From positions 1 to 64,000 of the forward strand of contig KE561145.1 in the NCBI GenBank assembly GCA_000442015.1: a DNA stretch of 64,000 bases, given 5' to 3'. Position numbers and translations under genes: made by a program. A model generated the notes under the pieces. That model was not told the origin of the DNA and ran no database searches. It saw nothing but the letters and a program-made list of their open reading frames with translations. Origin of the DNA: Rozella allomycis CSF55. Taxonomy: Eukaryota. Shown one piece after another: positions 1 through 64,000 of this stretch. How positions within the stretch are numbered: the first letter of the stretch is position 1; each line of letters begins with the position of its first letter.

Positions 1-42
1 GCGTGACAGGCGGAGATACTCACCTCTGTACTAACGAAGAAG

Positions 43-1680
43 TTATTTATTGACTTTGCAAGTGCTTGTTGTTAACATTGCTAAATTGCATCCAAGCAGA
101 AGTATGATTGAAAATATTAAGCGGTTGTTTCCTTTCAGTAGATGTTGACTTGAAAGATGCAAAGTCATAATTGTCCCTAAAAACATTGGCTCAACAGCGA
201 CAGGATAACAATTCATAGTTGCTTCAAAGATCTTATTTCTTACGATAAAATGAATTACTGCTATAAATCCAATAAATGTTGAAATGAAATTGACATTACG
301 TAATAAATGCTTCGTTAACCTTTTCAATAAATCCGTTTTTGTTCGTCGAGGTATTTGAGTATCGATTGTGTATGGCAACAGGGCAGGACGCGTTTCTTTT
401 TCAATTTCAGGATAACTTTTAATTTTTAAAAGTAAATCCAAGACAATGCTAGCGCTTGGCCTCTCCGCAGGTTGCTTATTTAACAAGGTCTTTATCAATG
501 TGCGAATACGCGAATTTGAGCGAGTGATAAATTTTTCAATTATTTCAGAGTTTAAAGAAAGAATATCATTTCTTAGTTGTTCAATGTCGTCCAAGTTCTG
601 AAACGGCAATGATCGCTGATAAATATAGAGAAAAACCATTCCCAATGACCAAACATCGCTTTTAACATCGTAAATATCCGTATACTCACCTTGAATGTCT
701 ATTAATATTAATATTACAAAATTTACGCTCCAATAATTCTGGCGCCATAAATTCAAGGGTTCCTGTTGCTCCGGTTCGTTTCTTGCTCTTTATTTCGTCG
801 AGTGATTCACATTCACCAAAATCACTGATCAAAATGTTGTAATGCTTGTCGTTATATTGTAAAAGTAGATTCTGGGGCTTCAAATCACGGTGTATTATAC
901 CGTGTCGGTGCAAATGATCAACTCCACGAGTTATGTCAATCATAATATCTATCATTTCATTGTGGGTCAAATTATTTTTCAAAACAAAGTCCTCCAAATT
1001 TCCGCCAGTAGCTAATTCCATGAGTATAAATAGGCAGGGAATTTTCGGTCCAAAGACAGTAGGTTGTTCCATTTCCAACCAGGCATGCTTATAGCTAATT
1101 ATATTTGGATGATGAAACTTTTCAAGAATCTTGACTTCTTTCAACATTCTTACAAGCCATGTATTATTGTCACCTAATCCAATCACATTACTCAAATATA
1201 CCGACAGGGACCTTTTTAACCGCATAATCACCAAGAAATGTTTCGTTTAAGACATGTTTACACAGAAACACTGAACCGCGCAGTCCTCTACCCAATTTAC
1301 TTATTTCTTTGAAAAAATTCTTATAGTAATTCTGATTAAAAGCGGAATCAGGTAAGTGTTCTGAATAAGATTCTTGCGTATTTTCGTGTAAAATTCTAAA
1401 ATATTCGTTTTGAGCATATTTGTAATTTGCCTTAAACTAGAATGATATGTGAAAAACTACTTTGCTAAAGTGAAAAGGTCTTCTACAAGTGGGACAAAAT
1501 AAAGGAGATGGTTCCTTTTATAATTTCGCTTGTTTAGACTTACTTCTTCATCAAGAGATTCAGTGTCATTTATCGCGTTATTTCTAGCATCGTACAAAAC
1601 GGTTTGTTTATCTGATGAACGATATCTATAATATATATAAATTAAAGTTACAGGATAATGTTCGATTCAAATGAACTCAT
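43..1680 (-). CDS. IKS1: IKS1-family Ser/Thr protein kinase with C-terminal hydrophobic segments (4 tiny introns)
   Basis: Spliced model gives CPTCRRPF, AFNQNYYKNFF..LGRGLRGSVFLCKHVL, YAVKKVPVG, HRDLKPQN, ISDFGE, GATGTLEFMAPE. Confidence 0.85.
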
Positions 1681-1760
1681 TAAGCAAAATTTGCAAATTT
1701 AAAGTTTGAGAATCTATTTTGTTTTTGAAACCTTCCAGGTAAACAAATATAATAAGACAT

Positions 1761-3127
1761 ATGTCTTACACCTCCCCAAATTATAATGGACCACTTCCCA
1801 GAGATAGACCAAGAAGGATATCACATGATTCAAGTGGTTCTCAGGTGCATATTTCAAAAATGAATACGAGCCTAAGTATCAATTCATCATTGTACAAGCA
1901 GTCTTCTGGGAATGAAGAATCAGAAAAGTAATTAAAGTTAGACGTTTTGAAAGAACAGAAATAGATCCCGAGAAATTTTCGATACGTAAAGGCATTCAAA
2001 GTGCCGTAAGGTTTACGGAGAAAGTTGTGAGGTATATCTTCAAAGCTAAGATCATCAGGGAGCCCAAAAATGACTCTGAATATTTAAAGAGGCAATTAGA
2101 CAAAATTGAATTCTCCCACCGAAAAACCGTTGAGGATTATCAAACCCAAATTGTTAATTTGATTAAAGAACTCAAAAATGTTAACCAAGTGAACGAGGAA
2201 CTAAAACAAAAGTTACGAGCATGCAAAAAAGAAAAGGAGACATTGGAATTTAAGATCAGCGGTATTCTTTTACTAATTCAAAAATCAAGAGTTATCAAAT
2301 TCATGTAAAAACAGTAACTTTATCTCAAAGGAAGAAAGAGGTAATAAAGAAGATAGTGCAGATACCAAAGTGTATCCATTTAATGAATCGATTAAAGTAA
2401 ATTAATAAAGTAAACAGCATACCAGTCCATTCTAAAGAATTTTTATGAAAACCATCAAAAGAGACGCGAGAAGCTTTTGAATTCAGTTGAGATGGTGCAG
2501 GAAACGAAAAGCATTTCATTTGAAGAAAAAGAAGAATCTGACAAAATTGAAACACAGGCCGAGAAATTGGATATAAAAGAAACTCTGGTCGAAAAAATGG
2601 ATAAAAATGCTGACATCATAACGAGTCCTTCTTCGAGTGGAAAGGCAAATGACCAAAATGAAAAAGAATCAATTGAAGACAATGAGCAGGATTTGATGGA
2701 AATGTTAAATAAAATTCGTTCGGGGGAAAGCAAATCAGCAACAAGTGATTTAGAACCTCATGATTCAACGATCCATAAAATTCACACTGAAAGTTTGTTA
2801 ACGATTGATACAGACGTAGTAGTTGAAAATGAAGAATTAAATGACACTACACAAGATATTGCAGATAGCGATTCCTTGATTGATTTGAAAGTTCTACAAA
2901 ATAACGATTCCATGAACATTTCTAACTTTTCCTCATCAATTGGATTTGGCGCCAACAGTTTTACAAAGTCTGTCGAACCTGCACTTCAAGTTTCCGAGCG
3001 GCCTGACCCCCCTAAGGTTAATATTGATTCGAAACAACCACAAGCTAAAGCCTCGAAAAGAGCAATAAATGAGGCAAGGGCTAATTTAGAAAGAGCTAAT
3101 AGGCTATTAAAGAAACGTGACAAATAA
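1761..3127 (+). CDS. hypothetical coiled-coil protein (about 4 introns)
   Basis: ORF segments 2027-2308 and 2477-3127 join through 26-29 nt GT-AG introns; no recognisable domain. Confidence 0.55.
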
Positions 3128-3141
3128 ATTTTTCAGTAAAT

Positions 3142-4303
<1,162 letters not shown>

Positions 4304-4464
4304 CGCTTATTGAGTTCTTGTAAATCTTGAGGCTGAGTTTTTCACACATTGCAAAGTGAAGAATTCTGAATACTTAAATCAATAAACGGGAATTGAATAT
4401 AATTCAGATTATTTTTATTATTCTTCACTTAAGATGCCAGAAATTTCCTTGTTGGTTGGTAGCA

Positions 4465-6788
4465 ATGGTAGAACAAACGTCAACAATAACTTCAGAGTCC
4501 TCCCAGGATTTTCTGTTCAGAAAATATGGTCCATTAATCGCTTCATTGAAGAGTGGCCCATTATTGCATAATCAAGTCCGAACAATCAAAAACATGATAA
4601 TTGGCAATAGAACAAAAAAAGAAATGTTTATATCAATGGGTATTATTCCTCAGTAAGAAGATAATATTTAAAATGATCAAGGTTAATGAATTGCGCAAAG
4701 GAAACAAATCTTGATGTTGCCACATTGATAGAAATTGTTATCGTTCTGGGCAGCCTTGCTTACGGTAAGATAAAAGCGTTAATGAAATTTTAGGAAGCTA
4801 TAAAACATTGCAAGAACTGGTAGAGAATGGGGTCTGTGAATATTTATTGGAACTACTTGAAAAGTCATTCGACAATTCAAAACTATGTGAAGTTACAACC
4901 AGAGCACTAGAGGCAGTTTTACGATATCATTCTGCTCCAAGAGACTTAATTTTTAGTGTAGGAAATGTTTTACATTTGAAATAGGACACTAGGATTAAAC
5001 TGCTTGTCAAGCTATTGGAATATTCTGGGAATCAAGGCGTTGCTGAAAACTCTGCGCTAATTTTGGCAAATTGCTGTGATTTAGTTGGACATCAAACAAT
5101 GATTGCTGCTGCAGGAGCTGTTCCAAAGTTATTCAAGATGCTTCAGAATCCTTTGCCAAGAACTAGAGAATCAGCATTGGATGCATTAGGATCACTTATT
5201 CGAGATAATAGAGATCTCGGTCGTGCCATAGCTAATTATAAACGTAATGATGAATATTTTGAGCGTCTTAGTCGACAATCAAGCCTGTCCCATTGATTTG
5301 ATATTACAAATGGTTAAAGACCCGAGGCCATCTACTCGGCTACTCTCCTGCACTTGGTAAATTTACCAAAAATAATTTCATATAGCTTGACGAATCTCAA
5401 TAAAGTTTCTGTCATTGAAAATCACGATAAGACGGTGGCTATGACTGTTTTGCCCGCATTAGTTAAATTATTGAATGAAAAAATCGAGATCAAAACAAAA
5501 GCGCCTTTAATTCTAGCGTATTTGGTTAGCGACAATGAAGAGCTTCAAAAAGCTGCATGTGAATCGGATGCAGTATCAAAACTGGCATCTATAATCACAA
5601 AAGCCACAGAGACAACTCCAAATCAATTAAAAGAAGTAACGATTAATTTCTGATAATAGAGACATGTTTGTTGGCAATAGCCGCTATATCAGCTTTAAGG
5701 GAAGAGTGTAGGAAACAAGTAAAAACTAGAAACCAAACGAATGATAGGTCATTGACTGCAAATTGCTTCCACAAATCGTCAAGTCCTTGGAAGATGAGGA
5801 CCCAAGTATTCGTGCAGCTGCCTGCCAATGCGCCAAAAGTTTATCAAGATCTGTTAAAAATTTAAGAACAAATTTAATTGATTCTGGGATCGCCATTCCA
5901 TTATTAAAGTTGCTTAATGATCCCAGCTTGGATGTCCAATTAACTGCATCTGCCACGATTTGTAACGTCGTGCTTGACTTTTCGCCAATGAAAAAAGTAT
6001 AAATCTATTTTTATGGCAATAGATTGTGATTGAAAATAATGGTGTTGAAATTTTAGTTGATTTGTTAAGTCGCGTGACTAACAGCACTATGAAACTTAAT
6101 GTGGTCTGGGCATTAAAGAATTTACTGTATCAAGCGGATTCAACTACAAAGCAGAAAGTAATTTCAATTTTGACGTTTAGTCGTTTGGAAAAGTAAGAAT
6201 ATAAAATACAAGAGAGGTTAAAGACTCTTAAATGACGAAGACTTGGGGATTCAAATTCAATCTGTCAATCTACTAAGAAATCTGGTTTGTGGGAAGGAAC
6301 AAGATATTGATTTGGTTTTGAATAATTTGGGCGAAGCTAAGTTGTTTAAGATAATTGAACATAAGCTCTCATCCAATTATAACGATCTGGTTTCTCAAGT
6401 AAATTTCCCAATTGGTTTACACAAGGCAATCTTTGTCTGCGTCAATATAGCAACAGGGAATCAAAAGCATAAATCGTCAGTTATGGCTAGAGATTCAATT
6501 CTTAGAAATCTTCTTGAATGCATGGTATGGTATAATAAAATACGTTTCTAGTCACATCCTATTCCTGAAGTGCGCGTGGCTACAGTTTGGTGCACAATAA
6601 ACTTAACTTGGACCGAAGATATCGGCGCCCCTGAACATATCGCGAAATTGCGTGCAATGGGTTTTGAAGAAAAGGTAATAAAATTTCATTATTCAAATTA
6701 GCTCAAATTGCTATTGGAAGATCCGGACAGCGAAGTGCGCGATAGAGCAAGAACTGCCGTTGGGCAATTTAATGCAATCATGTCCTAA
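4465..6788 (+). CDS. ARMC8: Armadillo-repeat protein ARMC8/Vid28 (GID/CTLH complex), 12 tiny introns
   Basis: [52 protein letters not shown]. Confidence 0.85.
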
Positions 6789-6883
6789 AGATAATCCTAA
6801 TAAATAAAACAAAATAAATTGATATTAACAATGGTTTTTTAATAGGTAGTAATCATGAAATTTTCGAAATTTCTCATTCCCTA

Positions 6884-9238
6884 ATGAAAATAGATACCCG
6901 TGTTAAATATATTACACGCGAATTTTTGCAAAAAAATTGCTTGAATAACGGAAGAAATAAAATTAGTACTCTAGTTTTACGACCAAAACAGCCAACAGAT
7001 CCAAAGATAAAGGTAAAAAGCTTTTCTTGTTCTAAATAGTATATACAAAATCTAGAAGTTCTACCCGAACTAAATGAAATTGATTTTAGTGATAATATTA
7101 TAGAGAAAATAGAGAATATTGCTTGCTGCACAAAGCTAACAAAGCTATGCCTTAGAAATAATCTTCTTCGGAGTATCGATAATATTTTCCCATTGAAAAA
7201 TTTAACTTGCATTGACTTGTCAGGAAATTTGATAGAAAGAATACCAAGTGCCATTAAGCAGCTTGAAAAGTTACAGACCTTGAAATTGGCGCACAATAAA
7301 ATAGAATTGGTACTTAATTTTGCAATTAAAAAATTAGCTATCGGATTTTGAGCACTTGAAAGGACTTTGGAACTTGATGGAGCTTGATATTCACGATAAT
7401 CCTCTTCAAGGAATAAAATATTGGAGATATTTCATACTGTATCAATGTAGAAGTCTTTTATACTTGAATGATCAAGAAATTCAACAGCACGATAGAGAAA
7501 TATCATATGAAAGATTTGGGCGAGGTATTTGAATTTTCACGCGCTGAAATTTAGCTGAAAAAGAAATTCTACTTGAAAACTTTAAGAATGCAAAATGCGA
7601 GAATTTTAACATGGAAAAGCAATTAATTGATTTGAAAAACCACCAAATCAAATTAGAGGTTGAAAATAAGGATCTGAGAGAGGCGTTAAAAGTGTTTCAA
7701 TTGAGAATAAAAGAACTTGACGAAACTTTATCATTCGAAAAGCAAAAGTCGTCTCAAGAACATTCAAGAAGCGAAAAGCTAGCCATTCAGCTTACAAGGC
7801 CTGACAATCATAGTTCACAATATAATCGCGAAAATCTTCAGGCGACTTTAAATAAACTCAATTCGGTTCTTGAAGAAAAGGATAATGAAATTAAAAATTT
7901 GAAGATGGAAATTTCACATAAATTGTTCGATCAATCGTTGTTGAACCAAAATAACGAATCTAGCGTTTCAAAAGAGATCACTTCTTTAAAATCAAAAATA
8001 AGTGAATTAGAAAAAATAAATTCTGCATTAAATGATAAGTTAAAAATTTCTGAAGCAAAGCAACTTGATCTCGTTGGGACAAAGCTGGCATTGGAATCAA
8101 AAATTGATTTGGTTCTCAAAGCCTTGCCAATTGACAAACGCGATTTTTCATTTCTTCCCACTTTTATTAATGTCATAAATAAAGAAAATAATGAATTAAA
8201 GGAGCAAATTTTCAAGATGCAGCAATCGATTGCCACAAATGATCTAATTGAACAACTTGAAGACTCAAAGACAAAGAAAATGAATGAACATGAATCAGTG
8301 GATTCATTTTCATCTCCTACAATCAAAGAGCTACGAAAGCTTCGCCTGGAAATTTCNTAAATATATAGGACAAGATTTTTTTTTAAATGTATACAATTAA
8401 ATCAATAATCGTATTATTAAGGATGAGGGATCCACATCCAGAAAATTCGGAAACATGGATGGGGCTCGAGCCATGCACCTAGATGTCCTAAAGCATCTTA
8501 GTTTGCCACAAGACAACCAAGATATTTTCAGACTTTAAACCTAAAATTTCAAATTTTCTTTTTCATTTCTTCCCACTTTTATTAATGTAATAAATAAAAA
8601 AAATAATGAATTAAAGGAGCTAATTTGCAAGATGCAGCAATCGATTGCCACAAAAGATCTAATTGAACAAACTTGAAGACTCAAAGACAAAGAAAATGAA
8701 TGAAAATGTATCAGTCGATTCCTTTTCATCTCCTACAATCAAAGAGCTACGAAAGCTTCGCCTGGAAATTTCAAATTCACCAAAATTCGTGGATGCAATT
8801 AGCCAAACACACAATAACCCAAATACGTTAAAAGATAAATCAGATTTTTCGAGATTGAAAGAAAACGATTCTGTTGGAATTGAAGGTCAGGAGCGGATTC
8901 GAAAGGCGCAGCAACTAAAAACTCTAATTCATCAGAGAAAACAAAGGCTTTTGGAGATTCAAGGATTTATTCAAGATGCTAAAAGTGAAAGAATTGAAAT
9001 TCAACAAGAAATTGATAGATTAAAACTTATCAGAAATGAGCTTCGCAACGATGTGATAAATCATGGAGAAAAATCGACCATACTAGATAATGACATCCCC
9101 AAACGCGATTCTCATAGCATTAGTGATAACCATACATTCATTAAAGGTTCGAAAACCTTAGAGGGTATCGACACCATATTTTCTCCTGTGCCATTCGGTC
9201 CAAAACCCCGTTTTTTCTCACCGTCTAGCACATCATAA
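6884..9238 (+). CDS. N-terminal LRR plus coiled-coil protein (centriolin/LRRCC1-like); interrupted by an assembly gap and duplication at 8357-8772
   Basis: SDS22-type LRRs (FSDNIIEKIENI, LRNNLLRSIDNI, LSGNLIERIP) followed by a long coiled coil. Confidence 0.65.
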
Positions 9239-9341
9239 TAACATTTTACTGTATTAAATGATGAAATAAAAGGTACTTTTTTTTAAAAAAAAGTTAAAAA
9301 AATTTATTTAATAAGTAAATTTTTCTTCAAAACTTCAAGAN

Positions 9342-9860
9342 TACCCTAACCCTTTACCCTTTACCCTAACATACCCTAAACCCTAACATACCCTAAACCC
9401 TATCACTAAAGTCACGGAAATGGTGAAAGTCATTTTTTANATTAATATTGTGACACTACTGAATAAGATAGAATTTAAACTAACCCATCACCCTAACCCA
9501 TTACCCTACCCTAACCCTATTACCCTAAACCCTAACCCTTTACCCTAACATNTTAGTGATAATGTAAAAATATTTCCGAAAATTTTCGAATTTCGAATAT
9601 TTCCGAATTAATATTGTGACACTACTGAATAAGATAGTACTTAAACTAACCCATTACCCTAACCCATTACCCTACCCTACCCTAACCCTATTACCCTAAC
9701 CCTATTACCCTAAACCCTAACCCTTTACCCTAACATACCCTAAACCCTTTACCCTAACATACCCTAAACCCTTTAACCTAACATACCCTAAACCCTAACC
9801 CTTTAACCTCTACCCTAACATACCCTAAACCCTAAACCCTATCACTAAAGTCACGGAAAT
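9342..9860 (+). repeat. degenerate telomere-like (CCCTAA/CCCTAAA/TTACCC) array with repeated unique flanks, spread over three short contigs
   Basis: Direct reading; flanks attaatattgtgacactactgaataagatag and tatcactaaagtcacggaaat each occur twice. Confidence 0.9.
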
Positions 9861-11440
9861 NATTGTCATAAGTACGCCTCAACGGCAACAATCGCGTCTT
9901 TCGAGATGGACCGCTTTCCCAAAATCCCTGTCAACGCATGTCAACCCTTTTTGGAATCATGATAAGTGCGACCGGTAGGATGTCGGAATCGATGTCACTT
10001 GCCCCATGCATGAAATGTGAGTTGATGCTTTTGTAATTGCATAAATTCAAATTCTGGAGTTCATTGTTGACATCACAGATTTATTGTTAAACACACAACA
10101 AATCTAAATTGAGAAGATAATATGTGCATACATGGCAACTCGTCCATACGTACACCCGTTTGCGCGCAAACCTGAATGCATAAGGGATGCCGATCCCACT
10201 TGGCGACGAAATTTGCAGCAGGTTAAATAAGATATTGTCGCGATAATTCATGCTGTCTCGTCTATGTAATGAGGAATCGTAAGAGCGATCCCCTTTGTTA
10301 TTTTGATGGGTTAGCCACTTCGACCATTTCGTCATATGATTTTGAAGACGCACTGGCGAAATGGATGTCACCACCGCTCCAGAGCAGTGGATTCAATAAT
10401 GTGAAGACGGCACAAACACGCCGCGCGCGACCAAAAGTTTGTCAGTCTCATTAATCACCTCTTCAACGTGGCTTGTTCACACTATCGACACGTACCTTGC
10501 AGTCTTCTTCGGAAACCAAAATTATTGTAGGCGCCATCCTAGACAAATATCAGTACAATCTCCGCAGCAAGACGGACGTTCATTACGTTGGCGCAAACGG
10601 GCAGAATTTGATTGCATCTGAGAAAAGATTCATCAACTTGAAATATGTCTTAGACTCTTGGATTGTTTCAGTAAGTATTGATGTTTCCAACTTATTTGGT
10701 TTTTTGATTTCTTTTATTTCTTTTGTTGATTGGTTTTCGCGGTGGAATGAAGAAGTATACCGATTCTGGGGGCCTAAATGTTGTATTCGGACTTGCCTGA
10801 TGTTGCTAAATGATCTTCACTGCAATATATGTTTTTCATTTGGTGTGTTTGCCATTGTTGATAACGTGTTAAGACTTAAGATTAAAAACGAGGATCGCAG
10901 TGCTCGTTAACTTAACGGGCAGGTTTTCATTTCAAAATGCCTAAATATTAAAAATTATAAGAACTTCGAATATTACTGTTATCAATGATATAGTTTTTGT
11001 TACCGTACAATGCAAGAATAGGGTTACTCAGCCACAGGCAGACACCATTCGACAACCACACCGGTCAACTGTTTAAAGTGATAATGATGTATACGATCTT
11101 TAATATGGTGTCTCCTGGTGTCGCGGACGACCTTGCANTATTGGATATTTCCAGCTTTTCATTTATGTCACTTCTTATTTCACCTTCTTCATAATACAGT
11201 TCAGTAATAGAATCTTTAGAATTTTTCATTTTTAACTGGGAGANTTTTATCTCTATCTGTTAATGTAAGTTTAGTTTTTCATTTCGCAATTTAAGAAATT
11301 TCGATTTTTCAAATAACTTGGTTACTCGATTAAGCAATGTGACAATGCCAAATGATTGAATGCTGTTACTGACATGAACAAAATTACCATTTCAATCATG
11401 TCATGCTTATTTCCTGTCCTGAACATTATCCAGCCACCCA

Positions 11441-12988
11441 ATGAAAATAAGAGTTGACCTGGACAAACACAGAAAAATTTGGACCAAAATTTTTGACACG
11501 ACACTATACGGTTTTTTAGCTGCGGGAATATTTGGAGGAGTTTTTTTAGGAAGTTATTGGTTCGGAAGTAAGGCTAATATAACCGAAAATGATAAAACGC
11601 TAGATAAAAATGTTCTTGCAGAAAACATTTTGCCAATGAAAATAATGCTTTCTGGGGATCATGCATTACTTGAAGGTAATGTCTTTGAGCCCTCAAAACC
11701 GCAAATATCACCTTTTGTGGAATTGAATGGAATCTCTTTGTCAAAACCCGATGTTTCATATTCTTATCTTGATAAAGTCAATGAAGAAATAGCAGAGTCA
11801 AGTCACGCTCATGTATCCAAATTAATCGTGGAAGAAGATCATGTCACTCCATTTATTTCTGTATCATCTCCAAAACCTACAGTAAATCGCATAACTAACC
11901 TTAGCACCAAAAACGTTGAAAATGTCAGCCAAAACAAATTGGATAATCCACCGAAACCTATTTTCGTTGGCACAAACACAGTAAGAAACGGCCAAAGAAG
12001 GGAATTCACTTCCAATGCAAATGTGTTCAAAAATTATTATAAGAAACTTGAATGCCAAATTGCAGATGCTTTAAATGACAAATCTACTAAAACAACAACT
12101 CCTACCAAAGATAGTCTTAATCCAATTGCTCTGGAATCAGTACGTACCAAAGATAGTCTTAATCCGATCGCTCTTCAACCAGCACCTACCAAAGATAGTC
12201 TTAATCCAATCGCTCTTCAACCAGCAACCAAAGATAGTCTTGATCCGATTTCTCAGATGAAAATGAATAGAGGTTATTCGTATCTGAATCCTATTAGATT
12301 TGTTATCGCTGTTTTAGTCGGAATAGTCCTTAAAGTTAATGAATCCTTTATAAAGGCTATGTTAGGCAAGAAAGATCATAGAGATGTAGATTTGCCAGAT
12401 TTAGTAGATGAGCCCTTGACTTCACGCAATGTAGATGAAATTGTCCATAAAAACAAAGAAAGGAAGAAAAAAAGTCTTTATGAGAAAATAAGCTCATATT
12501 TTCAAAGAGTCAACAAGATTCCACGGCCACTATCGTCTTTGAAATATTCTGATCCCCATCAATTAGTCATGAGTTCAAATCAAAATAGCATTAGCAGCAA
12601 AAAAATTGAAGACTCCATTTCAAAATCGAATCGTTTTGAGTTTTTGAATTATTATGAAATTCTAGGTGTTTCTCCATTGGCAAAGCAGCATCAAATATCA
12701 TCAGCTTTTAAGAAACTTGCACTACGTTATCATCCAGATGTAAATATACTTTTTTGCACTAATTAGAAAAGCCGAGAAAACAATGATGAGTATTTCAAGA
12801 AAATAGTTGAAGCATACAATGTTTTGAACGATGATAAAAAGAGGGTCGAATATAACCAATTACTTCGCATAACAAACAAAAGTCCTATTGCAAGGGATAT
12901 TTTAGGGTATGGCGCCATTTTCGCTAGACTGTTTAATATTAAAAATAACTATTCCTTGCCCACTATTAAATTCAATGCTACAAAATAA
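11441..12988 (+). CDS. membrane-anchored protein with internal tandem repeats and a C-terminal DnaJ domain
   Basis: Hydrophobic N-terminal helix; NYYEILGV..AFKKLALRYHPD, then a 27-nt intron, then KSRENNDEYFKKIVEAYNVL. Confidence 0.75.
12101..12254 (+). repeat. coding minisatellite, about 3.7 copies of a 39-42 nt unit (TKDSLNPIALQPA)
   Basis: accaaagatagtcttaatcc-like unit repeated four times in frame. Confidence 0.9.
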
Positions 12989-13098
12989 ATCAAATTATTT
13001 GCAGATTTTATATTACATTATTTCATAAGCCACAAATCCATCAAAGTCACGTTTTTCGAATGAAAAAGGTACTTTCAGCCACCAAGCCACCATAAAAT

Positions 13099-13858
13099 AT
13101 GGGTCCAAAATTTTCTGTACTATTTTATTTTACTATTCTCTGTATTTGCGTTGCCTCAAGTCCTATAAAGCATGATTCAATGGCTCAAGCAAATGAAAAT
13201 ACAAGTAAGCTGTATCATACATTGGTATGTAGGTATCGAAATGCCGATTTGGGAATATCCAAAGCGAATTATATTCCCAGCGTTCAAAAGTAGTAAAGCT
13301 CAAAATGTGTTAAGCAAAATCCAATCCTTTCTTTCAAGGAAAGGGGTTTCAGAATCTATCAATCCAAATGACATCGGTACACACGAAGAAAGCAGTCACG
13401 AAAAGGTTTTGCCCCATTCATTATCTACGCCAGATATTGATTCTCTAAAAGATAGAGTACTCCAGAAAGATGGATTAGACGACAAGNTACTCCAGAAAGA
13501 TGAATTAGACGAGAAGAACATACAAAAAGTCGAAGCCCAACTTGATGGTATGAATAATGGAAGTGTACCACCTATGAATGCTAGTGTCCAAAGAGAGGAA
13601 AGTAAAGATACTCATATACCCAAAGAAAATTGCTGCCCTCGCGCAAATGTTAATGACAAAGTTCGTTTAAATAATGAATCAAATGAAATTCCACAAAGAA
13701 AAGACATAAATAATGANGACATAAATAATGAAACTATTGAAAATAAAAGCACCCTATACGTAGTCGGATTCACATTGGCAGCCCTTGTGTTTGTCAGCTG
13801 CGTTGCATTAGTTATTCGTAATTTCAAATACAAAAGCATGTTAAAATCGCATAAATAA
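13099..13858 (+). CDS. type I membrane/surface protein (signal peptide, low-complexity ectodomain, C-terminal TM)
   Basis: MGPKFSVLFYFTILCICVASSP joined by intron gtaagc...tgtag to an ORF ending LYVVGFTLAALVFVSCVALVIRNFK. Confidence 0.7.
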
Positions 13859-13879
13859 TAATAAAAACATGCTTCTTTA

Positions 13880-14679
13880 TTAAAATAGTTTTACTATTGA
13901 GTTTTTGTATAAGAGAATATATGATAGACCACTGGCCAATGTCGATGCACCAATCACATATTGTAAAACATATAACAATGCTGTATGGGATAAATCGTAT
14001 ACTTTAAAGAATAAAGTACCTCCAATAAGAGTAATTTGAAGAGCAGTATTCAACTAATTGCGAGTAAAACTAAGGCATACTTTACTAATCGTCAATGGCC
14101 TGATTTCAATTGAAGGAGTCTTCAAGTCAAAAAATTTTCTGATTGTTTTCTCTAAAGGTCAGACTATTTAGATTACCGGTGGAGTTAACATTTTGTACCT
14201 TAAATACAAAGTAGCACCTAATAGGCAAATATCTCGACCAATAATTAACGCTGTTAACCATGCTATCATAAATCTTAGANATGCTATAATAAATCTTAGA
14301 TGAATTGTAGTACTTGGGAGCAAACAAATTTTCCACAATGATAAAGTACAGCAGCTCATAAGTACTTTGTCGGCAAGAGGATCCAAAAATGTTCCCAGTA
14401 CTGTTTTCTGTCTAAACTTGCGAGCTATATATCCATCTGCATAAAATAAGAAGACTTTATTAACCATACTGCGTCGCTTAGCCCAGCAAAAACAAATCCT
14501 GTCAGGGCCAGAGGGTAGTTTTGATTCAAGATATTGTATGCAATGTAAGGAGATAAAATTAACCGTGCAGTAGTAAGTGCGTTTGGAAAAGTATATATAT
14601 TTTCTCTTTTTTTAAAGATTGAAAATGCCATCCTATTCTTTAAGATTAACTTTGATGAAAGAAAAGTATTGGACAACAT
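13880..14679 (-). CDS. CRD1: cardiolipin synthase (CDP-alcohol phosphatidyltransferase)
   Basis: ENIYTFPNALT, SDAxDGYIAR, LGTFLDPLADK, IIGRD, SKLNTALQ; has an N gap and a probable 1-nt insertion near 13930. Confidence 0.85.
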
Positions 14680-14768
14680 GATGGAATTTCTGAAAAACGG
14701 ACAACGTTTTTGGAATAGTTGCTTAATTATTTAAAAAGCTATTGTGAAATGATAATTTTGTTTATATT

Positions 14769-17599
14769 ATGACCAATATGAAAGACTCTCGTAAAATTTC
14801 CGTAGTAGTAGATAGCAATCGAAGGTTTTCAGTAATGCCTAATAGAAATCACAAATATAATGAGGGATTGCATGAATCTTCGTTGAACCTTGATACTACT
14901 TTTGATCATGTTAATGATGAATTTTCAAAGAATGTAAATAAATGGGTGAAAGGTGATAGATATATCAAAAATACTTGAAACAGAAACAAAAAGAAGAAAG
15001 GGGAATAGGTAATGTTGAAGTATGTATTAGAAAGAATTCATGGACGTTGAAGATGACAAAAGCGAAAACATGATTACAATGACATTTGCTGATTCACTAA
15101 GAAATGTACTCAAAGGAATTGATAATGAACAGTGGGCAAGTTCAGAATTAAGAAATAAGTTGGTACAAATGAAAGTTCTGTAAATAGAGGCGAATATCGT
15201 CCTTTCGGAAGTTGCAATGAGGTTTTCACCACAAATGGGAAATTTAATACAAAAAGATTTTAATTCCATAATTAATAGAATATTTGTTCACAATGTTTTG
15301 AATAGTGTAAAAACTCAAGCTGATTTGTGTCTGAAAAAATCGAGATTGTATTTTGAAAGTATTGAATTATATTTGTTGTCACGAGATTGTAATAAGGCAG
15401 CTGTTTTCAGTAACGAAACGAACGACGACAGAATTTGTTCATACTTTAGGATGCAACTTTGTGAATCGTATAAATATTTTAATAAACATTCTGAAAGATT
15501 AAAAGTTGGAAAGATAATAAAAATTTGTCGGCAAGAAGCATTGAATGGAATCAGAATAGAGCCGCCCTCAGAAAAAGAAAAAATGACAAAACAGTTAAAG
15601 GATGTAAACTTAGTTTTTGATCTTTTTAGTTAAGTTTAAAGTTATCATTGTATAAAAGCAAAGCTAATTTTGCAGTTCTAGAAGAAGAAATAAAGAAATA
15701 CAAATTTCAAATACCGACAGCACCCTTGCAAAAGGATGTTGAAGAGGAAGAAATTAAAGAGTTGAAAATGGAAGACAATAAAATATTAATGATTGACCAA
15801 AGTTGGATTGAAAGGGATTTAAAATTTTTAACTAGTAGAAACAATGAGTCAGTAAACAAAATCCAGCAAGTGAAGAATGCCAATCCGTTGTTGATTGATG
15901 GGCATGTTTTTAGTAAATTTATGAAACAAAATGTAGCACTTCAATCCACCGACTTTGATTCTTCCATATTTGAAGTGGGCGATTTTATTTCAAAAGTATT
16001 TGAATCAGAACAAAAAGTTGAAATCAAAACAGAAAAACTAATTAATATTAAAGAAGACAAAATTGTAGAAGATGAAATGAAAGAAAGACCAAAAACTAAA
16101 AGAGAAAGATATTTGAGACCCTTAACCCACAGGACTGGGAAATTATCTAATCTAGATTTTGAATCTATAGAACTCAGAGTAATTTTGTTGCTAAATGAAG
16201 AGTAGCCGAAAACTAAAGATTCAATTGACAAGAAGATTGAAAATGTTCCAGATTCACCATGGAAAGAATCGGTAGTTGAAGGGAATGTTCTTAGATTAAT
16301 GGATTCAAGACTATCAAATAGACAACAACAAGAATCCATAGATTTATCGCCTAGCGATTTAATAAAAATTGATTTTATAAATGACACATCTGGAAATGAC
16401 GTTTCCTTTTCTATTTCTGATTTATTGCCTGGTATTTTTACATTTATCAAAAAGATTAGAAAGCGATGAAGAGATTTCGCAAGATCTTTGTGAAATATTT
16501 AAGCATTTTACAGAATCGGCGATGGATTCCTTGTTGACGTTAGAGGAAGATGAAGAAAATCAAATTTGCTCACCAATTTTAAAAGAAAATATTAGCGATT
16601 ACTCCATGAGATTTTTTAAAGGAGAAAGATTTGTTCCAGAAGATCAAATCAGGAAACTCAAAGATCGCAAGGACCAGGGTGAAGAAAGAAACAAGGACCG
16701 TAACAATGAAGAAATTAAAGGAAATGAATCTAAAAATAAATTAAAAAATATAAAAATTAAGACTCCAAAAACTGGGACGTTAGAAATTGAGGATTACTTC
16801 AAGTATCTTCAATTGCATAGCAATGATTTTCTTGATTCTTTAATTCTTGATCGATTTCTAGTTGACATGGCAGAAGAAACAAAAGAACTTTTGAAAATGC
16901 AAAAGCAACAAAAAGATTACGAATTAGAAAAAAAGATTAGAGAGGAAGAAGAAAGGAAGCGTAAAGAAAGAATTTCAGAGATGCTTCACTTTGAGAAAGG
17001 GAAATGGAATTCAAAAATCATCGATTACTTTGATGAAATAAAATCTAAAAGGTTTCCTAAAGTTTTCTTAATTTTATCTAGTCCTTTTTCAATCCAAGAG
17101 AGATTGGAAAGAATTTGGCAAGTTCTTGAGCTGGAAGACTGTGAAAGAATTTCATTGGCTATCAAATTTGGTAATCACGACTTTGATGGTAATAAATATT
17201 TACACCTCATTATTGTAAATGCTTTAAAATGCTTGGAAGAAATCGTTTCTCTTATCATTAAAAGAGAGGCACTCATGAATGACATAAAGGAATTTGAGGT
17301 TGAAGGGTCAAATCCAAGGTATTTTAATTTGTAATTTTAAATTAGGTATCTTATTCCATTCATGTCAATGTAGACGTTTTTATTACAAACAATACAGCTT
17401 TTTACAAGAATCAAACATTCGGCAAACGTTACTGCTTCAACTTGAAGAAATGCAGAACGTTCTAACTCCCTTGATCGAAAGATTTCAAAATACGCATCAT
17501 GAAATAATACGCTATAAAAGACAAAATTATCTTTCAAAAATGAAAAACGATTATCTTCAAATTCTTCATTTACTTGAAATAGAAAGGAGAAGCACTTAA
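14769..17599 (+). CDS. CCDC87-like coiled-coil protein
   Basis: C-terminal IQERLERIWQVL..ERISLAIKF..KRE..FEVEGSNPRRF resembles the CCDC87/MAP65-like domain. Confidence 0.6.
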
Positions 17600-17677
17600 A
17601 GTAAGAACTTATGTCTTTTATAACCAATGAATAAATCGAATCACAAAATAGTTTTAATTTCATATCAAATTTTAGAT

Positions 17678-19573
17678 TTATTGTGTAGAAATGAGCCTAG
17701 TAATTTTCCCAATCCCCTTTGTCCTTCCTTCACGAAAGAGTAGTCTTTTTCCAAGTTGCATGTATTCAGGCTTTTTAACGAATCTGAAGCGTACAAACGA
17801 TCGATCGCCTGTCCTTAACACCTTTGACTGTTCTTTGTCACTGTTGGAAACAATCTCCATTATAGTTGCTGTTTGTCGAACAGTCCCACAGTGAATCATC
17901 GTTTGATAGCTGGGCTTAATTGTTGTCGAATGATACAATATAAGAACTTCAGCCTCGAATTCTATTGCAACGTACCCACAAAAAACACTAGGGTACCTCA
18001 AACAACCAGGGTCACTAATGTACTCTGCCAAAGATGGAGACGGACATGGTTTTGGTAATCCTTGTTTGTCAACCACCACCATTCCTTTTCTCAATTGATG
18101 TCTCTTTATTTTTTTCAAAGCTAACGTCGCACACTGGCCAGCAACGGTAGAATTAACATTAACTCTTTTCCTGTGAATAGATTTTATTATGCAAGGGAAA
18201 AATACTCCATGTTCATCAGGCCCAAAATAAAGCGTTTGGCCAACATCAATCTTTCCAGATTGCAAGTTCCCTGAAATCACTGTTCCAACACCCTATTAAG
18301 TATAGAGTAATAAACTTACAGGCACTGAATAGGTTTCTGTTAATTGATACTCAACAGGATCTTCACTGTGGTATTCTTGATATATTGGAAGCAAATTAAG
18401 AAAGCACTTTAAAAGATCCAAGCCAGCACCTGTCACATTAGAAATTTGAAATATCGGACATAATCTAATTTAGAGTTACTTCTGCGTGTTTACTTTTCAG
18501 TGACTAAATTATTTACTACTAAAATCAAATCATGGATTGATTTTATAAAGACCGGGGTTTTCTTGCAACCAGGGCTTTTAACCATTTTCGCCAATTGTTT
18601 CAACGTATCATCCAAAACATTAGCTGGGCACATATCAACTTTTGTAACAACTATGAAAAATGGAACGTTCAACGCAACAGCTAAACCTACATGCTCTTTT
18701 GTCATTCCAACCACCCCTGCATTCGATCCTACTATAAGCATAACAAAATCTGGTGAATATCCAGTCATCCCGAATACACTAAGAATTCATTTCAAAATAA
18801 TTACGTCGTCTTTAAATACTTTTCATGGCCGGCAAGATCAATGAACGTTAAAAGTTTAGACGACTGCATTGACACAGACTCCCAACTCATTTTCCGCAGG
18901 GACACAATCAAACTCTCATCAGCAATTTTCTCAGCCTGATTTATTTCCCCTGTTTTATTTTCTAATTTTTCTATGACTTTTTCAATTGTTTCATTTTTCC
19001 TTCCAATTATACTATGTGTTGTTGCTGGACCAACAACATTCCCATGCTCATCAAAGCCAAGTATTTCCATGCCCACAGAAGAAGTTCTCCCTGTTTCAAT
19101 TTCATGCGGATGTTTGAAAAGTGTAACACGAGCTTTACCACGCCAATTTAAATGTAATAATTACCATTACCCGTCATCCTCCATTCCTTTGGTTATCACA
19201 CCCAAAGTGGTGCTTTTTCCTGCATCAACATTTCCCACCACTGCGACTCTAACCTCTAAATTCAAGTCTGTGACACTGTCAGCCTTGTAACGACAAAGAA
19301 TGACGGATTGTTTTGGACCTTTGTCATCAACTGATGTGTAAATAGGAGTCGCCACAAAATTCAATTCTTCTGACACAACCTTGATATTTTTCAAACAAGC
19401 TAGCAACGAAGATTCGGTAAATGATTCGTCAGCATCAACAAAATTAATAGGCAAAAGAAATTCACCGCGAACGAGATTTTGTTGAAAGAAGTCCTTTGTT
19501 TCCTTGTCGGGGTCACGCTTTAAAATCTATATCTTGTTAATTTGTTGTGATATACCTGAATAGCATCGTTCAT
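17678..19573 (-). CDS. GTPBP1: GTP-binding protein 1 (translational GTPase)
   Basis: [62 protein letters not shown]. Confidence 0.93.
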
Positions 19574-19709
19574 CTAACTGTGGCTGGGAGTCTAGCCATC
19601 AAATCAATAACATTCAATCGAAATAAGATTTCAAAAAATTCATTTCATCGGTAGATTAAAAAAATAAATTTATTTACACAGTACACTACACTAAACAGAG
19701 GCTGCCCTA

Positions 19710-20183
19710 TTACGCCATCGTTAAAGGGCTATTCTGGCGTATTATTTTACATATTTTCCTCTTCTTAAAATCAATTATCAAAAATCTTATTAGCAAAAAT
19801 ATGTCTATTGTGAAAAATATTGCACTAAGTCCAGCCATAATTCCGTCTGCTTTAATCCACCCGTTAGACGCAAACCAATCATGCTCTAAACTATTAATTC
19901 CAATGTATTGAGCCGAAATAATATTTAGTAAGATGATGAGATCTAATAATATTGTTAGTAAAATTAAATAATTGCATTGAAGCCTCTTTCGTTTTAGAAT
20001 AAAAGACGCCAAATTCAAAATCAAGCCAAAAATGCATACCAAGCAAGTAAACCATCTAGAATATACTTCAAATATCTCAAAAGGTTCCCAAAACTCTAGC
20101 TTGTTGATGAAGGCAAACATTGCATAGCCAGAATTACTTACGGCGAAGAAAGTAAACGAAAGGATATTTAAAAAATGGGCCAT
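19710..20183 (-). CDS. small four-TM membrane protein, unknown function
   Basis: Intronless 157-aa ORF with about four hydrophobic helices. Confidence 0.55.
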   Translation of the reverse strand: MAHFLNILSFTFFAVSNSGYAMFAFINKLEFWEPFEIFEVYSRWFTCLVCIFGLILNLASFILKRKRLQCNYLILLTILLDLIILLNIISAQYIGINSLEHDWFASNGWIKADGIMAGLSAIFFTIDIFLLIRFLIIDFKKRKICKIIRQNSPLTMA

Positions 20184-20290
20184 AATGCGAGGTAGTTTCG
20201 ATATATCTTTTGTAACCTTTGATTTTGATTCCACACATTCACTCTTCTTACAAGCTAAAAAGTCCATGCCTCTTTTCGTGTGGCTTGGGT

Positions 20291-21517
20291 ATGAAATCAA
20301 AGGCTTTACGATCTTTTTCTTTATTTGGCATAATAATATCTTGCCTTGCAGGAATAACAACTTTTTATCTGTATCTGTATATCCCCTACCTAAAGCCTAT
20401 TCAGACAACTTCCCAAATTCAAACAAATGGCTTAGAAGCAGTTTTGAACACTTCAATACATCACACACAGGAACTATATAGCTTGCATTATACAAAAACG
20501 GGATATAGTCCTCCGCGGTTAGCATTTTTATTAATGGCACATAACTACAGTTCAGTAGAAGGACTATTCAAGATCTTAAAAGTACTTTACACTCCATATC
20601 ATTATTTCGCAATACATTTTGACGAGAAAGTGACTCAGATAACATATCAAGGATTTGTCACTTTATTTAAACTGCATTTCGGTTATCCAACAAACGTACA
20701 AATCAGCCAAGACAGAATAAATGTTAAGTGGGGCGAGTTTAGTATACTAGAGGCAGAATTACTATTGCTAGATATGGCTTTCAAATGGAACAAAGAACGC
20801 CCAGCAGACGAAAAATGGGAAAGGTTGTTAATTTTGTGTGGGCATTCATTCCCGTTGCAAACTATTCAAAGCATTGAATTTGCGTTTTATGCGATGAACA
20901 AAAATATGAATATTCTATGGGACCTTGAAGGGCCAAAGAAAACATGTGAATATGGACAGCGCTATGGTGAATATTGCAAGAGAACGTCAGCACGGTGTGC
21001 GAATCCTGAATGCACTAAAATGACACACTCTTACAAAGACTTTGTTATTTATAAAGGTTCTCAATGGGTTTCACTTACTTTTGAGTATGTCAATTACATT
21101 TACGGGGAAGGGGCTGAGGACTTTCATGGGTTAATTAACTTTTTTCAAAAATCAATATTTGCACCTGAAGAATTGTTATTTCAAACCAGTATAATGAATT
21201 CTCGGTTTAATACGACCGCTGTGACTGGAGAGGTTGGAAACGAAAGCGCTGGATCGTCTGTTCCATATATGTTCAAAACGTGGACAGACTGCAATTCATA
21301 CCCTAATCCACGCCCCGGAGCCTCACCGTGCACACTTGGGAAGAATGATTTGAGCTCGATATCTAAAATGTACAAAGATGGATACCTGTTTGCAAGAAAG
21401 TTTAATCCCCTGGACGAACTCCATACCAAAATAGAAGGAAATCTAGTTCAAAGAATTGTAAATTCACATAGCGCTAAACAAGAAAATGCACAAATGGTTC
21501 AAGAAATATTGCAATAA
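20291..21517 (+). CDS. GT14 glycosyltransferase (core-2/I-branching / xylosyltransferase-like), type II membrane
   Basis: RLAFLLMAH, IHFD, VKWGEFSIL, KGSQWVSLT, PEELLFQT, LFARKF. Confidence 0.88.
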   Translation: MKSKALRSFSLFGIIISCLAGITTFYLYLYIPYLKPIQTTSQIQTNGLEAVLNTSIHHTQELYSLHYTKTGYSPPRLAFLLMAHNYSSVEGLFKILKVLYTPYHYFAIHFDEKVTQITYQGFVTLFKLHFGYPTNVQISQDRINVKWGEFSILEAELLLLDMAFKWNKERPADEKWERLLILCGHSFPLQTIQSIEFAFYAMNKNMNILWDLEGPKKTCEYGQRYGEYCKRTSARCANPECTKMTHSYKDFVIYKGSQWVSLTFEYVNYIYGEGAEDFHGLINFFQKSIFAPEELLFQTSIMNSRFNTTAVTGEVGNESAGSSVPYMFKTWTDCNSYPNPRPGASPCTLGKNDLSSISKMYKDGYLFARKFNPLDELHTKIEGNLVQRIVNSHSAKQENAQMVQEILQ

Positions 21518-21531
21518 AATATAGAATGTTT

Positions 21532-22188
21532 TTATTGTTCATTTTCTTGTTTTTTTGGTTCATCATTTTGAATCGTTTCACCTTCAAGGCGTTCAACTTG
21601 TGATTCCAGTGTATCCAGCTGTTGTTTAAAACTTTCTTTAACTTTTTCTTTAATTTGATTGCACTTTTCTTTAATTGCTGTTTGATCGAAAATCTGATCG
21701 GGCAATAATTCTGCCGGTCTGAAGAATAAACTGGGCATAGCGTTTGTCGACAGAAAGTTTGAATAATTGTCATATCTTTTCTCTAGATCTGCCGTCTGTC
21801 ATTAACTAAATTCACTTTAATTACAATTGTTTGTTCTAATTGAAGAGTTTCAGATTTTCTGGCATCTAGAATACGGGATCGTCTTTCTTTTCGTTCTTTC
21901 TCCATAATAATTCTTGTTTGTTCTTTTTCTTGTGCGAGTTTTTCTTTCAACTTTAGATCGATTTCCTTTCTTTTGTTATCAACGCCTATTGTCTGATTCA
22001 GATCCTGCTTAAATTTTGATAAAGTGCCTAGCATAACACCCATCATTCTTTTGTTTCTTTTTATATCTATGGGGTCATTTTTAATCCTTTTCTGTATGAC
22101 ACTAGAATATGACTCTTACTGTTAAACTCTCTGATTCTGCATTTCCTAGTCTCTTTGGAGCGTTTTCAATAACTGAAGGCAAAACCAT
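21532..22188 (-). CDS. PNN: pinin/SDK/memA domain protein
   Basis: KRNKRMMGVMLGTLSKFK; NFLSTNAMPSLFFRP. Confidence 0.8.
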
Positions 22189-22231
22189 TATGATAGAAAC
22201 ACTAAAGTTACTTTCTTACCCCTGTCCTCAA

Positions 22232-23132
22232 ATGCCTCTTGTCATAATAACTGGCTTTCCCAAATCCGGAAAAACAAAGCGCGCAGAACAGTTAAAAAAA
22301 TGGGTATTAGAGAACAAAGGTAAGTTTGTTTGGGGCCAAAATCTCGATAAAGTTGTACTTTTGAATGAAGAATTTTTGAACATCAATAAAGATCTATATA
22401 ACAGTAAATTTTATTATCAACATTTTAATAGATTCAAATGACGAAAAAAAGGTACGAGGCGCTCTTGTAGGAGCCGTAGAAAGATACCTTAATAAGAAAA
22501 CGTTAGTTATTTGTGATTCTATGAATTACATAAAAGGGATTCGCTATCAAATGTATTGTATTGCGAGATCTATTGGAACTCTCCAGTGTGTCGTTCACAT
22601 TTGCACATCTAGCGAAAATTGTTCAAAATTTAACTCGATCGACAACACCTACGACAACGAGACCCTCAAAAATCTAATCAGTAGATATGAAGAACCGAAC
22701 GAATTCAATAGATGGGATAAACCCCTCTTCAATGTTCAAGTAGACGATTTAGATATTCCTTGCGAAAAAATAATGAAGTGCCTTTTCGAAAAAGAAGCGC
22801 CATTACCTAATCTCTCTACGATATCAGTAAGTTCAATTTTTTTCATTGAAAAGAAACCTGCTATGGATAATGTTAAAAACATCGATCAAACTATTCAAAA
22901 GGCGACGAAAACGGTACTGGAGAGACTAAAGGATGATCCTTTAATTCAAAAGATTGACATTGAAAATGCATCCATTCCTGTTTTATTAAATGGAAATAGA
23001 GTGACTCTTATAGAAATGAAAAGACATCAACATCAGTTCATGAAATTGTACAATCATTTGCTAACATCAAACATGGATGATCAGACGGCTTTAAATTCTT
23101 TTGTTGAATATTTAAATTCTCAGTTTAAATAA
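22232..23132 (+). CDS. KTI12: Elongator-associated protein KTI12
   Basis: MPLVIITGFPKSGKT, DSMNYIKGIRYQMYC, RYEEPNEFNRWDKPLF. Confidence 0.93.
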
Positions 23133-23357
23133 ATTAGCATTCAATTTTTATTTTTAGGCCAACTAATTTGGCTTTTAGTTTTGTCATTTGTGGGGTTTTC
23201 AAAACTCTCAGAGGTTACTACTTGCGGTATTGTTACGGCAAGTAGTGCTATTTTTTATTGCCGTGTATAGAAACTAAAAAGAATGAATTGGGCTAATAAA
23301 GTATCATTAGCGTTTTAATTTTTCAGGTCGGCACATGTGGCTTTTCTGGTCTAAACA

Positions 23358-24180
23358 ATGGGTATTAAATGACACTTTTAGTTATCAAGGTGCTTTGTTT
23401 AGTAGGATTTTTTCAAGACTCTTTGGTGAAAAAGAATATAGAATACTTATACTTGGATTAGACAATGCAGGAAAGACGACAATTCTATACAGACTGCAGG
23501 TAAAACTTATTACCATAATGAAACATTAGCTCGGAGAAGTTCTAAGTACAATTCCAAGTAATTTTTTCATTGTATGATTACAAAGCTATTGGATTTAATA
23601 TGGAAGTTCTTCAATACAAGAACCTAAAGTTTCAGGGTACTCATAGATATTATACTTCAAACAGTTTGGGATCTTGGCGGTCAATCGAGTATACGACCGT
23701 ACTGGCGTTGCTATTACGCCAATACTCAAGCCATTATATATGTGGTGGACAGCACAGATAAAGCCCGATTATCAGTTTCAAAAGCTGAGCTGATTTCAAT
23801 GTTGGAAGTAATTTACATCAGTTCTAAACACAAAGGAAGAAGAATTAAAGGATGCCGTTCTTTTAGTATTTGCAAATAAACAAGATTTGAACGGAGCAAT
23901 GTCCGTAGCTGAAGTTTCAGAAGGCTTGGGATTATCACTTTTGAGAAATAGACAGTGGTGCATATTCAAGACAAGTGCTATTAAGGGTGATGGTCTCACT
24001 GAAGGACTAGATTGGTAACTTTATACCAGAAGCATCAAATCTAGGCTTGTAAATGCAGTAACCGGTAATACACAAGAAGCTATAAACATTGCACCTGCAG
24101 TAGAATCAGTTGATCAAAATAATGACACTGAGGTTGTTGAGCAAGTCGAAGAACCTAAATTGGAAGTACCAACAGAATAA
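23358..24180 (+). CDS. ARL1: ARF-like GTPase ARL1 with an acidic C-terminal extension (6 introns)
   Basis: [45 protein letters not shown]. Confidence 0.93.
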
Positions 24181-24304
24181 ATTGATATTACATAAAACTC
24201 TTATCAAAGATTATATTTATAAAGTAGCAAATATCAATTCTTATTTGGTTTCACATATGCCATCAAATCTATAAATAGTGTCACGATTTTCCGATATTTA
24301 TTCC

Positions 24305-25126
24305 ATGCCTTCGCAAGATCATCATGATAACGTTGATAGTTCTTCCTATACAATATCCCATTTAATGGAGGGTATTAAAATATAAATATACATCATAGAA
24401 ATCGGAAAAAGATTATCCCTTCGATCAGAGAGAGACGACCTTGTACAGAAAAACATTATAAAAGGCAAGTTTTAGAAATCCAAGATAAAAGGTAGACGAT
24501 AAAAAAATATCTTCTTCGATTGTTCAAGCCAAATTGTCACTAGAGAAAGAAAAGGAAAAGGAAAAACTCAATGGAAGAATCCAAAGGAGACCTTCCAAAG
24601 CAGAATTAGAGGAAAGAAATATTTTAATCCGTATGAGGATCATTTATCAATGATAGAGGACACAACCAGCACAGACCCATTAACCATTCGTAGAAAATCA
24701 TTTGAATTTAGACAAACGCAGTTAAAATCTTGCCTAAGAAAACGAATGGATAAAAACGAACTTCAAGAGAGAAATATTTTGAAAGGTATCGACTATCATT
24801 TGCTTAAAATAGACACAAAAACGGATCCAGCATTGGCATCAGCTTCGGCTAAACTAATTCGCGCACAGCTAGAGAATTCTTTAGAAAATAAAATGCAACA
24901 TAGACCAACTCCTGAATCTATTGCCAAAATCTTGGGATTCAAAGATGTTGTAGAGGTTTTACCTACCTACAGAGCTGATGACTACAATAGAAAAGTTGAT
25001 GACAATGTCACATTCAAAATGCTAACCCCGAAACTAAAGCAAGAAATAAGAGAAGAATTAAATCAATACAAGAGAGAAGAGATGATAGTTCATGAAGAAA
25101 GTGTAGCTAATACGGCTTTTCATTAA
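24305..25126 (+). CDS. RPEL-repeat, PP1-binding protein (Phactr/Bni4-like)
   Basis: RPSKAELEERNIL-type repeats; C-terminus VEVLPTYRADDYNRK..LTP..IREELNQYKREEMIVHEES..T.FH. Confidence 0.8.
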
Positions 25127-25185
25127 AGCTTAAATAAACTTTTTGCGCTCTTCATTTTCTTTTTTCTCAAACGTTGAGACCAAAC

Positions 25186-25908
25186 ATGTCCACAACGACA
25201 TTGAAAATTGGAAAAACTAAAGCCGTTATGTCCTTAAAGTTGATCTCATCAGAAAAACAAAACTATTTAAAAATGGCTTCATCCATCAACCCGCGCTTGG
25301 AAATAATCTTAATAACACTGCTTAGAAAAAGGTTACACCCTTTAGGATGGAAAATATTTCAAAGTGAGGATAGCCAATGCACCATATCCAATATTTACTA
25401 CAAAAATTTAAAGCTAGGAATAATTGTTGACTTTAAAATAAAGGGAGTTCCTTTGCCAATACTGAATGAGGCTATAAATAGGGTGGAATTTCAAAAGGCT
25501 CTAAAAATGAAATTGGACAAACTAATTAAGATTGAAATCAATTCTTTAGTGAAAGCAAGGGCTCATCTATTTTCAAAATTTGGTAACAAAAATGGCCGGA
25601 CAAAATTAGATAATGACCGTTTAAATCTATTTCTCTTTGACATTATGGTTGAAAGTATGACCGAGTTGGCGATGACATGTAATATTGATACCAGCAAGAA
25701 TGATATTACGAATGTTCTAAGACGACAATTTGGCGCCACATGCTCAACTGATTCATTTGACTTTATCTGCAGCTCATCCGATGGGTTTGAATCGATGGGC
25801 TTATCTGATGAATTTAACTCTGTAGTTCTCACCGAGGACGAAAATGATTTTGAAAGTGTTTTAAGTGACGATAAAGACGCCTTTAAAGAAATATCATTTG
25901 ATGAATAA
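25186..25908 (+). CDS. hypothetical protein, acidic C-terminus
   Basis: Intronless 240-aa ORF that fills the gap between neighbours. Confidence 0.5.
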   Translation: MSTTTLKIGKTKAVMSLKLISSEKQNYLKMASSINPRLEIILITLLRKRLHPLGWKIFQSEDSQCTISNIYYKNLKLGIIVDFKIKGVPLPILNEAINRVEFQKALKMKLDKLIKIEINSLVKARAHLFSKFGNKNGRTKLDNDRLNLFLFDIMVESMTELAMTCNIDTSKNDITNVLRRQFGATCSTDSFDFICSSSDGFESMGLSDEFNSVVLTEDENDFESVLSDDKDAFKEISFDE

Positions 25909-25953
25909 ATAGACTTTGTTAATGTAAATTTTTGTCTCTCAGTCTCTTTTTTA

Positions 25954-27079
25954 TTACTTTGAATTCCATAGTCCTAAGAGAATTCCAATGATTACAATGA
26001 TTATTGAGAGTAACACTGAAAAGGGACCAAAAGTCGAAATAATGCCTAAATTAGATAAACGATGTAAAATTACAGAATGAAAGGAATGCTGGAATTGAAA
26101 ATCTGGCCATTTTATTCAAATCTTCTAATTGGAATGCTACAGTCGCAATGACATTATCTCTATGATTTTTAGTTGAAATAGTTTTTAATAACAAGACTAT
26201 CTCCGTTAATGATATTATTTCGCGGAATTTATTCTTTATCGGAAGACAAAAATCAGGTTCGCCGTTTAGAGAAATAATTTGGAGCTGTAATTGCTTTTTG
26301 AAGGCCAATATTTGATTAGCAGTAATAGAATCTTTTAATAAGTCCACTTTTATCGATTCCATCAATTTAAAGTAATCTTTTTTGAATTCGTCCAAAATCA
26401 AGTCAAGAAGATCCTTCAACTCTGTAAGAATTATAGATGCACAGTTTACCCAATTTCGAAGACAAGTTCAGCTCAGATAAAATATCCAAATTGGTGAAAT
26501 TAAACGTAATTAAAAGGTTATGAGATGACGAATATTGAAACAATTTTCCATGCTGGTCAATTATACTCCTCCAGTTTAAGGAATTTGTGAATAACTATTT
26601 TGAAACTATCATGAGTTTACATGAATAATAAATTCTTTTTCATCATCGTTTGGATTTTCAAGATGCAGCCATGCGGCGTTTTCTGGATTGTCAATTAAGG
26701 TTATGAAAGAAAAGTGCCCGGAATCAAGCTCTTCAAAACTTTCTGCTTGCAAAAATCCTGATATGGGCGTATAAAATGTTATCCTATTGTATTTTAGGGT
26801 GACGTTTTGAGATTTTGGCATAGAAATGCCCATTCCGTCTTTGAAAGCCTTAAGAGATTCCACTGCCCATTCACGCTTGATACGTGAATCGGTAAAAACA
26901 TTTTTATTCAAAACATCGACTATTGGTTCATTTGATACTAAATTCTGGATTGCAGCGGTTAAGGGGAAGGAGGAAGGATCAGGAGTTTGAGACAGAAAAT
27001 TTGGAAATTTAATGTGAGGATGTTTAGAGAAAGATGATTTGGGTCTATTTGGCGAAGAATCCAAAGAACTTTCAAGCAT
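25954..27079 (-). CDS. divergent CorA/Alr1/Mnr2-like divalent cation transporter
   Basis: RITFYT..AESFEEL..F..LI..AWLHLENPNDDE N-terminal motif; two C-terminal TM helices; no GMN motif. Confidence 0.6.
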
Positions 27080-27141
27080 TAAAATGAAACAACCAAAATT
27101 CTGAAATTTATGAAAATAAAATTGAAAAGAAAAACATTAGA

Positions 27142-29003
27142 TTAGGACTGTCTAAACCAATAAACTAATTGTTCGGCGGATATTCTTTGCGAGGGATTTG
27201 GATCTAGCATTTTTGTGATTAGAGTTAAAAGTTCAGGCGATCGATCAACTTCGAAGGGTATCTGAGAAAAATCACCCGTCCGCAGCTTTCTCCATTCTTC
27301 ACCTTCGGAAGGTAATTCGATGTTTGAAGCGACTTCTAGAGCAATCAATCCAATGCTATCTTAAATAATTAGTTAATTTTACCTAAATATATCTGCAGGT
27401 TTATCGTAAAAGCCTTCAAGAATTTCAGGCGCGATATAAAATTTGTCACCTTCCGTGTCTACTGTGCTCAACTTTTCAACTCAAATGTACTATTTTACCT
27501 CGGAATCTTGACAAGAAAGGCCAAAGTCTCCTATCCTGAATCGATAGTCGCCGTCAATTAATATATTGGCGGGTTTGATATCGAAGTGAATGACTCCCGA
27601 CTGATGAATATGATAAATTCCCTACTTTCCGACTCAGTACATTATTACCTCTGCCAAGTCCGAAAGGATTCTGTATATTTCTTGTTCTGAAAAAAATCCG
27701 CCCTGCAGAATTCGTTTGTTCATTAAGGTTTCTAATCTAAAAATTTCCTAATACATTCAAAATTACGTTCCATTTGGGTATAATTCTGTTTCGATGTAAA
27801 GATAGCCATATTGTTCCCAGCTAGATAGTATTCTGACAATGTTTGGATGTCCACAAACTAACCAGAGATTTTCGACTTCTTCAAGATGTTTCAGCCTAAT
27901 TTTTGTATGACTGACCCTGGTTACCTGTCACACAACCCCTGAAATGGAGTTCGAGTTTTCTTTACAGNCCCCTGAAATGGAGTACGAGTTTTCTTTACAG
28001 CCGAAAATAAGCCATCGTCCCTTCGCCTTGTTTTATAGACATCGGCAAAAGAACCACTACCAAGGGACTCTACTATTTCGTAATGTGTAAGAAAATAGTC
28101 CTCCTTGTCATTGAAATCGCAATTCAAGAGTTCGTTCCGATCTTTCTGGGAGAAAAAGTGTTTATCGAGTATGTGGGGAAACATAGTTCGCCAAATAAAG
28201 ATTGACGAAGAAACGCCTCGCATTTCAGAAGAAAAGTTTTGCTTCTCATCGTTACGAGTAAAAAGTAATAAAGGAGACATTGCCATTTCGTTCTCGTCAT
28301 TATCGTTGTCATCAAATATCATGGAATTTCTGTCATCGTCTTCCCTTATCGGTGATGAATAAAGATTAAACGATTTTCTTTGGTCTAAAGGCGACGAAGG
28401 TGAGGCTGGTGATTGTTGAGGATCAAAGGGTGGAGATGACGATCTGACGTATAGAGGAGTTTGAAAAATATTATGTGCATGTCCAGGATGCGGAGTACTA
28501 GGATTAGGAGAACCATCTTCATCTGTTTGCTCTTCTTCTATTCCTGGCCTTCTTATTGCTTGTGACTCAAAAACATCTTCGACCCACTTGTTATTCTCTG
28601 GGGCTTTTGATAATAGCGAGTTCCTTCTCGGCGTACCAATACTCTGTTTAATAGTTGATTGCACAATCTGTGGTGTATACTGCAATAAAACTTTGCTGTG
28701 CATTTTCTTTGATGGTGTATTCGGTGTTGGAGTAGAAGCTTCTGAAGTCTTTCCAAGTAATCGCGTTTTCTTGGACAAAAATCCCGTGGATCGGAACGCT
28801 AAAGGATCTGGCTTAATTCCTTTCCATGTAGGTGTAGCATCAGGTGATATATTATTACTCGGCATTGAAAGGCGTCTTGCAAAAGGACTAGCACCAGATA
28901 TCTGCGAGCAGGTATTTTCCTTATTTTCCCAAAATAATTCTGAATCTTTTCCTTTGTTAGAAAACGGCGAAAACTCGTCTGTTGCTGGTTGTGTTAACGT
29001 CAT
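27142..29003 (-). CDS. WEE1: Wee1/Myt1-family kinase
   Basis: LGSGSFADV, YLYIETELYPNG, HFDIKPANILI, EGDKFYIAPE, ELPSEGEEWRKLRTGDFS. Confidence 0.9.
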
Positions 29004-29577
29004 GAAATTTCAGGGGTAGTTTCCCGCCATTTTTGTTAAGCCAAAAGAGTCTTCAAATGAAGCTCATATTTTCAAAAATGAACATAAAAATGCAATTTAA
29101 TTTCATGGCACGAAAATTATGGGCCAAAAATGTATTTTCTTAGCTTTACATTATCTATTTGCATTGCGTCTTTCTATACACGCAGAATTAGTGTAAGATA
29201 GGTGCTTTTCGATAATATACAAGTCTTGCTGCCGTTTTCTCTACTTTCGTTAGAGGTGCAAGGCTTGTGACTGGGAAAATTCATAAAGTTCTAGATCCAA
29301 TCAAGTACACGATTGCAATATATACGTATAAATTTTATTTAATGTATTCATATAACTCCATAATTCCATTCGCTTATTTTAACACGCGTTTTTATCTTAA
29401 TTTCTATTCGTAAATGACCGTTGGGTCCTTTAGTAATTCATTTGTAAATCGTGTGTATTGGAAAGTCAATATCAATAGTGCAATATAATGTTTGCAGTAT
29501 TGCTTCTGAAATATAAATTGATGACTGATGTTGATTTCCATTGTCGCCAGCCACAAAGCTTTATAGAGAGATTCGAG

Positions 29578-30453
29578 ATGATTTGTAACTACAGAATTGC
29601 ACCTATTTTGAAGAATCCTTATGCAGGAGCAACTATTATGAAGAGAAATATGTCTATATTGTCTGGTCTCGTTTTTACAACTTCGGCTACAATGTCCTCT
29701 TTTATGATTGCAGGAATGGCTGAAAGAATGGGATCGAAATATCCAAAGTATCGCTTGCGTGAAATTAAAGCGCCGCCAAATATTAAATCTCTTATTCATT
29801 CAAGCACCAATTTAATAACAGACATAAAACAAAAATTCAATTATCTTTCATCGTCAGAAAAGATTGCGGGAAGTATTATTTTATTGAATTCTGTCGTATT
29901 TTTGTTGTGGCAATTCCCATCTATGCAAGTTTCGATGTTTAGCAATATGGTCAATTATAAATCGGCAAAAGTGTATACATTATTGACGAATATATTCAGT
30001 CAAAGAGATTTTATTAGTTTTGCAATTACCAATTATGTTCTTTGGGGCAATATTCAAGATATGGTGAATTTCCACATGGGAAAACATCAGTTTCTTGCAT
30101 TTTACATGAGTTCTGGGGTTATTGCATCTTATTTATCATATTTGCTCAAAGTAACAGCGGGCCTTGGAAGTTTTGCTTCAGGGCCTTATTCATCATTGTT
30201 TGCATTGTTTGGCTATCTATCCGAGACCAATAAAAATAGCTATGTATCATTGTTTGGATTTGGATCTTTTAGAATGCAGAATCTATTTTGGATTTTCATG
30301 GGAATAGATTTGTTTTCTTTGATGGGACTATTTACAATTTCTCTTGGAAGTAGCGGGTCATTTTTCGGCGGTCTCTTTGGAGTCTTATACGCCAGGTATT
30401 TCCAACGATATTTGTGGGATTATCGACATAAATATTTGAAATTCTTTAAATAA
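29578..30453 (+). CDS. PARL/Pcp1-like mitochondrial rhomboid, apparently lacking catalytic residues
   Basis: IILLNSVVFLLWQ, LLTNIFSQ, MGKHQFLAFYMSSGVIAS; start codon uncertain. Confidence 0.75.
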   Translation: MICNYRIAPILKNPYAGATIMKRNMSILSGLVFTTSATMSSFMIAGMAERMGSKYPKYRLREIKAPPNIKSLIHSSTNLITDIKQKFNYLSSSEKIAGSIILLNSVVFLLWQFPSMQVSMFSNMVNYKSAKVYTLLTNIFSQRDFISFAITNYVLWGNIQDMVNFHMGKHQFLAFYMSSGVIASYLSYLLKVTAGLGSFASGPYSSLFALFGYLSETNKNSYVSLFGFGSFRMQNLFWIFMGIDLFSLMGLFTISLGSSGSFFGGLFGVLYARYFQRYLWDYRHKYLKFFK

Positions 30454-30494
30454 AGATTTAAAGTGATTGAAATTGCGCTTTATATTTATTTATG

Positions 30495-31373
30495 CTAAAA
30501 GGTTTCATTGTCAATTTCTGGGTCTTGAGGTATTTCAAATCCATCCTAAAATCTAGAGAACATTCATACATACCTCAACTTTGTATAGTATAGATTGAAT
30601 TTTCTTTAACAATAAATTATTGGGATCATTCTGTTCACATTCTTGTACTTCTATTTCCACGTCTCTCAATTTTTGATAATAAAAATTGCGTTCTTTTTCC
30701 AGCGCTTGATTGACCTGTTGAAGTTTTTGGATTTGATGTTTTAACACTTCTAAAATTTGTGCGCTATGGTTTGATGGCCGGTTAGCAGAGTTTATCGATT
30801 TAGGCCTGCCAAAAAGTTTCGCATCTGATATATTCGAATTGCTTCGAGATCCTGGGTTGCATTAGCAAAAATATTACTTGATTCTTTTAGTTTGGAAAGT
30901 TTGATGGAAGAAACAATACCTTCAGAGCATAATTTTCTTCTTTCTGATGGATTATATTCCCTTGTTGGAGGATGAATATCAAAAAACCGTTTAAACCATT
31001 GTGTGAATTCCTGTTGAAAAGATTGTAGTTTATTACAAAGTTATCTTGAAACTTCATCTTTGCCAATCTTTCTATTGGAATTGGCTTTATCATGAAACTG
31101 TCAAGTTTACTTTTTGAATTCTGTGTTGCAGAAAAGAATTTTGTAGAATTTTATAGTTTTGAATGATTTCATAATCTAAAATGGTATCAAATTTAATCTT
31201 TTGCATTGGAACATCCCCTATGCTTAGGCATGGCTAGAAGTACCGTAAATAGAATCTATAATTTGACAATACGCTGCACCATTGCCTAACTGTTCAATTC
31301 TTGTATAATTGAGATCTAAGAGATTGTTTATCCACTGTAGCAAATCGGTTCTGCTCAGGTCTGTATTTGACAT
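30495..31373 (-). CDS. BIM1: EB1/Bim1/Mal3 microtubule plus-end protein
   Basis: SRTDLLQWIN, GNGAAYCQIIDSIY, KFQDNFEF, LEKERNFYYQKLRDVE. Confidence 0.93.
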
Positions 31374-31500
31374 GAAAATATAAACAAAAGTGAGGTTCTT
31401 TGATATATAAAAGGAAATGTTGTATGAATTTATTGAGATGTTTAAAAGAGATGAATTGAAATCATAAAAATCTCGTAAATGACCCTTGTAACTCGTTGGA

Positions 31501-33616
31501 ATGGGCTTCCTTGCAGTGATTGATGCAGCAATTTTCAAGAATGTTGTCGGTATAATAATGGAGATGATTTTATTTAGACAATATTCCGGTGTCTATTTTA
31601 AAATATGTTCCAAAAAACGAGAGTTTGGACAAGATTTATGTCTTTAATGGTTCTAATAGTTCCAGTCAAGATTCTCTGGTTCAAAATATGTCGAGTGAAA
31701 TGACTCTTTTGGAAGTGGCAGGTATAGAATGTGTTTGAAGCTGAGTAGGTGTTTTGATGGGACATACGAATGTTGCTTATCAAGTGATATTGTTTTCAGA
31801 AGATAGGGAATTTAGAAGGTTGTTTTATAGCATGAATAAAAGATTGATTTGGGTTAAATTTAATAAAGATCAAGAGAATGAGAGTATCTTTAATGTAAAG
31901 TATGCCAAGGCAGTGGCAGAGCCAAAGGATAAAGTTGAAGAAAAAGTTGTGAAAGATCAAGATGTGAAAGAAAAAGATGTGAAAGAACAAGATGTAGATG
32001 AAAAAGTTGTAGAAGAAAAGCTCAAGAAGGGCGTAGAGAAGAAGAAAGTAGAAGAAGGTGAAAAGATCAAGAGTGAACAGACTAAAGCTAAGAATGAACA
32101 GATTAGCAATGAAAAAATAAATTCTGAAAAAATTAATTCTGAAAAGATTGAAAAAGAAATTGAAATAAAAATTGAAAAGAATAAAACAAGAGATGAAAAA
32201 CCTTTGATAAGAGATGAAAAACCTTTGATGGTTGTTAACATGAATGCTGGACACATGATAAACTTGCAAACACCAAAGAAAACAAATAGATTTGCAAGAT
32301 CCTTTTTGGAATTAATTTTTGTAGATTTATATTTCTGTTTAAAAGGAAATAAAATAAAAAAGAAAGATTTTATTCAAAAATTGGGAAAATACGAAACTGC
32401 AATTAAAGATGCGATGCTTTCAACAGAAGAATTCTTCAATTGCCTTGAAAAAAGTCGTTTGATTTCTGAAATTAATGAATTTATTGAATTTTCAGATATT
32501 TCAAACACAAAAACTTTAAAAATGTTTGAAAGAATCGCAAATATTTTCAAATCTAAAAAATCTGCTTCTTTTCATTTCATCACTGAAAAAATTTCTTATA
32601 CTTATGTGAACCAGATTCTCGGGTTTAACAAAATTGATGAATTTATAAAATATCTTTGTGAGTGCCAGATCTTAGATCAATACAAAAGCCACTATTTACC
32701 GGGAATTGGGATGAAGAGAAAATTGAAAGAAAATGAAGAAAAGATTACGAGAGAAGAAGAAAATAAAGATGTAAAACTTGAAGAAAATAAAGATGTAAAA
32801 GTCAATGAAAAGATTGAAGAAAAGAGAGAAAATTTGATTGGAAAATATTCAACTAGAAGAAGAAAATTGAATGATGAAGATTTGAGAAAAGTTATTCAAA
32901 CTTTAACGATTCATTCTTTTGATAACACTGGAAACGTCCATCGTTCAGTTTTAGAAAATCTCTTGTTGGATTTTGAGCCAGAAATAAAATATCTCGGATT
33001 TAACAACATCCACAGTGTAATTGATTATCTTTTAAATTCAAAATTAATTCTAGAAAATTCCAAAGGAATTCTTTCTTTAAATTCTTTTGAAATTCATTCA
33101 TCAACCCTGGACTTTTTAAATTCAGATAAAAAGCCAAAAGAAATTTTAAAAGAATTAGAAAAATTTCAAATTGATAAAAATAGACTTTCAAATCTTTCTT
33201 CTTCTTTTTCTTCCAAATCTTTTAAAAGAAATGATCTATTGGTGCACTCAGCCACATATTTCCTTTTGAAAAATCCACTTTCAAAAGAATCTTTTCTCAA
33301 TTATTTAAATCTAAAGTTTTTTAATCACATTTCAAATAACAAAGAAAAGGTTTTTGATCGTCTAGTTGAATTAGATTTGATTCTCTTTGATTCTTCTTCA
33401 AACCAAGTCATGCTTAATGATGATTCTAATCTTCTCGTTCGCTTGCTGAATCTTTTAGAAAACGATCCTGAAGGTGGCGCATTGGAGTTTTCTAAATTTA
33501 ATTTCTCAAGCCACAAAGAATTTCTGAAATTTACCCGCGAAATTTCCCAAAAAATTGAATCTCTTTTAAATGAAGGTGATGAAAATAATCATCAGGAAGA
33601 AAATAAATACAATTAA
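31501..33616 (+). CDS. hypothetical protein with a PIN/NYN-like N-terminus, charged linker and possible LOTUS/winged-helix repeats
   Basis: FLAVIDAA..VILFSEDREF; LGFNKIDEFIKYL and LGFNNIHSVIDYL; two 5' introns join the 620-aa ORF. Confidence 0.5.
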
Positions 33617-33642
33617 TCAATGATTTTTATTATTTTTATGTA

Positions 33643-34211
33643 TTATTTGGAAAATTTGACAGGTAAAATGCGTCTGGTAATGTTTTCTATTATCCAACAA
33701 AAGTAATTTTACTAGATGATCGTTTAATTCTGTTATTATCAAACATGTATCGAGTTTTAAAAGATAATACATCCTCGCAAGTTTGTTTCTCTACTATTCC
33801 TTCATCAAGCCTCAATACACACGACCTTTTAATACATTTCTTACCACTTACCCAATCTTAATCTCATTCTTCTTTTTATTTCGCCTTCTAACCTTCTTTT
33901 TAACTATTTCTTCATTTTTATTCAACGTTTCTTCAGTACTTGCAAAAATCAATTACATTCAAATTACTTTAAAGATTCTAGTATATTCTCACTTATCGGT
34001 TCAATAGCTTTTGTCTTTTTTTGAGCTTTTCTACTCTCATCGCGCGTTTTATTTCTTAATTTTTCAGCCTTTTTTAATCTATCTTTTTAAAAAATACTCT
34101 CTGTTACTTCAAACGAAACTCATTTTCTTTTTTTATCAAGTCGATCGAATCTTCCTTCATTTTATTATTAGATACCATTTCTGGTGCTTCATCTTCAGAG
34201 TCTGTTGTCAT
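33643..34211 (-). CDS. small basic nucleolar protein, NOL7/Bud21-like (4 introns; not in the ORF track)
   Basis: MTTDSEDEAPEMVS..KAEKLRNKTRDE..EPISENILESL..FKTRYMF..RIKR. Confidence 0.6.
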
Positions 34212-34268
34212 AAAATTCAATGTGGCTAAGTTGCTAGTCTTCACAAAACCAAAAAATATAATGAATAA

Positions 34269-37200
34269 CTATTCTTTATTTACAGAATTAGATATGGAAT
34301 GGACACTGTGATTAATAACAGGCTTGGATGAGGTTTTTTGATTGACAGAATTCAGGCTCGGCGATTGATTCACAGTGTTATAATTCACCCAATACTCTCG
34401 GTTCCTTACTATGCCATCAATTATTATAGGAACGGGTGCAAAATTATTCAAGGTATCAAATAATGGCATACACACAATTTCAATAAACCCTCGCTGTGAA
34501 GATGCAACATTTGCCGTCTCGCGGTCCATAAACGCTGATATTGGTAGCCCAAGCTTTCTCTCCTGATCTCCTTGTCTAAAGAACTCTTCCAAAATTCGTT
34601 GCGTCCATATTTGTGTAATTGAAAATGACTTGGTTGGATTTGCTACATCTCCGCATTTAATCAAAATTTTGGCGAGCAAATTATGGTCATCCTTGTTCTC
34701 AAATGGAGAAAAAGTATTTCTATTGGAAATCTTTTTCGTTTAATTTGCGATTTTACCTTGGCCTTGAACGTGTTCACAATTTCAAAGTGATTAAACAAGT
34801 CAGTCGCAAGCACCTTCTCAATGACGCACATAGAAATTTACCAAATCTATTATAGATGATCGCACAGTCTTATATTCATGTTTAGGTAATGCAGAAAGGA
34901 AATTGCATTCAGGGGACTGCAAAATTTTAAATGAAGATGCTAAATGATGATTTTCTAAAACTGATTTGTCATTGTAGAGAATGGCCTTTTCATTGCCTGT
35001 TGCTATCAAAAAGTTGTTATTAAACCCTGGATGGTCAAAATCGTGTATTGCGGAAGCCACAAATAGAGAAAGCATATCCAAAGAGTTAAAGTAGCCCTTT
35101 AACGCTGGATGAGATAAAAAGAAAGACACTGCATGGAGAACATCGGCTGCATGGACGCTATTGTGGTCTATAAAACAAAACCGAAATGATTACATGGTAC
35201 GTCGGGATGATAGCCCTCCTCGATATGTACAATAAATTTTAAAAATAATTCTGTTGATATCTTAAATTGGCCTATAAGCCCATACTGTTGAAATAAATAG
35301 CATGTTAAGAATGCCAATGGTCTATTGCTGGTTGCTTCTGCAAAATCAAAGATGCCAAAATTCCATTCTGTTACAGATGCTATAATTGCATTGATTTTTG
35401 ATAACTGAGAAGTATTTTCAGGACACGTCTCTGGATATTCGGTAAGACAAATAGCATTGTAGCAATTTCCTTGCAGAAGCTATTAAATATATATTAAAAA
35501 ATTACTTGCTCAACAACGGGATTAACATTTTTAGGTAGTGGAGGTGCACCATAAACCGAGAAGGTAGATCCAGCAGCATCAGTCACAACTTGACTGACAG
35601 AATTAATTGTCGTTAGAGAGCCAGAAACGGCATTTTTAATTGCTTTTAATGTTCCATACTTTCATTTTACTTGAAATTGGTTGCGCTTGAACCGAAATGG
35701 ATGAATTCTCTGAGACCGTCTCTTTGTTGTTTAGATTGTCAAAGGCATTAGCCGATGTTTTCATAATGCTATTCCGTCTTTGTCTACTTGGAGTGCCAGG
35801 ATCCTTTATCGTTGAATTACTAGTATTTGAATTTATTAATAAATTGGATGAACTCTTCTTCTTTCTATTTGCTAATTCAGAAAAAAGCCAGGCCTATTTT
35901 ACAAAGATAAAAAAATTACTTCTTGCTCAGGATCTATTTTAAGTTGCTCTTGATTTTCAAAATCTGGCTGATTCAAGTTTCCAGAGTTTAACAATGTCAA
36001 TACATGAGTTAAAGTGTGAACTTGCCCCGAATTCAAATACGGATCTGCTAAAAGAGACCTTAAGGATGCTAATGCCTTTTCCAAAGGCGACTCTACATCT
36101 GCCAAGGCTTGATTGTTAAATGACTTTTTCAACCCCAGTAATTGTTCAGTTAGCTGACTATTTCTTAGATGCAATAATCTGGAATTGCAAAATTGAACCC
36201 TCAAATTCATTTCTGTTTCATATGCCACAAAACAAGAAATTATACCAGCCCCAATCAAACCCATATTAGTTGTTAGAAATCCTGAAACAACGTTGATCCC
36301 ATTTATGTTCATAATAGAACTGAAACAGATGATTACAGTCACAATGAATATTACGCTTTGCCAAAATCTAAATCTACAGAATATTATTAGCACTAGCATC
36401 ATAACCGACACAAATGTAGCTGACGTAAAGGGTGAAGAATGACCCTCAATGACTATGAATCTTATTATTATGCCAACTAGAATGGCAATGAATGTAAGGC
36501 CTAAGCCTATCATGGACATATTCTTTATGAAGAAAGGCTTTGGTAATAGGTAAGAGCACAAATAAGCAGCGAATAAAGGTGCCAAAAAACCCAACAATAA
36601 AAAATACAAATCTACAGTGAAATCATAAGAAGAGCAAAGAGTATTGCAAGGGCAAGATGAACAAAAATATCCACTCAAGTTTGTTTCTGCCGATGAAGAA
36701 CTTCTACGTGAAACAACATCTAGGTAGAACTTCCCTTGAGCAGGATAGGTTAAAAGAATCCATGTTAAGGCTAAAAGACTAATTAAAGATCCCGCTAGAA
36801 ATGCAAACCTCCACGCACGAATGATTCTTTCATAAAACCATTTTTGATATTCTTTTTCGACATCCGCATTTTTGAAACTTAGCGAATAATTAAACACTTC
36901 ATATTCCTTTGGCAACTTACCATTTGAGTAATTAAGAGAACTACCTTTACTCTTTTTTAAAGGATCAATTTGTTGCTGTGAATCACTGACTGATCCTATA
37001 AGATGGTCGCCAGGAGAATTTAAAGCAGAAAATGGATTGAATTCAGATTTCTGTTGCTTTTTGAGAACACTATTGGAGGAATTGTTTGAGAGTGACGACT
37101 TTTGTCTTTCTTGACGAAAATGACCAATTAAACTTGGTCTCTTTGTTGATGATGTAATTGCATTTGCATCTGAACTCATTCTTCTGCTAGCTTGTAATTG

Positions 37201-37470
37201 GACATTACTCGGCTTCTTGGTCATAGTAGGTGCTTCTCTAATGTTTGATCCACTTTTCTGATTATTATGAAGGATTTCTGAATCGTAACGAAAAGAGCTA
37301 TGTTTCTTTATAATAGGTTTAATTTCAGCGGAGACGTTTCTCGAAATTTGCGAGTGATTATTGGCGGCTTGATCTGAATAAGGTAAAGGGGCCATTAATG
37401 AATGTCTTCTATTTTGATTATGTTTCGCTGAAGGCTCATGAGAATGTGAATAACGGCGGTTGGATTGCAT
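34269..37470 (-). CDS. class I cyclic-nucleotide phosphodiesterase with a multi-pass membrane domain
   Basis: PYHNSVHAADV, AIHDFDHPGFNNNFL, LYNDKSVLENHH, LATDL, IKCGDVANP, EEFFRQGDQE; about 6 TM helices upstream. Confidence 0.9.
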
Positions 37471-37561
37471 GCCGTTGGTTACCAACGGGAAGAAAGGAAT
37501 GTTTAAATTGCTGTAGAATTAAATGATAAAATAAAATATGGAAATATTTTGGTGATTTATT

Positions 37562-38249
37562 TTAGCATGAGGTGGCAACTTGATGCTCAAAGAACTTTTG
37601 AAGTGGTCCATGTCCATTGATAAACTTAACATAGCATCCGTCTTGCTTGATAAGGTTAGCTTCCTTTGCCTTTAAGTATTCTTCCTTAGTAAGAGGAGTA
37701 AAGCCCCATTTGTTGGAAACGATAACCTTTTGAAAACCTGGAAACTTGTATTTCGCACGACGAAGAGCTTCGATAGCTGTAGCTTTGTGATTTTCTTTGG
37801 TTCTAACAGAGAGAATAATTTGCCCAATGTTAACACGAGCAGCAGTTCCGGTTGGCTTACCGTAAGCACCACGCATACCTTGTTGAAGACGATCCGCACC
37901 AGCACATGACAACATTTTATTAATACGAAGAACATGGAAAGGATGTACACGAACACGCATATGGAAGGAATCTTTTCCAGCAACCTTTGCCAAATATTTG
38001 TTGGCACAGATACGAGCGGCTTCAAGAGCTTCGGAAGAAATTTGTTGATATTCTCCAGAAACTAAGTGAACACATTGTGGAAAGTCATCAACTGAGGCTT
38101 TCTTGCGACCAAGGTCAAAAATACGAATCTTTGGATCTTTAATTAAATGATTATTGAATAATTTTACCTGGGACACCACGGCAGAAACGAGACTTTGGAT
38201 AAGGCTTGTTTTTGCAATAACGGTAGCAACGAGCTGGACGGCGACCCAT
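37562..38249 (-). CDS. RPL10: 60S ribosomal protein L10 (uL16)
   Basis: [49 protein letters not shown]. Confidence 0.98.
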
Positions 38250-38317
38250 TTTGAATACAGGGGTTGTTCTCGAAAAAAATTAGGGAAATTTCAGAATTTT
38301 TATTCTAAAATTCACAA

Positions 38318-39174
38318 ATGACTTTAGAAGACTTTTCATGGCTTCCACAAAATAGGAATAATAATTTAATTTCTAGAAGCTGTTATGAAGATGAAGTGGA
38401 ACAATTAAATATTAATTCTGACAAGTCGTGCCATTTAATGTGGAAAGTACGTGCTATTGTTTGTTTTAATAAGAATGGCCCCATAGATAGAACGACAAAT
38501 GTTTTTATTGGTACTTTGGGATTCGGTTCTTTTATTCTATCACAATTTCATAGTAAAAAGCTTGTCGGAACAATTGTTATTCCTGATAGCTATCCCGTAA
38601 AGTCAGGGCGCATTAATATGAAATTGTCTAATAATCCTTACATTTTAATATACCAGGTTTTGGATTCATTGGTGATTATAATCAATCACGATGTAAGTGA
38701 TGAAGTATCATTCGACTTGGCTGACGTACTCCTATCCAAGTTGTCGTATGATCGGTATTAATAATTAATTAACTATATAGTGTGTTTTGCATAGATATGA
38801 TGGATCCTTCTGATGTTTTTGAGAAGCATTTAGGGGATGAACACGCAAGGATTTGTAGGACTGATTCATTTGATTATTCTTTTAATATTGACGATTTAGA
38901 AAGTCCAAGCGTTTTGAAATCTATTTCTGCAGCTGTTTTATCTCACGTAAGCTATACTCATTTCATAAAATAGTGTCAACTTCGAAAGCAAAAGTGTGCT
39001 GCATTAATTGGAATGTCACAAAGGAAAAATTATTTTCCTGTATCATTTTTCAAGGAATTTGAAGAATTAATCAAATTCTTGTATGATGCTCAATATTTAC
39101 AACTTGATTTAAACTCTATTTTGGCAGCGTATGATAAGTTGTTTAAACATGAAATCAATCCTTTATATATATAA
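38318..39174 (+). CDS. proteasome assembly chaperone 1-like
   Basis: LESPSVLKSISAAVLSHCQ; C-terminal HbYX motif (PLYI). Confidence 0.65.
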
Positions 39175-39212
39175 TTTCAATAAAAAATATTTATTTACAA
39201 TCTTAAATTAAA

Positions 39213-40347
39213 TCAATCGGGAAGAGACTTAGGTAGAACAGGTTTAGACAAAATTATTCTATTTTAGGTTGGTATATTTGAAAAATTACGGTTCATTTTT
39301 AAATTCTACAATATACTTTATATCATCGGGATAAAGTTGCCATGTATCAGCTTTTTAAGACTTCTTAGTCATCTTACGCAATTCGTGATGCAGGTCATTT
39401 GAAGTTAAAAGAGTGACACCAGCTTCATCATCTTGTTCAGTCTGAAATTGTTCCTTGTTAAAGTTCAAGTAAACCAATGGATCAACCAGTAAGACATTCA
39501 AATCATTACATGGCTCTCCATGATGATTTATTGATTCCATAGAGTCGATAACATCTAACTCTCGAAGAATCTCCCAATAGCTTAATTCTACCTCGTTGAC
39601 ATTAGATGATTGATCATTTTTGTGAAACCTATCCTTCTCATTCCTTTTGTATTTATAATAGTTTACAGTAATGACCTAAAGACGATTATAAACGGTTTAT
39701 ACTTTTAATTCTTTGAAGTCTAAAAGGTTTTCTATTATACAATGAGCTACATGTTGAAGCCAATCCTTGGAAGTCTTCAGATGGCTGCTAATGTTTATTT
39801 TATCCCCCGATTGCAATATGGAAAGTTTCTGGTATTCAAGTAATTCTGGGCCCGAATTTTCATCACTGGTTTCATTTTCGTCCGTAATATGGATTTCATT
39901 ATCGTATTTGGTATCGTGATACGCTTCATACCTTCTTTCCACCGTCTCTAAATAACTCTGATTAAATTCATCTTTAGAAAGTGGGTATTCATCGTCCAAG
40001 CCAACGCTTAATTCACTTTCTTTATGAAACAAATCTGATATGGAGTCTATTACGATGCATTCAATCATTCCTACAAGAGAGGGTGCATTATGCTAATACC
40101 TGAATTAATTTGTTGTTTTATTTGTAATATGCATGACAATAATTGCCATCCATCGTGAACTTGAACATACATTGGTTTATCCATCCAATGATTTCCTGAG
40201 TCTGCAAGTCTTAATCTTAGATGACATACCGATGTATAAAGTTTTAGAATCATTTTTTAAAATATATAGTGATATGTTTTCCGAATTAAAATTTCTTGGC
40301 AATACTAAATCTGACCATCGACTGTCGTCGTGAAAAATACTTTTCAT
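39213..40347 (-). CDS. divergent RecA/RAD51-paralog-like protein lacking Walker A
   Basis: KTLYIDSGNHW and CIVIDSISDLF after splicing; 5 introns. Confidence 0.5.
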
Positions 40348-40363
40348 AAATTTTGGCAGTAAA

Positions 40364-41404
40364 TTATTTTTTTATTAAAGAATTATCTTTTAAAAACTGT
40401 ATGAACTTTTCATTTTCAATCAATGATTCCAACTCACATTTCGATGATCGTTGCAACAATGCTGTAGCTTCACTCCGAATGGTCAAATCTTCGGAAGTTA
40501 ATAAGCACTTTAGGATCGATAAGTCCCGCTTAGAGAATGGTAGCATATGTCTTTCTTTTAAATTGTATCTTTTAACGCGTAGTGGTGATGATACCTTTCA
40601 AATTGATACGTTTTCAATCCTAATAGGTCTATTGACTTAACAGCTAAATCTTTTCTCGACTAAAAAATTATAATTATGGTCCTTACTCTTGATCCATTTT
40701 TATAGATTGAATAAATATGCAAACCATGTGGATCGTTATCGACTAGGGCGTATATACATACATTAAAAATACAGCTGTTAAGAAAATGAAGTAATTCTCT
40801 TGTTCTCTCGCAAGGATAGCCTTTCCCCTAGTCAACTTTTATCTACTTTATTACACATATCAACAAGGTATTGGGGAAATTGAACTCTTTTAGATAATTG
40901 AAAATTGTCTCCTTCTCAATAACTAAGATAGCGTCAATTTTTTCAATAAATTTAATTTTGCAATGATCCCAATTCTCTGGTATCTGTCCACCCTAATCAA
41001 TAAGAGAAATTCTGTTCATACATTTGAGAACTCAGTTGACAATTCATTGTATAAAAATATCAAGGGTCCCTTTATTAATCCTTTCCCGGCAGCCACGATG
41101 TGAAGTTCTTTCCTTGTTAGCCCGGTGAGTTTCATTATTTTGTTCAAGGCTTGTTGCATTTGCTTTTGCGTTCCAAATAATCCAACATTTTCATAATACA
41201 ATTGCCTTTAAACTATTTTCGAAAATGATACCTCTGATTTAGATGGCGATTGCTAGTAATTAAGTTAGAACATCTGTTCAAAAGAAATACCAGTCGGCAA
41301 AAGTATTCCGCGTTACGGACTATTTTCAATATTCTACTATCGTCTGTGCTGTTCCCGGTTAATGCAAGATACAAAGTCATTACAACCTCTTTAATGTTTT
41401 CCAT
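40364..41404 (-). CDS. SPO11: meiotic topoisomerase VI-A homolog SPO11
   Basis: RQLYY (catalytic Tyr), AAGKGLIKG, LVIEKETIF, GKGYP, ALVDNDPHG, LPFSKRD..KCELESL. Confidence 0.92.
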
Positions 41405-41525
41405 TATTGACCCTTGTAAATGAGAAAATTAGGTATATTTTTTACACTTCTTATAAATTTATAGCCAAGATCTATTATGTACTATACTACTAAGTAAACG
41501 TAAATATAGTTAATGTTAATTTATT

Positions 41526-42057
41526 TTAATTGGTAATCGGAAAAGTTTTAATCAGTGTAAACGTCGATTTTGAGAATTCATCGGCGCTCGAAACTTGATC
41601 AGCTTCGACATAGTTATTCTTCTTAAAAAGGTCAGCTACATACGAATCATCATTTTTACACTTCACAGAGATGGCTTTGACTTCGGCATCTATACTTCTA
41701 TTAATGAATTCCTCTATTTCTTCTAGTATATTTGAATCTAACAAATAGAATCATTGCTAATTACTAAACAATACACTTCTGTACTCTGCTAAAACACAAA
41801 ACGTGATTAGCTCTATATTACAGGTAGGATCTTTTTGAAGAACTATTTTCTTCGCAGCAAAAGCACCCACGCATAGGTCTTTGTAGTAAACTATTTGATT
41901 TAAATGGAGACGTAATACCTAGTTGGCATATCATATCATGTTTGAAAATTTGACTGTAAAAGGCATTATCGAAAGATTGATTTTGACATTTAGATATCAA
42001 AATTTTCAGCTGCTTTAGATTATTAGCAGTAATATCTCCTAAAGAAATTTGCTGCAT
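41526..42057 (-). CDS. NAA50: NAA50/San-like GNAT protein, degenerate acetyl-CoA motif
   Basis: ISLGDITANNLKQLKIL, FY, VYYKDLCVGA, CVLAEYR. Confidence 0.7.
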
Positions 42058-42319
42058 TATGCGAATTTTCAAAGTAGAATTTACTTTTTTCTAGAATGTA
42101 AATAATTCGATCAAATGATTATGTTTAGGTAATTTATGACTGTTATAATATATTTGTATGATAGTTTCTTATTGTAACTTGTTAATCATTAAACGTGAAA
42201 TTTCAGAATTTCTTTTTTTCGACCCTTGTCAAACCTTTGGTAAGTTTTGTATAGTTTTTACGCTCTGACTCTGCCTTTTGAATATAAATTTTTGGACTGT
42301 CACTAATATTTAGAACACG

Positions 42320-42783
42320 ATGTTGATTCCAAAGCAAAATCGCCGCGCTATTTACGAATATCTCTTTCGTGGTAAGTGACAGAGTGAAATATAACAATAG
42401 AGGGAGTCTTAGTTGCAAAGAAAGATTACAATGCTCCAAAGCACATGGAACTCGATGTTCCAAACTTGCAAGTTATCAAGGCTTGTCAATCATTGAAATC
42501 CAACGAATATGTTAGAGAAGTCTTTTCATGGCAACACTATTACTTTTTCCTTACTGATGCTGGTATTGAATTTCTTCGCCAATATTTGCATCTCCCAGCT
42601 GAAATTGTCCCAGCAACATTGAAAAAGACTGCACCAATTCAAAGACTTGGTGAAAGACCACAAGGACGTCGTGAAGGAAACGAAGATTACCGCAAGGGTG
42701 AAAAGAGCGTTCCACCATCTGCTGACTACAAGGCTGAATTCAGAGGTGGTTATGGACGTGGAAGAGCAACTTCTAACCAATAA
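42320..42783 (+). CDS. RPS10: 40S ribosomal protein S10 (eS10)
   Basis: [49 protein letters not shown]. Confidence 0.97.
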
Positions 42784-42822
42784 ATTATATTTCATTCACT
42801 TATTTAAATGAAGGTATTTTTA

Positions 42823-45221
42823 TTAAATAATTGCGTGTTGTCTGTATAGTAAATTCCTGACTTTGTAATAAGCATCGGTTAAATTTCCTTCAATTGTAAG
42901 TTTTCCAGTTGAATCCTTTATGAGCGCCAAAAGAAAGCTTACTTTTCTTACAATGACAGAGTCATTGCAAACCAAGTCTCCCTTGTAGAACTGAGTCATT
43001 AAGCCCGATTGATTGCAAAGTTTTCTAAATTCAGACAATTTAACGTCTCCAATAAAAATTGGCTGTCTTACATCAGCAACTTTTGACTGATCAGAAATAA
43101 TGTCCAGAGTAGGAACAGTTGAAGTGTCTTCTTCACTCTTCTTTCCAACAATGCCATTAATAAATGACAACTCATACGACGCCAACTTTTCAAACTGCAA
43201 TGACGATAATATCGCATCGGTTAACTTAATTTGATAGATATTAGTGTTGGAAGAAACGTTAACGACTTCTAAGAGTTTTGGCGAAATGACGTCATTCGTA
43301 ATATCATTTGAGAAATTACAATATTGAGCAAGCGCGGTTGTAGCTTCAGGAGAGCCCCCTATAAGGATGATTTTCTTTGGACTGATGTGAGTTAAAATGT
43401 TCTTTATTGAACGACCATCTGCGTATCCCCCAAAATCGATGGCTCGCATGTATAGCCTCAAATGAAGAGTGAAATCATAACCGACCCATTTTTTAGGTCT
43501 TTGGGATTTTTGAGGCTCATCTTCCTTTAATTGATTCAGTCTCCTTTCTTTTTCAATTGCACGGCGACGTTCTTCCAGATCATCGGCGGTTAAATAATCT
43601 TCAGCTTGAATGGATTCCCCATAGTCATCAAACTTTAATCTTTTTTCAAAATAAGGAAACATTTGGTGCGTAAATGACTTTTTAAAGAAATCACCTCCAA
43701 ACGAAGCGTCTTTAACATTCAAATCAAACTGAGTCAAAGTCCAATATCTTTCTTGTTCAATTTCTGCTAATCTGGCCCTCTTTTTGTCATTGGTGCTTTC
43801 ATCATCGGATTCTTCACCATCACTCGCCGCTTCTAGTTGCTTTTTGTACTCTTCTTCTTCTTCCTCCTTTCTTTTTCTTTCAATTTCTTCTCTTAAAAAT
43901 GATTCCAATTCTTCGCCGACTAAATCATCTTCTTTTTGGTAAGATATTTGAATTGACGCTTCCCTATTCTTTGTTTCTGCAAATTTCAAAATTTGGGAAT
44001 AAAACTTTGAATTCGACAATTTAAATGGTAAAATGAGGCAATTCTTTTTATCTTTGCCAAATTCCACCAATAAATCTCTTGAGAATCCATTTTCAAGACT
44101 TTCGGATGTGGCCAATATTATCTTTCCACCCCGGTAATCTCTGAGCTCTTCCATTGACGATATCAATTTGATATTTCTATAATCAAATCTCAACATCATT
44201 ACTTTAAATTAAATGGATTTTCTCTAGAGTTCTCAAAAGACCTCTTTACATTTTCGCTCATCCATTCAATGGTACTTTTCGCATACTCAATAACCTTTTG
44301 ACTACAAGAAGAAAGGAAAAATATTGGCTTGTCCAATTTATTGTTCTGCCAATACTGCTCGAACGTATAAATTAATTCCAATGATCGTGAGCAGGTATCG
44401 ACAGGTATTATAACGGTACCATGATTATCCAAGACCTTTACGCAAATCCCTATTGACCTAAAATTAAATAAATTTACCAAAAAGTTCTCCTTCTCTTTGT
44501 TTTCGAGGATTAGTCGACGATAAAGAATGTTTAGAATCAGTAATTAGAAGAGTCGGCCGGGAAATCGCATCTAATGACGCCTCATTCACATATCTATTAG
44601 TAACTTTAAATATATTTACTTTTCCTTTCTATGATTATATCCAACTGCATAAACAATATCGTCCGTGTCTTTTCGTAAACGCCAAATGCATGCCCCAAGA
44701 GAGTGACCAGCATTATATGGTACTGCGTGAATACCACGAACAATTCCTATAAAATCGATATTGATCTATTACCTGGCAGCGTAATGTTCTGCAAATATCG
44801 AAGCCCGATACATTTTTCAAATACTGGCATGATATCACCCATGGAAAAGTAAGAAAACGGGCCGTCCAGGCATTTTGCCCGCAATGCCTCTTGTATTGTA
44901 AGTGGTCCAAAATTCATGATGGGAATAGTCGCGTATATTGGGCAATGAAGAGCCATTTCTTTATAGACATAGACAAGACCGCCTAAATATTCGAGGTTAG
45001 AATGTGACAACAGAATAACATCAATAGTTTTAGTTAATCTTTGTTTTCAAGAAATAATATCGGTACTTTGTTATTCGCGACAAAAGGTCAGGTAAGACTT
45101 CAAAGGCTGGATCACATCCACAATCTAATAAAATCTTTTGCTGATCTATTTCAAGCAAATAGCAAAGAGGTTCATCGCCAAAAGCTCCCGAAATCGGTGT
45201 AAACTTTACAAACGATGTCAT
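42823..45221 (-). CDS. CPSF2: cleavage and polyadenylation specificity factor subunit 2 (CPSF100)
   Basis: [53 protein letters not shown]. Confidence 0.93.
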
Positions 45222-45494
45222 TAGGAAATTCCTAAATAACGAAAAATATATCACGACCAATTTTACTCAATTTATTTGTGCCGTAGTACAGATTTTAAAA
45301 TATTTTTAATTTTTTATTACATCTCTACATACTTCAAGTTTATCTTGTTGGTTTTCTCACAACAACCTTGAACCTATATGCAATTCATCCAATGTGCATA
45401 GTATAACGTCTAAATGAAACTTACAATGTGCAATGTACACTTAATTTAACTTTATTTCACACTCTTGTTTTTCTTGCCTGAATTTCCTAAATTG

Positions 45495-46437
45495 ATGAAT
45501 TCTAAGCTGGCACATCAAATACGCCGTGCAAATGGAATCATCCCAATATATAAACCCTCTGGTATTCTTTGCACCAAAATTTTAGAGGACCTTAAGTATA
45601 TAGTTGAAAAAGACCTTCTTAAAGAGGACGAAACAAGAAGCCGGCATTCCGTCAAGAAATTCTTACAGAAGAATTTTAAAGTCGGACATGGCGGAATTTT
45701 AGATAAGGATGCCAAGGGAGTTTTATGTAAAGTATCTATGTTAATTCTAATAGTAATCGGATTTAACAAGGCTTGTGGGGATTTGAATCTATTTCGAAAT
45801 GGGCGCAAGGTTTGTAACTCGCTTTATTAATATAGGAATATAAATGCGTAGCCAAACTTGGAGCTTTTACCACGTCTGATGATGCTTCAGGAGAAGAAAT
45901 TATAAAGAAACCTTTTGAGCACGTCAATCTAGATCTCGTAAATCGAATTATCGCCACAAAATTTATGAATGAAATAATGCAAAAACCTCCATTGTAAAGT
46001 GATTTTTGCTTTGTGATAGGTATTCGATGGCCAATGTTAATGGAAAAAGAGCCCATCAATTGGGGCGCCAAGGCAAGATTACTTTAGATATGATGGAAGC
46101 AAAGAAAAGATATATATATTCATTCAAGGTATTTGAGTTTTCACCGCCCTATTTGTCATTTCAATTGCAATGTTCATCAGGGACGTATGTCCGATCAATC
46201 GTGAGAGATCTCGCATTAGAAATGGATACAGCGGCCCATGTTTTTAGTCTAGAAAGAACTTCGAGTGAATTGATAACTATAGATGATTGTATTTTTCTGG
46301 ATCGTATTACTTGTGCAAACGATTTGCTAGACCTTTTAGCCACTAGAAAATTCGACATGAGAAAACTACTTTCTTTATCCACAAGAAATCAAATGTCATG
46401 TACCAAATCAGCATTGTACGAAATGATGCAAGAATAG
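45495..46437 (+). CDS. PUS4: TruB-family tRNA pseudouridine-55 synthase
   Basis: KVGHGGILD, QKPPLYSM, CSSGTYVRSIVRDL. Confidence 0.88.
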
Positions 46438-46467
46438 CACTTTGCAAAATAAAATAACTTAACATTT

Positions 46468-47573
46468 TTATTTAATTGCCTTCATCTTGCACAAAATGGA
46501 CCCTCCCAGCCAAGAATTGCCGACTAAAGAGAAATTTGTGTCTTTAATTTTTATGAAATTTAATAAATGATCCATATTTTGCGTCCTTAAAGCTTCTCTT
46601 AATGTTTGTTCTAAAGCACTCGAAAAGCCGCTAGCAGAACAAGTTCCACCAGACAGTAAAATATTTTCCATTAAAGTTTTTCTTGTGTCGCAAGGACACT
46701 AAATTTTTTTTGTCAAAAGTTTACCTTTTTTATTACTTTTACGATCAACTTTGATATATTCATATCTTCCCATCCCTCAACAAAAATTGATCTATAAATA
46801 TCTGAGAATATTCTTGACGGGACTTGGAAAGTGTTATCTTTATAATCGAAGGATATCATCGTTTCATTTACATCTATGCTATTTTCAAGTTTGACTAGTG
46901 AAAACTTGGTTTTTAATGCTTCGATATAATTATTGTCAAAATCTGTCTCTGGAAATAATGATTTTAATGAATTTTCAAGTGCAGAACTTACGTCTTTCCC
47001 TCCAATCGGTATGATCTCAACCAGATTACACAACTGCCGTCCTTCAAATATAGGTGTGACTGTACAGTCATTGTGGCCACAATCTATCACTAATCCACTC
47101 GAACAGCCATATGAAATCATGGCAGCTATCGAGGAAGGTATATATCGAAGACTATCACACTAGATCATTCTTGAAAAAAAATTGTACCATGTAGCAATCT
47201 GTTAAAATTTCATATAAATAGTCTTTGATATAAGATGGTAGAAAATGATTTTCAATTATTATCACCTTCTTTCTGCTATTAAGTTGAAAATGTTTCATTT
47301 GGATTTCTTTTAGACAGTCCTTTATACCTTCTCTATAATCTTCACGGGAAGGTATCTTTAATTATCTTCAAATACATAAACTACTTTTGCATTGTTCTGC
47401 ATTATTTCATAGCATCCAATATTATCCTCAAGTGAGGCAACATTATAAATATGTTTTTGATAATTTAATATACAACGTGGAGCTATTTCACCAGCGATTC
47501 CTGCCTTGAAAGAATGTAAACTAACGTCGAATACAATAGTGTCATCAGTGTGGAAATTTTTCTGAAAACTCAT
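46468..47573 (-). CDS. actin-related protein, Arp10/Arp11 (dynactin)-like
   Basis: KAGIAGEIAPRCI, SGLVIDCGHNDCTVTPIFEG, NILLSGGT, SWLGGSI. Confidence 0.75.
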
Positions 47574-47846
47574 AATTTCCTAAGGGTCTGTTTCATGATA
47601 CTTCTTCTTCTATAGAGCCAGAGGCGGAGCATCAGATAAAAACCCTAAAGTACAATGGTCAATACAATTTTTTAATGCACATCATGGCTCCTTATTACCC
47701 GAAACGCTATAATTCTTTTTGAAAATATGTAGAATGATTTATTTATTTGATTTATGCAAAGCTACGAAGGATCAACGCTAAATGTGGTTAGGTCGTTTCC
47801 AACATTTGTTAAAATTTGTCACACGTTAGTTCTAAACATAGAATGT

Positions 47847-47919
47847 GGCTTTGTGGTCTAGGTGGTATGATTCTTGCTTAGGGTGCAAGAGGTCCCGGGT
47901 TCGAATCCCGGCAAAGCCC
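47847..47919 (+). tRNA. tRNA-Pro, anticodon AGG, intronless
   Basis: Acceptor stem GGCTTTG/CAAAGCC, anticodon arm CTTGC-TTAGGGT-GCAAG, T arm GGTTCGAATCC, followed by a TTTTT Pol III terminator. Confidence 0.97.
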
Positions 47920-47950
47920 TTTTTGTGTCCTTAAAGAAACATATATTTAT

Positions 47951-49312
47951 TTAAATGTATTCTTCAATATCCATCAAATAGTCTTTGAATTTAAGAGCAA
48001 ATAATTTTGCCACGTCCTCTACCTTGAACGGCTCATTTTGATAAACTTGCCACTCATGGAAGGTACCAGCCTCTATGGTAGGTAAAGTGACGTCTCTCTG
48101 TACTTTATTGAAGTACCTAACAATAATTTAATTCTATATATACTTCGATTTTATCGCTGGATAATGACAATCATCCCCGAGTATTGAAGAAATTACAAAG
48201 CTTATTACACAAAACAGCCAGAATTACTGATACAGTTGTTCGTCTGTTATATTTAAATTTGCCACACCAATTAACCCCATGAATACATTTATAAATTGGT
48301 CCACAAATGTTTTGAAATCATATTGGTCGTCCAAACAATTTGGGCTTTCATTAATCAAAATTAAATCAATAAACTTATCGACGCTGTGAGGAATTGTCTT
48401 CAAGGTTGTAAAAGAAAAATTTCTTTTACGTGTCGTTAAATAGTAATCCCTTGACATCTATAAATGAATCTACAGGATTGCCATACTAGAAACGGTTTAA
48501 TTACAAGGTTAGTTTTTAAATGAGCCTGAAGCTTCTTAATTGACTGACCAGCAGATATACAATAAACCAGTGTTGACGGATTGATCTTTTGAAGATAGTA
48601 AAATATAACATTACTGATTTCCAAAGATCTTCCATACGGAAAAATTGGCTGCTTGGGACGCAAATGAACAGAAGAGAACTTGATTTTGCAACATTCTCAT
48701 TATCGAAGCTGATTTGAATTCCAAGTTTACTAAATTCTGGATATTGATCAGGTCGTCTAGTGGACACAAAGATTTGATGGGCACTATAATTTGCTCAATA
48801 AACACGTTAATGATTCTTACAGTAATCTAATAAGCTATAAAGTATTCTTTGCCCCATATTTCCAAATCCAATAATTCCTATTTTGAAATTATCGTCTTTC
48901 CACGGATCTTGACCCTGTTAATTATAGTTTAGTTGATTACAGATACGCACGATGGCATCGATGAAGTTTTTTGCTCGTCATCTGATGACACGATACCATC
49001 TTCATCATGTAGCGTGCTTTCATTATATGAATTTGAGTTCGAAAAAGTAGATTTGCTTCTAATATCACCAATCTTAGTTTCCTGCCTTTCAGCCCTGTCG
49101 TACACGATTTGTCGCTGGAATGATTCAGTTACGAGTGCCATGTGAAGGCATTGTAGTATTATACTCTCTTCCATTGAATGATTTGCTTCTCTAATTTGGG
49201 CGTATATTTTTGAGTCAGTAGAACTATCTTGAATCGATTGTAAGACTAAATTTTGTGTATATCTTCTCACATTGTCGATTTTCTTTTTGCGTTCGCTTAC
49301 AGACGTTATCAT
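47951..49312 (-). CDS. NADP-dependent oxidoreductase domain protein (NOXRED1/P5CR-like)
   Basis: KIGIIGFGNMG, IFVSTRRPD, FDNENVA..LLFICVP. Confidence 0.7.
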
Positions 49313-49364
49313 GGAATAAACAATAATTCGGACTTTACAAAAAATACTACAAAAATACAAAAAC

Positions 49365-49954
<590 letters not shown>

Positions 49955-50040
49955 AATTTATGTTTTGATGTGTAAATAAATCGCTATGAGCATGTATACA
50001 AATTTCACCGACCAAATTTTGATAAATTTTGTAAATTGAA

Positions 50041-52238
50041 ATGGCAGAAAAGAGGGATTTTTTCTTTGGCTCAGGGAGTGACGACAAAGGAATACTTTCT
50101 GGCGACGAAAATACAAGACCTTTATTCTCTGGTGTGTTCTGTCCAGATAAGAAGTTTGGAAGCACTAGCTCTCGAAAGAGAAAGCGTCGTCTCAAACAAA
50201 TTAAGTATGATGAAAATGTGAGAGAAGGAGGATATCAATCTGATTCAGTGATAACACCAAAAAAAGCTTCGACGAAATTTACCTATGCATGTAGCAGCAC
50301 AGATTCTTCAATGGGTTCTTCAAGAGAGGACTCATTTAATCGATTAGGAGAACTAGAAGATATGAATATGGACAAGGACAGTGAAAATGAGGTTAAAAGA
50401 AGATATAAAGTTCTGCCAGTTAATATGTCTTCAAAAGAAGTTTTCAATGCTTTGAATAAGAGAAAATTTAGAAAAAAGTCAAATGTATTTGTATGTGATA
50501 GTGAAAAGTCGAACACTGGCATTTCTTTTAATAAGATATTTGGTTTAAACAATCATGTTAATAGGATTAAAGAAATAATATTCTTTCCTTTGATGTACCC
50601 TGAAATATTTAAGCGACTAAATATTCGTCCACCAAATGGTCTCTTATTTTATGGACCCCCTGGTAAACAATAGTCTAAACCTGGAAAAGGGACTGGCAAA
50701 ACAATGATGGTTCGATCTCTTGTGAATGCTTGCTCGAGCCACTTAAAGCAAAAAGTTGCATTTTTTAGCAGGAAGGGGGGTGATTTACTGGACAAATATA
50801 TTGGTGAAGGCGAAAAACAGCTAATTGAATTGTTCGAAATGGCCAACGCACTACAGCCTTCAATAATTTTCTTTGATGAGATTGACGGTAAGGGGTTTAA
50901 TATAAAGGAAAAAAGGGTTAGCTCCAGCGAGAAATAGCAAAAATCAAGACCAGTCGCACATATCTCTAGTCAGTACCCTTCTTGGTTTAATGGATGGAGT
51001 CACTTCACAGAGTAGCCATGTTGTTGTTATTGGGGCCACCAATAGGCTTGACAATATTGATCCAGCGCTTAGACGCCCAGGTAGATTTGATTATGAAATG
51101 TTCTTTCCACTACCAAACGAAGACACGCGCTATGAAATTTTAAAAAATCTTACAGTTGAAGAATTTGCATCGCCATACGATTTATCCGATGATTTCATAA
51201 GAGAGTTGGCCAAACGGACTGAAGGCTTTAGTGGCGCAGACATAAACGGACTGTGCAAAGAAGCAGCGATCAGAGGGCTACGCAAGTCTTGTTCTGAAAT
51301 ATATGATATTAGCAAACCAATTAATTATTCTGTAGAAAAAATGAAATCTATTATTGTGGATAGTCAGTGCTTCAATGAAGCCATGGAGAAGGTCGTAGGG
51401 TCTACTACAAAATATAGTATCGCTAATCCAAGATTGAAAGAATTGGAGCCAATTTATTATGAATTGCTTTCTGATCATTTTCATTTAGCGCTTGAAACAA
51501 TAAACAATTTTTTGCATGATATTCCTGGTAAATAATATCGTTTCTTGTCAAAGGAAATCGATACCCAAGGATATTAATCAGCGGTGTTCGCGATAACGGG
51601 CAATCTGAGGTCCTCTCTGCGTGTCTTTTTGACCTTAAGAAAAGAGGTATTCATATTGAATACCTAAATATTGCAGACCTTTGCTTCAAAGTAATCAATT
51701 CTAAGCATAATGTTAGAGTCCTGATGCAGTCTTAACCAGTGCTATTTCTCAATGCTCAAAACATCAGCCAAGTGTCCTTTGCATTCAAGACTTGATTTCT
51801 CTTCATAACTTAACGGATTCTGAAAATTCCGCAAATATTTGGATACTTTTCGCCCATGCGATTCAGTATTTTATTAAACCCGGCGACAAAATAATTGTCG
51901 TGGCTTGTTCTGATGTGCCTTTCTCAAAACTTCCTGAGGAAATACAAGGCTTATTTTCATCAGATTACATTGAACTTAACTCTTTAGCACAAGTAAAACA
52001 AAATGTAAATCTGGACAAGGAAAAAATTCGAAGGTTGCTAGAATTCCGCATTGAAGAATTTTCCGCCTTTGTGAAAGAAAGCTTAAATAACAGCCAGGTA
52101 TCCATTGATAAAGCCAAACTTTTGGAAACATTATTGTCTCGCTCTCCTAAACTCTCTCTGGGATCATTAGAATCATTGTGCGCAATGTTCTTTAAAAACA
52201 TTAAAACGTCATTGAATACCACCAATGTATTTGAATAA
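50041..52238 (+). CDS. ATAD2/Yta7-like AAA ATPase, no bromodomain evident
   Basis: LFYGPPGTGKT, KVAFFSRKGGDLLDKYIGEGEKQL, PSIIFFDEIDGLAP, DPALRRPGRFD. Confidence 0.85.
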
Positions 52239-52295
52239 ATTAAATTATATAACATCCATCTATAATTAATTTTTCATTGAATTATTCAAGGAAAG

Positions 52296-54594
52296 CTATA
52301 TTTTATTTTTTAGCATCGATTTAGCAATGAACAAGTATTTGTCGACCGCTTCTTCAATTCTCTTTTCTAAACTTTTTCCACTTCCATGCCCAGCCTATTT
52401 GATTGTAAACTCATATTTACCTTTGTTTCAATCCTTATTAAAAGAGGATGATCATTTTTGGGCAAATTATACTGAAGTTCAGATATCCATTTGTATGAAT
52501 GAAGTGGCACAACTCGATCGTCATGATCACTGGTCATTACTAGCACGGGTGGATATTGCTTTGAAGAATCAACGTTATGGACAGGCGAATATCTTTTAAA
52601 AATGTGAAGAATGTATACTTTGACAAACATTCGAAATGCTCTACAATGTCTGGGTTACCATATTCATCCATCCAAGCATGGCCGATTGTAAATTTATGAA
52701 ATTTCAACATATCCAAAACCCCAACCTCGGCGATTGCACACCCAAATAATTCGGGTGCTTGATTTACACATGCCGCCACTAATAATCCTCCATTGGACCC
52801 ACCATTAATCGCCAACAATGAGGGGCAAGTGTAATTATTAGCAACAAGGTACTTCGCAGCCCATTGAAAGTCATCAAAAACATTTTGTTTTTTATTTAAG
52901 ATCCCGGCTTTATGCCATTCCTCGCCATATTCGCCGCCTCCACGCAAATTCGCGATTGCAATAGTCATATTTAGCTCATCTGCCGCTGCGGCCATGCTTG
53001 AACTAAAAAAAGGTGTCAGAGAAATGTTAAATCCCCCATATCCATATAACAGACATGGTGTTTGTCCATTTCTTGGGATGGATCTTTTATTAAAAATGAA
53101 CATGGGGATTCTCTGAGAATCTTTGCTTTCATAGAAAACTTGCTCTATAACGAATTTAGAGGGTTCAAACCCCACAATTTCATCTTGCCTCCAAATGGTT
53201 GGGGTTGTGGTCAAGTCAGATAGGTCATATTCATACACCAATCCAGGGGTATTGAAAGAATAAAACTTAAAAAATACAACAGTATCCTTTTTTCTGCCTT
53301 TAATGTAAGCAACAGAGCCAATATCTAGTGGAATGCAAGTCAGGTGAGTCCCAGACAAGTCAAAGACATCAATTACATTCTGTTTTCAAATCATGAATCG
53401 TTTACCTTGACATCTTTCATATAAACACAAATAAGTTTATTTTTTGCAACGCAGTAGCATGATTCTAACACGTCTGCCGCCTCAGGAATAACAACGTCGA
53501 CCTTTAAAAGAAATGTAAAATTAATACTAATGAAGTGTTATTGATGTCTATTTTAATCAATTTTTCCTTTAAAGCATTTGAATTGGTCTTCAAGTAGAAA
53601 ATATTATCTTCATTTGTAATGTATTCGTAACTGGCTTCAAAATCATCGAAAAGCTTAATTATTTTGTGCTTGGAAAAATCACAAATGTCTAATTGTTGCA
53701 CAAAAAGTTTGTTAGCATTTTCTGTAGAGCGACTTGTGGAAATGATTAGATACTTCCCATCATCAGACACAGTGGCGCTGGGCCGCCAATATGGCTCATC
53801 GGAATATTCAAATATTAAAATATCGTCTTTTTGGCAAGTTGCTAGTTTATGGTAGTACAATTTCGGAAACTTATTTAGGTTAGTTTCGGTACCTTTATCT
53901 ATTTGTTTTATTTGTGGATAGCGCTTTATATAACAAGGACAATTTTATTACAGTGTAGAAAAATCCATCATCATTATGTACCCAGGAAATCGAACTAAAT
54001 TTTACCCATTCAATTCTGTCTGGAAGCTTTTTCTTCTCCACGTCTTGAATTTGAATTGTCACCCAGTCACTGCCATTACATGATACACCAAAGGCAAAAT
54101 ATTTCCCAGATTCACTGAAAGAATATGTGTTCAAAGACGCACTCCCGTCAACTGCCAACTCATTTGGGTCGAAGAATACTTCTCCTGGGTCACTTATTGT
54201 TCTTGTTTGGTATATTTTTCGTATAAATTTAGAAAAGGTTTCTTACGAATGATTAAATGTTCCATCATTATAGAAATAATAGTAGAATTCACCCGATTTA
54301 AAAGGTGCTTCAGTTTTTTCGTAGTTGAAGAATTTTTTGAACCTTCTACATTCATAACAGTATTGTTACCTATCTTTAAGTTTGCTTCTAAGAGGATCAT
54401 CATTGATATACTCAAAGAATAGTTCATTTTGTGACGAAACAAATGCCTGGTGAAACTAAATGATTACTTCATACCCTCGTTTCATCAGAGTCAGGATTTT
54501 CAAGCCATGAATAGGGGTCAGAGATTGATCTACCACAACAAAGGTATTTAGAATTAATATCTCTCGTCACAAATGGAAAATTGAAGCTGCTCAT
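52296..54594 (-). CDS. PREP: prolyl oligopeptidase (S9A)
   Basis: DPYSWLENPD, LYGYGGFN, GGSNGGLL, DHDDRVVP, AGHG. Confidence 0.95.
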
Positions 54595-54635
54595 TTGTAA
54601 AATTCACAAAAACAATATTACGAAATGTCATAAAT

Positions 54636-55649
54636 TTATATAGAAGCATTATAGTTTTGGTTGCATCCGTTAATACCAAAGGTAAGGAATCGTCCCTTTT
54701 CTGGGAATCTATAGTTTCTTCCCTTTGTATCAATCACTCTAAAGAAATAGTTCTGGCAGCTTTGATTTCCTAATAAATTCCCATCATTGAGTTTGAAATA
54801 GTAGACACCTCTGTTTGATGAGCCATATAACAAGGAGAGACCCCTGGCCTGCTGTCCGATTTGAATCCATATTTTAGATGGCGGTGCATCATTAACATAA
54901 GTGACTAGAAAAAGCAGGTTATTTGTGTTAAGGGAGGTCAATTTAGGACTTACATGCGAGCCAATAACCAAAGCAGAGTTATAATCTGTATTGCTAGCAC
55001 CTCCAAAATCCTATTTTGTTAAATCGTTTGTCCCATTACTTGGATCACGCAGTTATTTGAATTGGCCACACCTAACTCTGTCGCTGACGCCGCAAGTAGG
55101 TTTTCACAGTGTCCCATTTTTGATCTAATCCACCCATCCTAGAATATCCATTTAAAGAATAGATTACCATTATTTCCACTGGGGATATTGGACCAGCATA
55201 AATATTTTCAGCAATCCAAGCAGGTTTCTTATAAAATGACCATATCCTGCTTGACCAAGAGCAAGATCCAAACTTGTAGCATTCACTGGGGCAAGTATCA
55301 TGTTGCCAACATCTAAATTGATGAACAAAATCTTGAATACCCTGGACTGCGCTGCATTGAAGTACAATGGAACCTTCCGGATTGAGTTAGTGCCATATTC
55401 CAAAATAGATGTCTAGCAGGACTTCCGTTGTAGAGACAATTTCCGGTACCAGCGTTGGAAAAATTGTTCAAATATGATTTTGGATCTGGATTGGAAAGAC
55501 ATTTCAAATACTTTACCTATTCTAACGGCGTTAGTTAGAGTGTGTATAGTTCTCTCCAAGTACGTGGTTTGAATGTCTCCCTGGAAAGTGGTGTATTGCT
55601 GTGAAAACGCATTGCTTATAAGAAAGGCCAATAAAGTAAACGATTTCAT
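54636..55649 (-). CDS. secreted CAP/SCP-domain protein
   Basis: Signal peptide; TLTNAVR, RFHCTSM, QHDTC, AENIYAG, WIRSKMGHCENL. Confidence 0.75.
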
Positions 55650-55704
55650 GTCTTTAGCAGGATCGGGATCGGAAAATAAATTGGAATGGACTAAAAATAC
55701 TTTA

Positions 55705-57166
55705 TTAGCGCATGGTAACTAATTCTTCAGCTGATGTTGGATGTATTGCTACGGTGTTATCAAAATCCTTCTTTGTAGCGCCCATTTTAATTGCGACAGA
55801 GAAGCCTTGAAGAATTTCATCGGAAGACGGGCCAACTAAATGTAGCCCCAAAATCTTTTCATCGTCACGAGAACAAACCATTTTATAAGCAGTGGGAACT
55901 TTATTTTTTGATAACGCGTAAAACATTCCATTAAAGCGAGTTTTATAAATGACAATATTTTCACTTCCATATTTTTGGCGGGCTTCTTCTTCAGTCAACC
56001 CAACTGTACCGGCGGGAGGATGAGAAAATACTACAGTTGGAATATTGGAATAGTCCAGTTTGGAATCGGACTTACCGCCAAATATGCGATCAACCAATCT
56101 TCGACCCGCTGCTATGGCGACTTTGACATAAACTTTAATTTATTACCTGGTGTTAATAAAGCTTTGCCGCAAACATCTCCCAAGGCGTAAACACCAGGAC
56201 AGCGAGTATTTTGATACTCGTCAACAAGAATACATCCATTTTCATCACATGTAACGTTAGCTTTTTCCAAGTTCAAGTAATTGGAATTAGGAGCTCTACC
56301 AATTGCCCAGATCACTAATTCATTGTCTTTCTCAGTTTCAACGAGGTTTTGGTGGGAAAATTTGACGTCGATATTTCCGGAATCGCTTTTTACTAAAGAT
56401 TCAACGGAGGCATTTCGGATTATTCGTATACCACTTTTTTCCATGTGTTCAGAAACTGTTGAAGATATTACTTCATCGAAATGGCGCAAAACAGAGCCAT
56501 ATCTGCACAAAATAGTTGTATTGCAACCAAAAGTTTGAAGTACGTTTGCTATTTCTACAGCGATATATCTTTATAGGTTGAAAAATTAAAATACCCAGAG
56601 CCAATAATAAACGCTTTCTTTGGGAGCTCCTTAAGGCCAAAGAAGCCATCTGAGGTTACACCCAAATCTGATCCGGGAATCGATGGTATAATTGGATATC
56701 CACCTTTTCAATGCGCTAATCATTACATACCTGTTGCAATTAATATATTTTTAGCAGTTAAAAATGAGCTCGTTCCATCCTCATGCGTAACTCTAAGAAT
56801 ATTCGGTTTTTCAAAACAGGCAGATCCAAATACCACATCTACTTTTTCCTTGTCCAAATTTCTTTCATATATTTTCCTGAGCCTTTCAATATATTCTTCT
56901 CTATTCTCTACAAGGGTTCTCCAATTATGACCGTTATTTTCCACGTCGAATCCGTAGTCTGAAGAGACAGCAAATAACTCGTTTAATGATGCAGCATTGT
57001 ACATAATCTTTTTCGGTACACAGCCAAGGTTTACACAAGTCCCGCCTAAACCATTCCTCTTTGACTCTATCAACACCACATTTTTGCTGTAAAGAGATGC
57101 AGCTCTTCTTGCAGACGCTAGACCACCTGAACCACCTCCTATAACAGCGAAATCGTAATACTTCAT
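55705..57166 (-). CDS. GLR1: glutathione reductase
   Basis: [41 protein letters not shown]. Confidence 0.96.
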
Positions 57167-57311
57167 ATTTGTGAATTTTCTAGACGGGAAAACTTTCAGA
57201 ATCAATAAAAAATTGTTGTGGTACATTGCACTGTATTGTTAGTCATTTAAGACAAAATCTTGAAAGAATAGTAAATCATAACTGGCCCTTGAGAAAAATC
57301 ATAAACACAAA

Positions 57312-58317
57312 ATGGTAAAAGGATTGTTTCATATTGATAGAAACTACGAGTTCGACTTTCGCATAAAGTTTCCACTTTAGATCTCGATGAAAACATGAAA
57401 ATCCAAGAATTTATAGACTTAATTTGTGATCAAGAAGCTAAAGAGAGTCTTGGTACCATCAGGACCGGCGTGCCTCCGAGATCGGTGGCGATTGCAAACT
57501 TAAATATGTCACTCAAAGATATAGGAATTAAAGATAGAGATACAATAACTATTGAAAATGGCAATACATTCAAAAGAAAAACCATTTCCAATGAAATGAT
57601 GGTAATAAGAAAAATGGCAGATGATAATTCTTGTTTATTTAGTTCAATCGGGTACAATTTAGACTGTAAAAATCATGAGATATTTGTTGGAAAATAAACG
57701 TGCATGCCAGGCTGATGCCTTGCGACAAAAAGTCGTAGAGTTTATTCTCTCTCACCCAGATGACTATAATTCCGTAATTTTAGGTAAAAACGTATCGGAA
57801 TATTGCCAATGGATTTCTAAACCTACATCTTGGGGTGGTAACATTTACTATAGATTAAGGACAAGGCGCGATAGAAATTTCAATCTTTTCAAAACTATAT
57901 AAAATACAAATAGCATCAATTGACGTTAAAAGTCTTAGAGTAGATCTATTTGGTAAATTCAAACTTCTTTTCATTTGCAGGAGAGGAAGACAGTTTTCCT
58001 GATCGCTGCTATATTGTTTACGATGGTATTCATTACGACTGCATTGTTTCTACATATAGCAATAATGAAACCGCTCAAGATATAACAATTTTTTCGTCAA
58101 AGGATGATTTTGCCTTGGCGTCAGCAATTTCAGTTGTTGAAGAGATTTCAAAGGTATTCAATTCTTAAAAATGATAGATAAGAAAAATATGTTTACAGAT
58201 TTGGCTAATTTCACAATCCGATGCGAGACTTGTCATTCTGGCTTCATAGGTACTGATGACGCTCAAAGACACGCACAGGAAACTGGCCACACTAATTTTG
58301 CAGAATTTAAAAATTAA
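57312..58317 (+). CDS. OTU1: OTU1/YOD1 deubiquitinase
   Basis: MADDNSCLFSSI, WGGAIEI, YDGIHYD, C2H2 finger CETC..HAQETGH. Confidence 0.92.
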
Positions 58318-58389
58318 AATTAATCTATTAAAAAATAAATGTTCAATGCGTGACTTCGATTTTTTCAGGGGTTGTCATTTGTCATTATT

Positions 58390-59228
58390 ATGTTAAAAAG
58401 ATTTCATTTTATTCAAAAACGTTATTTGCATAAAAGGTTTTGGAAAACATCAGTTGTTCGCCCAAATGATAAAGGTAGTTTTTGTTAAATGCTATTATAG
58501 GGCTGTACGAAATTCTTCTTGATAGCAAACCCATTAAGGATCAAAAGGGAAGACCATTTACCTTAAAGTCGGAGATAATGGCAAATTTAGTATCTCTGGA
58601 ATGGAATATGCAGCCGCAAATGTTTAATCCAAACGACATTATTTTGGTAATCACCAATGGCCTCTGAAATTTAGTTTGATATTCTAAATAGAGCAAGAGT
58701 AATAGAGGAAAATACTAGTCTACGAAAAGAAATCATGGTTAACGATCTGTTCAGATATCTTGATACAGATACTCTGCGATACTTTGAACAAACCGACAAG
58801 AATTTGGTAAAGTTGCAGGAGTCTAATTGGCTCCCGTTGGTAGAATGGGCTAGTCATTTGTTGAATACTGAATTAGAAGTAGTCAATGGTATTATTGGCT
58901 TGACAAGTTCATTGGACAAGGAAATAGTTTCACAACGTATTTTAAACTTGACAAAAGATGTGAATCATAACACATTTGCTGGTATAATTTTAACCCGATA
59001 TTTTATGTAGCTTTTGAAAGAGCCGTAATATCTTCAAAGTCCATGATTGTCGGGCTAGCCTTAGTACTTGGCAAGATTTCTTCAAAGGAGGCAATCGAAA
59101 TTTCCCTTTTAGAAATTAATTATCAAAAGAGTAGGTGGGGTTCCATTGATGAATTTCATCTGCTTGAACCTGCCACCTTACAAAGAGTGTTTTCATTGGT
59201 AAATTTGCTGAAATCGTATAATATTTAA
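58390..59228 (+). CDS. ATP12: mitochondrial F1-ATPase assembly factor
   Basis: KRFWK, ILLDSKPIK, LEW, YLDTDTL, EINYQKSRWG. Confidence 0.85.
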
Positions 59229-59251
59229 ATAAAATACAATTTATTCAACTT

Positions 59252-59833
59252 TTAAAATTTGGATGATATCGATTTCTTCTGCATTCCCCTTCGTTTCCTT
59301 GCATTAATGAGCCATGTCGAGACTTGCTTTATGCTGAGGTTAGCTCGTTTCGCCAATTCTTCTCTTTCTTTTCCTGTACAATATGGATAATCGCGGTGAT
59401 CTTTGAGCCAATTTTCCAAAACTATTAGTGATTCGACAGGATGTTTATTTTTGATTGTTTCAAAGTTGGATCTTTCACTAGACTGCGAAGATATTGAAGG
59501 GGAATTCGGACAGGATGATGGAGTTGGTGGACATGCAATAGAATTATTTGAATACTCAAAATTATCTGTTTTAATTGCTTCAGAAGGCCAAATGTATTGT
59601 TGTAGAGCAAATTCCCTAATCTTTTCCCTAGTTTCTTCCAAGTAAGACATGTAATCAGTTGGCAGGTAATCAACCAACAAGCGCATGTAATGATCCATAG
59701 ATAGTAAAAACAAGTTGAGATCCTTATTGTCGGTGTCACTATAATTTAGTGATTGATGGATAGTTTGAAGTGTCTCAATATGTCTCATGACAGTTTCTGA
59801 TGGGATTGAAGTCAAAGAGTTTGTCGTCATCAT
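59252..59833 (-). CDS. TALE-class homeodomain transcription factor
   Basis: LENWLKDHRDYPYC..KQVSTWLINARKR. Confidence 0.88.
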   Translation of the reverse strand: MMTTNSLTSIPSETVMRHIETLQTIHQSLNYSDTDNKDLNLFLLSMDHYMRLLVDYLPTDYMSYLEETREKIREFALQQYIWPSEAIKTDNFEYSNNSIACPPTPSSCPNSPSISSQSSERSNFETIKNKHPVESLIVLENWLKDHRDYPYCTGKEREELAKRANLSIKQVSTWLINARKRRGMQKKSISSKF

Positions 59834-59993
59834 TTTTCTCCAGGGGTTTACTCTTCATCTTGGCAAAATCTGGTAGGTGTCAAAGTCGTGTCAAAGGAAA
59901 TGACAGGGGTGTTAATTGGCATGATTAGCAAACGTGGCGCTGTCAACTCATTTTGACTTTTCTCGAAAAAAGGAATTAAAAAAAGATAAGCGT

Positions 59994-61784
59994 TTATTCA
60001 AAATCGTCAATGTTAAGATTTTTGGTGTCGGCCGCAGACGCCAAAAATTCTAGTGAATTTTGATGACCCCTAATTGGAAAAAATAGAAGAATAGTACTCT
60101 CTAACGTCCAAATTTTCTGATTGGGACCACTCTAAACCCTAATAAACTGATAAAAATTAAATTACAGAGCTCAATGGTTCTTTAATCGGAGATGGTGCTC
60201 TTGACGACGTGTGCGCGCTTTGAGTTGCTGATTCTGATAGGACAATTTTATTGGGATCATCATCATGATGAGTGGGATTGTTGCATTTATTAACAAAATT
60301 TTTAATTTCGTTTAAAGTTTTCACATCCAAAGCGTCAATTTCTAACTCTATTTCGTCCGTTTCACTTGTTTTAAGAGTTGGCATGGACTTTTGAATAATG
60401 TCTACAACCATTAAAATCTGATTTTGGTTTAGATTATTAATGTCTTCACTTAATTTCTTTTTTTCTTCAAAAGTCAAAGGCCTATAGAGTGGCTTTTGCA
60501 CCGATGGTTTTGCCGGGGTAGACACGGATGTAGCTGATTCAGGTTTCCTTTGTGGTTTTCGCTTTTTGGCACGTAATTGGTTTAATTGACTTTTTAAGTT
60601 TTGTATTTGAGCCTTTATGGATTTTATAGCCCTAGAGTCTAAAGTCTGTAAGGGATAAATGACTTACCTTCGTCGGACGAATACTCTCCATCTGTTTCAT
60701 CTGAAGACTCATCGAAATCGTCTGTGAAAATAGGTTTATCTTTCCATTTATTTAAAAACACATTCTCGAATTTGTTGCACATTTGAACAATTTCAGAGTC
60801 TGGAGGATTGAAAGTTCTACAATTGTTAAACATTAACAAGACGTCGTCGTGGAATTCATCAGAGGTGCGATATTCACGGGAATCAATTTTCTTTTTGATA
60901 GTAGAAAGGTCCATTGGGTGCTTAATAATGTCAAAGTAGGTAGGAACTCCAAGGGCAATAGGGTCTACAGGTTCCAAGAATGGCCATGCGATATCTTGGT
61001 AAGACTTTTTCGTCAAGTCTTTCCAAATTTGCAAACAATATTTTAAATGTTCATTTTGAGTATTTTTTCTTACAACTTGATTAGCAATGCTGCCTCTGGC
61101 TCTAGAGGCACGTTTAACATCTGGTGAATGCATAGAGTTACTATTCCTTCGCTTCTTTATCTATAAGTTTTAATATGCGTTTTTACTCGCCGTTCATCGT
61201 CATAAAGAGATCCTACTGGTGATTGTTCAGTAGGCATTTTGGTCAAGTATGAATTAAAAGACTTTTCAAGATTTTTGGCCATCTTTGAGATAGGAGATTC
61301 TGATCCATTGTATACGAAGCAATTATTTATCATCAATTTAAAATCGTTTATAAACTCATCAGCACTTTCATATGCCGCAGAGTCTAATTTTTTGCCCATA
61401 GTGCTAAGATCCATAGGCACTTTAATTATCGTTGGATAATCAGGAATGTTCAAGGCAATGGGGTCAACCGGCAACAGGAATGGTGAGGCATCTTTATGGC
61501 GCCTTAAGGCCTTTAAAATAGTTGTGCAATACTTCAATTGTTCTCGAACTATTGTCCCTTTTGGCCTAGTCGATCCATCGTCTTTGGACACCTGTCTTAA
61601 CTCACATATTCTTATACTTGGTCATCTTGCCCCGGAAAATTACTGCCGGTGTCAGATCTCAGTCCAGAACTATTCATTGACGAATCATAAACACTTTGGA
61701 AAACACTATTGTTAGATCTGCATAAATTAATTAGATAAATGTTAAAATAATAAAATAAATCACATCATTTCGTAATTACCTCAT
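59994..61784 (-). CDS. BDF1: BET double-bromodomain plus ET protein
   Basis: Two bromodomains (PFLLPVDP..YN, WPFLEPVDP..FN) and ET domain LTFEEKKKLSEDINNL..EIELEIDAL. Confidence 0.93.
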
Positions 61785-61959
61785 CTTTGAAATTTCGGAA
61801 ATTCCGCAGGGGGATTTTCTTCGCTCATCCTTTTATACTGCCAAACCCTGGTCTAGTGGCTTAGGAACAGTGTGCATTCAAACTTTCATAAAGAGATTGT
61901 GTTTTTTACATATGTTGCTATTTTTATCATATTTTCCCGCGCATTTGTAAACAAACTTA

Positions 61960-62697
61960 ATGCCAAAAGAAAGCGTTCTCGTTTCTAATCATTTGACAAA
62001 TACTTTAACTGTTTCTCAAAGAAATGTCTCTAGTGCTTTGTACGAAAGAATACAAAAACTTTTTCCAGGAGAAGGAATTAAATCCAATCACGCCCCAACC
62101 CCAATAATTTCTAAATCAAGTCCTGTTAAAGAGTTAATAATGAAGTTTGATACAAAATTTAATGGGCTGGAAAAGGAGTATTTGCTACTAACAAAGAGGA
62201 CCTCAATGCATCCACCAAATGGTGGGCAATCAAAAGATTCCTTTCAAAATAGTATAAACTACAAAAAGGCATATGTTGACTATAAAAACTGGATTGAAAA
62301 GAATGGTGGATTCCTTACTTTTTCTTCAGTCGAAGCATTATATGGAATATCCCAAGACGTCCAAAAGGAGGGCACAGTCCTAATAATAGACCATACTATT
62401 AAAGAGGGCACCATAATTGTATGCAATGATAAAGGGCGCAATAGTATCAATGAAATGATTATTGGCAATGTCGTGAATTTCAACAAAATGGAAAAGCTAC
62501 CGTTAGTCATAAATGACTTTTCTAATATTGCTAGCCATAATTGCCATTGGAATAGTTTTATGGACGATTCATCAAAAGCTATGAAGGATTTTGATAAAAT
62601 GATGAGAAAAGTTGCCAAAGAAGAGTCACTGCGGCGAACGTTTTCAGAACTAAAAAGCAGAGCTCAAAATTTGTCCAAAATTATAAGAGTGGATTAA
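61960..62697 (+). CDS. hypothetical protein
   Basis: Intronless 245-aa ORF, no recognised domain. Confidence 0.5.
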   Translation: MPKESVLVSNHLTNTLTVSQRNVSSALYERIQKLFPGEGIKSNHAPTPIISKSSPVKELIMKFDTKFNGLEKEYLLLTKRTSMHPPNGGQSKDSFQNSINYKKAYVDYKNWIEKNGGFLTFSSVEALYGISQDVQKEGTVLIIDHTIKEGTIIVCNDKGRNSINEMIIGNVVNFNKMEKLPLVINDFSNIASHNCHWNSFMDDSSKAMKDFDKMMRKVAKEESLRRTFSELKSRAQNLSKIIRVD

Positions 62698-62777
62698 TGT
62701 AATAAAATTAATAAACAATATGGCATATGCTGTTTCAATTTTTGAGTCACCTACCCCAGTTATAGTTTCAGAATTTC

Positions 62778-64000
62778 ATGTTCATATCTCTAGATGATTT
62801 TACACTAGAAGAAAAGGTGGGGGAAGGCACATTTGGGTATGAAGAGTATTAATTTTATTAACTTGAGAGAAGTTTATAAAGGACTGCACAAATCTAGCGG
62901 AGAAAAAGTAGCCTTAAAGCGTTTGTTGGTACATAAGAGAGAAACTGGGGTAATTAAAATCAAATATTTTTTAAAGTTTCCTCTCACCTCGATAAGAGAA
63001 ATTAGCGTGTTACAAAGCCTGATGCATTTAAATATAATCAATATTCACTCATTTTGTACTGGCCCCGGTGAATCTGGCGACGATATTTACATGGTATTTC
63101 CATACATGGAACATGATCTTACTGGTATTTTAGAGAATCAAACAATCAAATTGTCTAATTCCATTATTAAATGCTATATGAAGCAACTTTTTGAAGGTTT
63201 ATATTATATTCACAAAGTAAGACATATTTTTCATCTTGATGCTGGCTGGTTTTATCCACAGAGATATTAAGGCTTCAAATTTATTGATTGACAATAACGG
63301 AAATTTAAAAATAGCTGATTTTGGCCTTGCCAGAAAATATAATTCAATCACTTTGACTCCAGGTGTGGTGACAAGATGGTACAGGGCTCCTGAAGTATTG
63401 CTAGGATTAAAAGAGTATACCCCTGCTATTGATATTTGGAGTGGCGGGTATTTGGACTGATTTTTCATAAACAGATGCGTTTTTGCCGAAATGTTTAAAA
63501 GAGAGCCAATTTTTCAAGGTTCTTCTGACATTGATCAGCTCGAGTTAATAATAAAATATCTCGGAAATATTGATGAGCGGAATATGCCGGGTTATAAAAA
63601 TTGTATTGTTTCACCAAGAAGGCTAAACAATCAAGGAGGAAGCGAACAGTTAAGATTGTATCTAAATACGTACTATTTATCAAATTCTGGAACATTAGTT
63701 TTATCCAAGATAACACTGCTATCGAGCTAATAGAAAAAATCCTATGCTTAAACCCGCACACTCGCTTAAAAGCGTCCAGTGTCCTTACCGACAACTATTT
63801 CTGGTCTTTTCCACTCCCAATAAAAAAGGAAGAGTATTCGCAACAAAGCTATGTTATTTAGGATACCTTCATTCCCTAGTAGTCACGAAATCGATAAAAG
63901 AAAGCCTAGAAAACGAGAACTTGAAACGAAATATAACCGTATCACTTTACCATATATAAAATAGACATTAATTTAGGCAAGAATAATTCCATTCTCTCAA
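62778..64000 (+). CDS. CDK9/Bur1-like cyclin-dependent kinase (ends at 63964 or runs off the window after a further intron)
   Basis: [63 protein letters not shown]. Confidence 0.9.

Follow-up and report, generated by a model that had tools for sequence, protein, structure and literature searches.

Predicted introns of Rozella allomycis show a 26-nt length floor and an adenine held at +23 from the donor

Results

Short introns in the window

The window (64,000 nt, a stretch of DNA of the fungus-like parasite Rozella allomycis, the species to which protein matches also point) carries ARMC8, CRD1-like, CPSF2 and OTU1 genes, a gene labelled CCDC87 and a CDK-family kinase, in which very short introns are predicted (Table 1). 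The CRD1 product is a CDP-alcohol phosphatidyltransferase, while the name CCDC87 is unconfirmed, its three exons giving no Pfam match. Introns were called from DNA with a frame-only model and are predicted introns; the model was run on 843 kb of the 11.86 Mb genome (7%), 600 kb of which come from one contig.

Table 1. Features of the window. Positions with a plus sign are distances from the donor; A23 is an A at +23.
Feature	Length	Position	Strand	Remarks
Whole window	64,000 nt	1..64000		148 introns at posterior of at least 0.9, 147 of them 26-31 nt
ARMC8 gene		4465..6788	+	12 predicted introns, 26-31 nt
ARMC8 intron, TAGAG end	26 nt	5636..5661	+	A23 (5658) belongs to the skipped TAG; posterior 1.0
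ARMC8 intron	29 nt	5719	+	homolog span matched in 40/40
ARMC8 intron	26 nt	5997..6022	+	A23 three bases before terminal G
ARMC8 intron, purine-rich	31 nt	6193..6223	+	A23 at 6215; skips AGs ending at +20, +22 and +24; span matches 37/40 homologs
ARMC8 intron	27 nt	6399..6425	+	in frame, stop-free; spliced span matches 31/40 homologs
CRD1-like intron, TAGAG end	27 nt	14150..14176	-	T at +23; A of the skipped TAG at +24 (14153); junction frame-only; posterior 0.94
CCDC87 intron, TAGAG end	27 nt	15163..15189	+	A of the skipped TAG at +24 (15186); posterior 0.99
CPSF2 intron	28 nt	44450..44477	-	passes over a TAG ending at +20 and takes the one at +28; C at +23, A at +24
OTU1 intron	29 nt	58154..58182	+	A23 (58176) belongs to the skipped TAG; AAG used; posterior 0.99
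Candidate GT-TG intron	27 nt	17189..17215	+	model only, posterior 0.68
Candidate GT-TG intron	27 nt	19144..19170	-	A23; model only, posterior 0.82
Candidate GT-TG intron	28 nt	63217..63244	+	A23; CDK-family kinase; posterior 0.83

An earlier note on this DNA had described five introns, in ARMC8 (5636), CRD1, CCDC87, CPSF2 and OTU1, in which a proximal TAG is passed over for a more distal AG, and a 31-nt ARMC8 intron given as an example of a purine-rich sequence. Coordinates and ends of all six proved correct, and the frame-based model recovered all five skipping introns with posteriors of 0.94-1.0. That the reading frame forces the distal AG also held: with the called donor, use of the proximal TAG led to a stop in 5/5 cases. 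Other open donor/acceptor pairs at these introns would delete 6-15 residues, and one such pair in CCDC87 would make a 15-nt intron. The ends were described as GAG or AAG, which is right for ARMC8, CRD1, CCDC87 and OTU1 but not for CPSF2, which uses TAG. The A of the skipped TAG sits at +23 or +24 in four of the five.

Several junctions could be compared with proteins. The ARMC8 5636 junction is identical in the public protein P0001; it lies in a variable loop, so that only the frame is fixed there. The length of ARMC8 5997..6022 is fixed by homology, the same span being found in 40/40 homologs, and ARMC8 6399..6425 is retained as coding in P0001. The CPSF2 junction is exact (upstream residue 37 corresponds to human 219 and downstream residue 4 to human 225, with five residues between, as expected), and the downstream exon of OTU1 encodes the OTU1 zinc finger in the frame set by the 29-nt intron. 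One sequencing run, X1, aligned to positions 30400-50000 of the window, yielded mainly pieces below 90% and no joint at any predicted intron, which counts neither for nor against the calls.

A one-base length cliff and an acceptor rule

The length floor was measured with a uniform-length model, free of any length or motif prior, with four pairs of decoy boundaries as control. The intron-length histogram suggested by the earlier note, drawn over the 843 kb, shows a one-base cliff: 10 introns of 25 nt are followed by 199, 217 and 166 introns of 26, 27 and 28 nt. GT-AG ends by themselves suffice to produce this peak, and none of the 4 decoy pairs gave one. Lengths fall between 26 and 33 nt in 1,328 of 1,345 introns. 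In-frame introns of 12, 15 and 18 nt, proposed by a length-only model, mostly disappeared once the donor was modelled, and were discarded as noise.

Within the window, the acceptor is the first AG from +26 in 147 of the 148 introns called at a posterior of at least 0.9, and 103 of them have an A at +23. Over the whole sample the rule "first AG from +26" is correct for 1,319 of 1,327 introns, to some extent a circular result, as the data themselves supplied the floor, whereas a stricter rule (first A from +23, AG 3 nt later) is correct for 1,170. AGs ending at +18 to +25 are no rarer than background, with 248 in 6,840 frame-discriminated positions against an expectation of 246, while skipped AGs at +26 or beyond number 6 of 757, well short of the 27 expected (p = 8×10−7). 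A TAG at +27 is nevertheless skipped in two introns although A23 is present. The skipping of AGs reported in the earlier note is real and general. Its wording, that weaker AGs are used over good YAGs, holds for the skipping, since 70 of 1,327 introns pass over a YAG and end in an RAG. It does not hold as a preference: GAG is rare (59 of 1,327), AAG is an ordinary acceptor (384 of 1,327), and the ratios to background at position -3 are 1.29 for T, 1.0 for C, 0.87 for A and 0.35 for G. GAG and AAG ends over YAG are a by-product of the proximal AG sitting too close.

An adenine anchored to the donor

Base counts inside introns were made with a model lacking internal or acceptor terms (n = 1,327). 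An A is found at +23 in 959 of these introns and, for lengths of 26, 27, 28, 29 and 30 nt, in 302/345, 251/370, 206/317, 142/196 and 38/56, that is 65-88% against a background of 33%. A fully agnostic model gave 62-92%, and the frequency was 69-73% in each of three sources. The earlier note had seen no CTRAY branch motif in many of these introns; a lack of any branch signal does not follow, as this single A carries 0.46 bits, compared with 0.08 bits for the base at -3 of the acceptor. Two of its related observations stand: there is no pyrimidine tract (7.8%, against 9.1% upstream) and no excess of CTRAY (65, against 81 +/- 9 in shuffled sequence). A CTRAY branch at +18, for which CTGAT/CTGAC in ARMC8 5636 and CRD1 were candidates, was rejected, since CTRAY shows no enrichment and the columns around +18 are not conserved.

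The position of this A follows the donor. In introns of 26 to 30 nt it lies at -4, -5, -6, -7 and -8, receding from the AG base for base, and the log-likelihood is 426 for a donor-anchored column against 120 for the best acceptor-anchored one (234 against 44 for the 27-30 nt subset). A24 is commoner where A23 is absent (106/206 versus 128/406, p = 3×10−6), and A23 is most frequent in 26-nt introns (p = 1×10−13), which leave no room for slippage. Where an AG ends at +26, A23 was present in 302 of 345 uses and in none of 4 skips (p = 3×10−4). Since such an AG is skipped only when A23 is missing, in all likelihood the ruler operates by way of the branch position. A23 is nonetheless missing in 43 of the 345 26-nt introns, and 163 of 1,327 introns have no A at +23 to +25; the latter are richer in U and end more often in YAG.

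TG ends

Among 15 non-AG ends modelled, only TG rises, with an apparent 97 of 1,970 in posterior weight (about 5%); CG and GG show no such increase, at 15 and 14 of 1,970. A23 is present in 27 of 38 high-posterior TG introns. No AG ends at +26 to +31 in 37 of these 38, which says little for a use of TG through want of an AG, because AG introns also rarely have rival AGs (52 cases in 1,327). TGs inside AG introns are not depleted at offsets 3-5 from the end. Of the candidates in the window, the one in the kinase has an exact junction relative to CDK12 (residues 136/137).

Splicing machinery

The donor is GTA(A), its information stopping at +4, and the flanking exon context is weakly U2-type (T at -2 in 48%, purine at -1 in 59%, T at +1 in 51%). 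U12-type introns have a long conserved RTATCCT donor; no such donor was found here, the information ending where it does. The U2 (139 bits) and U6 (88.5 bits) snRNAs carry GUAGUA and ACAGAGA, and the U1 candidate, at 69 bits slightly below the 69.5 cut-off, carries ACUUACCU. The best reading is that these are introns of the major spliceosome. Genes for SF1 and Slu7 were found, and a U2AF65-like gene was recovered in pieces, below the whole-protein cut-off. Prp18 is also present (PF02840 above cut-off, with matching yeast Prp18 structures). Loss of Slu7, Prp18 or SF1 is thus rejected, as are altered U1, U2 or U6 motifs and an altered alpha-finger of Prp8, a region that is intact. The Prp18 loop, however, is degenerate. 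The family has VT[MAS]VGIH[EA]R after WPxG, and G[IVL]HxR is kept in 125 of 148 homologs; Rozella lacks this motif, is one residue longer, and reads VMGPINLNER in both L116 and the public protein P0122.

Discussion

The mechanism that we favour, and hold to be rather probable, is that the donor positions a branch A at +23 and that the first AG from +26 is then used. The DNA itself shows the lengths, the A at +23 and its anchoring to the donor, the tolerance and depletion of AGs and the TG ends; the identity of +23 as the branch and the sequence of the steps we infer. Once the GTA(A) donor is bound, the geometry of the spliceosome would bring the branch register of U2 to lie about 22 nt farther on, making +23 the branch nucleotide, preferably A, with slippage to +24 or +25 where +23 is not A. 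The acceptor would then be the first AG with its G at +26 or beyond, the base at -3 counting for little; nearer AGs would be bypassed as being too close to the branch A or overlapping it, and TG may serve where no AG lies within about +26 to +32. The interpretation of the earlier note, that distance from the donor dominates acceptor choice, is partly supported: the tolerance and depletion of AGs agree with it, while the A at +23 is an internal signal that it had missed.

A direct ruler between donor and acceptor corresponds to the view of the earlier note. Here the acceptor would be fixed by a protein or an RNP spanning about 26 nt, which would account for a floor that is independent of A23 and for the better score of the floor rule over the strict branch rule. 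The branch would then lie upstream, dispersed around +20, with A23 as a protein contact or a secondary preference, which would escape a branch-acceptor distance of 3 nt; A is indeed mildly raised at +20 in 26-nt introns (42% versus 33%, p = 5×10−4, 11 columns tested). Yet no column from +9 to +21 comes near A23 in conservation, and a fixed span predicts neither the compensation by A24 nor the skipping of +26 AGs only when A23 is missing, so that we regard such a ruler as unlikely. Recognition anchored at the 3' end by U2AF and SF1, with deletion pressure narrowing the lengths down to a minimal size and skipped AGs falling in a branch-proximal exclusion zone, is more improbable still. In its favour, Rozella has SF1 and a U2AF65-like gene, humans are known to use the first AG beyond a minimum (PMC5378181), and the introns without an A at +23 to +25 are richer in U and in YAG ends, but the retreat of the conserved A from the AG with length, and the lack of both pyrimidine tract and CTRAY excess, largely contradict it. 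An artefact, whether from indels in the assembly, bias in the model or pseudo-introns that stay unspliced, we consider very improbable. Ns are scattered through the assembly, which also disagrees locally with a public protein in at least one place, the pattern is predicted from DNA, and individual TG ends may stem from base errors. Against this, decoy boundaries gave no peak, TG alone rises among non-AG ends, junctions in ARMC8, CPSF2, a CDK and Prp8 are exact by homology, and P0001, which comes from a 14-kb contig (78 kb here), has the same 5636 junction.

If the branch is at +23, the spacing to the acceptor would be 3 nt in 302 of 1,327 introns, about a quarter. This would be shorter than the published distances that we found: AGs too near the branch are skipped in human and yeast with a minimum of about 8 nt and 10 nt respectively, or 7 nt in yeast without Prp18 (PMC5378181, PMC10711555), and the branch is 5 nt from the terminal G in Yarrowia (PMC2483917), as is the putative branch A in Stentor (PMC9505925). 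Too-near AGs are likewise bypassed in Rozella, with an inferred minimum of 3 nt. A branch so close to the terminal G may be sterically hard, and would challenge the docking model. In yeast, loss of Prp18 or of its conserved loop is reported to relax acceptors towards GAG, UG/CG/GG and branch-proximal sites (PMC10711555), and what is a mutant state there would be the normal one in Rozella. Most speculatively, the degenerate loop could permit both the short distance and the GAG and TG ends. The link with Prp18 is one correlation in one species. The full version, in which Rozella is a natural Prp18-loop mutant with a near-complete, canonical-looking spliceosome that counts the branch 22 nt from the donor, can take an acceptor G a mere 3 nt beyond the branch A and has a second step lax enough to make GAG and TG ends routine, is possible, though we tend to doubt it; if true, it would require an undescribed docking of the 3' splice site. 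The loop as a possible cause is testable in yeast.

Comparable introns are described elsewhere. Myxobolid myxozoans and Dicyema have ultra-short introns (median 22-27 nt) with a GTa donor, an AG acceptor, canonical U2 and a weak stretch of As, farther from the AG in longer introns, which was speculated to be the branch (PMC13644364). Introns of that type go with retained U2AF1 and U2AF2. The GTa donor, bare AG, missing pyrimidine tract and receding A, which amounts to anchoring at the donor, are common to both, and the introns seem to work alike, by convergence; theirs have 2-3 weakly conserved As, those of Rozella one sharp A23 and a hard 26-nt floor. The skipped-AG test, the TG ends and the Prp18 loop belong to the present analysis and are absent from the main text of that report. 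Stentor coeruleus, with introns of 15-16 nt in which the A takes position 10 (length 15) or 11 (length 16) (PMC9505925), resembles Rozella by its single positionally fixed, putative branch A without consensus, its canonical U2/U6 motifs and its AU-richness. Its A moves with the acceptor, whereas that of Rozella is fixed to the donor; its Slu7 and Prp18 were reported as not found, and both are present here; and its single length contrasts with the 26-33 nt range that allows AG choice to be tested in Rozella. Yarrowia, Trichomonas, Giardia and Encephalitozoon have strong WCTRAY branches, which in the first three are fixed to the acceptor (PMC2483917). These introns share with Rozella the lack of a pyrimidine tract and a branch, putative in Rozella, very near the AG; they differ from it in that Rozella has no motif excess, a far worse acceptor-anchored fit and a donor-fixed A. 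Paramecium (23-26-nt introns, lengths of 15-100 nt, length affecting splicing efficiency; PMC12862383, PMC5014332) and mikrocytids (16-17 nt; PMC10245619) also have many tiny introns that vary little in size; the available text gives no branch position for either and, for Paramecium, no hard floor like that of Rozella. For R. allomycis itself, two putative introns of about 30 nt in S23 and a density of 2.5 introns per kb are in print (PMC6349667, PMC8476143), and the floor, the +23 A and the acceptor rule do not appear in the available text of these reports. A metagenome scan with an ARMC8 exon returned one locus from 313 pattern matches, 41% identical and uninformative on conservation in other rozellids.

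Rozella bears on how the spliceosome measures the donor-branch and branch-acceptor distances, and on how far these can shrink: its natural introns, more than a thousand in 7% of the genome, combine a one-base cliff with very little sequence information, so that the two minima can be read from them. On the practical side, public Rozella gene models can err at in-frame 27-nt introns, as P0001 does by keeping one, and such errors matter since Rozella serves as outgroup to microsporidia.

Intron lengths

Introns were predicted from DNA by means of a two-strand gene model that scores coding frame and stops only, applied to 59 pieces (842,997 nt) representing 7% of the 11.86-Mb, 1,059-contig assembly. 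When lengths of 12 to 120 nt were allowed uniformly, with GT and AG as the sole splice motifs, 13, 10, 199, 217, 166, 114, 55 and 27 introns were found at 24 to 31 nt, respectively. With decoy boundaries (4 pairs, same uniform-length model), no length between 20 and 35 nt had more than 38 calls. The length histogram, proposed as a check in the earlier note, rises sharply between 25 and 26 nt over this 843-kb sample. In a second run, length and donor were learned and nothing else. Of 1,345 introns kept at a posterior (gene-model probability of a call) of at least 0.9, 1,328 measured 26–33 nt, 5 were shorter and 12 longer; within the window, 147 of 148 measured 26–31 nt. We conclude that the observation of the earlier note is real, and general within the sampled 7% of the genome. 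Removal of one intron containing N left 1,327 introns (1,304 distinct) for analysis.

Three 25-nt calls (posteriors 0.93–1.0) are possible rare exceptions to this floor. Four window junctions had no 26–33-nt solution in the model; non-canonical ends, micro-exons or sequence errors may lie behind them. Across the sample, 12 GC-donor calls reached a posterior of at least 0.8, several beginning GCAAGT; the GC-AG candidate in the window has an A at +23 (Table).

Table. Coordinates of the introns and other features discussed
Feature	Location	Strand	Length (nt)	Posterior
ARMC8 intron	window 5636-5661
ARMC8 intron	window 6193-6223		31
CRD1 intron	window 14150-14176
CCDC87 intron	window 15163-15189
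CPSF2 intron	window 44450-44477
OTU1 intron	window 58154-58182
ARMC8 intron retained in P0001	window 6399-6425		27
ARMC8 intron, 3 extra residues in P0001	window 4958-4984
25-nt call	G000:C861:217365-217389		25
25-nt call	G000:C861:558335-558359		25
25-nt call	L043:983-1007		25
No 26–33-nt solution	window 3957-4048	-
No 26–33-nt solution	window 23123-23417	+
No 26–33-nt solution	window 34239-34283	-
No 26–33-nt solution	window 55691-55719	-
GC-AG candidate	window 24465-24495	+	31	0.95
GT-TG candidate, CDK12 homology	window 63217-63244	+
GT-TG candidate, model only	window 19144-19170	-		0.82
GT-TG candidate, model only	window 17189-17215	+		0.68
GT-TG candidate, model only	window 36310-36336	-		0.51
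GT-CG candidate	window 54220-54246	-	27	0.39
GT-CG candidate	window 22320-22346	+	27	0.33
AG/GTA double unit	G000:C861:490927-490986
AG/GTA double unit	G000:C861:548556-548610
AG/GTA double unit	L029:1323-1375
AG/GTA double unit	L029:1856-1909
Prp8 intron, 28+28	L121:1884-1939	-	56
Prp8 intron, two 29-nt copies	L121:201-258	-	58
Doubled Prp8 coding stretch	L121:1337-1429	-
Prp18 gene	L116:819-1898	+
Prp18 exon with loop	L116:1561-1753
Prp18 ASFAY	L116:1632-1646

A conserved A at +23

With a model holding neither internal nor acceptor terms, an A was found at +23 from the donor in 88, 68, 65, 72 and 68% of 26-, 27-, 28-, 29- and 30-nt introns (background 33%), and in 69–73% in every source taken singly. 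Relative to the acceptor this A shifts from -4 to -8 as length goes from 26 to 30 nt, and a donor-anchored fit was far superior to an acceptor-anchored one (426 versus 120). Information amounts to 1.37 bits at +3, 0.42 at +4 and 0.46 at +23, at most 0.03 in the other columns to +24, and 0.08 at acceptor position -3. Neither CTRAY enrichment nor a pyrimidine tract was found in the introns of the sample, as the earlier note had remarked. Its ruler also stands, in that distance from the donor governs the acceptor, but its view that branch signal is missing does not, given the A at +23.

Choice of the acceptor

The AG test was limited to positions at which a cut would change the reading frame, so that the learned length prior was avoided. 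AGs ending at +18 to +25 were at background (248/6,840, 246 expected), and skipped AGs at +26 or later were rarer than expected (6/757, 27 expected). In 58 cases a pair of AGs, each in a different frame, was available at +26 or beyond; the first was chosen in 52 of them. All four AGs skipped at +26 lacked A23, which was present in 302 of the 345 introns using an AG there; A24 is commoner where A23 is missing. A preference for GAG or AAG over YAG is not borne out: among 1,327 introns, 70 do skip a YAG for an RAG, but GAG is rare (59) and AAG ordinary (384).

The five introns cited in the earlier note, and its 31-nt ARMC8 example, have the coordinates and ends described; in each of the five, use of the proximal TAG with the called donor results in a stop. 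The A of the skipped TAG lies at +23 in ARMC8 and OTU1, and at +24 in CRD1 and CCDC87; the one skipped in CPSF2, at +20, merely comes too soon. The CPSF2 junction is exact against human CPSF2, and the CRD1 and CCDC87 introns are supported by frame (the gene name CCDC87 being unconfirmed). Among the first 40 of 54 ARMC8 homologs of 600–800 aa (from 119), the spliced span is the majority at 9 of 12 junctions (31–40 of 40 each); support is mixed at 4653 and 5244, and 5636 falls inside a variable loop. One ARMC8 exon shows 100% identity with a protein recorded for Rozella allomycis CSF55. The public ARMC8 protein P0001 (943 aa) appears to be ARMC8 fused with the next LRR gene; it retains one in-frame intron and carries extra residues at another.

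Candidate TG ends

When any dinucleotide was allowed as intron end, TG was the sole clear riser, with 97 of 1,970 in posterior weight and still climbing slowly in the last round; TT (28) and AA (23) came next. Among 38 TG calls with posteriors of at least 0.6, 37 begin with GTA, 37 measure 26–29 nt, and 27 have A23 (p 2e-6). The junction of one window candidate is exact against CDK12, where the AG-only call is 55 nt. Posteriors of the GT-CG candidates are low. G at -3 is rarer when at +26 or later, falling from 45/715 to 14/612 (p 4e-4); TG depletion at offsets 3–5 in introns was tested, and none was found. Any single TG end could be a base error.

Mechanism

The likeliest mechanism, which we hold to be reasonably probable, is one in which the donor would fix +23 as the branch register, the acceptor would be the earliest AG at +26 or beyond, and TG would serve as fallback. 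Several observations count against a branch at +23. A strict branch rule is correct for 1,170 of 1,327 introns, compared to 1,319 for a plain 26-nt floor, the latter figure being partly circular; 163 introns have no A at +23 to +25 and are U-rich there; a TAG at +27 is skipped in two introns having A23; and A is mildly over-represented at +20 in 26-nt introns. In the rival reading, which we consider rather unlikely, the span from donor to acceptor would be set directly and the branch would lie further upstream.

If +23 is the branch, the terminal G would lie 3 nt from it for 302 introns, 4 nt for 251 and 5 nt for 206. The consulted parts of published reports give a distance of 10 in yeast, 7 without Prp18 (PMC10711555), and about 8 in human, where the counting convention may differ (PMC5378181); we counted 5 from the published consensus in both Yarrowia (PMC2483917) and Stentor (PMC9505925). 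Skipping of AGs too near the branch is an already known rule. The pattern has a myxozoan precedent: myxobolids and Dicyema are the nearest published case, and their weak A stretch moves off the AG as length grows, according to the main text of PMC13644364 (its supplement S9 may bear on the spacing given above). Rozella short introns receive passing mention in the part of PMC6349667 consulted. A search of largely open-access literature, with genome papers mostly outside it, found no paper on the Rozella 26-nt floor, +23 A, TG ends or Prp18 loop.

Splicing machinery

The U1, U2 and U6 motifs look canonical, as do SF1, Slu7, a U2AF65-like gene and the alpha-finger region of Prp8. Prp18 is present with a degenerate loop that exceeds the loop of homologs by one residue: after WPxG it reads VMGPINLNER, both in the sampled piece L116 and in the public protein P0122. 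Among the best 150 of 263 matches, less P0122 itself and one without the anchor, 125 of 148 homologs retain G[IVL]HxR; the 23 exceptions are variants by 1–2 residues, or apparent fragments or retained introns. In yeast, as excerpts of PMC10711555 describe, this loop adjoins bases -3/-4 of the acceptor, and acceptor choice becomes relaxed when the loop is deleted; without Prp18, GAG, BG and branch-proximal sites become active. By analogy, such effects may extend to acceptor choice in Rozella. Also in Prp18, ASFAY in L116 corresponds to ANDAY in P0122, a mismatch consistent with the inversion of 5 bases flanked by short inverted repeats, either assembly error or polymorphism.

The Prp8 gene holds two double-unit introns, one with a junction exact against human Prp8 (1482/G/1484), the other made of near-identical copies; their sequences suggest tandem duplication and stepwise splicing. 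Four of 26 distinct GTA-starting calls of 50–64 nt likewise divide at AG/GTA into two 26–30-nt units (chance about 0.004 per call). A short Prp8 coding stretch is also present twice, flanking an N, and is probably an assembly artefact.

Follow-up and report, generated by a model that had tools for sequence, protein, structure and literature searches.

Four conserved genes in a 64,000-nucleotide stretch of DNA from Rozella allomycis CSF55 (contig KE561145.1; this whole stretch is referred to as the window) are predicted to contain introns that start with GTA, are of the length typical of this genome and lack the 3' AG, ending in TG, TG, AT or CG. This reading is required by homology in a GTPBP1-like GTPase, a CDK9/CDK12-like kinase and a cardiolipin-synthase-like CDP-alcohol phosphatidyltransferase (CRD1), and is probable in prolyl oligopeptidase (PREP). 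Few signals in the expression of eukaryotic genes vary as little as the 3' AG. On the strength of the sequence we consider that the major (U2-type) spliceosome probably excises the four introns precisely at these positions, choosing a 3' site 26–29 nt from the 5' site, with AG preferred and BG or HAU ends usable.

Canonical introns of the window

The window is nuclear DNA of R. allomycis, or of a near-identical strain, and belongs to a fungal lineage. Its exons, one by one, encode the same residues as the public proteins of R. allomycis CSF55, and when translated with the standard genetic code, exons longer than 200 codons contain no stop. A canonical-only gene finder identified 124 GT-AG introns, a smaller set than the roughly 160 hand-modelled introns counted in the original prediction, with 114/124 being 26–29 nt long and 92% starting with GTA. 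Whelan et al. (2018; PMC6349667) mention R. allomycis introns of around 30 nt. The canonical introns are AT-rich, without a visible branch-site motif, and usually end in (T/A)AG; the 118 introns of 25–30 nt end in TAG (68), AAG (34), CAG (12) and GAG (4). Four calls of odd length (22, 36, 58 and 58 nt) are located in unconserved regions and were set aside.

The canonical introns follow a tight length ruler. In all 11 frame-informative canonical introns the modelled 3' end is the first AG from 26 nt onward; no AG at 26, 27 or 29 nt is left unused, while nine at 24–25 nt are skipped. The earlier proposal that the 3' site is set mainly by distance is supported by these 11 introns and by the 114 of 124 at 26–29 nt. 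Among the non-AG sites, a rule that takes the earliest position ending in G from 26 nt onward is right for 3/4 and wrong for CRD1, where the AT at 29 nt is needed, a TG at 30 nt would break the frame and a CAG follows at 33 nt. Exons of the window contain 101 decoys with GTA and an AG at 26–29 nt, compared with 103.6 ± 9.5 in codon-shuffled controls. Since the decoys are as frequent as in the controls, GTA, distance and end cannot be the whole code.

Candidate introns without a terminal AG

Seven segments had been put forward as non-AG introns, and reading of the sequence confirmed the coordinates, GTA starts, lengths and ends of all seven (Table 1).

Table 1. Proposed introns of the window, the exon following the GTPBP1-like intron, and rejected candidates.
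Feature	Position	Strand	Length (nt)	Ends	Frame	Reading
GTPBP1-like GTPase intron	19144..19170	(-)	27	GTAATG...TTG (GT..TG)	phase 2, two in-frame TAA	predicted non-AG intron, required by homology
CDK9/CDK12-like kinase intron	63217..63244	(+)	28	GTAAGA...CTG (GT..TG)	phase 0	predicted non-AG intron, required by homology
Cardiolipin-synthase-like (CRD1) intron	14441..14469	(-)	29	GTATGG...TAT (GT..AT)	phase 0	predicted non-AG intron, required by homology
Prolyl oligopeptidase (PREP) intron	54220..54246	(-)	27	GTAAGA...ACG (GT..CG)	phase 2, one in-frame TAA	probable non-AG intron
Exon directly downstream of GTPBP1-like intron	18805..19143	(-)				conserved relative to 9ypg
CCDC87-like segment	17189..17215	(+)	27	GT..TG	in frame, stop-free	candidate
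TAD2 segment	49401..49427	(+)	27	GT..TG	in frame, stop-free	rejected, most likely coding
KTI12 segment	22320..22346	(+)	27	GT..CG	in frame, stop-free	rejected, most likely coding
Additional candidate	28449..28475	(+)		GT..TG		rejected

Each of the four supported introns is placed where homology breaks. When the GTPBP1-like gene is read through the proposed intron, alignment with human GTPBP1 (PDB 9ypg) is interrupted there by a gap that measures exactly 9 residues, and there is no frame-keeping GT-AG or GC-AG alternative of 18–60 nt at this site. The public model P0002 contains a 69-nt GT-AG intron here and drops 14 conserved residues that have aligned counterparts in human GTPBP1 immediately following the P-loop. 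The downstream exon carries at least 10 haplotype variants; of those listed, 8 are synonymous and 2 non-synonymous (P about 0.0004–0.0016 under neutrality), and the exon is under purifying selection. Among 12 breaks between adjacent same-strand gene models that were examined, the one in GTPBP1 alone had a solution with a GTA donor.

In the kinase, the last position of the upstream exon is 116 on the Pkinase profile and residue 136 on the CDK12 chain 6b3e, and residue 2 of the downstream exon falls at position 118 (residue 138 of 6b3e), such that the exons abut. Five canonical alternatives (GT-AG or GC-AG, 18–60 nt) exist and all lose the GLYYIH or the HRD motif. GLYYIH, which the DNA encodes in frame and which CDK9 has in identical form, is replaced in the public model P0145, which uses a 25-nt GT-AG intron. 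Forcing GT-AG ends has thus cost public Rozella models conserved residues in both cases examined, GTPBP1 and CDK. Likewise, the CRD1 exons are contiguous on PF01066, with residue 86 of 87 of the upstream exon at position 42 and residue 2 of the downstream exon at position 45. The DxxDGxxAR motif of CRD1 is restored only by excision of the proposed intron and is destroyed by all eight canonical alternatives (GT-AG or GC-AG) of 18–60 nt. PREP, compared with the porcine enzyme (1o6g), likewise has a gap at the segment that is exactly 9 residues long. Three in-frame GT-AG alternatives within 18–60 nt, of 45, 51 and 54 nt, delete 6–9 aligned residues; with these longer options available PREP is the weaker case. 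The claim that four conserved genes need a non-AG intron therefore stands for three and is probable for the fourth.

The four introns resemble canonical ones as a class. Their AT content is 0.68–0.81 (canonical mean 0.74), their acceptor-masked scores lie inside the range of real introns in 4/4 cases, and their 5' ends resemble the canonical set. Folding gave minimum free energies of −1.9 to −4.4 kcal/mol, compared with a canonical mean of −3.28 (sd 1.96, n = 107). The 3' ends demanded by homology (UUG, CUG, ACG and UAU) fit the BG and HAU classes.

TAD2 and KTI12, in contrast to the original prediction, are better read as coding. In TAD2, helix residues of human ADAT2 (3dh1) align across the last five codons of the segment, with an HMA match. 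Several KTI12 homologues are of equal length at this point and have a G in common, others being 8–9 residues shorter; the public model P0122 retains the segment, and alignment with PDB 6qp0 reaches only up to the candidate site. A profile search of the CCDC87 segment returned no Pfam match and no homologue evidence; the haplotype variant 17202 A>G lies inside it and is synonymous if the segment is coding. Together, the three are 3 of 62 exonic GTA 27-mers with a BG end. Once they fall away, the reported retention of the terminal G in six of seven introns becomes 3/4.

A gene-finder variant that also allowed non-canonical introns (penalty 6) called 29 non-GT-AG jumps, with GT donors in only two besides the GTPBP1 site, which it placed in a shifted register; this is roughly the level of chance. 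It missed CDK9, PREP and CRD1 and was abandoned as an unbiased census. Its further GT..TG candidate on the (+) strand (Table 1) was dropped, as the translations there look low-complexity or antisense. A metagenome scan for relatives reduced 135 pattern matches to one locus, an intron-less homologue of 33% identity, which consequently offers no orthologous intron for comparison.

Independent DNA, mechanism and alternative explanations

The acceptor bases on which the original prediction rested were checked in independent DNA over 14300–24000, using four runs, all as DNA contigs without joints. The X3 contigs, from a sample and study different from the probable source and at a depth of 200–290, are unchanged over all four sites covered (GTPBP1, CRD1, CCDC87 and KTI12), and base errors are excluded there; among the supported introns this confirmation covers GTPBP1 and CRD1. 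The X3 contig over 14300–14579 has no differences from the window, and that over 19108–20520 has one, at 20203. The haplotypes differ by 1–1.4%. A diverged X5 contig shows 22 differences in its full list, none of which hits the CRD1 acceptor, and this 1%-diverged haplotype keeps the AT end. In X3 the second haplotype appears as separate minor contigs at 18873–19107 whereas 19108–20520 is unbroken; the second haplotype at the GTPBP1 acceptor was judged from this unbroken contig, with 40 of 144 variants listed.

In the mechanism that we favour, the 3' site would be taken inside a four-base-wide interval whose spacing from the 5' site is constant, as suggested by the intron lengths. An AG within this interval would be preferred if present; where there is none, a BG or HAU end would be ligated, with no competing AG in reach. 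Ligation at the non-AG ends in vivo, its efficiency and any change in a step-II factor are what we infer. Only tentatively would we extend this to the Rozella spliceosome at large, as a 26–29 nt ruler for which AG is no longer a strict requirement. In that case BG or HAU ends would serve constitutively for a few percent of introns across the genome, some of them in essential conserved genes, making Rozella a natural counterpart of prp18-delta yeast, possibly with an altered or missing step-II fidelity factor. As a whole, the earlier observation is partly confirmed and its interpretation partly supported.

The most serious alternative, though in our view a rather unlikely one, is that mildly deleterious acceptor mutations, arising sporadically in a parasite under weak selection, account for the non-AG ends, with an ordinary spliceosome ligating them inefficiently or gene output being reduced, and the machinery itself unremarkable. 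Only about 4 of ∼126 introns of the window are affected, and at a haplotype divergence of 1–1.4% mutation alone should produce a few changes in acceptor dinucleotides. A window-wide tally shows no GT..TG excess at 26–29 nt, although a few cases would stay invisible in such a tally. Moreover, G is present at intron position +5 in 3/4 non-AG introns as against 20/107 canonical ones (P about 0.02, post hoc), and could compensate for a weak 3' end. Against this, both of two diverged haplotypes carry the AT end of CRD1, and an unbroken X3 contig contains the TG end of GTPBP1, so that neither is a recent private lesion; the exon following the latter evolves under purifying selection (8:2). Conversion of AG to TG makes a splice site unusable in most eukaryotes, and some tolerance would therefore still be needed.

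It is improbable that the public GT-AG models are correct and that the conserved-motif matches in the stretches they remove or replace are coincidental. Such introns are on offer, namely the 69-nt intron of P0002, the 25-nt intron of P0145 and the in-frame PREP options of 45–54 nt, but the first two cost the residues after the P-loop and the in-frame GLYYIH, respectively. Furthermore, an intron of 69 nt would fall well outside the observed lengths, and where the set of 124 includes introns of 25 nt and 45 nt, these are the alternatives themselves.

About equally improbable are base-call errors, or one null allele covered by an intact second allele. The window does contain 11 single Ns, 10 of them at 8356–14280, each run covering positions 17268, 17684, 20203 and 23816 departs from it at some of these, and the CDK9 and PREP sites lie outside the independent-DNA comparison. 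However, X3 reproduces the four covered sites exactly at high depth, it resolves a second haplotype right beside the unbroken GTPBP1 contig, and the X5 differences spare the CRD1 acceptor. Lastly, a route other than the major spliceosome (minor spliceosome, endonuclease-ligase, structure-defined nonconventional introns or translational bypass) is very unlikely. Minor-type introns are known to tolerate varied 3' ends, but the lengths are exactly those of canonical introns, the 5' ends follow the canonical pattern rather than that of the minor type, and the folding energies are within the canonical distribution.

Significance and comparison with known systems

If excision of the four introns by the major spliceosome at their non-AG ends is true, a wild organism could stay viable with relaxed recognition of AG, provided that intron length is kept under tight constraint, and Rozella would provide a natural system for studying the fidelity of exon ligation, including the roles of Prp18, Slu7, Prp22 and Prp8. 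The quality of its gene models also matters in that Rozella is widely used in comparative work as the sister lineage of Microsporidia.

The closest relatives of the four introns are the canonical U2-type mini-introns of R. allomycis itself, which are alike in GTA start, length of 27–29 nt, AT-richness, missing branch motif and exon context, and differ in having AG as the last two bases. The tiny introns of Paramecium-type ciliates have very narrow lengths, a GTA start and little internal signal, as in Rozella, but are described as GT-AG; Rozella uses the standard code and belongs to the fungal lineage. U12-type (minor) introns accept several 3' dinucleotides, a likeness to the varied ends seen here; their consensus 5' site (RTATCCTT) and branch motif (TCCTTAAC) have no counterpart in any of the four intron sequences. 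In structure-defined nonconventional introns of the euglenid type a stable pairing joins the intron ends, and the folding analysis revealed no such end pairing in the four introns.

No report of non-AG splicing in Rozella was found in the literature searched, which included passages of PMC8476143, PMC6349667, PMC13393502 and PMC9457484. None of the matches listed linked Rozella with Prp18, Slu7 or U2AF. The nearest parallel is S. cerevisiae lacking Prp18, in which, according to Roy et al. (2023; PMC10711555), non-YAG 3' splice sites of the BG and HAU types are activated; these are the same classes as the predicted Rozella ends, in agreement with the original prediction. Use of such a site hinges on what docks in the active site without a competing normal site, as it would in Rozella. 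The yeast sites are low-level alternatives in a mutant, whereas in Rozella, a wild organism, the BG or HAU end would be the one site at which these conserved genes are productively spliced.

Short canonical introns and their length window

The window has a GC content of 34% and, read with the standard code, consists of long open exons broken by very short AT-rich segments. The top protein match of the GTPBP1 region is a public Rozella allomycis CSF55 protein with identical exons, and the public proteins for the kinase (P0145) and KTI12 (P0122) are likewise identical over exons. An Rfam scan of the window returned tRNA-Pro, located between protein genes, and no other RNA family. Eleven single Ns were present, one at 27967 and ten within 8356–14280, the cluster suggesting a lower-quality stretch; gene finder output was sparse there and the CRD1 gene was missed. 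Earlier reports give a Rozella intron density of ∼2.5 per kb of coding sequence (PMC8476143) and note ∼30 nt introns for one gene (PMC6349667).

In the window, GTAA...TAG pairs number 22, 20, 10 and 16 at 26, 27, 28 and 29 nt (background ∼3–11), and GT...AG segments flanked by open frames also peak at 26–29 nt. No length peak was visible for open-frame-flanked GT...TG segments, a tally that is blind to a handful of cases. A canonical-only, dynamic-programming gene finder, whose own length penalty favours 26–29 nt, called 124 GT-AG introns, with 114 at these four lengths (37, 27, 27 and 23). A was found at +3 in 92% of them, and a search of the 124 for a branch-site motif yielded none. The 3′ trinucleotides of the 118 introns of 25–30 nt were TAG (68), AAG (34), CAG (12) and GAG (4). 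No unused AG lies 26, 27 or 29 nt from a donor, and nine are skipped at 24–25 nt. Furthermore, a second AG occurs at 24–31 nt in 17 introns, and in all 11 that are frame-informative the first AG at 26 nt or beyond is used. From the narrow upper length bound we infer that AG is maintained within a four-base window; lengths, AG choice and this tight bound together form the basis of a proposed ruler. Exonic GTA...AG pairs at 26–29 nt, set against 116 real introns, are as frequent (101) as in codon-shuffled controls (103.6 ± 9.5; 31 gene models), and therefore a further cue must define introns. A position model distinguishes real introns from exonic GTA 27-mers weakly. Behind the four odd-length calls there could be additional non-canonical introns, or mistakes in the models.

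Coordinates of introns, flagged segments and gene models in the window
Feature	Positions	Strand	Remark
GTPBP1-like intron	19144–19170	−	ends TG
CDK9/CDK12-like kinase intron	63217–63244	+	ends TG
CRD1 (cardiolipin-synthase-like) intron	14441–14469	−	ends AT
PREP (prolyl oligopeptidase) intron, probable	54220–54246	−	ends CG
TAD2 segment	49401–49427	+	27 nt
CCDC87-like segment	17189–17215	+	27 nt
KTI12 segment	22320–22346	+	27 nt
P0002, GTPBP1-like public model	18805–19526	−	forces GT-AG; loses 14 conserved residues
P0145, CDK-like public model	62766–63457	+	forces GT-AG; loses GLYYIH motif
tRNA-Pro (anticodon AGG)	47847–47919	+	Rfam match
GT-AG intron, 58 nt	62689–62746	+	gene finder; unconserved region
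GT-AG intron, 58 nt	40340–40397	−	gene finder; unconserved region
GT-AG intron, 36 nt	34234–34269	−	gene finder; unconserved region
GT-AG intron, 22 nt	25974–25995	−	gene finder; unconserved region

Homology at the non-AG ends

The original prediction named seven candidate non-AG introns. The sequences of all seven segments were confirmed, and homology supports the introns of GTPBP1, CDK, CRD1 and, as a probable case, PREP. The GTPBP1 gene was read through with the in-frame 27 nt kept and X placed at the two TAA codons. In the alignment of human GTPBP1 (9ypg) to this read-through, a gap of exactly nine residues coincides with the segment, and identity is strong to its left and right. None of the GT-AG or GC-AG introns of 18–60 nt enumerated at the site keeps the frame, and the closest canonical option, the 69-nt intron of the public model, deletes 14 aligned residues that directly follow the P-loop. 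A GTPBP1 homologue of 33% identity, itself without introns, lies on a metagenome contig (L001, 3001–4302, 27% GC).

In the kinase gene, GLYYIH closes the upstream exon, whose end maps to position 116 of the Pkinase profile (CDK12 6b3e residue 136), and residue 2 of the downstream exon falls at profile position 118 (6b3e chain residue 138). All five canonical alternatives, including the 25-nt one chosen by the public model, lose the GLYYIH or the HRD motif. Similarly, the CRD1 exons are contiguous on PF01066; its DxxDGxxAR motif is restored by the 29-nt removal only and destroyed by each of eight canonical alternatives. At the PREP segment the alignment to porcine PREP shows a gap of exactly nine residues, and GT-AG options of 45, 51 and 54 nt remove 6–9 aligned residues; a non-AG intron is probable here.

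The remaining three segments are in frame, lack a stop and are among 62 exonic GTA 27-mers ending in BG. At TAD2 the alignment with human ADAT2 runs through the segment's end and includes an HMA match, so that a coding reading is preferred. At KTI12 several homologues are equal in length and share a glycine, so that the unspliced reading is fully acceptable; others are 8–9 residues shorter. A search for homologue support at CCDC87 found none. Between 1% and 3% of 414 scored exonic GTA 27-mers equal these three on the acceptor-masked intron model, and the three are therefore not beyond chance. The phenomenon is narrower than first proposed: four sites, not seven.

On the same intron-versus-exon position model, the four supported introns score 0.26–4.66, against a canonical leave-one-out mean of 1.43 (sd 1.96) and a mean of −2.39 for exonic GTA 27-mers. 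Folding energies of the four are ordinary and so speak against structure-defined introns; the 5′ ends do not conform to the minor type. G is found at +5 in three of the four and in 20 of 107 canonical introns (P ∼0.02, post hoc and from a small sample); this may represent compensation, a stronger 5′ site accompanying a weak 3′ end.

Acceptor bases and haplotypes in further DNA runs

Four DNA runs (X3, X5, X6 and X7) were compared with the window over 14300–24000, X3 (depth 200–290) coming from another sample and study than the probable source of the window. The acceptor bases of CRD1, CCDC87, GTPBP1 and KTI12, the sites within this interval, were all reproduced in X3. X3 contigs showed no difference over the CRD1 site, differences at 17268 and 17684 only over CCDC87, and a sole difference over GTPBP1 (20203) and KTI12 (23816). 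At 17268 all four runs differ from the window, and at the other three positions two or three do, a pattern that points to probable mistakes in the window's assembly or to variants private to it. X5, X6 and X7 diverge patchily by ∼1–1.4%, making at least a second haplotype or strain visible. The X5 contig over CRD1 carries 22 differences, one inside the intron and none at the acceptor; in X7, AAA is inserted after 16688. Minor X3 contigs of ∼30% depth cover 18873–19107, with 10 variants in those 235 nt. An unbroken X3 contig spans the GTPBP1 intron despite splits of X3 at adjoining variants. The variants considered in these comparisons are 40 of 144. At the level of DNA, the non-AG-ended segments are real and unusual.

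The exon that immediately follows the GTPBP1 GT...TG intron carries ten listed haplotype differences, of which eight are synonymous (P ∼0.0004–0.0016, for a chance synonymous share of a quarter to three tenths), and the gene was therefore under purifying selection while carrying its TG end. A neighbouring plus-strand gene shows 16 synonymous and 4 non-synonymous differences.

A proposed ruler and a likeness to yeast lacking Prp18

Judged from sequence, the non-AG ends are most likely an unusual feature of splicing as well. In the literature searched, non-AG splicing was not described for Rozella, and the text of a 2026 paper in which unpublished RNA-seq served to curate Rozella models (PMC13393502) is silent on splice sites. 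We favour ligation at the best end present within the ruler window, because the 3′ site window in Rozella would be too narrow for any competing AG. Counted from the donor, the next AG of the four supported introns stands at 38, 45, 45 and 33 nt. Two observations sit somewhat awkwardly with this mechanism: CRD1 requires AT at 29 nt though TG stands at 30 nt, and the exonic decoys are not depleted.

The predicted Rozella ends UUG, CUG, ACG and UAU belong to the non-AG classes BG and HAU. According to PMC10711555, yeast spliceosomes without Prp18 use these classes, and use of such sites depends on their docking in the active site in the normal site's place.

What the first reader, a model, noticed from the sequence alone, without database searches (positions are those of the whole stretch)
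17319..17373. Two tiny introns back to back with a zero-length exon (recursive splicing candidate)
CCA AG|gtattttaatttgtaattttaaattag|gtatcttattccattcatgtcaatgtag|A CGT TTT. All 55 nt must go to give SNPRRF; removing only the first unit ends in TAG. The 55 nt divide exactly into a 27-nt (17319-17345) and a 28-nt (17346-17373) GT-AG unit joined at AG|GT. A length-limited spliceosome could remove it in two steps.
Basis: partly seen in the sequence, partly recalled or inferred. Interest (0 to 1): 0.78.

Follow-up and report, generated by a model that had tools for sequence, protein, structure and literature searches.

The report
Two abutting mini-introns in Rozella gene
In a fungus-related parasite whose introns are nearly all 26-31 bases long, a 55-base interruption in a CCDC87-like gene is made of two complete intron-sized pieces placed end to end, a layout that recurs as longer chains across the genome and suggests, without RNA proof yet, that longer introns here are cut out one piece at a time.

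Summary
In detail: 17319-17345 (27 nt) and 17346-17373 (28 nt) are GT-AG units joined at TAG|GTA in a CCDC87-like gene of Rozella allomycis (species from a 97% homolog). Removing 55 nt restores a conserved C-terminus (89.5 bits against 50-51 for truncated forms). Predicted introns are 26-31 nt (641 of 715). The layout is genome-wide: the same two-unit pattern has 186 matches against 6 off-register, and chains reach 12 units. A chain-blind gene finder tiled 12 of 57 long calls exactly (0.18 expected). Best reading (0.65): stepwise removal of minimal introns by a length-limited spliceosome. No RNA could be tested. Against: both donors are weak, a 43-nt single intron scores only 4 bits lower and fits loop length better, and my gene finders ended the gene at the TAG. 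Zero-nucleotide-exon splicing is known; I found no paper on introns tiled by minimal units (10 searches). This scan noted such chains before on other DNA of this genome.

The parts
14769..17599 (+). CCDC87-like gene with several 26-30-nt introns (start codon uncertain: 14769 by my gene finder, 14835 in the public protein P0017)
17083..17318 (+). Coding stretch upstream of the interruption (P0001), ending in phase 2 inside an Arg codon after S-N-P
   Evidence: 35-39% identical to three homologs
17319..17345 (+). Unit 1, 27-nt GT-AG mini-intron; holds two in-frame TAA
   Evidence: donor score at the 6th and acceptor at the 67th percentile of predicted single introns
17343..17349 (+). Internal junction TAG|GTAT (zero-length exon between 17345 and 17346)
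17346..17373 (+). Unit 2, 28-nt GT-AG mini-intron; its final TAG is an in-frame stop if it is retained
   Evidence: donor 7th, acceptor 32nd percentile
17331..17373 (+). Rival reading: single 43-nt GT-AG intron from an internal GTAATT donor (adds four residues)
17374..17599 (+). Last exon (74 codons and stop), homologous to the CCDC87 C-terminus; absent from the public protein P0017

Best explanation
The 55-nt interruption is a chain of two complete minimal U2-type introns with no exon between them. SHOWN on DNA: this organism's introns fall in a narrow 26-31-nt class with little signal beyond GTA(A/T)...(T/A)AG; its longer interruptions, where they can be checked, are exact tilings of such units; both units here fit the class; removing both restores the conserved protein. 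INFERRED: the spliceosome pairs donor and acceptor across about 28 nt and handles longer spans poorly, so it removes one unit, re-joins the RNA and then removes the other. Both donors and both acceptors already exist in the pre-mRNA, so either order gives the same mRNA; a half-spliced RNA carries a premature stop and would be finished or degraded. INFERRED origin: duplication of an existing intron in place followed by divergence.
For: Length class: GTA..TAG spacing peaks at 26-29 nt in 328 kb without any gene model; 641 of 715 predicted introns in 728 kb are 26-31 nt and none is 36-44 nt. Whole genome: two-unit pattern 186 matches, 42 reversed, 6 with 33-37-nt units; two-junction pattern 79 matches, 3 reversed, 1 off-register. 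Chain-blind gene finder: 12 of 57 calls of 50 nt or more tile exactly, 0.18 expected. Pfam resolved both flanks to one family in 5 of 43 long calls: the 2 tiled ones leave no profile positions missing (CCT 59 nt, TOP2 117 nt); the 3 untiled ones leave positions missing and resolve to a 27+27 chain (CFAP58), a 29-nt GT-TG intron (AMP deaminase) and probably a 27-nt intron (prolyl oligopeptidase). Locus: the 55-nt removal scores best of 20 readings against a profile of 7 homologs and keeps S[DN]PxRFF without a gap; the last exon aligns over 62 ungapped residues with P0004, E 3e-5. U1 and U2 keep their usual pairing sequences and SF1, Slu7 and Prp18 are present. Duplication: 36 of 132 neighbouring unit pairs in longer chains exceed the 99th percentile of random intron pairs.
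Against: No RNA shows an intermediate, a lariat or even the final junction. Both donors are weak (6th-7th percentile). The 43-nt and 28-nt-GG readings score only 4-5 bits lower, and the 43-nt loop (14 residues) fits homologs (13-15) better than the 55-nt loop (10). Both gene finders, including the chain-aware one, ended the gene at the TAG; the last exon has a coding log-odds of -2.3. The two units are no more alike than random introns (26% of random pairs score as high). The gap at 36-44 nt is partly due to my length prior. 38 of 43 long calls could not be resolved by Pfam, so true long single introns are not excluded. Pattern matches overlap within chains and are not independent loci; 7 of the 12 tiled calls lie in two genes of one contig, and four contigs were fetched because they held pattern matches. 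Chains of three or more units show a G-rich start and C-rich end (33 of 36), which could mean the chain is read as one unit.
Confidence: 0.65

Rival explanations
1. The 55 nt leave in one ordinary step between the outer GT and AG; the internal junction is a relic of duplication or serves only as a minor alternative site.
For: The spliceosome looks conventional. The whole-chain composition gradient (G 0.21 to 0.08, C 0.07 to 0.18) resembles the polarity of a single long intron (comparison from general knowledge). 38 of 43 long calls are unresolved.
Against: The units here have diverged to random similarity yet keep TAG|GTA at the right register; 71 of 132 neighbouring pairs in chains are no more alike than the 90th percentile of random introns (junctions were required in finding them). 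None of the 5 resolvable long calls is an untiled long intron. No pairing brings the outer sites together: z -0.07 here, mean z about 0 in 31 chains, own-end pairing at mean rank 0.49 in 24 chains.
Confidence: 0.14
2. A single 43-nt intron (17331-17373) is removed, and the protein carries four more residues.
For: Canonical GT-AG and in frame; its donor is stronger (34th percentile); loop length 14 against 13-15 in homologs; 85.2 bits against 89.5.
Against: No predicted intron of 36-44 nt among 715 (prior-dependent); it contains a good TAG at its 15th base; it needs a gap in the S[DN]PxRFF motif; it leaves the exact 27+28 tiling to chance (0.09-0.6%).
Confidence: 0.08
3. Only unit 1 is an intron; the protein ends nine codons later at the TAG and the downstream frame is a recent relic.
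For: Chosen by both gene finders; low coding score of the last exon; the public protein P0017 also lacks the last exon, ending unspliced inside unit 1.
Against: The last exon stays open for 74 codons (0.2% of shuffles), is collinear with the homolog C-terminus and adds 39 bits.
Confidence: 0.06
4. One 28-nt intron 17319-17346 with a non-standard GG end is removed, and the rest of unit 2 codes for nine extra residues.
For: The downstream frame is open through the whole 55 nt; 84.8 bits; this genome seems to use non-AG ends at 27-29 nt.
Against: A perfect TAG lies one base earlier; the loop would be 19 residues against 13-15, with an insertion in the conserved motif.
Confidence: 0.03
5. Assembly artefact: two allelic versions of one intron laid side by side.
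For: Several N-containing duplications of 21-33 nt exist in the assembly; 5 of 41 chains contain an N.
Against: No N near this site; the units are unrelated in sequence; 36 of 41 chains have no N and run up to 12 ordered units.
Confidence: 0.02

Closest known systems
Zero-nucleotide-exon recursive splicing at ratchet points, Drosophila and vertebrates (PMC8605326, PMC13149111; passages read)
   Same: An acceptor directly followed by a donor (AG|GT) inside an intervening sequence; stepwise removal gives the same mRNA as one cut.
   Different: There the sites lie typically in introns over 10 kb and need a cryptic RS-exon of about 50 nt with its own donor. Here the whole interruption is 55 nt, is fully tiled by minimum-size introns and has no room for an RS-exon; order may be free.
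Recursive splicing in short-intron fungi: Cryptococcus neoformans BOT1, 375 nt = 210 + 165 (bioRxiv 10.1101/224170), and two Schizosaccharomyces pombe cases, one in a 336-nt intron (bioRxiv 10.1101/226894); passages read
   Same: Two complete introns around a zero-length exon in a fungus.
   Different: Those are one or two cases per genome, shown on RNA, with units of over 100 nt in the BOT1 case. Here the units are 27-28 nt, the layout recurs genome-wide with up to 12 units, and there is no RNA evidence.
Fungal stwintrons and complex intervening sequences (PMC6616335 passages; PMC7138796 abstract and outline)
   Same: [quoted passage not shown] PMC6616335 names 'abutting U2 introns excised by recursive splicing' as a type.
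   Different: In stwintrons the inner intron interrupts a splice signal of the outer one and order is forced. Here no signal is interrupted.
Tiny-intron genomes with length-dependent splicing: nucleomorphs and ciliates (PMC5014332, PMC13685798), myxozoans (PMC13644364); passages read
   Same: Very narrow intron length class, weak branch and pyrimidine signals, usual U2. PMC5014332 cites a drop in splicing efficiency for nucleomorph introns a few bases longer than the mode.
   Different: The word 'recursive' does not occur in the main text of these three papers; no chains of units are described in the passages seen.

Membership tests
Zero-nucleotide-exon recursive splicing | Acceptor AG directly followed by donor GT inside a sequence absent from the mature message | tested here: met
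   (absence from the message is inferred from homology, margin 4 bits over the 43-nt reading)
Zero-nucleotide-exon recursive splicing | Each segment is itself a spliceable intron for this organism | tested here: met
   27 and 28 nt, modal lengths; site scores inside the normal range, donors weak
Zero-nucleotide-exon recursive splicing | Intermediates or separate lariats for each segment | not testable with these tools
   no RNA run holding the stretch was listed
Zero-nucleotide-exon recursive splicing | Ordered 5'-to-3' use of the junction donor after the first step | not testable with these tools
   either order gives the same product
Animal ratchet points (strict sense) | Very long host intron with a cryptic RS-exon of about 50 nt behind the junction | tested here: not met
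   host is 55 nt; only 28 nt follow the junction; definition from PMC8605326 and PMC13149111
Animal ratchet points (strict sense) | Junction conserved across species | not testable with these tools
   no relatives held for this genome; no homologous locus found in metagenome contigs
Stwintron | Internal intron interrupts the donor, branch or acceptor of an external intron | tested here: not met
   sequence shows two intact abutting units; no GT begins inside the first donor or inside either AG; the branch element is too weak here to test the [L] type
U2-type (major) spliceosomal intron | GT-AG ends and a U1/U2 machinery in the genome | tested here: met
   (U1 match 69 bits, just under the 69.5 cut-off)
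CCDC87 | Similarity over the conserved C-terminal region | tested here: met
   homologs of P0004 are named CCDC87; 89.5 bits against their profile; P0017 itself has no Pfam hit

The most novel reading that the evidence does not exclude
The Rozella spliceosome has a hard upper length limit near 32 nt. Every longer intron, this one included, is an obligatory chain of minimal introns removed one at a time; introns grow only in whole units by tandem duplication, and the G-rich-to-C-rich gradient along long chains sets the order of removal.
Probability: 0.42. Interest if true: 0.86.

Novelty: new variant of a known kind. Interest (0 to 1): 0.7.

Why it matters
Recursive splicing is usually seen as a rare device for very long animal introns. 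Here it would be the routine way to have any intron longer than about 30 nt, at the smallest scale possible. That makes two open questions testable in one organism: what sets the length window of intron definition, and whether tandem duplication of a whole intron creates new functional introns. A two-unit site with unrelated units is the simplest substrate for RT-PCR or a minigene. It also matters for annotation: the public protein stops inside unit 1 and lacks the conserved C-terminus.

Tried and rejected
RNA: no RNA holder listed; the one run offered had a word share of 0.00 and gave only short, low-identity pieces over window 8000-27900, with no joint at the site; this is no evidence either way. 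Ciliate-type code (TAA/TAG as Gln), which would let unit 2 alone suffice: considered and dropped, because long standard-code ORFs with Pfam hits end at these stops and the public proteins parse exactly under the standard code; no formal code test was run. RNA structure that shortens the intron: not found. A reduced spliceosome: not found for the five parts tested. A branch-point motif: only a weak excess of TNA(C/T) at -9 to -6. Homologous DNA to test the intron position: none; P0003 and P0005 both stop one residue after S-D-P, which would fit an intron at the same codon, but this is inference. ESM Atlas gave only leads under 0.9. Origin by intronisation of exon: not supported, since the conserved motif spans the junction without a gap. 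Literature: 10 searches found no paper on tiled mini-introns; most subscription papers are not in the library and no supplements were read.

Full report
1. Observation. The sequence is as described. Unit 1 is 17319-17345 (27 nt) and unit 2 is 17346-17373 (28 nt); both begin GTAT and end TAG. Removing both joins a phase-2 Arg codon and opens the frame to the stop at 17597-17599. Removing unit 1 alone stops at the last TAG; removing unit 2 alone leaves two TAA. Among all GT/GC-AG pairs near the site, six restore the frame; only the 55-nt and the 43-nt (17331-17373) ones keep both S-N-P and the following RFYY. Interior shuffles split a 55-mer this way in 0.6% of 200,000 trials, and at TAGGTA in 0.09%.

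2. Organism and gene. A neighbouring CPSF100 gene is 97% identical to a protein named Rozella allomycis, with the next species at 37%. The upstream exon finds three homologs; one of them, P0004, leads to chytrid and mammal proteins named CCDC87. The public protein P0017 is identical over the upstream exon but ends unspliced inside unit 1; it may derive from this same genome and is not independent. The downstream exon aligns without gaps over 62 residues to the matching part of P0004 (E 3e-5) and is open for 74 codons (0.2% of 20,000 shuffles). Against a profile of 7 homologs, 20 readings were scored: 55-nt removal 89.5 bits, 43-nt removal 85.2, 28-nt GT..GG 84.8, unspliced 51.0, unit 1 only 50.3. 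So the last exon is needed, but homology separates 55 from 43 only narrowly: the motif S[DN]PxRFF favours 55, the loop length (homologs 13-15; 55-nt form 10; 43-nt form 14) favours 43.

3. The intron class. Without a gene model, GTA..TAG spacing peaks at 26-29 nt in 328 kb. A gene finder that I wrote and trained on 728 kb (about 6% of the 11.9-Mb assembly) called 715 introns in genes scoring over 40: 641 of 26-31 nt, 6 of 32-35 nt, none of 36-44 nt (the length prior contributes to this). The consensus is GTA(A/T)...(T/A)AG with no clear branch motif. A published remark that two Rozella S23 introns are about 30 nt and lack conserved motifs agrees (PMC6349667, passages). U1 and U2 carry their usual pairing sequences (the comparison with the usual sequences is recalled), and SF1, Slu7 and Prp18 are present.

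4. The layout is genome-wide. The pattern that describes this site (GTAW, 26-30-nt unit, TAG|GTAW, 26-30-nt unit, TAG) has 186 matches in the assembly, 42 when reversed, and 6 with 33-37-nt units (55 reversed). A looser first version gave 256 against 158. Two strict junctions in a row have 79 matches, 3 reversed and 1 off-register. Matches overlap within chains, so these are not counts of loci. In fetched loci I found 41 chains of 3-12 units of 26-32 nt and none in reversed sequence (many loci were fetched for their matches). Many sit between adjacent codons of conserved proteins, for example inside a dynein P-loop and in topoisomerase II (these motif names are recalled, TOP2 confirmed). The chain-blind finder made 57 calls of 50 nt or more; 12 tile exactly (0.18 expected from shuffles), 7 of them in two genes of contig C611. 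C611, C36, C589 and C556 were fetched because they held matches; C500, picked blind, gave 3 of the 12. A chain-aware version called 22 chains beside 642 single introns and 49 other long calls.

5. Are there true long introns? For 43 long calls with both flanks of 22 residues or more, Pfam placed both flanks in one family in 5. The two tiled ones leave no profile positions missing: CCT 163 to 167 across 59 nt with three residues between, TOP2 381 to 380 across 117 nt. The three untiled ones leave positions missing and resolve to shorter forms: CFAP58 75 to 27+27, AMP deaminase 62 to a 29-nt intron ending in TG, prolyl oligopeptidase 45 to probably 27 nt. Several untiled calls over 100 nt join different families and look like fused neighbouring genes. 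The other 38 calls are unresolved, so long single introns are not excluded.

6. Results against my reading. There is no RNA evidence. Both donors at this site are weak (6th and 7th percentile) and the 43-nt donor is stronger (34th). Both gene finders preferred to end the gene at the TAG; the last exon scores -2.3 in its frame, against -25.5 and -38.4 in the others. The units do not resemble each other, so duplication is not shown here, although 36 of 132 neighbouring pairs in longer chains are clearly related. Chains of three or more units run from G-rich to C-rich (first above last in 33 of 36 N-free chains, not all independent). This is not sequence-specific pairing and is not seen in two-unit calls (4 of 12). 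It could reflect ordered removal or recognition of the chain as a whole.

7. Mechanism. The best reading (0.65) is sequential removal of two minimal introns by a spliceosome that defines introns across about 28 nt. Shown: the tiling, the length class, the need for the last exon, the recurrence. Inferred: the length limit, the two steps, free order, decay or completion of half-spliced RNA, origin by duplication. Rivals: one 55-nt step (0.14), a 43-nt intron (0.08), truncation at the TAG (0.06), a 28-nt GG-ended intron (0.03), assembly artefact (0.02).

8. Comparison and novelty. It works like zero-nucleotide-exon recursive splicing. It is not an animal ratchet point in the strict sense (no long host intron, no RS-exon; PMC8605326, PMC13149111, passages) and not a stwintron (PMC6616335 passages; PMC7138796 abstract). 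The nearest cases are single RNA-supported events in C. neoformans and S. pombe (bioRxiv 224170 and 226894, passages). Ten searches found no paper on introns tiled by minimum-size units; 'recursive splicing' with 'tiny introns' gave 0 papers; a fungal intron survey that includes Rozella does not mention it in the passages found (PMC8476143). The library lacks most subscription papers and I read no supplements. Earlier AI notes of this scan describe such chains on other DNA of this genome; I had reached this reading before seeing them and do not count them as support. Verdict: real feature, new variant of a known kind, interest 0.70.

Noticed in passing
chains in L138, L139, L068, L071, L072, L085 and others: Chains of three or more mini-intron units show a steady composition gradient, G falling from 0.21 to 0.08 and C rising from 0.07 to 0.18 from first to last unit, without specific base pairing. 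Unexplained.
   Followed up: partly
L138 1705-2044 (G000:C719, about 35204-35543, + strand): A chain of 12 abutting units of 27-29 nt, the longest seen; a candidate substrate for reading the order of removal.
   Followed up: partly
G000:C500:51200-51228, - strand (L026): AMP deaminase gene needs a 29-nt intron ending in TG: the 62-nt AG-ended alternative deletes 11 conserved residues.
   Followed up: partly
window 54220-54246, - strand: Prolyl oligopeptidase intron is better read as 27 nt with a non-AG end than as 45 nt GT-AG; noted earlier by the scan.
   Followed up: partly
window 9355-9835: Degenerate TACCCTAA-type tandem repeats, telomere-like, inside the contig and between N gaps.
   Followed up: no
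window 14835-17334: The public protein P0017 uses introns of 41-82 nt where my model finds 26-28-nt introns, and it misses the last exon; the annotation seems biased against tiny introns.
   Followed up: partly
window 27372-27428, + strand: A second, weaker two-unit match (27+30 nt, CAG|GTT junction); not examined.
   Followed up: no
window 13456-13516, 13702-13731, 14260-14300, 27932-28002: Short duplications around single N letters look like assembly joins of two alleles.
   Followed up: no
P0003 and P0005: Two unnamed CCDC87-like proteins end one residue after S-D-P, as expected if their genes have an unspliced intron at the same codon.
   Followed up: partly

What the first reader, a model, noticed from the sequence alone, without database searches (positions are those of the whole stretch)
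19144..19170. Obligate 27-nt GT-TG intron in GTPBP1
Minus strand reads GAT GAC GG|gtaatggtaattattacatttaaattg|G CGT GGT AAA GCT CGT, which gives the conserved DDGRGKAR. Unspliced, the frame hits TAA at once. The first downstream AG (…ggtaaag) gives the wrong frame. No canonical solution keeps the motif.
Basis: seen in the sequence. Interest (0 to 1): 0.85.

Follow-up and report, generated by a model that had tools for sequence, protein, structure and literature searches.

The report
Tiny intron ending TG in GTPBP1
A 27-base intron-like insert in a conserved translation-GTPase gene of the fungal parasite Rozella ends in TG instead of the near-universal AG, so the gene either depends on a rare non-standard splice or has very recently been broken.

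Summary
On the minus strand, 19170-19144 is a 27-nt AT-rich segment, GTAATG...AAATTG, with two in-frame TAA codons. It sits exactly between DDG and RGKAR of a GTPBP1 gene.

- **Organism:** the window's coding sequence equals that of a Rozella allomycis CSF55 protein.
- **Homologs:** all 57 aligned homologs and a solved GTPBP1 structure have no residues at this point.
- **Intron class:** the organism has many 26-29-nt GTA...AG introns, 40 confident ones in this window. The segment matches that class in length, 5' site and 3' context, but not in its last two bases.
- **Canonical alternatives:** none of 48 in-frame canonical splice solutions keeps the motif.
- **Not a base-call error:** contigs of two independent DNA runs carry identical letters across it.
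- **Selection:** 10 of 12 allelic differences in the coding sequence are synonymous, so the gene has been under purifying selection.
- **Public models:** both mis-handle the junction.
- **RNA:** no RNA data could be obtained, so splicing at TG is inferred, not shown.

The best reading (about 0.5) is a real GT-TG intron of the ultra-short class. The main rival (about 0.3) is a recent inactivating A-to-T change at the acceptor. A second possible non-AG 27-nt intron (GT..CG) lies in a prolyl oligopeptidase gene at 54246-54220.

The parts
19144..19170 (-). 27-nt intron-like segment GTAATGGTAATTATTACATTTAAATTG, with 5' GT and 3' TG. It holds two in-frame TAA codons and is 81% A+T.
   Evidence: The letters are identical in contigs of runs X2 and X5.
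19171..19526 (-). Exon 2 of the GTPBP1 gene. It ends ...[26 protein letters not shown] (P-loop G1 motif) in phase 2 (GG|).
18805..19143 (-). Exon 3. It begins (G)CGT GGT AAA GCT = [22 protein letters not shown] (switch I) and ends ...[14 protein letters not shown].
19556..19573 (-). Proposed exon 1 (ATG AAC GAT GCT ATT CAG). It is absent from the public 'partial' model.
   Evidence: Read. The frame is intact in the 585-codon model.
19527..19555 (-). Intron 1, 29 nt, GTATAT...ATATAG.
18779..18804 (-). Intron 3, 26 nt, GTAATT...TCTTAG (canonical).
18494..18778 (-). Exon 4 (rest of the GTPase domain).
18465..18493 (-). Intron 4, 29 nt, GTAAAC...AATTAG (canonical).
18320..18464 (-). Exon 5, ending ...TETYSVP.
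18293..18319 (-). Intron 5, 27 nt, GTAAGT...TAATAG (canonical). The public model instead uses a 33-nt GTGCCT donor and loses the conserved residues VP.
17678..18292 (-). Exon 6 (EF-Tu domains 2 and 3) plus the stop codon TAA at 17680-17678.
19133..19201 (-). 69-nt GT-AG intron used by public model P0002 (GTGTGA...GTAAAG). It would delete [11 protein letters not shown], the 27 nt and RGK.
   Evidence: Its donor scores 0.22 against the window's intron profile, below the lowest of 40 typical donors at 3.32.

Best explanation
The 27 nt are a genuine spliceosomal intron of this organism's ultra-short class (26-29 nt, GTA...AG) whose last two bases are TG instead of AG. To make GTPBP1 with its invariant DDG-RGKAR segment, the spliceosome must pair the normal GTAATG 5' site with the TG at nucleotide 27. 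I infer that in introns this short the 3' cut is set largely by distance from the 5' site and branch region, and that the retained final G plus the usual T at -3 are enough for the second step. Efficiency is probably reduced, so unspliced transcripts or transcripts spliced at the AG 11 nt downstream (both carrying premature stops) would be by-products. Shown here: the DNA letters, the exact homology-defined boundaries, the fit to the intron class, and the signature of purifying selection on the gene. Inferred: that the RNA is actually cut at TG, and how the site is chosen.
For: Boundaries: 57 of 57 aligned homologs and solved GTPBP1 chain 9ypg_jj show zero residues between DDG/DNG and RG.AR, while the window has exactly 9 extra codons there. 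By pattern, 233 of 238 homologs show no insert, and none shows one.

Intron class: 40 confident GTA...AG introns were found in the window, with lengths of 26 nt (15), 27 nt (15), 28 nt (2), 29 nt (5) and other (3). Among GTA donors, 78 of 152 donor/phase entries have their first frame-consistent AG at 26-29 nt.

Fit of the candidate: it is 27 nt long. Its 5' profile score is 7.04, exceeding 15 of the 40 typical scores (range 3.32-10.19). Its 3' context without the last two bases scores 4.09, exceeding 36 of 40. It is 81% A+T against a mean of 74%. It has T at -3, as do 24 of 40 typical introns.

No canonical escape: 0 of 48 in-frame solutions keep the motif.

Real DNA: X2 record 8 (19108-20729) and X5 record 16 (19108-20520) each differ from the window at only one place (20203) and have no gaps.

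Gene otherwise intact: 585 open codons and four canonical tiny introns.

Selection: 10 of 12 allelic differences in the coding sequence are synonymous. The probability is 1.2e-5 to 6e-4 under neutral expectations of 22-34% synonymous.

Copy number: the two Rozella proteins returned by the two searches (P0002 and P0122) both derive from this locus, and no paralog appeared.

Precedent and parallel: functional GT-TG introns are reported in human genes (PMC4176328, passages read). A second 27-nt GTA-intron with a non-AG end (CG) is favoured by homology in the prolyl oligopeptidase gene of the same window.
Against: There is no RNA evidence of any kind. In the window, AG is otherwise the rule: all 40 typical introns were selected to end in AG, and TG or CG ends are not enriched among open-frame GTA candidates. 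AG was seen 94 times against 26.9 expected, TG 25 against 30.5, and CG 5 against 9.7. From general knowledge of splicing, changing the A at -2 usually blocks or strongly impairs the second step. The intron lies in a 1.4-kb stretch with no allelic differences, directly beside a patch with 10 differences in 235 nt. The synonymous-biased differences therefore do not date the TG, which could be a recent change. From recall, GTPBP1 is dispensable in some fungi such as Saccharomyces, so its loss in a reduced parasite is plausible. All DNA runs may come from one cultured strain.
Confidence: 0.5

Rival explanations
1. This is a recent loss-of-function change. An ancestral ...AAATAG acceptor mutated A to T at -2 in this strain or lineage. 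The intron is now retained or spliced to the AG 11 nt downstream, both giving premature stops. GTPBP1 would then be a nascent unitary pseudogene or severe hypomorph that has had no time to collect further lesions.
For: A single substitution turns the typical TAG end (T at -3 in 24 of 40 introns) into TTG. AG is otherwise the rule in the window. The intron sits in a stretch without allelic differences, next to a highly polymorphic patch, as expected after loss of heterozygosity or gene conversion, which could make a new mutation homozygous. All holders carry only two coded organism labels, so one cultured lineage is possible. The parasite has a reduced genome, and from recall the gene family is missing in some fungi.
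Against: The gene has no other lesion: 585 codons are open and four other introns are canonical. 10 of 12 allelic differences are synonymous. No paralog that could take over was seen. A second non-AG 27-nt intron candidate in the same 64 kb fits tolerance of non-AG ends better than two independent disabling mutations among about 42 introns.
Confidence: 0.3
2. The gene is spliced canonically, as in public model P0002, through a 69-nt GT-AG intron (19201-19133). The protein then simply lacks 14 residues ([14 protein letters not shown]) between the P-loop and switch I.
For: This solution is in frame, free of stops and GT-AG, and it is the deposited annotation.
Against: The deleted residues are conserved in 57 of 57 homologs, and the window encodes them perfectly on both sides of the 27 nt, which would be a coincidence if they were intronic. 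The GTGTGA donor scores 0.22, below the minimum of 3.32 among 40 typical donors. A length of 69 nt is outside the 26-29-nt class. The same model also drops the conserved VP at another junction, where a typical 27-nt GTAAGT intron keeps it, so it appears to be an automatic model forced to canonical sites. From general knowledge of P-loop GTPases, the helix after the P-loop would be truncated.
Confidence: 0.08
3. Sequencing or assembly error: the true genome has AG (or an extra A giving ...TTAG) at the intron's 3' end.
For: The window contains 11 single N's. It also has at least three letters that differ from all three laid DNA runs (17268, 17684, 20203), so it is not error-free.
Against: Contigs of X2 and X5 come from two studies and carry a different organism label from the possible source run. 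Both span 19108-20520 or beyond, with a single difference (at 20203) and no gaps, at mean word depths of about 151 and 285.
Confidence: 0.02
4. The 27 nt are translated: TAA is read as an amino acid (ciliate-type code) or read through, giving a 9-residue insertion.
For: The segment is a multiple of three and contains no TGA or TAG.
Against: No homolog has an insert here. Long ORFs in the window are open under the standard code, and the gene ends at TAA. Neighbouring introns are not multiples of three and contain TGA. The organism is a fungus-related parasite by its protein matches.
Confidence: 0.01

Closest known systems
U2-type GT-TG introns of human genes (GNAS, TSPYL2 and others)
   Same: They have a normal GT 5' site with a U2-like consensus and TG in place of AG at the 3' end. 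They are reported as functional (PMC4176328, introduction and results passages read).
   Different: The human TG site described in the passage read (TSPYL2) is an alternative 3' site. Here the TG would be the only productive site, in a 27-nt intron, in a fungus-related parasite, and without RNA proof.
The organism's own ultra-short GTA...AG introns (26-29 nt)
   Same: Length of 27 nt, GTAA start, A+T richness, T at -3, phase and coding flanks. Short introns of about 30 nt in Rozella allomycis are mentioned in PMC6349667 (passage read).
   Different: The final dinucleotide is TG. All 40 reference introns end in AG, although that was a selection criterion.
Splice-acceptor null mutations and nascent unitary pseudogenes
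   Same: A single-base change at -2 of an acceptor, with the next AG out of frame, is the classic form of a disabling splice mutation (general knowledge).
   Different: There is no other lesion. The polymorphism is biased toward synonymous changes, and there is no spare copy.
Very short introns of ciliates and nucleomorphs (recalled, not tested here)
   Same: Introns of about 18-30 nt with conserved GTA...TAG ends, where length is tightly constrained.
   Different: The lineage is different. Those introns are described as strongly AG-terminated, and the standard genetic code applies here.

Membership tests
Canonical U2-type GT-AG spliceosomal intron | 5' end GT with a consensus-like hexamer | tested here: met
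   The 5' end is GTAATG. Its profile score is 7.04, within the range 3.32-10.19 of 40 window introns.
Canonical U2-type GT-AG spliceosomal intron | 3' end AG | tested here: not met
   The 3' end is TG at 19145-19144. The same letters appear in two independent DNA runs.
Canonical U2-type GT-AG spliceosomal intron | Removed from the mature RNA | not testable with these tools
   No RNA run holds the locus. The one RNA run laid gave only 18-31-nt scraps.
Ultra-short intron class of this genome (GTA...AG, 26-29 nt) | Length 26-29 nt | tested here: met
   The segment is 27 nt. Class lengths are 26 nt (15), 27 nt (15), 28 nt (2) and 29 nt (5) among 40 introns.
Ultra-short intron class of this genome (GTA...AG, 26-29 nt) | GTA start, A+T-rich body, T/A-rich 3' context | tested here: met
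   The segment is 81% A+T against a mean of 74%. Its 3' context score without the last two bases is 4.09, exceeding 36 of the 40 typical scores.
Ultra-short intron class of this genome (GTA...AG, 26-29 nt) | Terminal AG | tested here: not met
   The terminal dinucleotide is TG.
Non-canonical U2-type GT-TG introns | GT at the 5' end and TG at the 3' end, with U2-like flanks | tested here: met
Non-canonical U2-type GT-TG introns | Junction seen in transcripts | not testable with these tools
U12-type (minor spliceosome) intron | 5' consensus RTATCCTT and a matching branch-site box (motif recalled) | tested here: not met
   The 5' end reads GTAATGGT, and no TCCTTAAC-like box occurs in the 27 nt.
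GTPBP1 family of translational GTPases | EF-Tu-type GTPase domain plus domains 2 and 3, and close similarity to GTPBP1 proteins | tested here: met
   Pfam GTP_EFTU, GTP_EFTU_D2 and GTP_EFTU_D3 match on the exons. Fungal 'GTP-binding protein 1' hits reach 40-51% identity. Solved GTP-binding protein 1 chain 9ypg_jj matches at E 3.8e-28.
Pseudogene | Disabling lesions (frameshifts, stops, lost splice sites) and relaxed constraint | tested here: inconclusive
   The only lesion is the non-AG acceptor. There are 585 open codons and four canonical introns, and 10 of 12 allelic differences are synonymous. The age of the TG is unknown.

The most novel reading that the evidence does not exclude
In Rozella allomycis the ultra-short introns are defined mainly by their length and 5' site, and the -2 position of the acceptor is relaxed. 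A few percent of them would then end in YG (TG here, CG in the prolyl oligopeptidase gene at 54246-54220) and still be spliced constitutively. If so, automatic gene models of this genome, which force GT-AG, would systematically delete or scramble conserved residues at such junctions, and this lineage would be a natural system for AG-independent 3' splice-site choice.
Probability: 0.2. Interest if true: 0.65.

Novelty: new member of a known kind. Interest (0 to 1): 0.4.

Why it matters
If the TG is used, this is a constitutive GT-TG intron that is the only productive splice in a conserved single-copy gene, sited in a 27-nt intron. That would be a compact natural test case for how the second step of splicing picks its site when there is no room to scan and no AG.

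It also has a practical consequence already shown here: both public protein models for this locus are wrong at the junction. One lacks 14 conserved residues of the GTPase core. The other is a chimera that jumps 2 kb. The same problem probably affects the neighbouring prolyl oligopeptidase model.

If instead the TG is a fresh null mutation, the locus records a gene loss in progress in a genome-reduced parasite related to microsporidia.

Tried and rejected
- **RNA evidence:** The look-up of sequencing runs listed no RNA holder. The only RNA run offered (X12, 0.00 of the words) was laid and gave five scraps of 18-31 nt with mismatches and one spurious joint. It says nothing for or against expression or splicing.
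- **Whole genome:** none is held for this window, so genome-wide intron statistics, a paralog search and a look for splicing factors were impossible.
- **Relatives in metagenomes:** one scan gave a single locus, L001. It is an intronless, distantly related (40% identity) GTPBP1-like gene with a contiguous DNGRGLAR, so it is useless for intron conservation.
- **Transcript-derived proteins:** two database searches (lengths 'longer' and 'near') returned only the two genome-annotation models for Rozella. Neither is a correctly spliced form.
- **Ciliate code reading (table 6):** tried and rejected. The insert is absent from all homologs, and the standard code fits the window.
- **Sequencing error:** rejected.
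- **More non-AG tiny introns in the window:** several scans were run. Apart from the GTPBP1 junction, which was the top-scoring non-typical junction, and the prolyl oligopeptidase case, the candidates were shadows of canonical introns, antisense ORFs or gene ends. TG and CG ends are not enriched overall.
- **Technical failures:** timed out and was rerun in a faster form.
- **Earlier findings of this scan:** none for this genome or these words.
- **Literature:** a search for Rozella + 'splice site' + 'non-canonical' found 0 papers. I saw nothing in print on non-AG introns in Rozella.

Full report
**What is in the sequence.**
On the minus strand the window reads ...GGA ATG GAG GAT GAC GG|GTAATGGTAATTATTACATTTAAATTG|G CGT GGT AAA GCT CGT GTT ACA..., and the 27 nt occupy 19170-19144. 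Read straight through, the frame gives GGG TAA, with a second TAA two codons later. The flanking open frames carry EF-Tu-type GTPase signatures, and the downstream exons carry EF-Tu domains 2 and 3.

**Organism and gene.**
- The window is about 34% G+C.
- A protein search with the read-through translation P0001 (made with table 6 purely to test that reading) found 5059 relatives among 6497 candidates.
- The best hit, P0002, is named by NCBI 'Elongation factor, GTP-binding domain-containing protein, partial [Rozella allomycis CSF55]'. All other listed hits are fungal or unnamed GTP-binding protein 1 homologs at 37-51% identity.
- The window's DNA reproduces P0002 letter for letter when spliced with introns of 69, 26, 29 and 33 nt. 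The window is therefore this organism, or one indistinguishable from it at this locus.
- The closest solved structure is 'GTP-binding protein 1' (9ypg_jj, E 3.8e-28).
- No whole genome is held for the window.

**The boundaries are fixed by homology.**
- In an alignment of P0001 with 57 full-length homologs (P0003-P0059), 57 of 57 read ...LGV[LIV]T+G.LDDG directly followed by RG[KRS]AR. The window has nine extra codons exactly between them, and its flanks (GMEDDG and [22 protein letters not shown]) match the conserved pattern.
- Across all 238 fetched homologs, a pattern search found zero inserted residues in 233. The other 5 did not match the pattern, and none had an insert.
- HMMER against the solved GTPBP1 chain opens a 9-residue gap at the same place.
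- Shifting the cut by one base left or right gives the same mRNA with GG..TT or TA..GG ends. GT..TG is the only register with a normal 5' end (read).

**No canonical way out.**
I enumerated all GT/GC-AG and AT-AC pairs around the site. There are 48 in-frame, stop-free solutions, and none retains DDGRGKAR. The first AG after the GT (19134-19133, 38 nt) shifts the frame and runs into stops.

The least damaging canonical choice is the 69-nt intron 19201-19133, which is what public model P0002 uses. It deletes [11 protein letters not shown], the 27 nt and RGK.

A second public model from the same organism, P0122, uses the same GTAATG donor at 19170 but jumps to an AG at 17139. It also fuses the upstream gene, giving a 214-residue chimera.

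Neither model therefore rests on a transcript of this junction. P0002 also drops the conserved VP at another junction, where a typical 27-nt GTAAGT...TAATAG intron keeps it (the homologs shown read SVP[FYH]VGTV).

**The organism's intron class.**
The window is full of very short introns.
- Among GTA donors next to coding-like frames, 78 of 152 donor/phase entries have their first frame-consistent AG at 26-29 nt.
- A stricter junction scan gave 40 confident GTA...AG introns, with lengths of 26 nt (15), 27 nt (15), 28 nt (2), 29 nt (5) and other (3). GTA and AG were selection criteria in that scan.
- A published passage notes two putative short (~30 nt) introns in the S23 gene of R. allomycis (PMC6349667, passage read). 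Another gives 2.5 introns per kb of coding sequence (PMC8476143, passages read).

Against a profile of the 40 introns, the candidate compares as follows:

| Feature | Candidate | Typical introns |
|---|---|---|
| 5' site score | 7.04 (exceeds 15 of 40) | range 3.32-10.19 |
| 3' context score, last two bases excluded | 4.09 (exceeds 36 of 40) | range -3.03 to 4.97 |
| A+T content | 81% | mean 74% |
| Base at -3 | T | T in 24 of 40 |
| GTGTGA donor of the 69-nt model | 0.22 | minimum 3.32 |

In one search the GTPBP1 junction was the top-scoring junction lacking a typical solution. In every respect but the A at -2, this is an ordinary member of the class. A single A-to-T change separates TTG from the usual TAG.

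**Is the TG real DNA?**
Yes. Logan contigs of two DNA runs, X2 and X5, were laid on 14300-27900. The two runs come from different samples and studies and carry a coded organism label different from that of the possible source run. X2 record 8 (19108-20729) and X5 record 16 (19108-20520) each show one other letter, the listed A>T at 20203, and no gaps. Mean word depths are about 151 and 285.

A third run, X6, spans 18976-21618 with 9 other letters. Only 4 of them were shown, and none of those 4 lies in the intron. The remaining 5 are not visible to me. An assembly error is thus rejected, although contigs cannot exclude a minor allele.

**Is the gene alive?**
My model has exons 19573-19556, 19526-19171, 19143-18805, 18778-18494, 18464-18320 and 18292-17681, with a stop at 17680-17678. 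It gives 585 open codons, and the other four introns are canonical tiny introns.

Runs X2 and X5 contain two haplotypes. Twelve differences fall in the coding sequence, and 10 of the 12 are synonymous. The exon ends used were off by 12 nt and by 1 nt in frame-neutral ways, and were corrected. With 22% (any change) to 34% (transitions) of changes expected to be synonymous, the probability of 10 or more is 1.2e-5 to 6e-4. The gene has therefore been under purifying selection.

There is a caveat. Ten of the differences sit in 18873-19107, whereas 19108-20520 has none in X2 or X5. The intron therefore lies just outside the polymorphic patch, and the age of its TG is not constrained.

The only Rozella proteins returned by the two searches both come from this locus, so no spare copy was seen.

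**RNA.**
No RNA run holds the locus. The single RNA run offered gave only 18-31-nt scraps. Whether the TG is used is therefore an inference.

**A possible second case.**
In the prolyl oligopeptidase gene on the minus strand, the frame ...YYYFYNDGTFNHS meets TAA at a GTAAGA donor (54246).
- The public model P0242 uses the next AG, making a 45-nt intron (54246-54202), and reads ...FNHS|TISDPGEVFFDPN.
- All 30 non-Rozella homologs have a segment with a hydrophobic-aromatic pair there (for example SVLYKQDALDSPATVFFDPN), and none shows a deletion.
- Removing 27 nt instead (54246-54220, GTAAGA...TATACG, ending CG) gives ...FNHS|KIYQTRTISDPGEVFFDPN. This has the same spacing as the closest homologs, with IY in place of LY.
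- HMMER's alignment to porcine prolyl endopeptidase runs ungapped from RKIYQ.

This case is suggestive, not proven, because a canonical in-frame alternative exists. Overall, TG and CG ends are not enriched among open-frame GTA candidates: AG appears 94 times against 26.9 expected, TG 25 against 30.5, and CG 5 against 9.7. Non-AG ends are therefore at most a small minority.

**Interpretation.**
- **Best reading (0.5).** This is a real intron of the ultra-short class that is spliced at TG. The site would be chosen by its fixed distance in an intron too short to scan, helped by the retained final G and the T at -3. Efficiency is probably reduced. GT-TG introns that function are on record in human genes (GNAS, TSPYL2; PMC4176328, passages read). 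PMC1557818 was seen only as a search listing. Szafranski et al. 2007 is recalled only.
- **Main rival (0.3).** A recent A-to-T mutation killed or crippled the acceptor in this lineage.
- **Minor rivals.** The 69-nt canonical model (0.08), a sequencing error (0.02) and translation of the insert (0.01).

Two non-AG candidates among roughly 42 tiny introns in 64 kb lean toward tolerance of non-AG ends rather than toward two independent disabling mutations. The numbers are small, however, and the second case is uncertain.

**Novelty and verdict.**
A search for Rozella with 'splice site' and 'non-canonical' found no paper, and earlier notes of this scan hold nothing on this genome. The kind (GT-TG) is known, so this would be a new member of it, unusual in being the only productive site of a 27-nt intron in a conserved gene. 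The finding is real and worth an RT-PCR. Without RNA it remains a well-bounded hypothesis. What is established is that both public gene models are wrong at this junction.

Noticed in passing
window 54220-54246 (minus strand); canonical alternative 54202-54246: In the prolyl oligopeptidase gene, a 27-nt GTAAGA...TATACG segment (GT..CG) restores a six-residue stretch (KIYQTR, with IY matching the conserved LY/IY) that all 30 non-Rozella homologs possess. Public model P0242 uses a 45-nt GT-AG intron and lacks that stretch. This may be a second non-AG tiny intron.
   Followed up: partly
window 18293-18325 (minus strand): Public model P0002 uses a 33-nt intron with a GTGCCT donor and loses the conserved residues VP. 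A typical 27-nt GTAAGT...TAATAG intron (18319-18293) keeps SVP, as in the homologs shown.
   Followed up: yes
window 19556-19573 and 19527-19555 (minus strand): A likely first exon (ATG plus five codons) and a 29-nt GTATAT...ATATAG intron lie upstream of the point where the 'partial' public model starts. With them the gene has a start codon and 585 codons.
   Followed up: partly
window 17139-20396 (minus strand): Public model P0122 is a chimera. It joins the upstream membrane-protein-like ORF (19713-20396) to GTPBP1 exon 2, then splices from the 19170 donor to an AG at 17139, which lies inside sequence antisense to the neighbouring plus-strand gene.
   Followed up: yes
window 18568-19107, and 17268, 17684, 20203: Two haplotypes coexist in DNA runs X2 and X5, with 10 differences packed into 18873-19107 and then none for about 1.4 kb. 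At 17268, 17684 and 20203 all three laid DNA runs differ from the window. The pattern suggests mosaic heterozygosity or loss of heterozygosity, plus a few private letters in the window's assembly.
   Followed up: partly
window 8357, 9341, 9440, 9552, 9861, 11138, 11244, 13487, 13717, 14280, 27968: There are eleven isolated single N's. These are probably ambiguous (heterozygous or low-quality) consensus calls rather than gaps.
   Followed up: no
L001 2935-4413: An intronless 492-codon GTPBP1-like ORF lies on an AT-rich metagenome contig, at 40% identity to the window's protein, with a contiguous SLDNGRGLAR. Its origin was not determined.
   Followed up: no
window 1437-1465 (minus strand): Between ORFs 1666-1460 and 1436-1191, the frame-consistent canonical solutions are a 29-nt GC-AG (GCAAAG...TTCTAG) segment from 1465 and several longer GT/GC-AG options (35-65 nt). 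The obvious 24-nt GTAG...CTAG segment is out of frame. This may be a GC-AG tiny intron, or the two ORFs may be unrelated.
   Followed up: no

Follow-up and report, generated by a model that had tools for sequence, protein, structure and literature searches.

Few signals in eukaryotic genes vary as little as the AG dinucleotide in which U2-type introns end, and to our knowledge the known TG and CG 3' ends depend on a nearby AG. Ultra-short introns of constrained length occur in Paramecium (about 25 nt), in chlorarachniophyte nucleomorphs (18-21 nt) and in Stentor (15-16 nt), and as far as we know these introns keep GT-AG. In U12-type introns, the 3' end is set by the distance from the branch site, and the terminal dinucleotides are loose.

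Previous studies, in the portions of the papers available to us, report that all eight GT-CG introns and 22 of 23 GT-TG introns of Drosophila have a similar alternative splice (PMC4528330), that in human a U2-type TG 3' splice site never serves as the only acceptor (Szafranski et al. 2007, PMC2374985), and that Ganoderma has 19 GT-CG and 22 GT-TG introns versus 89,855 GT-AG introns (PMC11590231). In the organisms covered by these portions, GT-CG and GT-TG introns are very rare and nearly always an alternative to a nearby AG, which counts against the reading proposed below. For Rozella allomycis, the available part of one study describes putative introns of about 30 nt with premature stops in the S23 gene, lacking strong microsporidian intron motifs (Whelan et al. 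2018, PMC6349667). Non-AG intron ends in Rozella are not mentioned in the accessible parts of the papers found by our literature search (including PMC8476143, PMC6349667 and PMC5701793).

A prolyl endopeptidase gene with a predicted GT-CG intron

The window, i.e. the whole stretch of DNA analysed here, comprises 64,000 nt of nuclear DNA of R. allomycis CSF55 (assembly GCA_000442015.1, contig KE561145.1, positions 1 to 64,000), which agrees with the fungal host suggested in a preliminary description of this DNA. A gene for prolyl endopeptidase (PREP, peptidase S9A) occupies 52296..54594 on the minus strand, running from an ATG at 54594 to a TAG at 52296-52298 through nine exons, and would encode 695 aa if the 27-nt intron considered below is excised. 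The exon at 52621-53379 is 100% identical to the R. allomycis CSF55 prolyl endopeptidase-like protein, exons 3 and 4 match the Peptidase_S9_N profile, and the protein gives a single end-to-end match to a 710-position homologue profile. PF00326 and PF02897 are precomputed for the public model P0001, in keeping with an N-terminal beta-propeller and a C-terminal S9 catalytic domain. In addition, the motifs GGSNGG, DHDDRV and GHG, which presumably hold the residues of the Ser-Asp-His triad, fall on columns that are invariant across 97 homologues.

The gene has eight tiny introns, seven of which are of the form GTA..AG and 24-28 nt long. Intron 1 (54447..54474, minus strand, 28 nt, GTATGA..CCAG) skips an internal AG at 19 nt, and the public model P0121 agrees on it, reading DETRAFVSSQ. 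Intron 2 (54346..54369, 24 nt, GTAACA..GTAG) is extended in the public models to an AG 3 nt further on (54343-54369, 27 nt), at the cost of one Arg, and the present model diverges from P0001 and P0121 from residue 67 on. The remaining canonical introns, all GT-AG and on the minus strand, are intron 4 (53924..53951, 28 nt) and introns 5 to 8 (53502..53527, 53380..53405, 52593..52618 and 52395..52420, each 26 nt).

Intron 3 (54220..54246) is the one for which a GT-CG structure had been claimed. A direct read of the minus strand from 54246 to 54220 gives GTAAGAAACCTTTTCTAAATTTATACG, with the position, the 27-nt length and the GT..CG ends as previously described; the intron lies in phase 2, with donor GTAAGA and the 3' end ACG, between ...AAT CAT TC and A AAA ATA TAC CAA. 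Retention of the intron places an immediate in-frame TAA in the message (TCG TAA), as had likewise been stated, and excision of 27 nt would give ...YNDGTFNHSKIYQTRTISDPG... at the junction. The donor is that of a U2-type intron, being GT with an extension complementary to U1 and U6, and removal of the 27 nt leaves an open frame collinear with orthologues. Length and composition (27 nt, AT 0.74) are also those of the local introns (mode 26-29 nt, mean AT 0.745). It departs from the U2 type at the 3' terminus, where CG stands instead of AG. A CTAAA lies 9 nt from the 3' end; the local introns show A/T richness and an (A)(T)AG end and, beyond these, no positional branch motif.

A ciliate code, in which TAA would be Gln and the gene intronless at this site, was rejected: none of the three standard-code stops occurs in the exons, the PREP gene stops at a TAG at the family's usual end, and the organism is Rozella.

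Homology and the downstream AG

From the donor of intron 3, the possible AG-ending lengths are 45 nt and then 54, 62, 65 and 68 nt, and no AG occurs past intron position 5 until that at 45 nt. The main rival explanation is a canonical 45-nt GT-AG intron (54202-54246) and an enzyme short of six residues; a recent change of AG to CG, or the gain of a C, may have forced the spliceosome on to the following AG. The two readings differ in the 18 nt at 54202..54219 (minus strand): in the 27-nt reading they code for KIYQTR, together with the split Ser codon, and in the 45-nt reading they are intronic. The longer form is in frame, as the preliminary description had noted of the AG 18 nt further on, and it is the sole in-frame GT-AG solution from this donor below 54 nt. 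Moreover, the 27-nt intron is one change away from a consensus end of ..TATAG or ..TATAAG, the AT content of the 18-nt tail (0.78) is closer to the intron mean (74.5%) than to that of exons (60%), a weak point against the 27-nt form, and sole non-AG acceptors are almost unheard of elsewhere in the parts of the literature at hand (PMC2374985, PMC4528330).

Both public PREP protein models take the 45-nt AG and read ...FNHSTISDPG...; one of them, P0001, is an independent model of 2018 with one residue different elsewhere. The deposited R. allomycis CSF55 entries EPZ32533.1 and RKP21847.1 have the same other introns as the present model, except for the 3-nt acceptor shift at intron 2, and differ from our reading in that GT-AG is forced and six conserved residues are lost. 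No protein derived from transcripts and spanning the 27-nt junction was found among the longer proteins.

The comparison with homologues points the other way. On pig PREP (1h2w_A), residues 2-31 of exon 3 align with positions 67-96 and residues 6-88 of exon 4 with 104-187, offsets that fit the exact removal of 27 nt only, whereas the 45-nt form lacks positions 99-104 of the PREP fold. In a comparison with a profile built from 97 homologues, the score is 921.2 bits with 27 nt removed, 907.0 with 45 nt removed (a cost of 14.2 bits) and 907.8 with the intron retained, the final residue being absent from all three isoforms alike. The six KIYQTR columns are gapped in none of the 97 homologues and the Tyr is present in 94 of them; the loss of KIYQTR with its conserved Tyr in the 45-nt form had been correctly pointed out earlier. 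Random stop-free hexapeptides put in the place of KIYQTR score near the real one (mean 916.1 bits, with 51 of 1000 reaching 921.2); therefore, most of the 14-bit gain is gap cost and the contribution of the particular residues is modest. Taken together, homology favours the 27-nt over the 45-nt form. No close relative with the same PREP intron was found; among the 80 loci recovered from metagenomes with P0121 as query, the highest identity was 51%.

The length of the rival intron is also unusual for the window. The 114 GT-AG introns predicted by our own gene parse, which ran with a length prior, include 107 of 26-31 nt and none of 32-54 nt, in accordance with the earlier remark that 45 nt falls outside the local range; an earlier parse without the prior placed 46 of 80 introns at 26-29 nt, with the others scattered. 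The census comes from a crude parser of our own making, which put the first exons of PREP (those at the 5' side) in the wrong frame, and its PREP model was left out. At least one unused internal AG is contained in 63 of 107 local introns, so that AG alone is insufficient to set the 3' end. As to donors, GTAAG begins 13 of the 107 introns, and GTA 99 of the 102 used in training the site model. The canonical introns examined in the same manner are also collinear with homologues, namely in KTI12 (1-47|50-271), AAA (9-67|70-131) and DnaJ (1-31|36-63).

Overall, we consider the 45-nt intron unlikely. The preliminary reading of a 27-nt GT-CG intron has gained from homology, while both public models stand against it and excision at CG is still a prediction.

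Other putative non-AG introns in the window

Two further tiny introns in the window appear to lack AG, which adds weight to the GT-CG reading of PREP. The cleanest case is a GTPase gene similar to GTPBP1, with an intron at 19144..19170 (minus strand, 27 nt, phase 2, GTAATG..AAATTG, i.e. GT..TG) that, like that of PREP, contains an in-frame TAA. In the alignment with human GTPBP1 (9ypg_jj), residue 117 of exon A falls on residue 220 and residue 1 of exon B on residue 223, and the D and the split-codon G at the junction exactly fill human positions 221-222. The sole AG within 70 nt of the donor gives 38 nt, so a rule of cutting at the next AG would shift the frame of a gene that is otherwise intact. 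The best in-frame GT-AG alternative costs 14 residues. The deposited partial GTP-binding model P0122 takes this alternative, a 69-nt intron, and, GT-AG being forced, differs from our reading by the loss of 14 conserved residues just past the P-loop; the public models, including those of PREP, are therefore consistent with the output of a predictor limited to GT-AG.

The second case, a CDK-like protein kinase with an intron at 63217..63244 (plus strand, 28 nt, phase 0, GTAAGA..GCTG, i.e. GT..TG), is a probable one, judged from its alignment. The flanking exons match positions 14-116 and 118-182 of the Pkinase profile, and excision of the 28 nt would restore the stretch GLYYIHK-AGFIHRD. The GT-TG form reaches a summed score of 144.1 bits, and an in-frame canonical 25-nt intron (GTTTAT..TAAG) reaches 130.1; with this alternative just 14 bits lower, the support of the kinase for the non-AG reading is weakened. 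Cutting at the next AG from the same donor (45, 47 or 55 nt) would stop or cripple the kinase, the gene being otherwise intact; with the 55-nt AG, the HRD loop is lost and only profile positions 127-182 are matched, at 64.8 bits.

A U12-type assignment was considered for the three introns and rejected, since their donors (GTAAGA in PREP, GTAATG in the GTPBP1-like gene and GTAAGA in the kinase) are not RTATCCTT and a TCCTTAAC-like box is absent. The parser proposed two more non-AG candidates in unconserved sequence, at 34254-34283, with a 15-nt AG alternative, and at 25968-25995, with a 22-nt AG alternative. Brute-force scans of the window for further non-AG introns gave mostly noise, and the GTPBP1-like site alone stood out.

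Retention of the intron and the reality of the CG

As the second step of splicing normally fails when the AG is mutated, the acceptor of PREP intron 3 might be dead, so that the intron is retained and the mRNA decays; the gene would then have become a pseudogene only recently, or be a null allele that a functional copy masks. Masked alleles are conceivable because the window and the DNA read sets differ by 0.2-0.45%, which looks like divergence between haplotypes. However, the 695-aa reading frame is open throughout and the catalytic motifs are preserved. Eight of the 11 coding differences between haplotypes bearing the CG are synonymous, compared with a fraction of 0.20 expected at random (P = 2.6e-4, or 4e-3 at 0.30); the gene is under purifying selection and intact. 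In addition, three putative non-AG acceptors occur among about 115 acceptor -2 positions, far above the 0.12-0.26 expected at 0.2-0.45% haplotype divergence (Poisson P of 3e-4 to 2e-3 for at least three, and of 7e-3 to 3e-2 for at least two), so that neutral decay or masked null alleles are ruled out as their source.

The CG itself was compared, at the PREP site only, with four DNA read sets (X2, X4, X5 and X6). The X2 contig has eight differences from the window over 49626-55623 and the X4 contig 17 over 48000-58118; all of them are known, none lies in 54202-54246, and the word depth of the two contigs is 74 and 91, respectively. X2 departs from the window at 54155, 65 nt from the site, and X4 does not. 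The CG, carried by two further read sets with distinct nearby SNPs, is thus genuine DNA and no assembly quirk, and its occurrence on contigs with different bases at a SNP 65 nt from it also argues against a dead allele. For X5 and X6, the comparison covers a minority of their differences from the window (six of 41 for the X5 contig over PREP), so that a substitution at the site is conceivable in these two, which leaves some room for a dead allele. X5 and X6 had been considered as cDNA for their low word share (0.82), an idea that was dropped because the low share reflects sequence differences and the contigs are DNA; contigs of all four sets show no intron joint at any intron. In view of these data, a dead acceptor seems quite improbable.

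An error of base calling or assembly, with a true end of AG or of TATAG lacking the C, is the least probable explanation and hardly credible: the window does have 11 isolated Ns, which makes its consensus imperfect, and without the C, the intron would have the modal length of 26 nt and end in the consensus ATAG, but X2 and X4 are identical to the window at the site, none of the four read sets has an indel in 54202-54246 (which also disposes of the extra-C idea), the contigs over the gene have no gap in X2, X5 and X6 and only an insertion at 55012 in X4, and the independent model P0001 also had to take the 45-nt AG.

Proposed 3' splice-site choice and comparison with known systems

We therefore return to the GT-CG reading of PREP. 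On balance, intron 3 is probably a genuine 27-nt U2-type intron with a strong donor and a CG end, whose excision at 27 nt, as the alignments suggest, would yield the 695-aa enzyme. In those transcripts, at the least, from which working enzyme is made, excision would occur at exactly 27 nt and join ..AAT CAT TC to A AAA ATA TAC.. for a full-length prolyl endopeptidase, and the downstream AG may serve as a minor alternative. Since nearly all introns are 26-29 nt long, we propose that the cut falls at a short and constant spacing from the branch site and the 5' end; Rozella would then set the 3' cut mainly by position, as with a ruler, retaining the terminal G and tolerating a non-A at -2.

The three non-AG tiny introns suggest that 3' splice-site choice in Rozella is relaxed and follows length more than sequence. 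A genome-wide extension, in which the spliceosome of R. allomycis measures out some 26-29 nt and requires no more than the terminal G, with a few per cent of introns having CG or TG as sole acceptor, is plausible though slightly short of probable; if it is true, the two to three cases among about 117 introns here extrapolate to hundreds of CG and TG introns. In that case, a reference annotation confined to GT-AG would systematically drop conserved residues at such sites, and public Rozella models would be wrong there: PREP would lack six residues (positions 99-104 of pig PREP) and the GTPBP1-like protein 14, and the kinase would likewise lose its HRD loop if its public model uses the 55-nt AG. 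Phylogenomic and comparative work with Rozella as a key taxon would inherit these errors. If the non-AG ends are productive sole acceptors, they offer a handle on sequence versus geometry, i.e. branch-point distance, in 3' splice-site choice, in a lineage neighbouring the intron-poor Microsporidia.

Compared with known systems, the introns described here resemble those of the R. allomycis S23 gene in having about 30 nt and premature stops; the part of that study available to us does not mention 3' terminal dinucleotides (PMC6349667). They are like U12-type introns in the proposed distance-based 3' end and the tolerance of non-AG, and unlike them in donors and branch box, so that they are not members of that class. 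A narrow length peak and in-frame stops in introns of 3n length are shared with Paramecium, the nucleomorphs and Stentor, from which Rozella differs by the predicted non-AG ends and in that it is a parasite related to fungi and uses the standard code. In structure, the introns described here are like the human TG and the Drosophila GT-TG and GT-CG introns, as these are presented in the parts of the sources at hand: a U2-type donor, a retained last G, a deviation at -2 alone and an AG shortly downstream. In human and Drosophila, however, the non-AG site accompanies an AG as a tandem alternative and concerns a tiny fraction of introns, whereas in Rozella it would make the functional protein, with the next AG 11-18 nt away, in about three of 117 introns locally.

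The prolyl endopeptidase gene and its third intron

The window is AT-rich (GC 0.27-0.37), with densely packed, eukaryotic genes. A 253-residue exon on the minus strand (52621-53379) shows 100% identity to the R. allomycis CSF55 'prolyl endopeptidase-like protein' RKP21847.1, with which a second public model, EPZ32533.1, clusters. This match identifies the source as Rozella, a cryptomycotan parasite, in line with the fungal affinity supposed beforehand. The prolyl endopeptidase (PREP) gene was modelled with eight introns, from the ATG at 54594 to the TAG at 52296-52298 (minus strand). Seven of them are GTA..AG introns of 28, 24, 28, 26, 26, 26 and 26 nt; intron 3 (54220-54246, minus strand) is 27 nt long, GTAAGAAACCTTTTCTAAATTTATACG, with CG at its 3' end. 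Within intron 1, homology indicates that an AG at 19 nt is passed over and the AG at 28 nt is used. Intron 2 (54343-54369, minus strand) ends in tandem acceptors, ..GTAGAAG, and is 24 nt here, whereas the public models make it 27 nt and so have one Arg fewer; either acceptor may be the one used. A ciliate-type genetic code, which would read through TAA and make intron 3 unnecessary, was rejected: the exons contain none of the three standard-code stops, and the PREP stop is a TAG exactly at the family's usual end.

The preliminary description of the sequence of intron 3 holds throughout. As it claimed, the unspliced frame reads TCG TAA, removal of 27 nt yields ..YNDGTFNHSKIYQTRTISDPGEVFFDPN.., and an AG 18 nt downstream offers an in-frame 45-nt alternative that removes KIYQTR. 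The AG-ending lengths from this donor are 45, 54, 62, 65 and 68 nt. Both deposited PREP models carry ..FNHSTISDPG.., and therefore both use the 45-nt GT-AG intron.

Presence of the CG in other read sets

Contigs from four read sets (X2, X4, X5 and X6), all of them DNA contigs and jointless at every intron, were compared with the window over 48000-60000. The X2 contig (49626-55623) has 8 differences and the X4 contig (48000-58118) has 17, all tabulated, and none lies in 54202-54246. The long X5 and X6 contigs have 41 and 37 differences, few of them tabulated, and the base-level reading of the CG is that of X2 and X4 only. At position 54155, 65 nt from the CG, X2 departs from the window and X4 does not; therefore, the CG is carried by at least two distinguishable haplotypes. 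No indel was found at the intron in X2, X4, X5 or X6, which rules out the idea that a consensus 26-nt intron ending in ..TATAG had gained the C by error.

Over 52822-53768, within PREP, X4 differs at 11 positions in about 950 nt (about 1.2%), several times its contig average (17 in 10 kb); here X4 is a locally diverged haplotype, with mostly synonymous differences. There are also 7-nt insertions relative to the window at 50016 and 58371, TTTTGAT in X5 and X6 and TTGTCAT in X2 and X4. Elsewhere, degenerate CCCTAA-type, telomere-like tandem arrays lie internally at 9355-9841 and may represent a telomeric tract that is interstitial or was mis-joined; of the 11 single Ns in the window, several fall in the surrounding stretch (8357-14280).

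Intron lengths in the window

The whole window was parsed by a small dynamic-programming gene parser using codon log-odds and GT..AG introns. Run with no prior on length, it predicted 80 introns, 46 at 26-29 nt and the others scattered. Once splice-site weight matrices and a prior on length were added, it predicted 114 GT-AG introns, of which 107 fall at 26-31 nt (38, 23, 25, 16, 3 and 2 from 26 to 31 nt) and seven off the peak (15, 22, 55, 62, 67, 107 and 150 nt); the parser is crude, mis-framing the PREP 5' exons, and these counts are approximate. None of the 114 predicted introns is 32-54 nt long, and a length of 45 nt is therefore an outlier, in agreement with the earlier claim that it falls outside the local size range. 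At least one unused internal AG occurs in 63 of the 107 introns, at every position to within 2 nt of the end, suggesting that the 3' end is set by position and not by AG alone. In a kinase gene, an unconserved region at 1437-1465 (minus strand) holds a possible 29-nt GC-AG intron, for which the GT-AG alternative is 107 nt.

Comparison of the spliced forms with the PREP family

Against a profile of 97 full-length homologues, the protein obtained by 27-nt removal reaches 921.2 bits, compared with 907.0 for the 45-nt form and 907.8 for the retained form (the last with X in place of the stop, and all three minus the final residue alike). The six KIYQTR columns are gapped in 0/97 homologues; Tyr is present in 94/97, and the column before it is L, M, I or V in all 97. 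In the alignment with pig PREP (1h2w_A), exon 3 residues 2-31 correspond to 67-96 and exon 4 residues 6-88 to 104-187. The offsets, 65 and 98, are reconcilable only by exactly one exon-joining split codon; therefore, splicing out 27 nt leaves no gap, while the 45-nt form lacks residues 99-104. The collinearity claimed for the 27-nt form holds in this alignment.

When KIYQTR was swapped for 1000 stop-free hexapeptides from non-coding DNA of the window, the mean was 916.1 bits (sd 2.65) and 51 reached 921.2. Avoiding the gap thus accounts for most of the 14-bit advantage, and the residue-specific share reaches only about P = 0.05. The 18-nt tail encoding KIYQTR is 78% AT (intron mean 74.5%, sd 6.6; exon value 60%), a weak signal, given its short length, against the 27-nt form.

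Other proposed introns with non-AG ends

When the parse was re-run with penalised non-AG ends, several odd-length introns gave way to 26-30-nt ones, and two of the proposed non-AG introns withstand homology comparison. The first, a 27-nt GT..TG intron at 19144-19170 (minus strand), GTAATGGTAATTATTACATTTAAATTG, lies in a GTPBP1-like GTPase gene. Its exon A aligns through residue 220 of human GTPBP1 (9ypg_jj) and exon B from residue 223, with just the leftover Asp and the split-codon Gly to fill residues 221-222. Within 70 nt of this donor the sole AG-ending length is 38 nt, which breaks the frame; among in-frame GT-AG alternatives the best costs 14 residues; a public partial GTP-binding model (P0122) takes a 69-nt intron and misses 14 conserved residues.

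The second, a 28-nt GT..TG candidate at 63217-63244 (plus strand), GTAAGACATATTTTTCATCTTGATGCTG, lies in a CDK-like kinase gene, between exons matching Pkinase profile positions 14-116 and 118-182. The 55-nt AG from its donor loses the HRD loop. A canonical 25-nt in-frame alternative (GTTTAT..TAAG) 20 nt upstream retains HRD and replaces GLYYIHK, with a two-exon summed score of 130.1 bits vs 144.1 for GT..TG. This is a probable non-AG intron, not a clean case. Canonical control introns are equally collinear (KTI12 1-47|50-271, AAA 9-67|70-131, DnaJ 1-31|36-63). All three non-AG ends, CG, TG and TG, retain the final G.

The parser also favoured a 30-nt GT..TT intron over a 15-nt AG intron in a phosphodiesterase gene tail (34254-34283, minus strand), and a 28-nt GT..AT over a 22-nt AG intron in a gene without Pfam match (25968-25995, minus strand).

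Alternative explanations and a possible mechanism

The main rival, that the 45-nt GT-AG form is the true PREP splice, appears unlikely to us even with the deposited models on its side. The same 'next AG' rule would frameshift the GTPBP1-like gene just past the P-loop and leave the kinase stopped or without its catalytic loop, yet both are still long, conserved open frames.

Decay, masked null alleles or errors would also produce non-AG ends. However, with about 115 acceptor -2 positions in 64 kb and a haplotype divergence of 0.2-0.45%, only about 0.12-0.26 such positions are expected to have been mutated and to be carried by the assembled haplotype, against three non-AG acceptors (Poisson probability 3e-4 to 2e-3 for three or more, 7e-3 to 3e-2 for two or more). 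The GGSNGG, DHDDRV and GHG catalytic motifs of PREP occupy columns invariant across the 97 homologues. Among 12 tabulated differences of X4 or X2 from the window in PREP, 11 lie in coding sequence and 1 in an intron; 8 of the 11 are synonymous vs a share of 0.203 expected at random (binomial P = 2.6e-4; 4e-3 at 0.30), and therefore the CG-bearing haplotypes diverged under purifying selection. This argues against a dead PREP gene and is neutral between the 27-nt and 45-nt products.

On the simplest reading of these sequences, bases other than A are tolerated at -2. We favour, as moderately probable, the interpretation of 54220-54246 as a 27-nt U2-type intron cut at CG. In such very short introns, the 3' cut would be set by how far it lies from the branch point and the 5' site. 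The terminal G would be kept; in yeast structures of the catalytic spliceosome, it pairs with the first G of the intron. The A at -2 would be dispensable in a minority of introns, and the in-frame downstream AG may yield a minor 45-nt PREP isoform. The chief interest of the PREP intron is that it seems to exemplify a more general relaxation of acceptor choice in Rozella.

Comparison with known non-AG introns

Rozella introns have already been remarked on as about 30 nt long and without strong motifs (PMC6349667). A literature search covering works other than the genome paper found no published account of Rozella intron 3' dinucleotides. A distance rule would be shared with U12-type introns, a type that the donors in this window do not match. 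The fungus Ganoderma has 19 GT-CG and 22 GT-TG introns, jointly about 0.04% of its introns (PMC11590231); two or three per about 117 introns in the window would be some 40- to 60-fold more. Human TG 3' sites occur in 36 genes, always as alternatives beside an AG and never as the sole site (PMC2374985), and the Drosophila data show similar alternative splices for 22 of 23 GT-TG and 8 of 8 GT-CG introns (PMC4528330). By comparison, the Rozella non-AG ends would be productive sites, whereas the human ones and nearly all of the Drosophila ones are alternatives.

What the first reader, a model, noticed from the sequence alone, without database searches (positions are those of the whole stretch)
63217..63244. 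Obligate 28-nt GT-TG intron just before the catalytic HRD of the CDK9-like kinase
CAC AAA|gtaagacatatttttcatcttgatgctg|GCT GGT TTT ATC CAC AGA GAT gives YIHKAGFIHRD with normal CDK spacing. Unspliced it frameshifts to a stop at 63268-63270. The next AGs lie inside the HRD codons and are out of frame. The other plausible in-frame option (25 nt) also ends in TG.
Basis: seen in the sequence. Interest (0 to 1): 0.85.

Follow-up and report, generated by a model that had tools for sequence, protein, structure and literature searches.

The report
Tiny introns ending TG, not AG
A conserved cell-cycle-type kinase gene of the fungal parasite Rozella allomycis gives a normal protein only if a 28-base intron ending in TG instead of the near-universal AG is removed, and two other conserved genes nearby show the same oddity, so this organism may choose intron ends largely by length.

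Summary
The sequence facts are correct. 63217-63244 is a 28-nt GTAAGA...CTG segment in a CDK9-like kinase gene of Rozella allomycis CSF55. Unspliced, the frame stops at 63268-63270. T at 63243 stands in contigs of three DNA runs.

"Obligate" is overstated. A canonical 25-nt GT-AG intron (63197-63221) also keeps HRD in frame, and both public protein records use it.

Homology still favours the TG splice. It is collinear with Pfam Pkinase. It scores 20.9 bits above the public model on a profile of 144 homologues. It keeps a His found in 140 of 142 homologues.

In my gene models of the window, introns are 26-31 nt in 77 of 80 and start GTA in 77 of 80. No other 25-nt intron is modelled.

Two further conserved genes in the window need non-AG acceptors of typical length. 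A GTPBP1-like GTPase needs 19144-19170 (27 nt, GT..TG). A prolyl oligopeptidase needs 54220-54246 (27 nt, GT..CG). Public models delete conserved residues at both.

No RNA data could be obtained, so actual splicing is inferred. I give the TG splice as the productive product about 0.7.

The parts
62778..64000 (+). CDK9/Bur1-like kinase gene, cut by the window end. Exons: 62778-62836, 62868-62949, 62977-63216, 63245-63447, 63475-63669, 63699-63833, 63862-63938, 63965 onward.
   Evidence: The other six introns are GT-AG, start GTA, and are 31, 27, 27, 29, 28 and 26 nt. With the 25-nt alternative, the spliced window equals the first 343 residues of public protein P0002. Pfam Pkinase matches. The best solved relatives are CDK9 at 240.7 bits, then CDK12.
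63217..63244 (+). The finding: a 28-nt intron, GTAAGA...CTG, with TG in place of AG. It is phase 0 and lies between ...YYIHK and AGFIHRD...
   Evidence: T at 63243 stands in contigs of three DNA runs. Removal in RNA is inferred, not seen.
63197..63221 (+). Rival canonical intron used by the public annotation: 25 nt, GTTTAT...GTAAG. It replaces the conserved G-L-x-Y-x-H stretch by eight unrelated hydrophobic residues and adds one residue.
   Evidence: Its splice-signal score is -7.52 bits against +1.83 for the 28-nt intron, leaving out the last dinucleotide. It is the only independent 25-nt intron in my models.
63196..63216 (+). Seven codons (G L Y Y I H K) of the kinase alpha-E helix. They are exon under the TG reading and intron under the public model.
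   Evidence: In homologues the G is in 135 of 142, the second Y in 113 of 142 and the H in 140 of 142. Human CDK9 has the same six residues there.
63257..63265 (+). HRD codons of the catalytic loop.
63260..63261 (+). First AG downstream of the TG (17 nt on). Using it gives a 45-nt intron and a stop two codons later.
19144..19170 (-). Second case: a 27-nt GTAATG...TTG intron (TG acceptor) in a GTPBP1-like GTPase, phase 2, inside the invariant D-[DN]-G-R-G stretch.
   Evidence: In 58 of 59 homologues there are 28 residues between the two flanking motifs. The TG splice gives 28 and the public model gives 14. The next AG is 11 nt downstream. This site was not checked against reads.
54220..54246 (-). 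Third case: a 27-nt GTAAGA...ACG intron (CG acceptor) in a prolyl-oligopeptidase gene.
   Evidence: The profile score is 154.3 bits, against 142.1 for the public 45-nt GT-AG model (54202-54246). The spacing of 21 equals the mode of the homologues. This is weaker than the two TG cases. It was not checked against reads.

Best explanation
The window is Rozella allomycis CSF55 DNA. Its nuclear introns are ultra-short (26-31 nt) and start with GTA.

The third intron of the CDK9/Bur1-like kinase gene is an ordinary member of this class in position, donor and length. Its last two bases are TG, not AG. The productive mRNA is most likely made by the spliceosome cutting after G 63244, which joins ...YYIHK to AGFIHRD... 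.

Proposed mechanism (inferred, not shown). In such short introns the 3' end is fixed mainly by distance from the 5' splice site and branch. The second catalytic step then needs the terminal G but tolerates U, and perhaps C, at position -2. An AG 11-18 nt downstream may help early recognition, as at human TG sites.

What is shown: the sequence, the T at 63243, the fit to homologues, and the intron statistics of my gene models. What is inferred: that the RNA is cut there.
For: 1. Identity. Exon 3 finds 'kinase-like protein [Rozella allomycis CSF55]'. All other exons match it exactly.

2. Collinearity. Exon 3 ends at Pfam Pkinase position 116, and residue 2 of exon 4 sits at position 118.

3. 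Profile of 144 homologue domains:
- TG 28 nt: 429.1 bits
- TG 25 nt and TG 22 nt: 423.3 bits each
- public AG 25 nt: 408.2 bits
- AG 55 nt: 392.8 bits
- AG 67 nt: 382.5 bits

4. Motifs in the 142 homologues with HRD. G at -11 is in 135, Y at -8 in 113 and His at -6 in 140. A five-residue spacing holds in 131 of the 134 with the motif. The TG 28-nt product meets all of these and the public model meets none. Human CDK9 reads the same six residues there.

5. Intron class.
- A flat-prior gene finder gave 81 introns. Of these, 54 were 26-29 nt, and 53 of those 54 start GTA.
- The trained run gave 80 introns with lengths 26:32, 27:14, 28:17, 29:10, 30:2, 31:2, and 77 of 80 start GTA.
- The only 25-nt introns in the flat run were the public one itself and a 3-nt variant of a 28-nt intron.
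- In 16 of 77 modelled introns an AG at 20-25 nt is bypassed.
- The signal score is +1.83 for the 28-nt intron against -7.52 for the 25-nt one.

6. The base. T at 63243 stands in contigs of X1, X2 and X5.

7. Two more cases in the same 64 kb.
- GTPase 19144-19170, TG: the spacing of 28 is found in 58 of 59 homologues, and the G-R-G around the junction is invariant in 58 of 58.
- Oligopeptidase 54220-54246, CG.
- In both, public models use atypical 69-nt and 45-nt GT-AG introns that delete conserved residues.

8. Relatives. P0003 and P0005 read through an intron at the same codon position.

9. Context. At both TG sites the TG has a pyrimidine before it and a G after it, with an AG 17 and 11 nt downstream. 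This matches the context reported for human TG sites (PMC2374985 section 12).
Against: - No RNA evidence of any kind. The splice is inferred from protein homology.
- A canonical in-frame GT-AG alternative exists, and both public records use it.
- In humans, TG sites were found only as alternative sites, never as the sole site. AG>TG mutants activated neighbouring AGs rather than the TG (PMC2374985 abstract and section 12).
- A crude open-frame test showed no general excess of GTA...TG candidates: 13 of 336, the lowest rate of all sixteen end dinucleotides.
- An OTU-like gene may hold a second 25-nt GTT...AG intron (57686-57710). If real, it weakens the length and donor argument.
- My intron sets come from my own GT-AG-based gene finder. 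They are not verified by RNA, and the trained run re-uses its own statistics.
- X1 and X2 may be the assembly's own reads, so only X5 is independent.
- The two other non-AG sites were not checked against reads.
Confidence: 0.7

Rival explanations
1. The public annotation is right. The spliceosome uses the canonical 25-nt GT-AG intron 63197-63221, and the kinase carries a divergent alpha-E helix without the conserved His.
For: It is the only GT-AG choice under 90 nt that keeps HRD in frame. Both public records use it. A possible second 25-nt GTT...AG intron exists in the OTU-like gene.
Against: - It scores 20.9 bits lower on the homologue profile.
- It loses G, Y and His, which are present in 135, 113 and 140 of 142 homologues, and it adds a residue.
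- The segment it discards encodes, in frame, the same six residues as human CDK9.
- A GTT donor occurs in 3 of 80 modelled introns, and a length of 25 nt in none other.
- Annotation pipelines admit only canonical sites. They made demonstrably bad models at the two other loci.
Confidence: 0.12
2. The first AG downstream is used, giving a 45-nt intron 63217-63261. The message is then frameshifted, so the gene is dead or mostly unproductive, after a recent A>T change at the acceptor.
For: This is what human AG>TG mutants do. Two 45-nt GT-AG introns appear in my models.
Against: - All other exons and six other introns are intact.
- The T is shared by the variant copy in X5.
- Two further conserved genes would have to be dead in the same way within 64 kb.
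- One of the two modelled 45-nt introns is itself the oligopeptidase case.
Confidence: 0.12
3. Sequence error or an unseen allele: the true base at 63243 is A.
For: None found. X1 and X2 may be the reads the assembly was made from.
Against: Contigs of three runs from three studies carry T at word depths of 273, 258 and 115. No second contig covers the site. X5 differs from the window at four other places but not here.
Confidence: 0.03
4. The 28 nt are removed by a non-spliceosomal route, such as IRE1/ligase splicing of the HAC1/XBP1 kind.
For: Only the small size.
Against: The 5' end is a standard GTAAGA donor of this genome. I recall the IRE1 site as a CNG|CNG loop, and neither junction matches it.
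Confidence: 0.01

Closest known systems
TG 3' splice sites of human U2-type introns (Szafranski et al. 2007, PMC2374985; GNAS and TSPYL2 examples named in PMC4176328)
   Same: There is a GT donor, a TG in place of AG, a pyrimidine at -3 and a purine at +1. An AG lies within 28 nt downstream, here 17 and 11 nt.
   Different: In humans TG is only an alternative beside a used AG, in long introns and in 36 genes. Here the TG product is the only one that gives a normal protein. The introns are 27-28 nt, and the rate would be about 2-3 in 80 introns. None of this is confirmed by RNA.
Ultra-short intron regimes (Paramecium and Nyctotherus, about 25 nt: PMC5014332, abstract in a search listing only; R. 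allomycis S23 introns of about 30 nt: PMC6349667, passage)
   Same: The length distribution is very narrow with a hard lower bound, here at 26 nt.
   Different: As far as I recall, those systems are described as GT-AG. Non-AG ends of typical length are the new element.
Public gene models EPZ32541.1 / RKP21839.1 (kinase), P0163 (GTPase) and P0251 (oligopeptidase) of R. allomycis CSF55
   Same: Same DNA and same remaining exons.
   Different: They force GT-AG introns of 25, 69 and 45 nt. These replace or delete 7, 14 and 6 conserved residues.
Human CDK9, yeast Bur1 and CDK12-type transcription kinases
   Same: The best solved matches are CDK9 at 240.7 bits and CDK12 at about 230 bits. A PITALRE-like helix, HRD and DFG are present.
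   Different: Orthology within the CDK9/CDK12 group was not resolved by a tree. The C-terminus lies beyond the window.

Membership tests
Ultra-short spliceosomal introns of this genome | Donor begins GTA | tested here: met
   The donor is GTAAGA. GTA starts 53 of 54 and 77 of 80 modelled introns.
Ultra-short spliceosomal introns of this genome | Length 26-31 nt | tested here: met
   The intron is 28 nt. In the models, 17 of 80 are 28 nt and 77 of 80 are 26-31 nt.
Ultra-short spliceosomal introns of this genome | Ends in AG | tested here: not met
   It ends in TG. All modelled introns end in AG by construction.
Ultra-short spliceosomal introns of this genome | Removed from the mRNA | not testable with these tools
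   No RNA run holding the locus was listed or laid.
TG alternative 3' splice sites (Szafranski type) | TG with a pyrimidine at -3 and a purine at +1 | tested here: met
   The contexts are CTG|G (kinase) and TTG|G (GTPase).
TG alternative 3' splice sites (Szafranski type) | An AG splice site within 28 nt | tested here: met
   An AG lies 17 nt and 11 nt downstream. Whether it is used is unknown.
TG alternative 3' splice sites (Szafranski type) | Both TG and AG isoforms exist in RNA | not testable with these tools
   No RNA data.
CDK9/Bur1/CDK12-type cyclin-dependent kinase | Protein kinase domain with HRD and DFG | tested here: met
   Pfam Pkinase matches with 210.6 bits for P0002. HRD and DFG are in exon 4.
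CDK9/Bur1/CDK12-type cyclin-dependent kinase | Closest to CDK9 or CDK12 rather than the cell-cycle CDKs | tested here: met
   CDK9 scores 240.7 bits and CDK12 about 230, against about 194 for CDK1 and 188 for CDK2. No tree was made.
CDK9/Bur1/CDK12-type cyclin-dependent kinase | Cyclin partner and CTD kinase activity | not tested
   Not addressed.

The most novel reading that the evidence does not exclude
Rozella allomycis sets the 3' end of its 26-31-nt introns mainly by a length ruler and needs only the terminal G. As a result, a few per cent of its introns end in TG or CG and are spliced constitutively. Three of about 83 in this window do so, in a CDK9-like kinase, a GTPBP1-like GTPase and a prolyl oligopeptidase. 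Every GT-AG-only annotation of this genome, and perhaps of other ultra-short-intron genomes, then mis-models such genes.
Probability: 0.5. Interest if true: 0.8.

Novelty: new variant of a known kind. Interest (0 to 1): 0.65.

Why it matters
The AG at the 3' end of U2-type introns is among the firmest rules of gene structure. In humans, TG is reported only as a minor alternative beside an AG.

Constitutive non-AG ends at a rate of a few per cent, in introns near the physical minimum size, would give a natural system for study. It could show how the second step of splicing picks its site, by distance or by sequence.

It would also explain why conserved genes of this much-used reference genome have damaged public models. 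R. allomycis serves as sister group to Microsporidia in fungal phylogenomics. Orthology, domain and intron-evolution studies that rely on those models inherit the errors.

Tried and rejected
- **Whole genome.** None is held, so no genome-wide survey was possible.
- **RNA.** No RNA holder was listed. The one RNA run offered by species label (X12) laid nothing.
- **Earlier findings of the scan.** Nothing relevant turned up.
- **Metagenome scan with the kinase.** It gave 11 loci, all at 50% identity or less, so no close relatives. They were not used.
- **First codon-score filter for introns.** It was too weak, and known introns scored near zero.
- **Gene finder allowing introns up to 100 nt.** It chained neighbouring genes together.
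- **Gene finder with cheap non-AG ends (penalty 4).** It gave mostly AT-rich noise.
- **Its GT..AC (54221-54246) and GTC..TT (8172-8197) calls.** These were artefacts of a wrong frame or an intron that is not needed.
- **Open-frame enrichment test per end dinucleotide.** It did not discriminate. AG scored 95 of 409, TG 13 of 336, and the others ranged from 0.039 to 0.080.
- **TG candidate at 40074-40099.** It has a canonical TAG 3 nt on.
- **Orphan-donor screen.** It gave 34 rows. Most sit beside canonical introns already modelled, or beside canonical ones that I read by eye at 49539-49565 and near 49771.
- **Unresolved candidates.** These are (-)47347-47375 (AG at 20 nt, or CT at 26, or CC at 29), (+)57666-57693 against 57686-57710, (+)13293-13320, and (-)41745-41774.
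- **Pfam coordinates for the oligopeptidase junction.** Inconclusive.
- **The 45-nt intron 34239-34283.** It lies in an unconserved stretch and cannot be judged.
- **Literature.** No paper holds 'Rozella' together with 'non-canonical splice'. 'Intron' does not occur in PMC5701793. The supplements of the genome papers may hold intron statistics or EST support that I could not see.

Full report
**What is there**

The window is AT-rich (about 34% G+C). From 62778 on the + strand it carries a kinase gene broken by very small introns.

Exon 3 (62977-63216) finds a protein named 'kinase-like protein [Rozella allomycis CSF55]', P0002. This is filed as EPZ32541.1 and RKP21839.1. Splicing the window the way that record implies reproduces its first 343 residues letter for letter. 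So the window is R. allomycis CSF55 DNA or something indistinguishable from it.

The best solved relatives are CDK9 (240.7 bits) and then CDK12 (about 230 bits). CDK1 and CDK2 score about 190. 'CDK9-like' is therefore fair.

**The observation**

63217-63244 is a 28-nt stretch, GTAAGA...CTG.
- Left in, the frame ends at TAA 63268-63270.
- Taken out...YYIHK joins AGFIHRD....

I enumerated every in-frame, stop-free intron around the site.
- From donor 63217, the first two AGs are out of frame.
- The third AG (a 55-nt intron) is in frame but removes the HRD loop.
- The 22-, 25- and 28-nt in-frame options all end in TG.

Its AG lies inside the GTAAG of the other donor, and it also keeps HRD in frame. 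That intron is exactly what both public records use. 'Obligate' therefore does not follow from the sequence alone.

**Is the T real?**

Contigs of three DNA runs from three studies cover 63243 and show no difference there. X1 and X2 are identical to the window over all 1301 bases, and they may be its source. X5 differs at three bases and by a 6-nt insertion further downstream, so it is a partly independent copy.

**Which splice gives a kinase?**

- Exon 3 ends at position 116 of Pfam's Pkinase profile, and residue 2 of exon 4 sits at 118. There is no gap.
- I built a profile from 144 of the 149 homologues returned by the representative search. The other five lacked a long enough match. The scores:
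  - TG 28 nt: 429.1 bits
  - TG 25 nt and TG 22 nt: 423.3 bits each
  - public model: 408.2 bits
  - HRD-less options: 392.8 and 382.5 bits
- Among the 142 homologue domains with an HRD match (2 of the 144 had none), G at -11 occurs in 135, Y at -8 in 113 and His at -6 in 140. The five-residue spacing holds in 131 of the 134 with the motif.
- The TG 28-nt product has all of these. The public model has none and is one residue longer.
- Human CDK9 has the same six residues at the spot that the public model throws away as intron.
- Two relatives at about 50% identity, P0003 and P0005, read through an intron that starts at the same codon position.

**What introns look like here**

No genome was available, so I wrote a small dynamic-programming gene finder for the 64-kb window. 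It is GT-AG based and unverified by RNA.
- With flat priors on length (18-45 nt) and donor, it chose 81 introns. Of these, 54 were 26-29 nt, and 53 of those 54 start GTA. The other 27 looked like noise (13 A, 8 T, 2 C, 4 G at donor position 3).
- After training, it chose 80 introns: 26 nt x32, 27 x14, 28 x17, 29 x10, 30 x2, 31 x2, 22 x1 and 45 x2. GTA starts 77 of 80.
- The two 25-nt introns of the flat run were the public kinase intron itself and a 3-nt variant of a 28-nt intron.
- In 16 of 77 modelled introns, an AG 20-25 nt from the donor is passed over.

On these statistics the 28-nt intron scores +1.83 bits and the public 25-nt intron -7.52 bits, leaving the last dinucleotide out.

The literature I could read says only two things. 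R. allomycis has about 2.5 introns per kb (PMC8476143, passages). Two S23 introns are about 30 nt (PMC6349667, passage).

**Two more cases**

When non-AG ends of 26-31 nt were allowed at a penalty, the gene finder picked a 27-nt GTAATG...TTG intron at 19144-19170 on the minus strand.
- It lies in a GTPBP1-like GTPase.
- The splice joins ...GMEDD, a split G codon, and RGKAR... .
- In 58 of 59 homologues of 400 residues or more, exactly 28 residues separate the P-loop motif from the GRTS motif, and the D-[DN]-G-R-G around the junction is invariant. The TG splice gives 28 residues.
- One public model (P0163) uses a 69-nt GT-AG intron and loses 14 of these residues. The other (P0162) uses the same donor and then runs into unrelated sequence.

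One of the two 45-nt outliers, 54202-54246 in a prolyl-oligopeptidase gene, is the public model's choice (P0251).
- A 27-nt GTAAGA...ACG intron (54220-54246) restores six residues that align with the conserved [VI][LC][YF] strand.
- It gives the modal spacing of 21. That spacing is found in 7 of the 12 homologues my pattern matched, out of 16. None has the public model's 15.
- It scores 154.3 bits, against 150.9, 150.1 and 142.1 for the other in-frame options.
- This case is weaker than the two TG cases.

**Explanation**

The simplest account of three typical-length, typical-donor introns that lack only the A of AG is this: the spliceosome of this organism cuts there.

In humans, TG works as a 3' site in 36 genes. 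It has a pyrimidine at -3, a purine at +1 and an AG within 28 nt (PMC2374985, abstract and section 12). The two TG sites here share that context, with an AG 17 and 11 nt on.

The difference is that here the TG product is the only sensible protein. I propose that the hard 26-nt minimum and narrow length range act as a ruler. The ruler lowers the need for the A. This step is inference.

**Against**

- There is no RNA evidence.
- The human precedent says TG is never the sole site, and that AG>TG mutants switch to nearby AGs.
- My crude enrichment test shows no general excess of TG candidates.
- A possible second 25-nt GTT...AG intron in an OTU-like gene is unresolved.
- My intron statistics rest on my own models.

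**Verdict**

- The productive splice is most likely GT..TG of 28 nt (about 0.7).
- The wider reading, that non-AG ends are a regular feature of this genome, stands at about 0.5.
- I found nothing in print on it.

Noticed in passing
window 19144-19170 (-): A second GT..TG intron (27 nt) lies in a GTPBP1-like GTPase. Both public models of the gene are damaged at this spot.
   Followed up: yes
window 54202-54246 (-): In a prolyl-oligopeptidase gene the public 45-nt GT-AG intron deletes six conserved residues. A 27-nt GT..CG intron (54220-54246) fits the homologues better.
   Followed up: yes
window 57666-57710 (+): An OTU-like protease gene changes frame here. The options are a 28-nt GTA..AA intron (57666-57693) or a 25-nt GTT..AG intron (57686-57710). 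Homology cannot decide between them.
   Followed up: partly
window 47347-47375 (-): The frame changes at a GTATTT donor. The only AG is 20 nt on, which is too short for this genome. The 26- and 29-nt in-frame options end in CT and CC. The gene family was not identified.
   Followed up: partly
window 34239-34283 (-): A second 45-nt GT-AG outlier intron lies in an unconserved stretch of a large gene. It may hide another non-AG end.
   Followed up: no
whole window: The intron lengths in my gene models have a very sharp lower bound. There are 32 of 80 at exactly 26 nt and none independent at 25 nt. No branch-point consensus is visible. The 3' consensus is A at -4 and T at -3 before AG.
   Followed up: partly
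window 63640-63950 (+): The contig of run X5 differs from the window by an in-frame 6-nt insertion behind 63640 and three substitutions (63759, 63783, 63950). This suggests a second allele or strain.
   Followed up: no
window 40100-42400 and 54600-55700: These stretches hold several 70-120-codon open frames, but my gene finder could build no gene there. They are possible further places with unusual introns.
   Followed up: no
window 8357, 9341, 9440, 9552, 9861, 11138, 11244, 13487, 13717, 14280, 27968: Eleven single N letters occur in the window.
   Followed up: no
window 61960-62697 (+): An intronless 245-codon gene lies directly upstream of the kinase. Its family was not examined.
   Followed up: no
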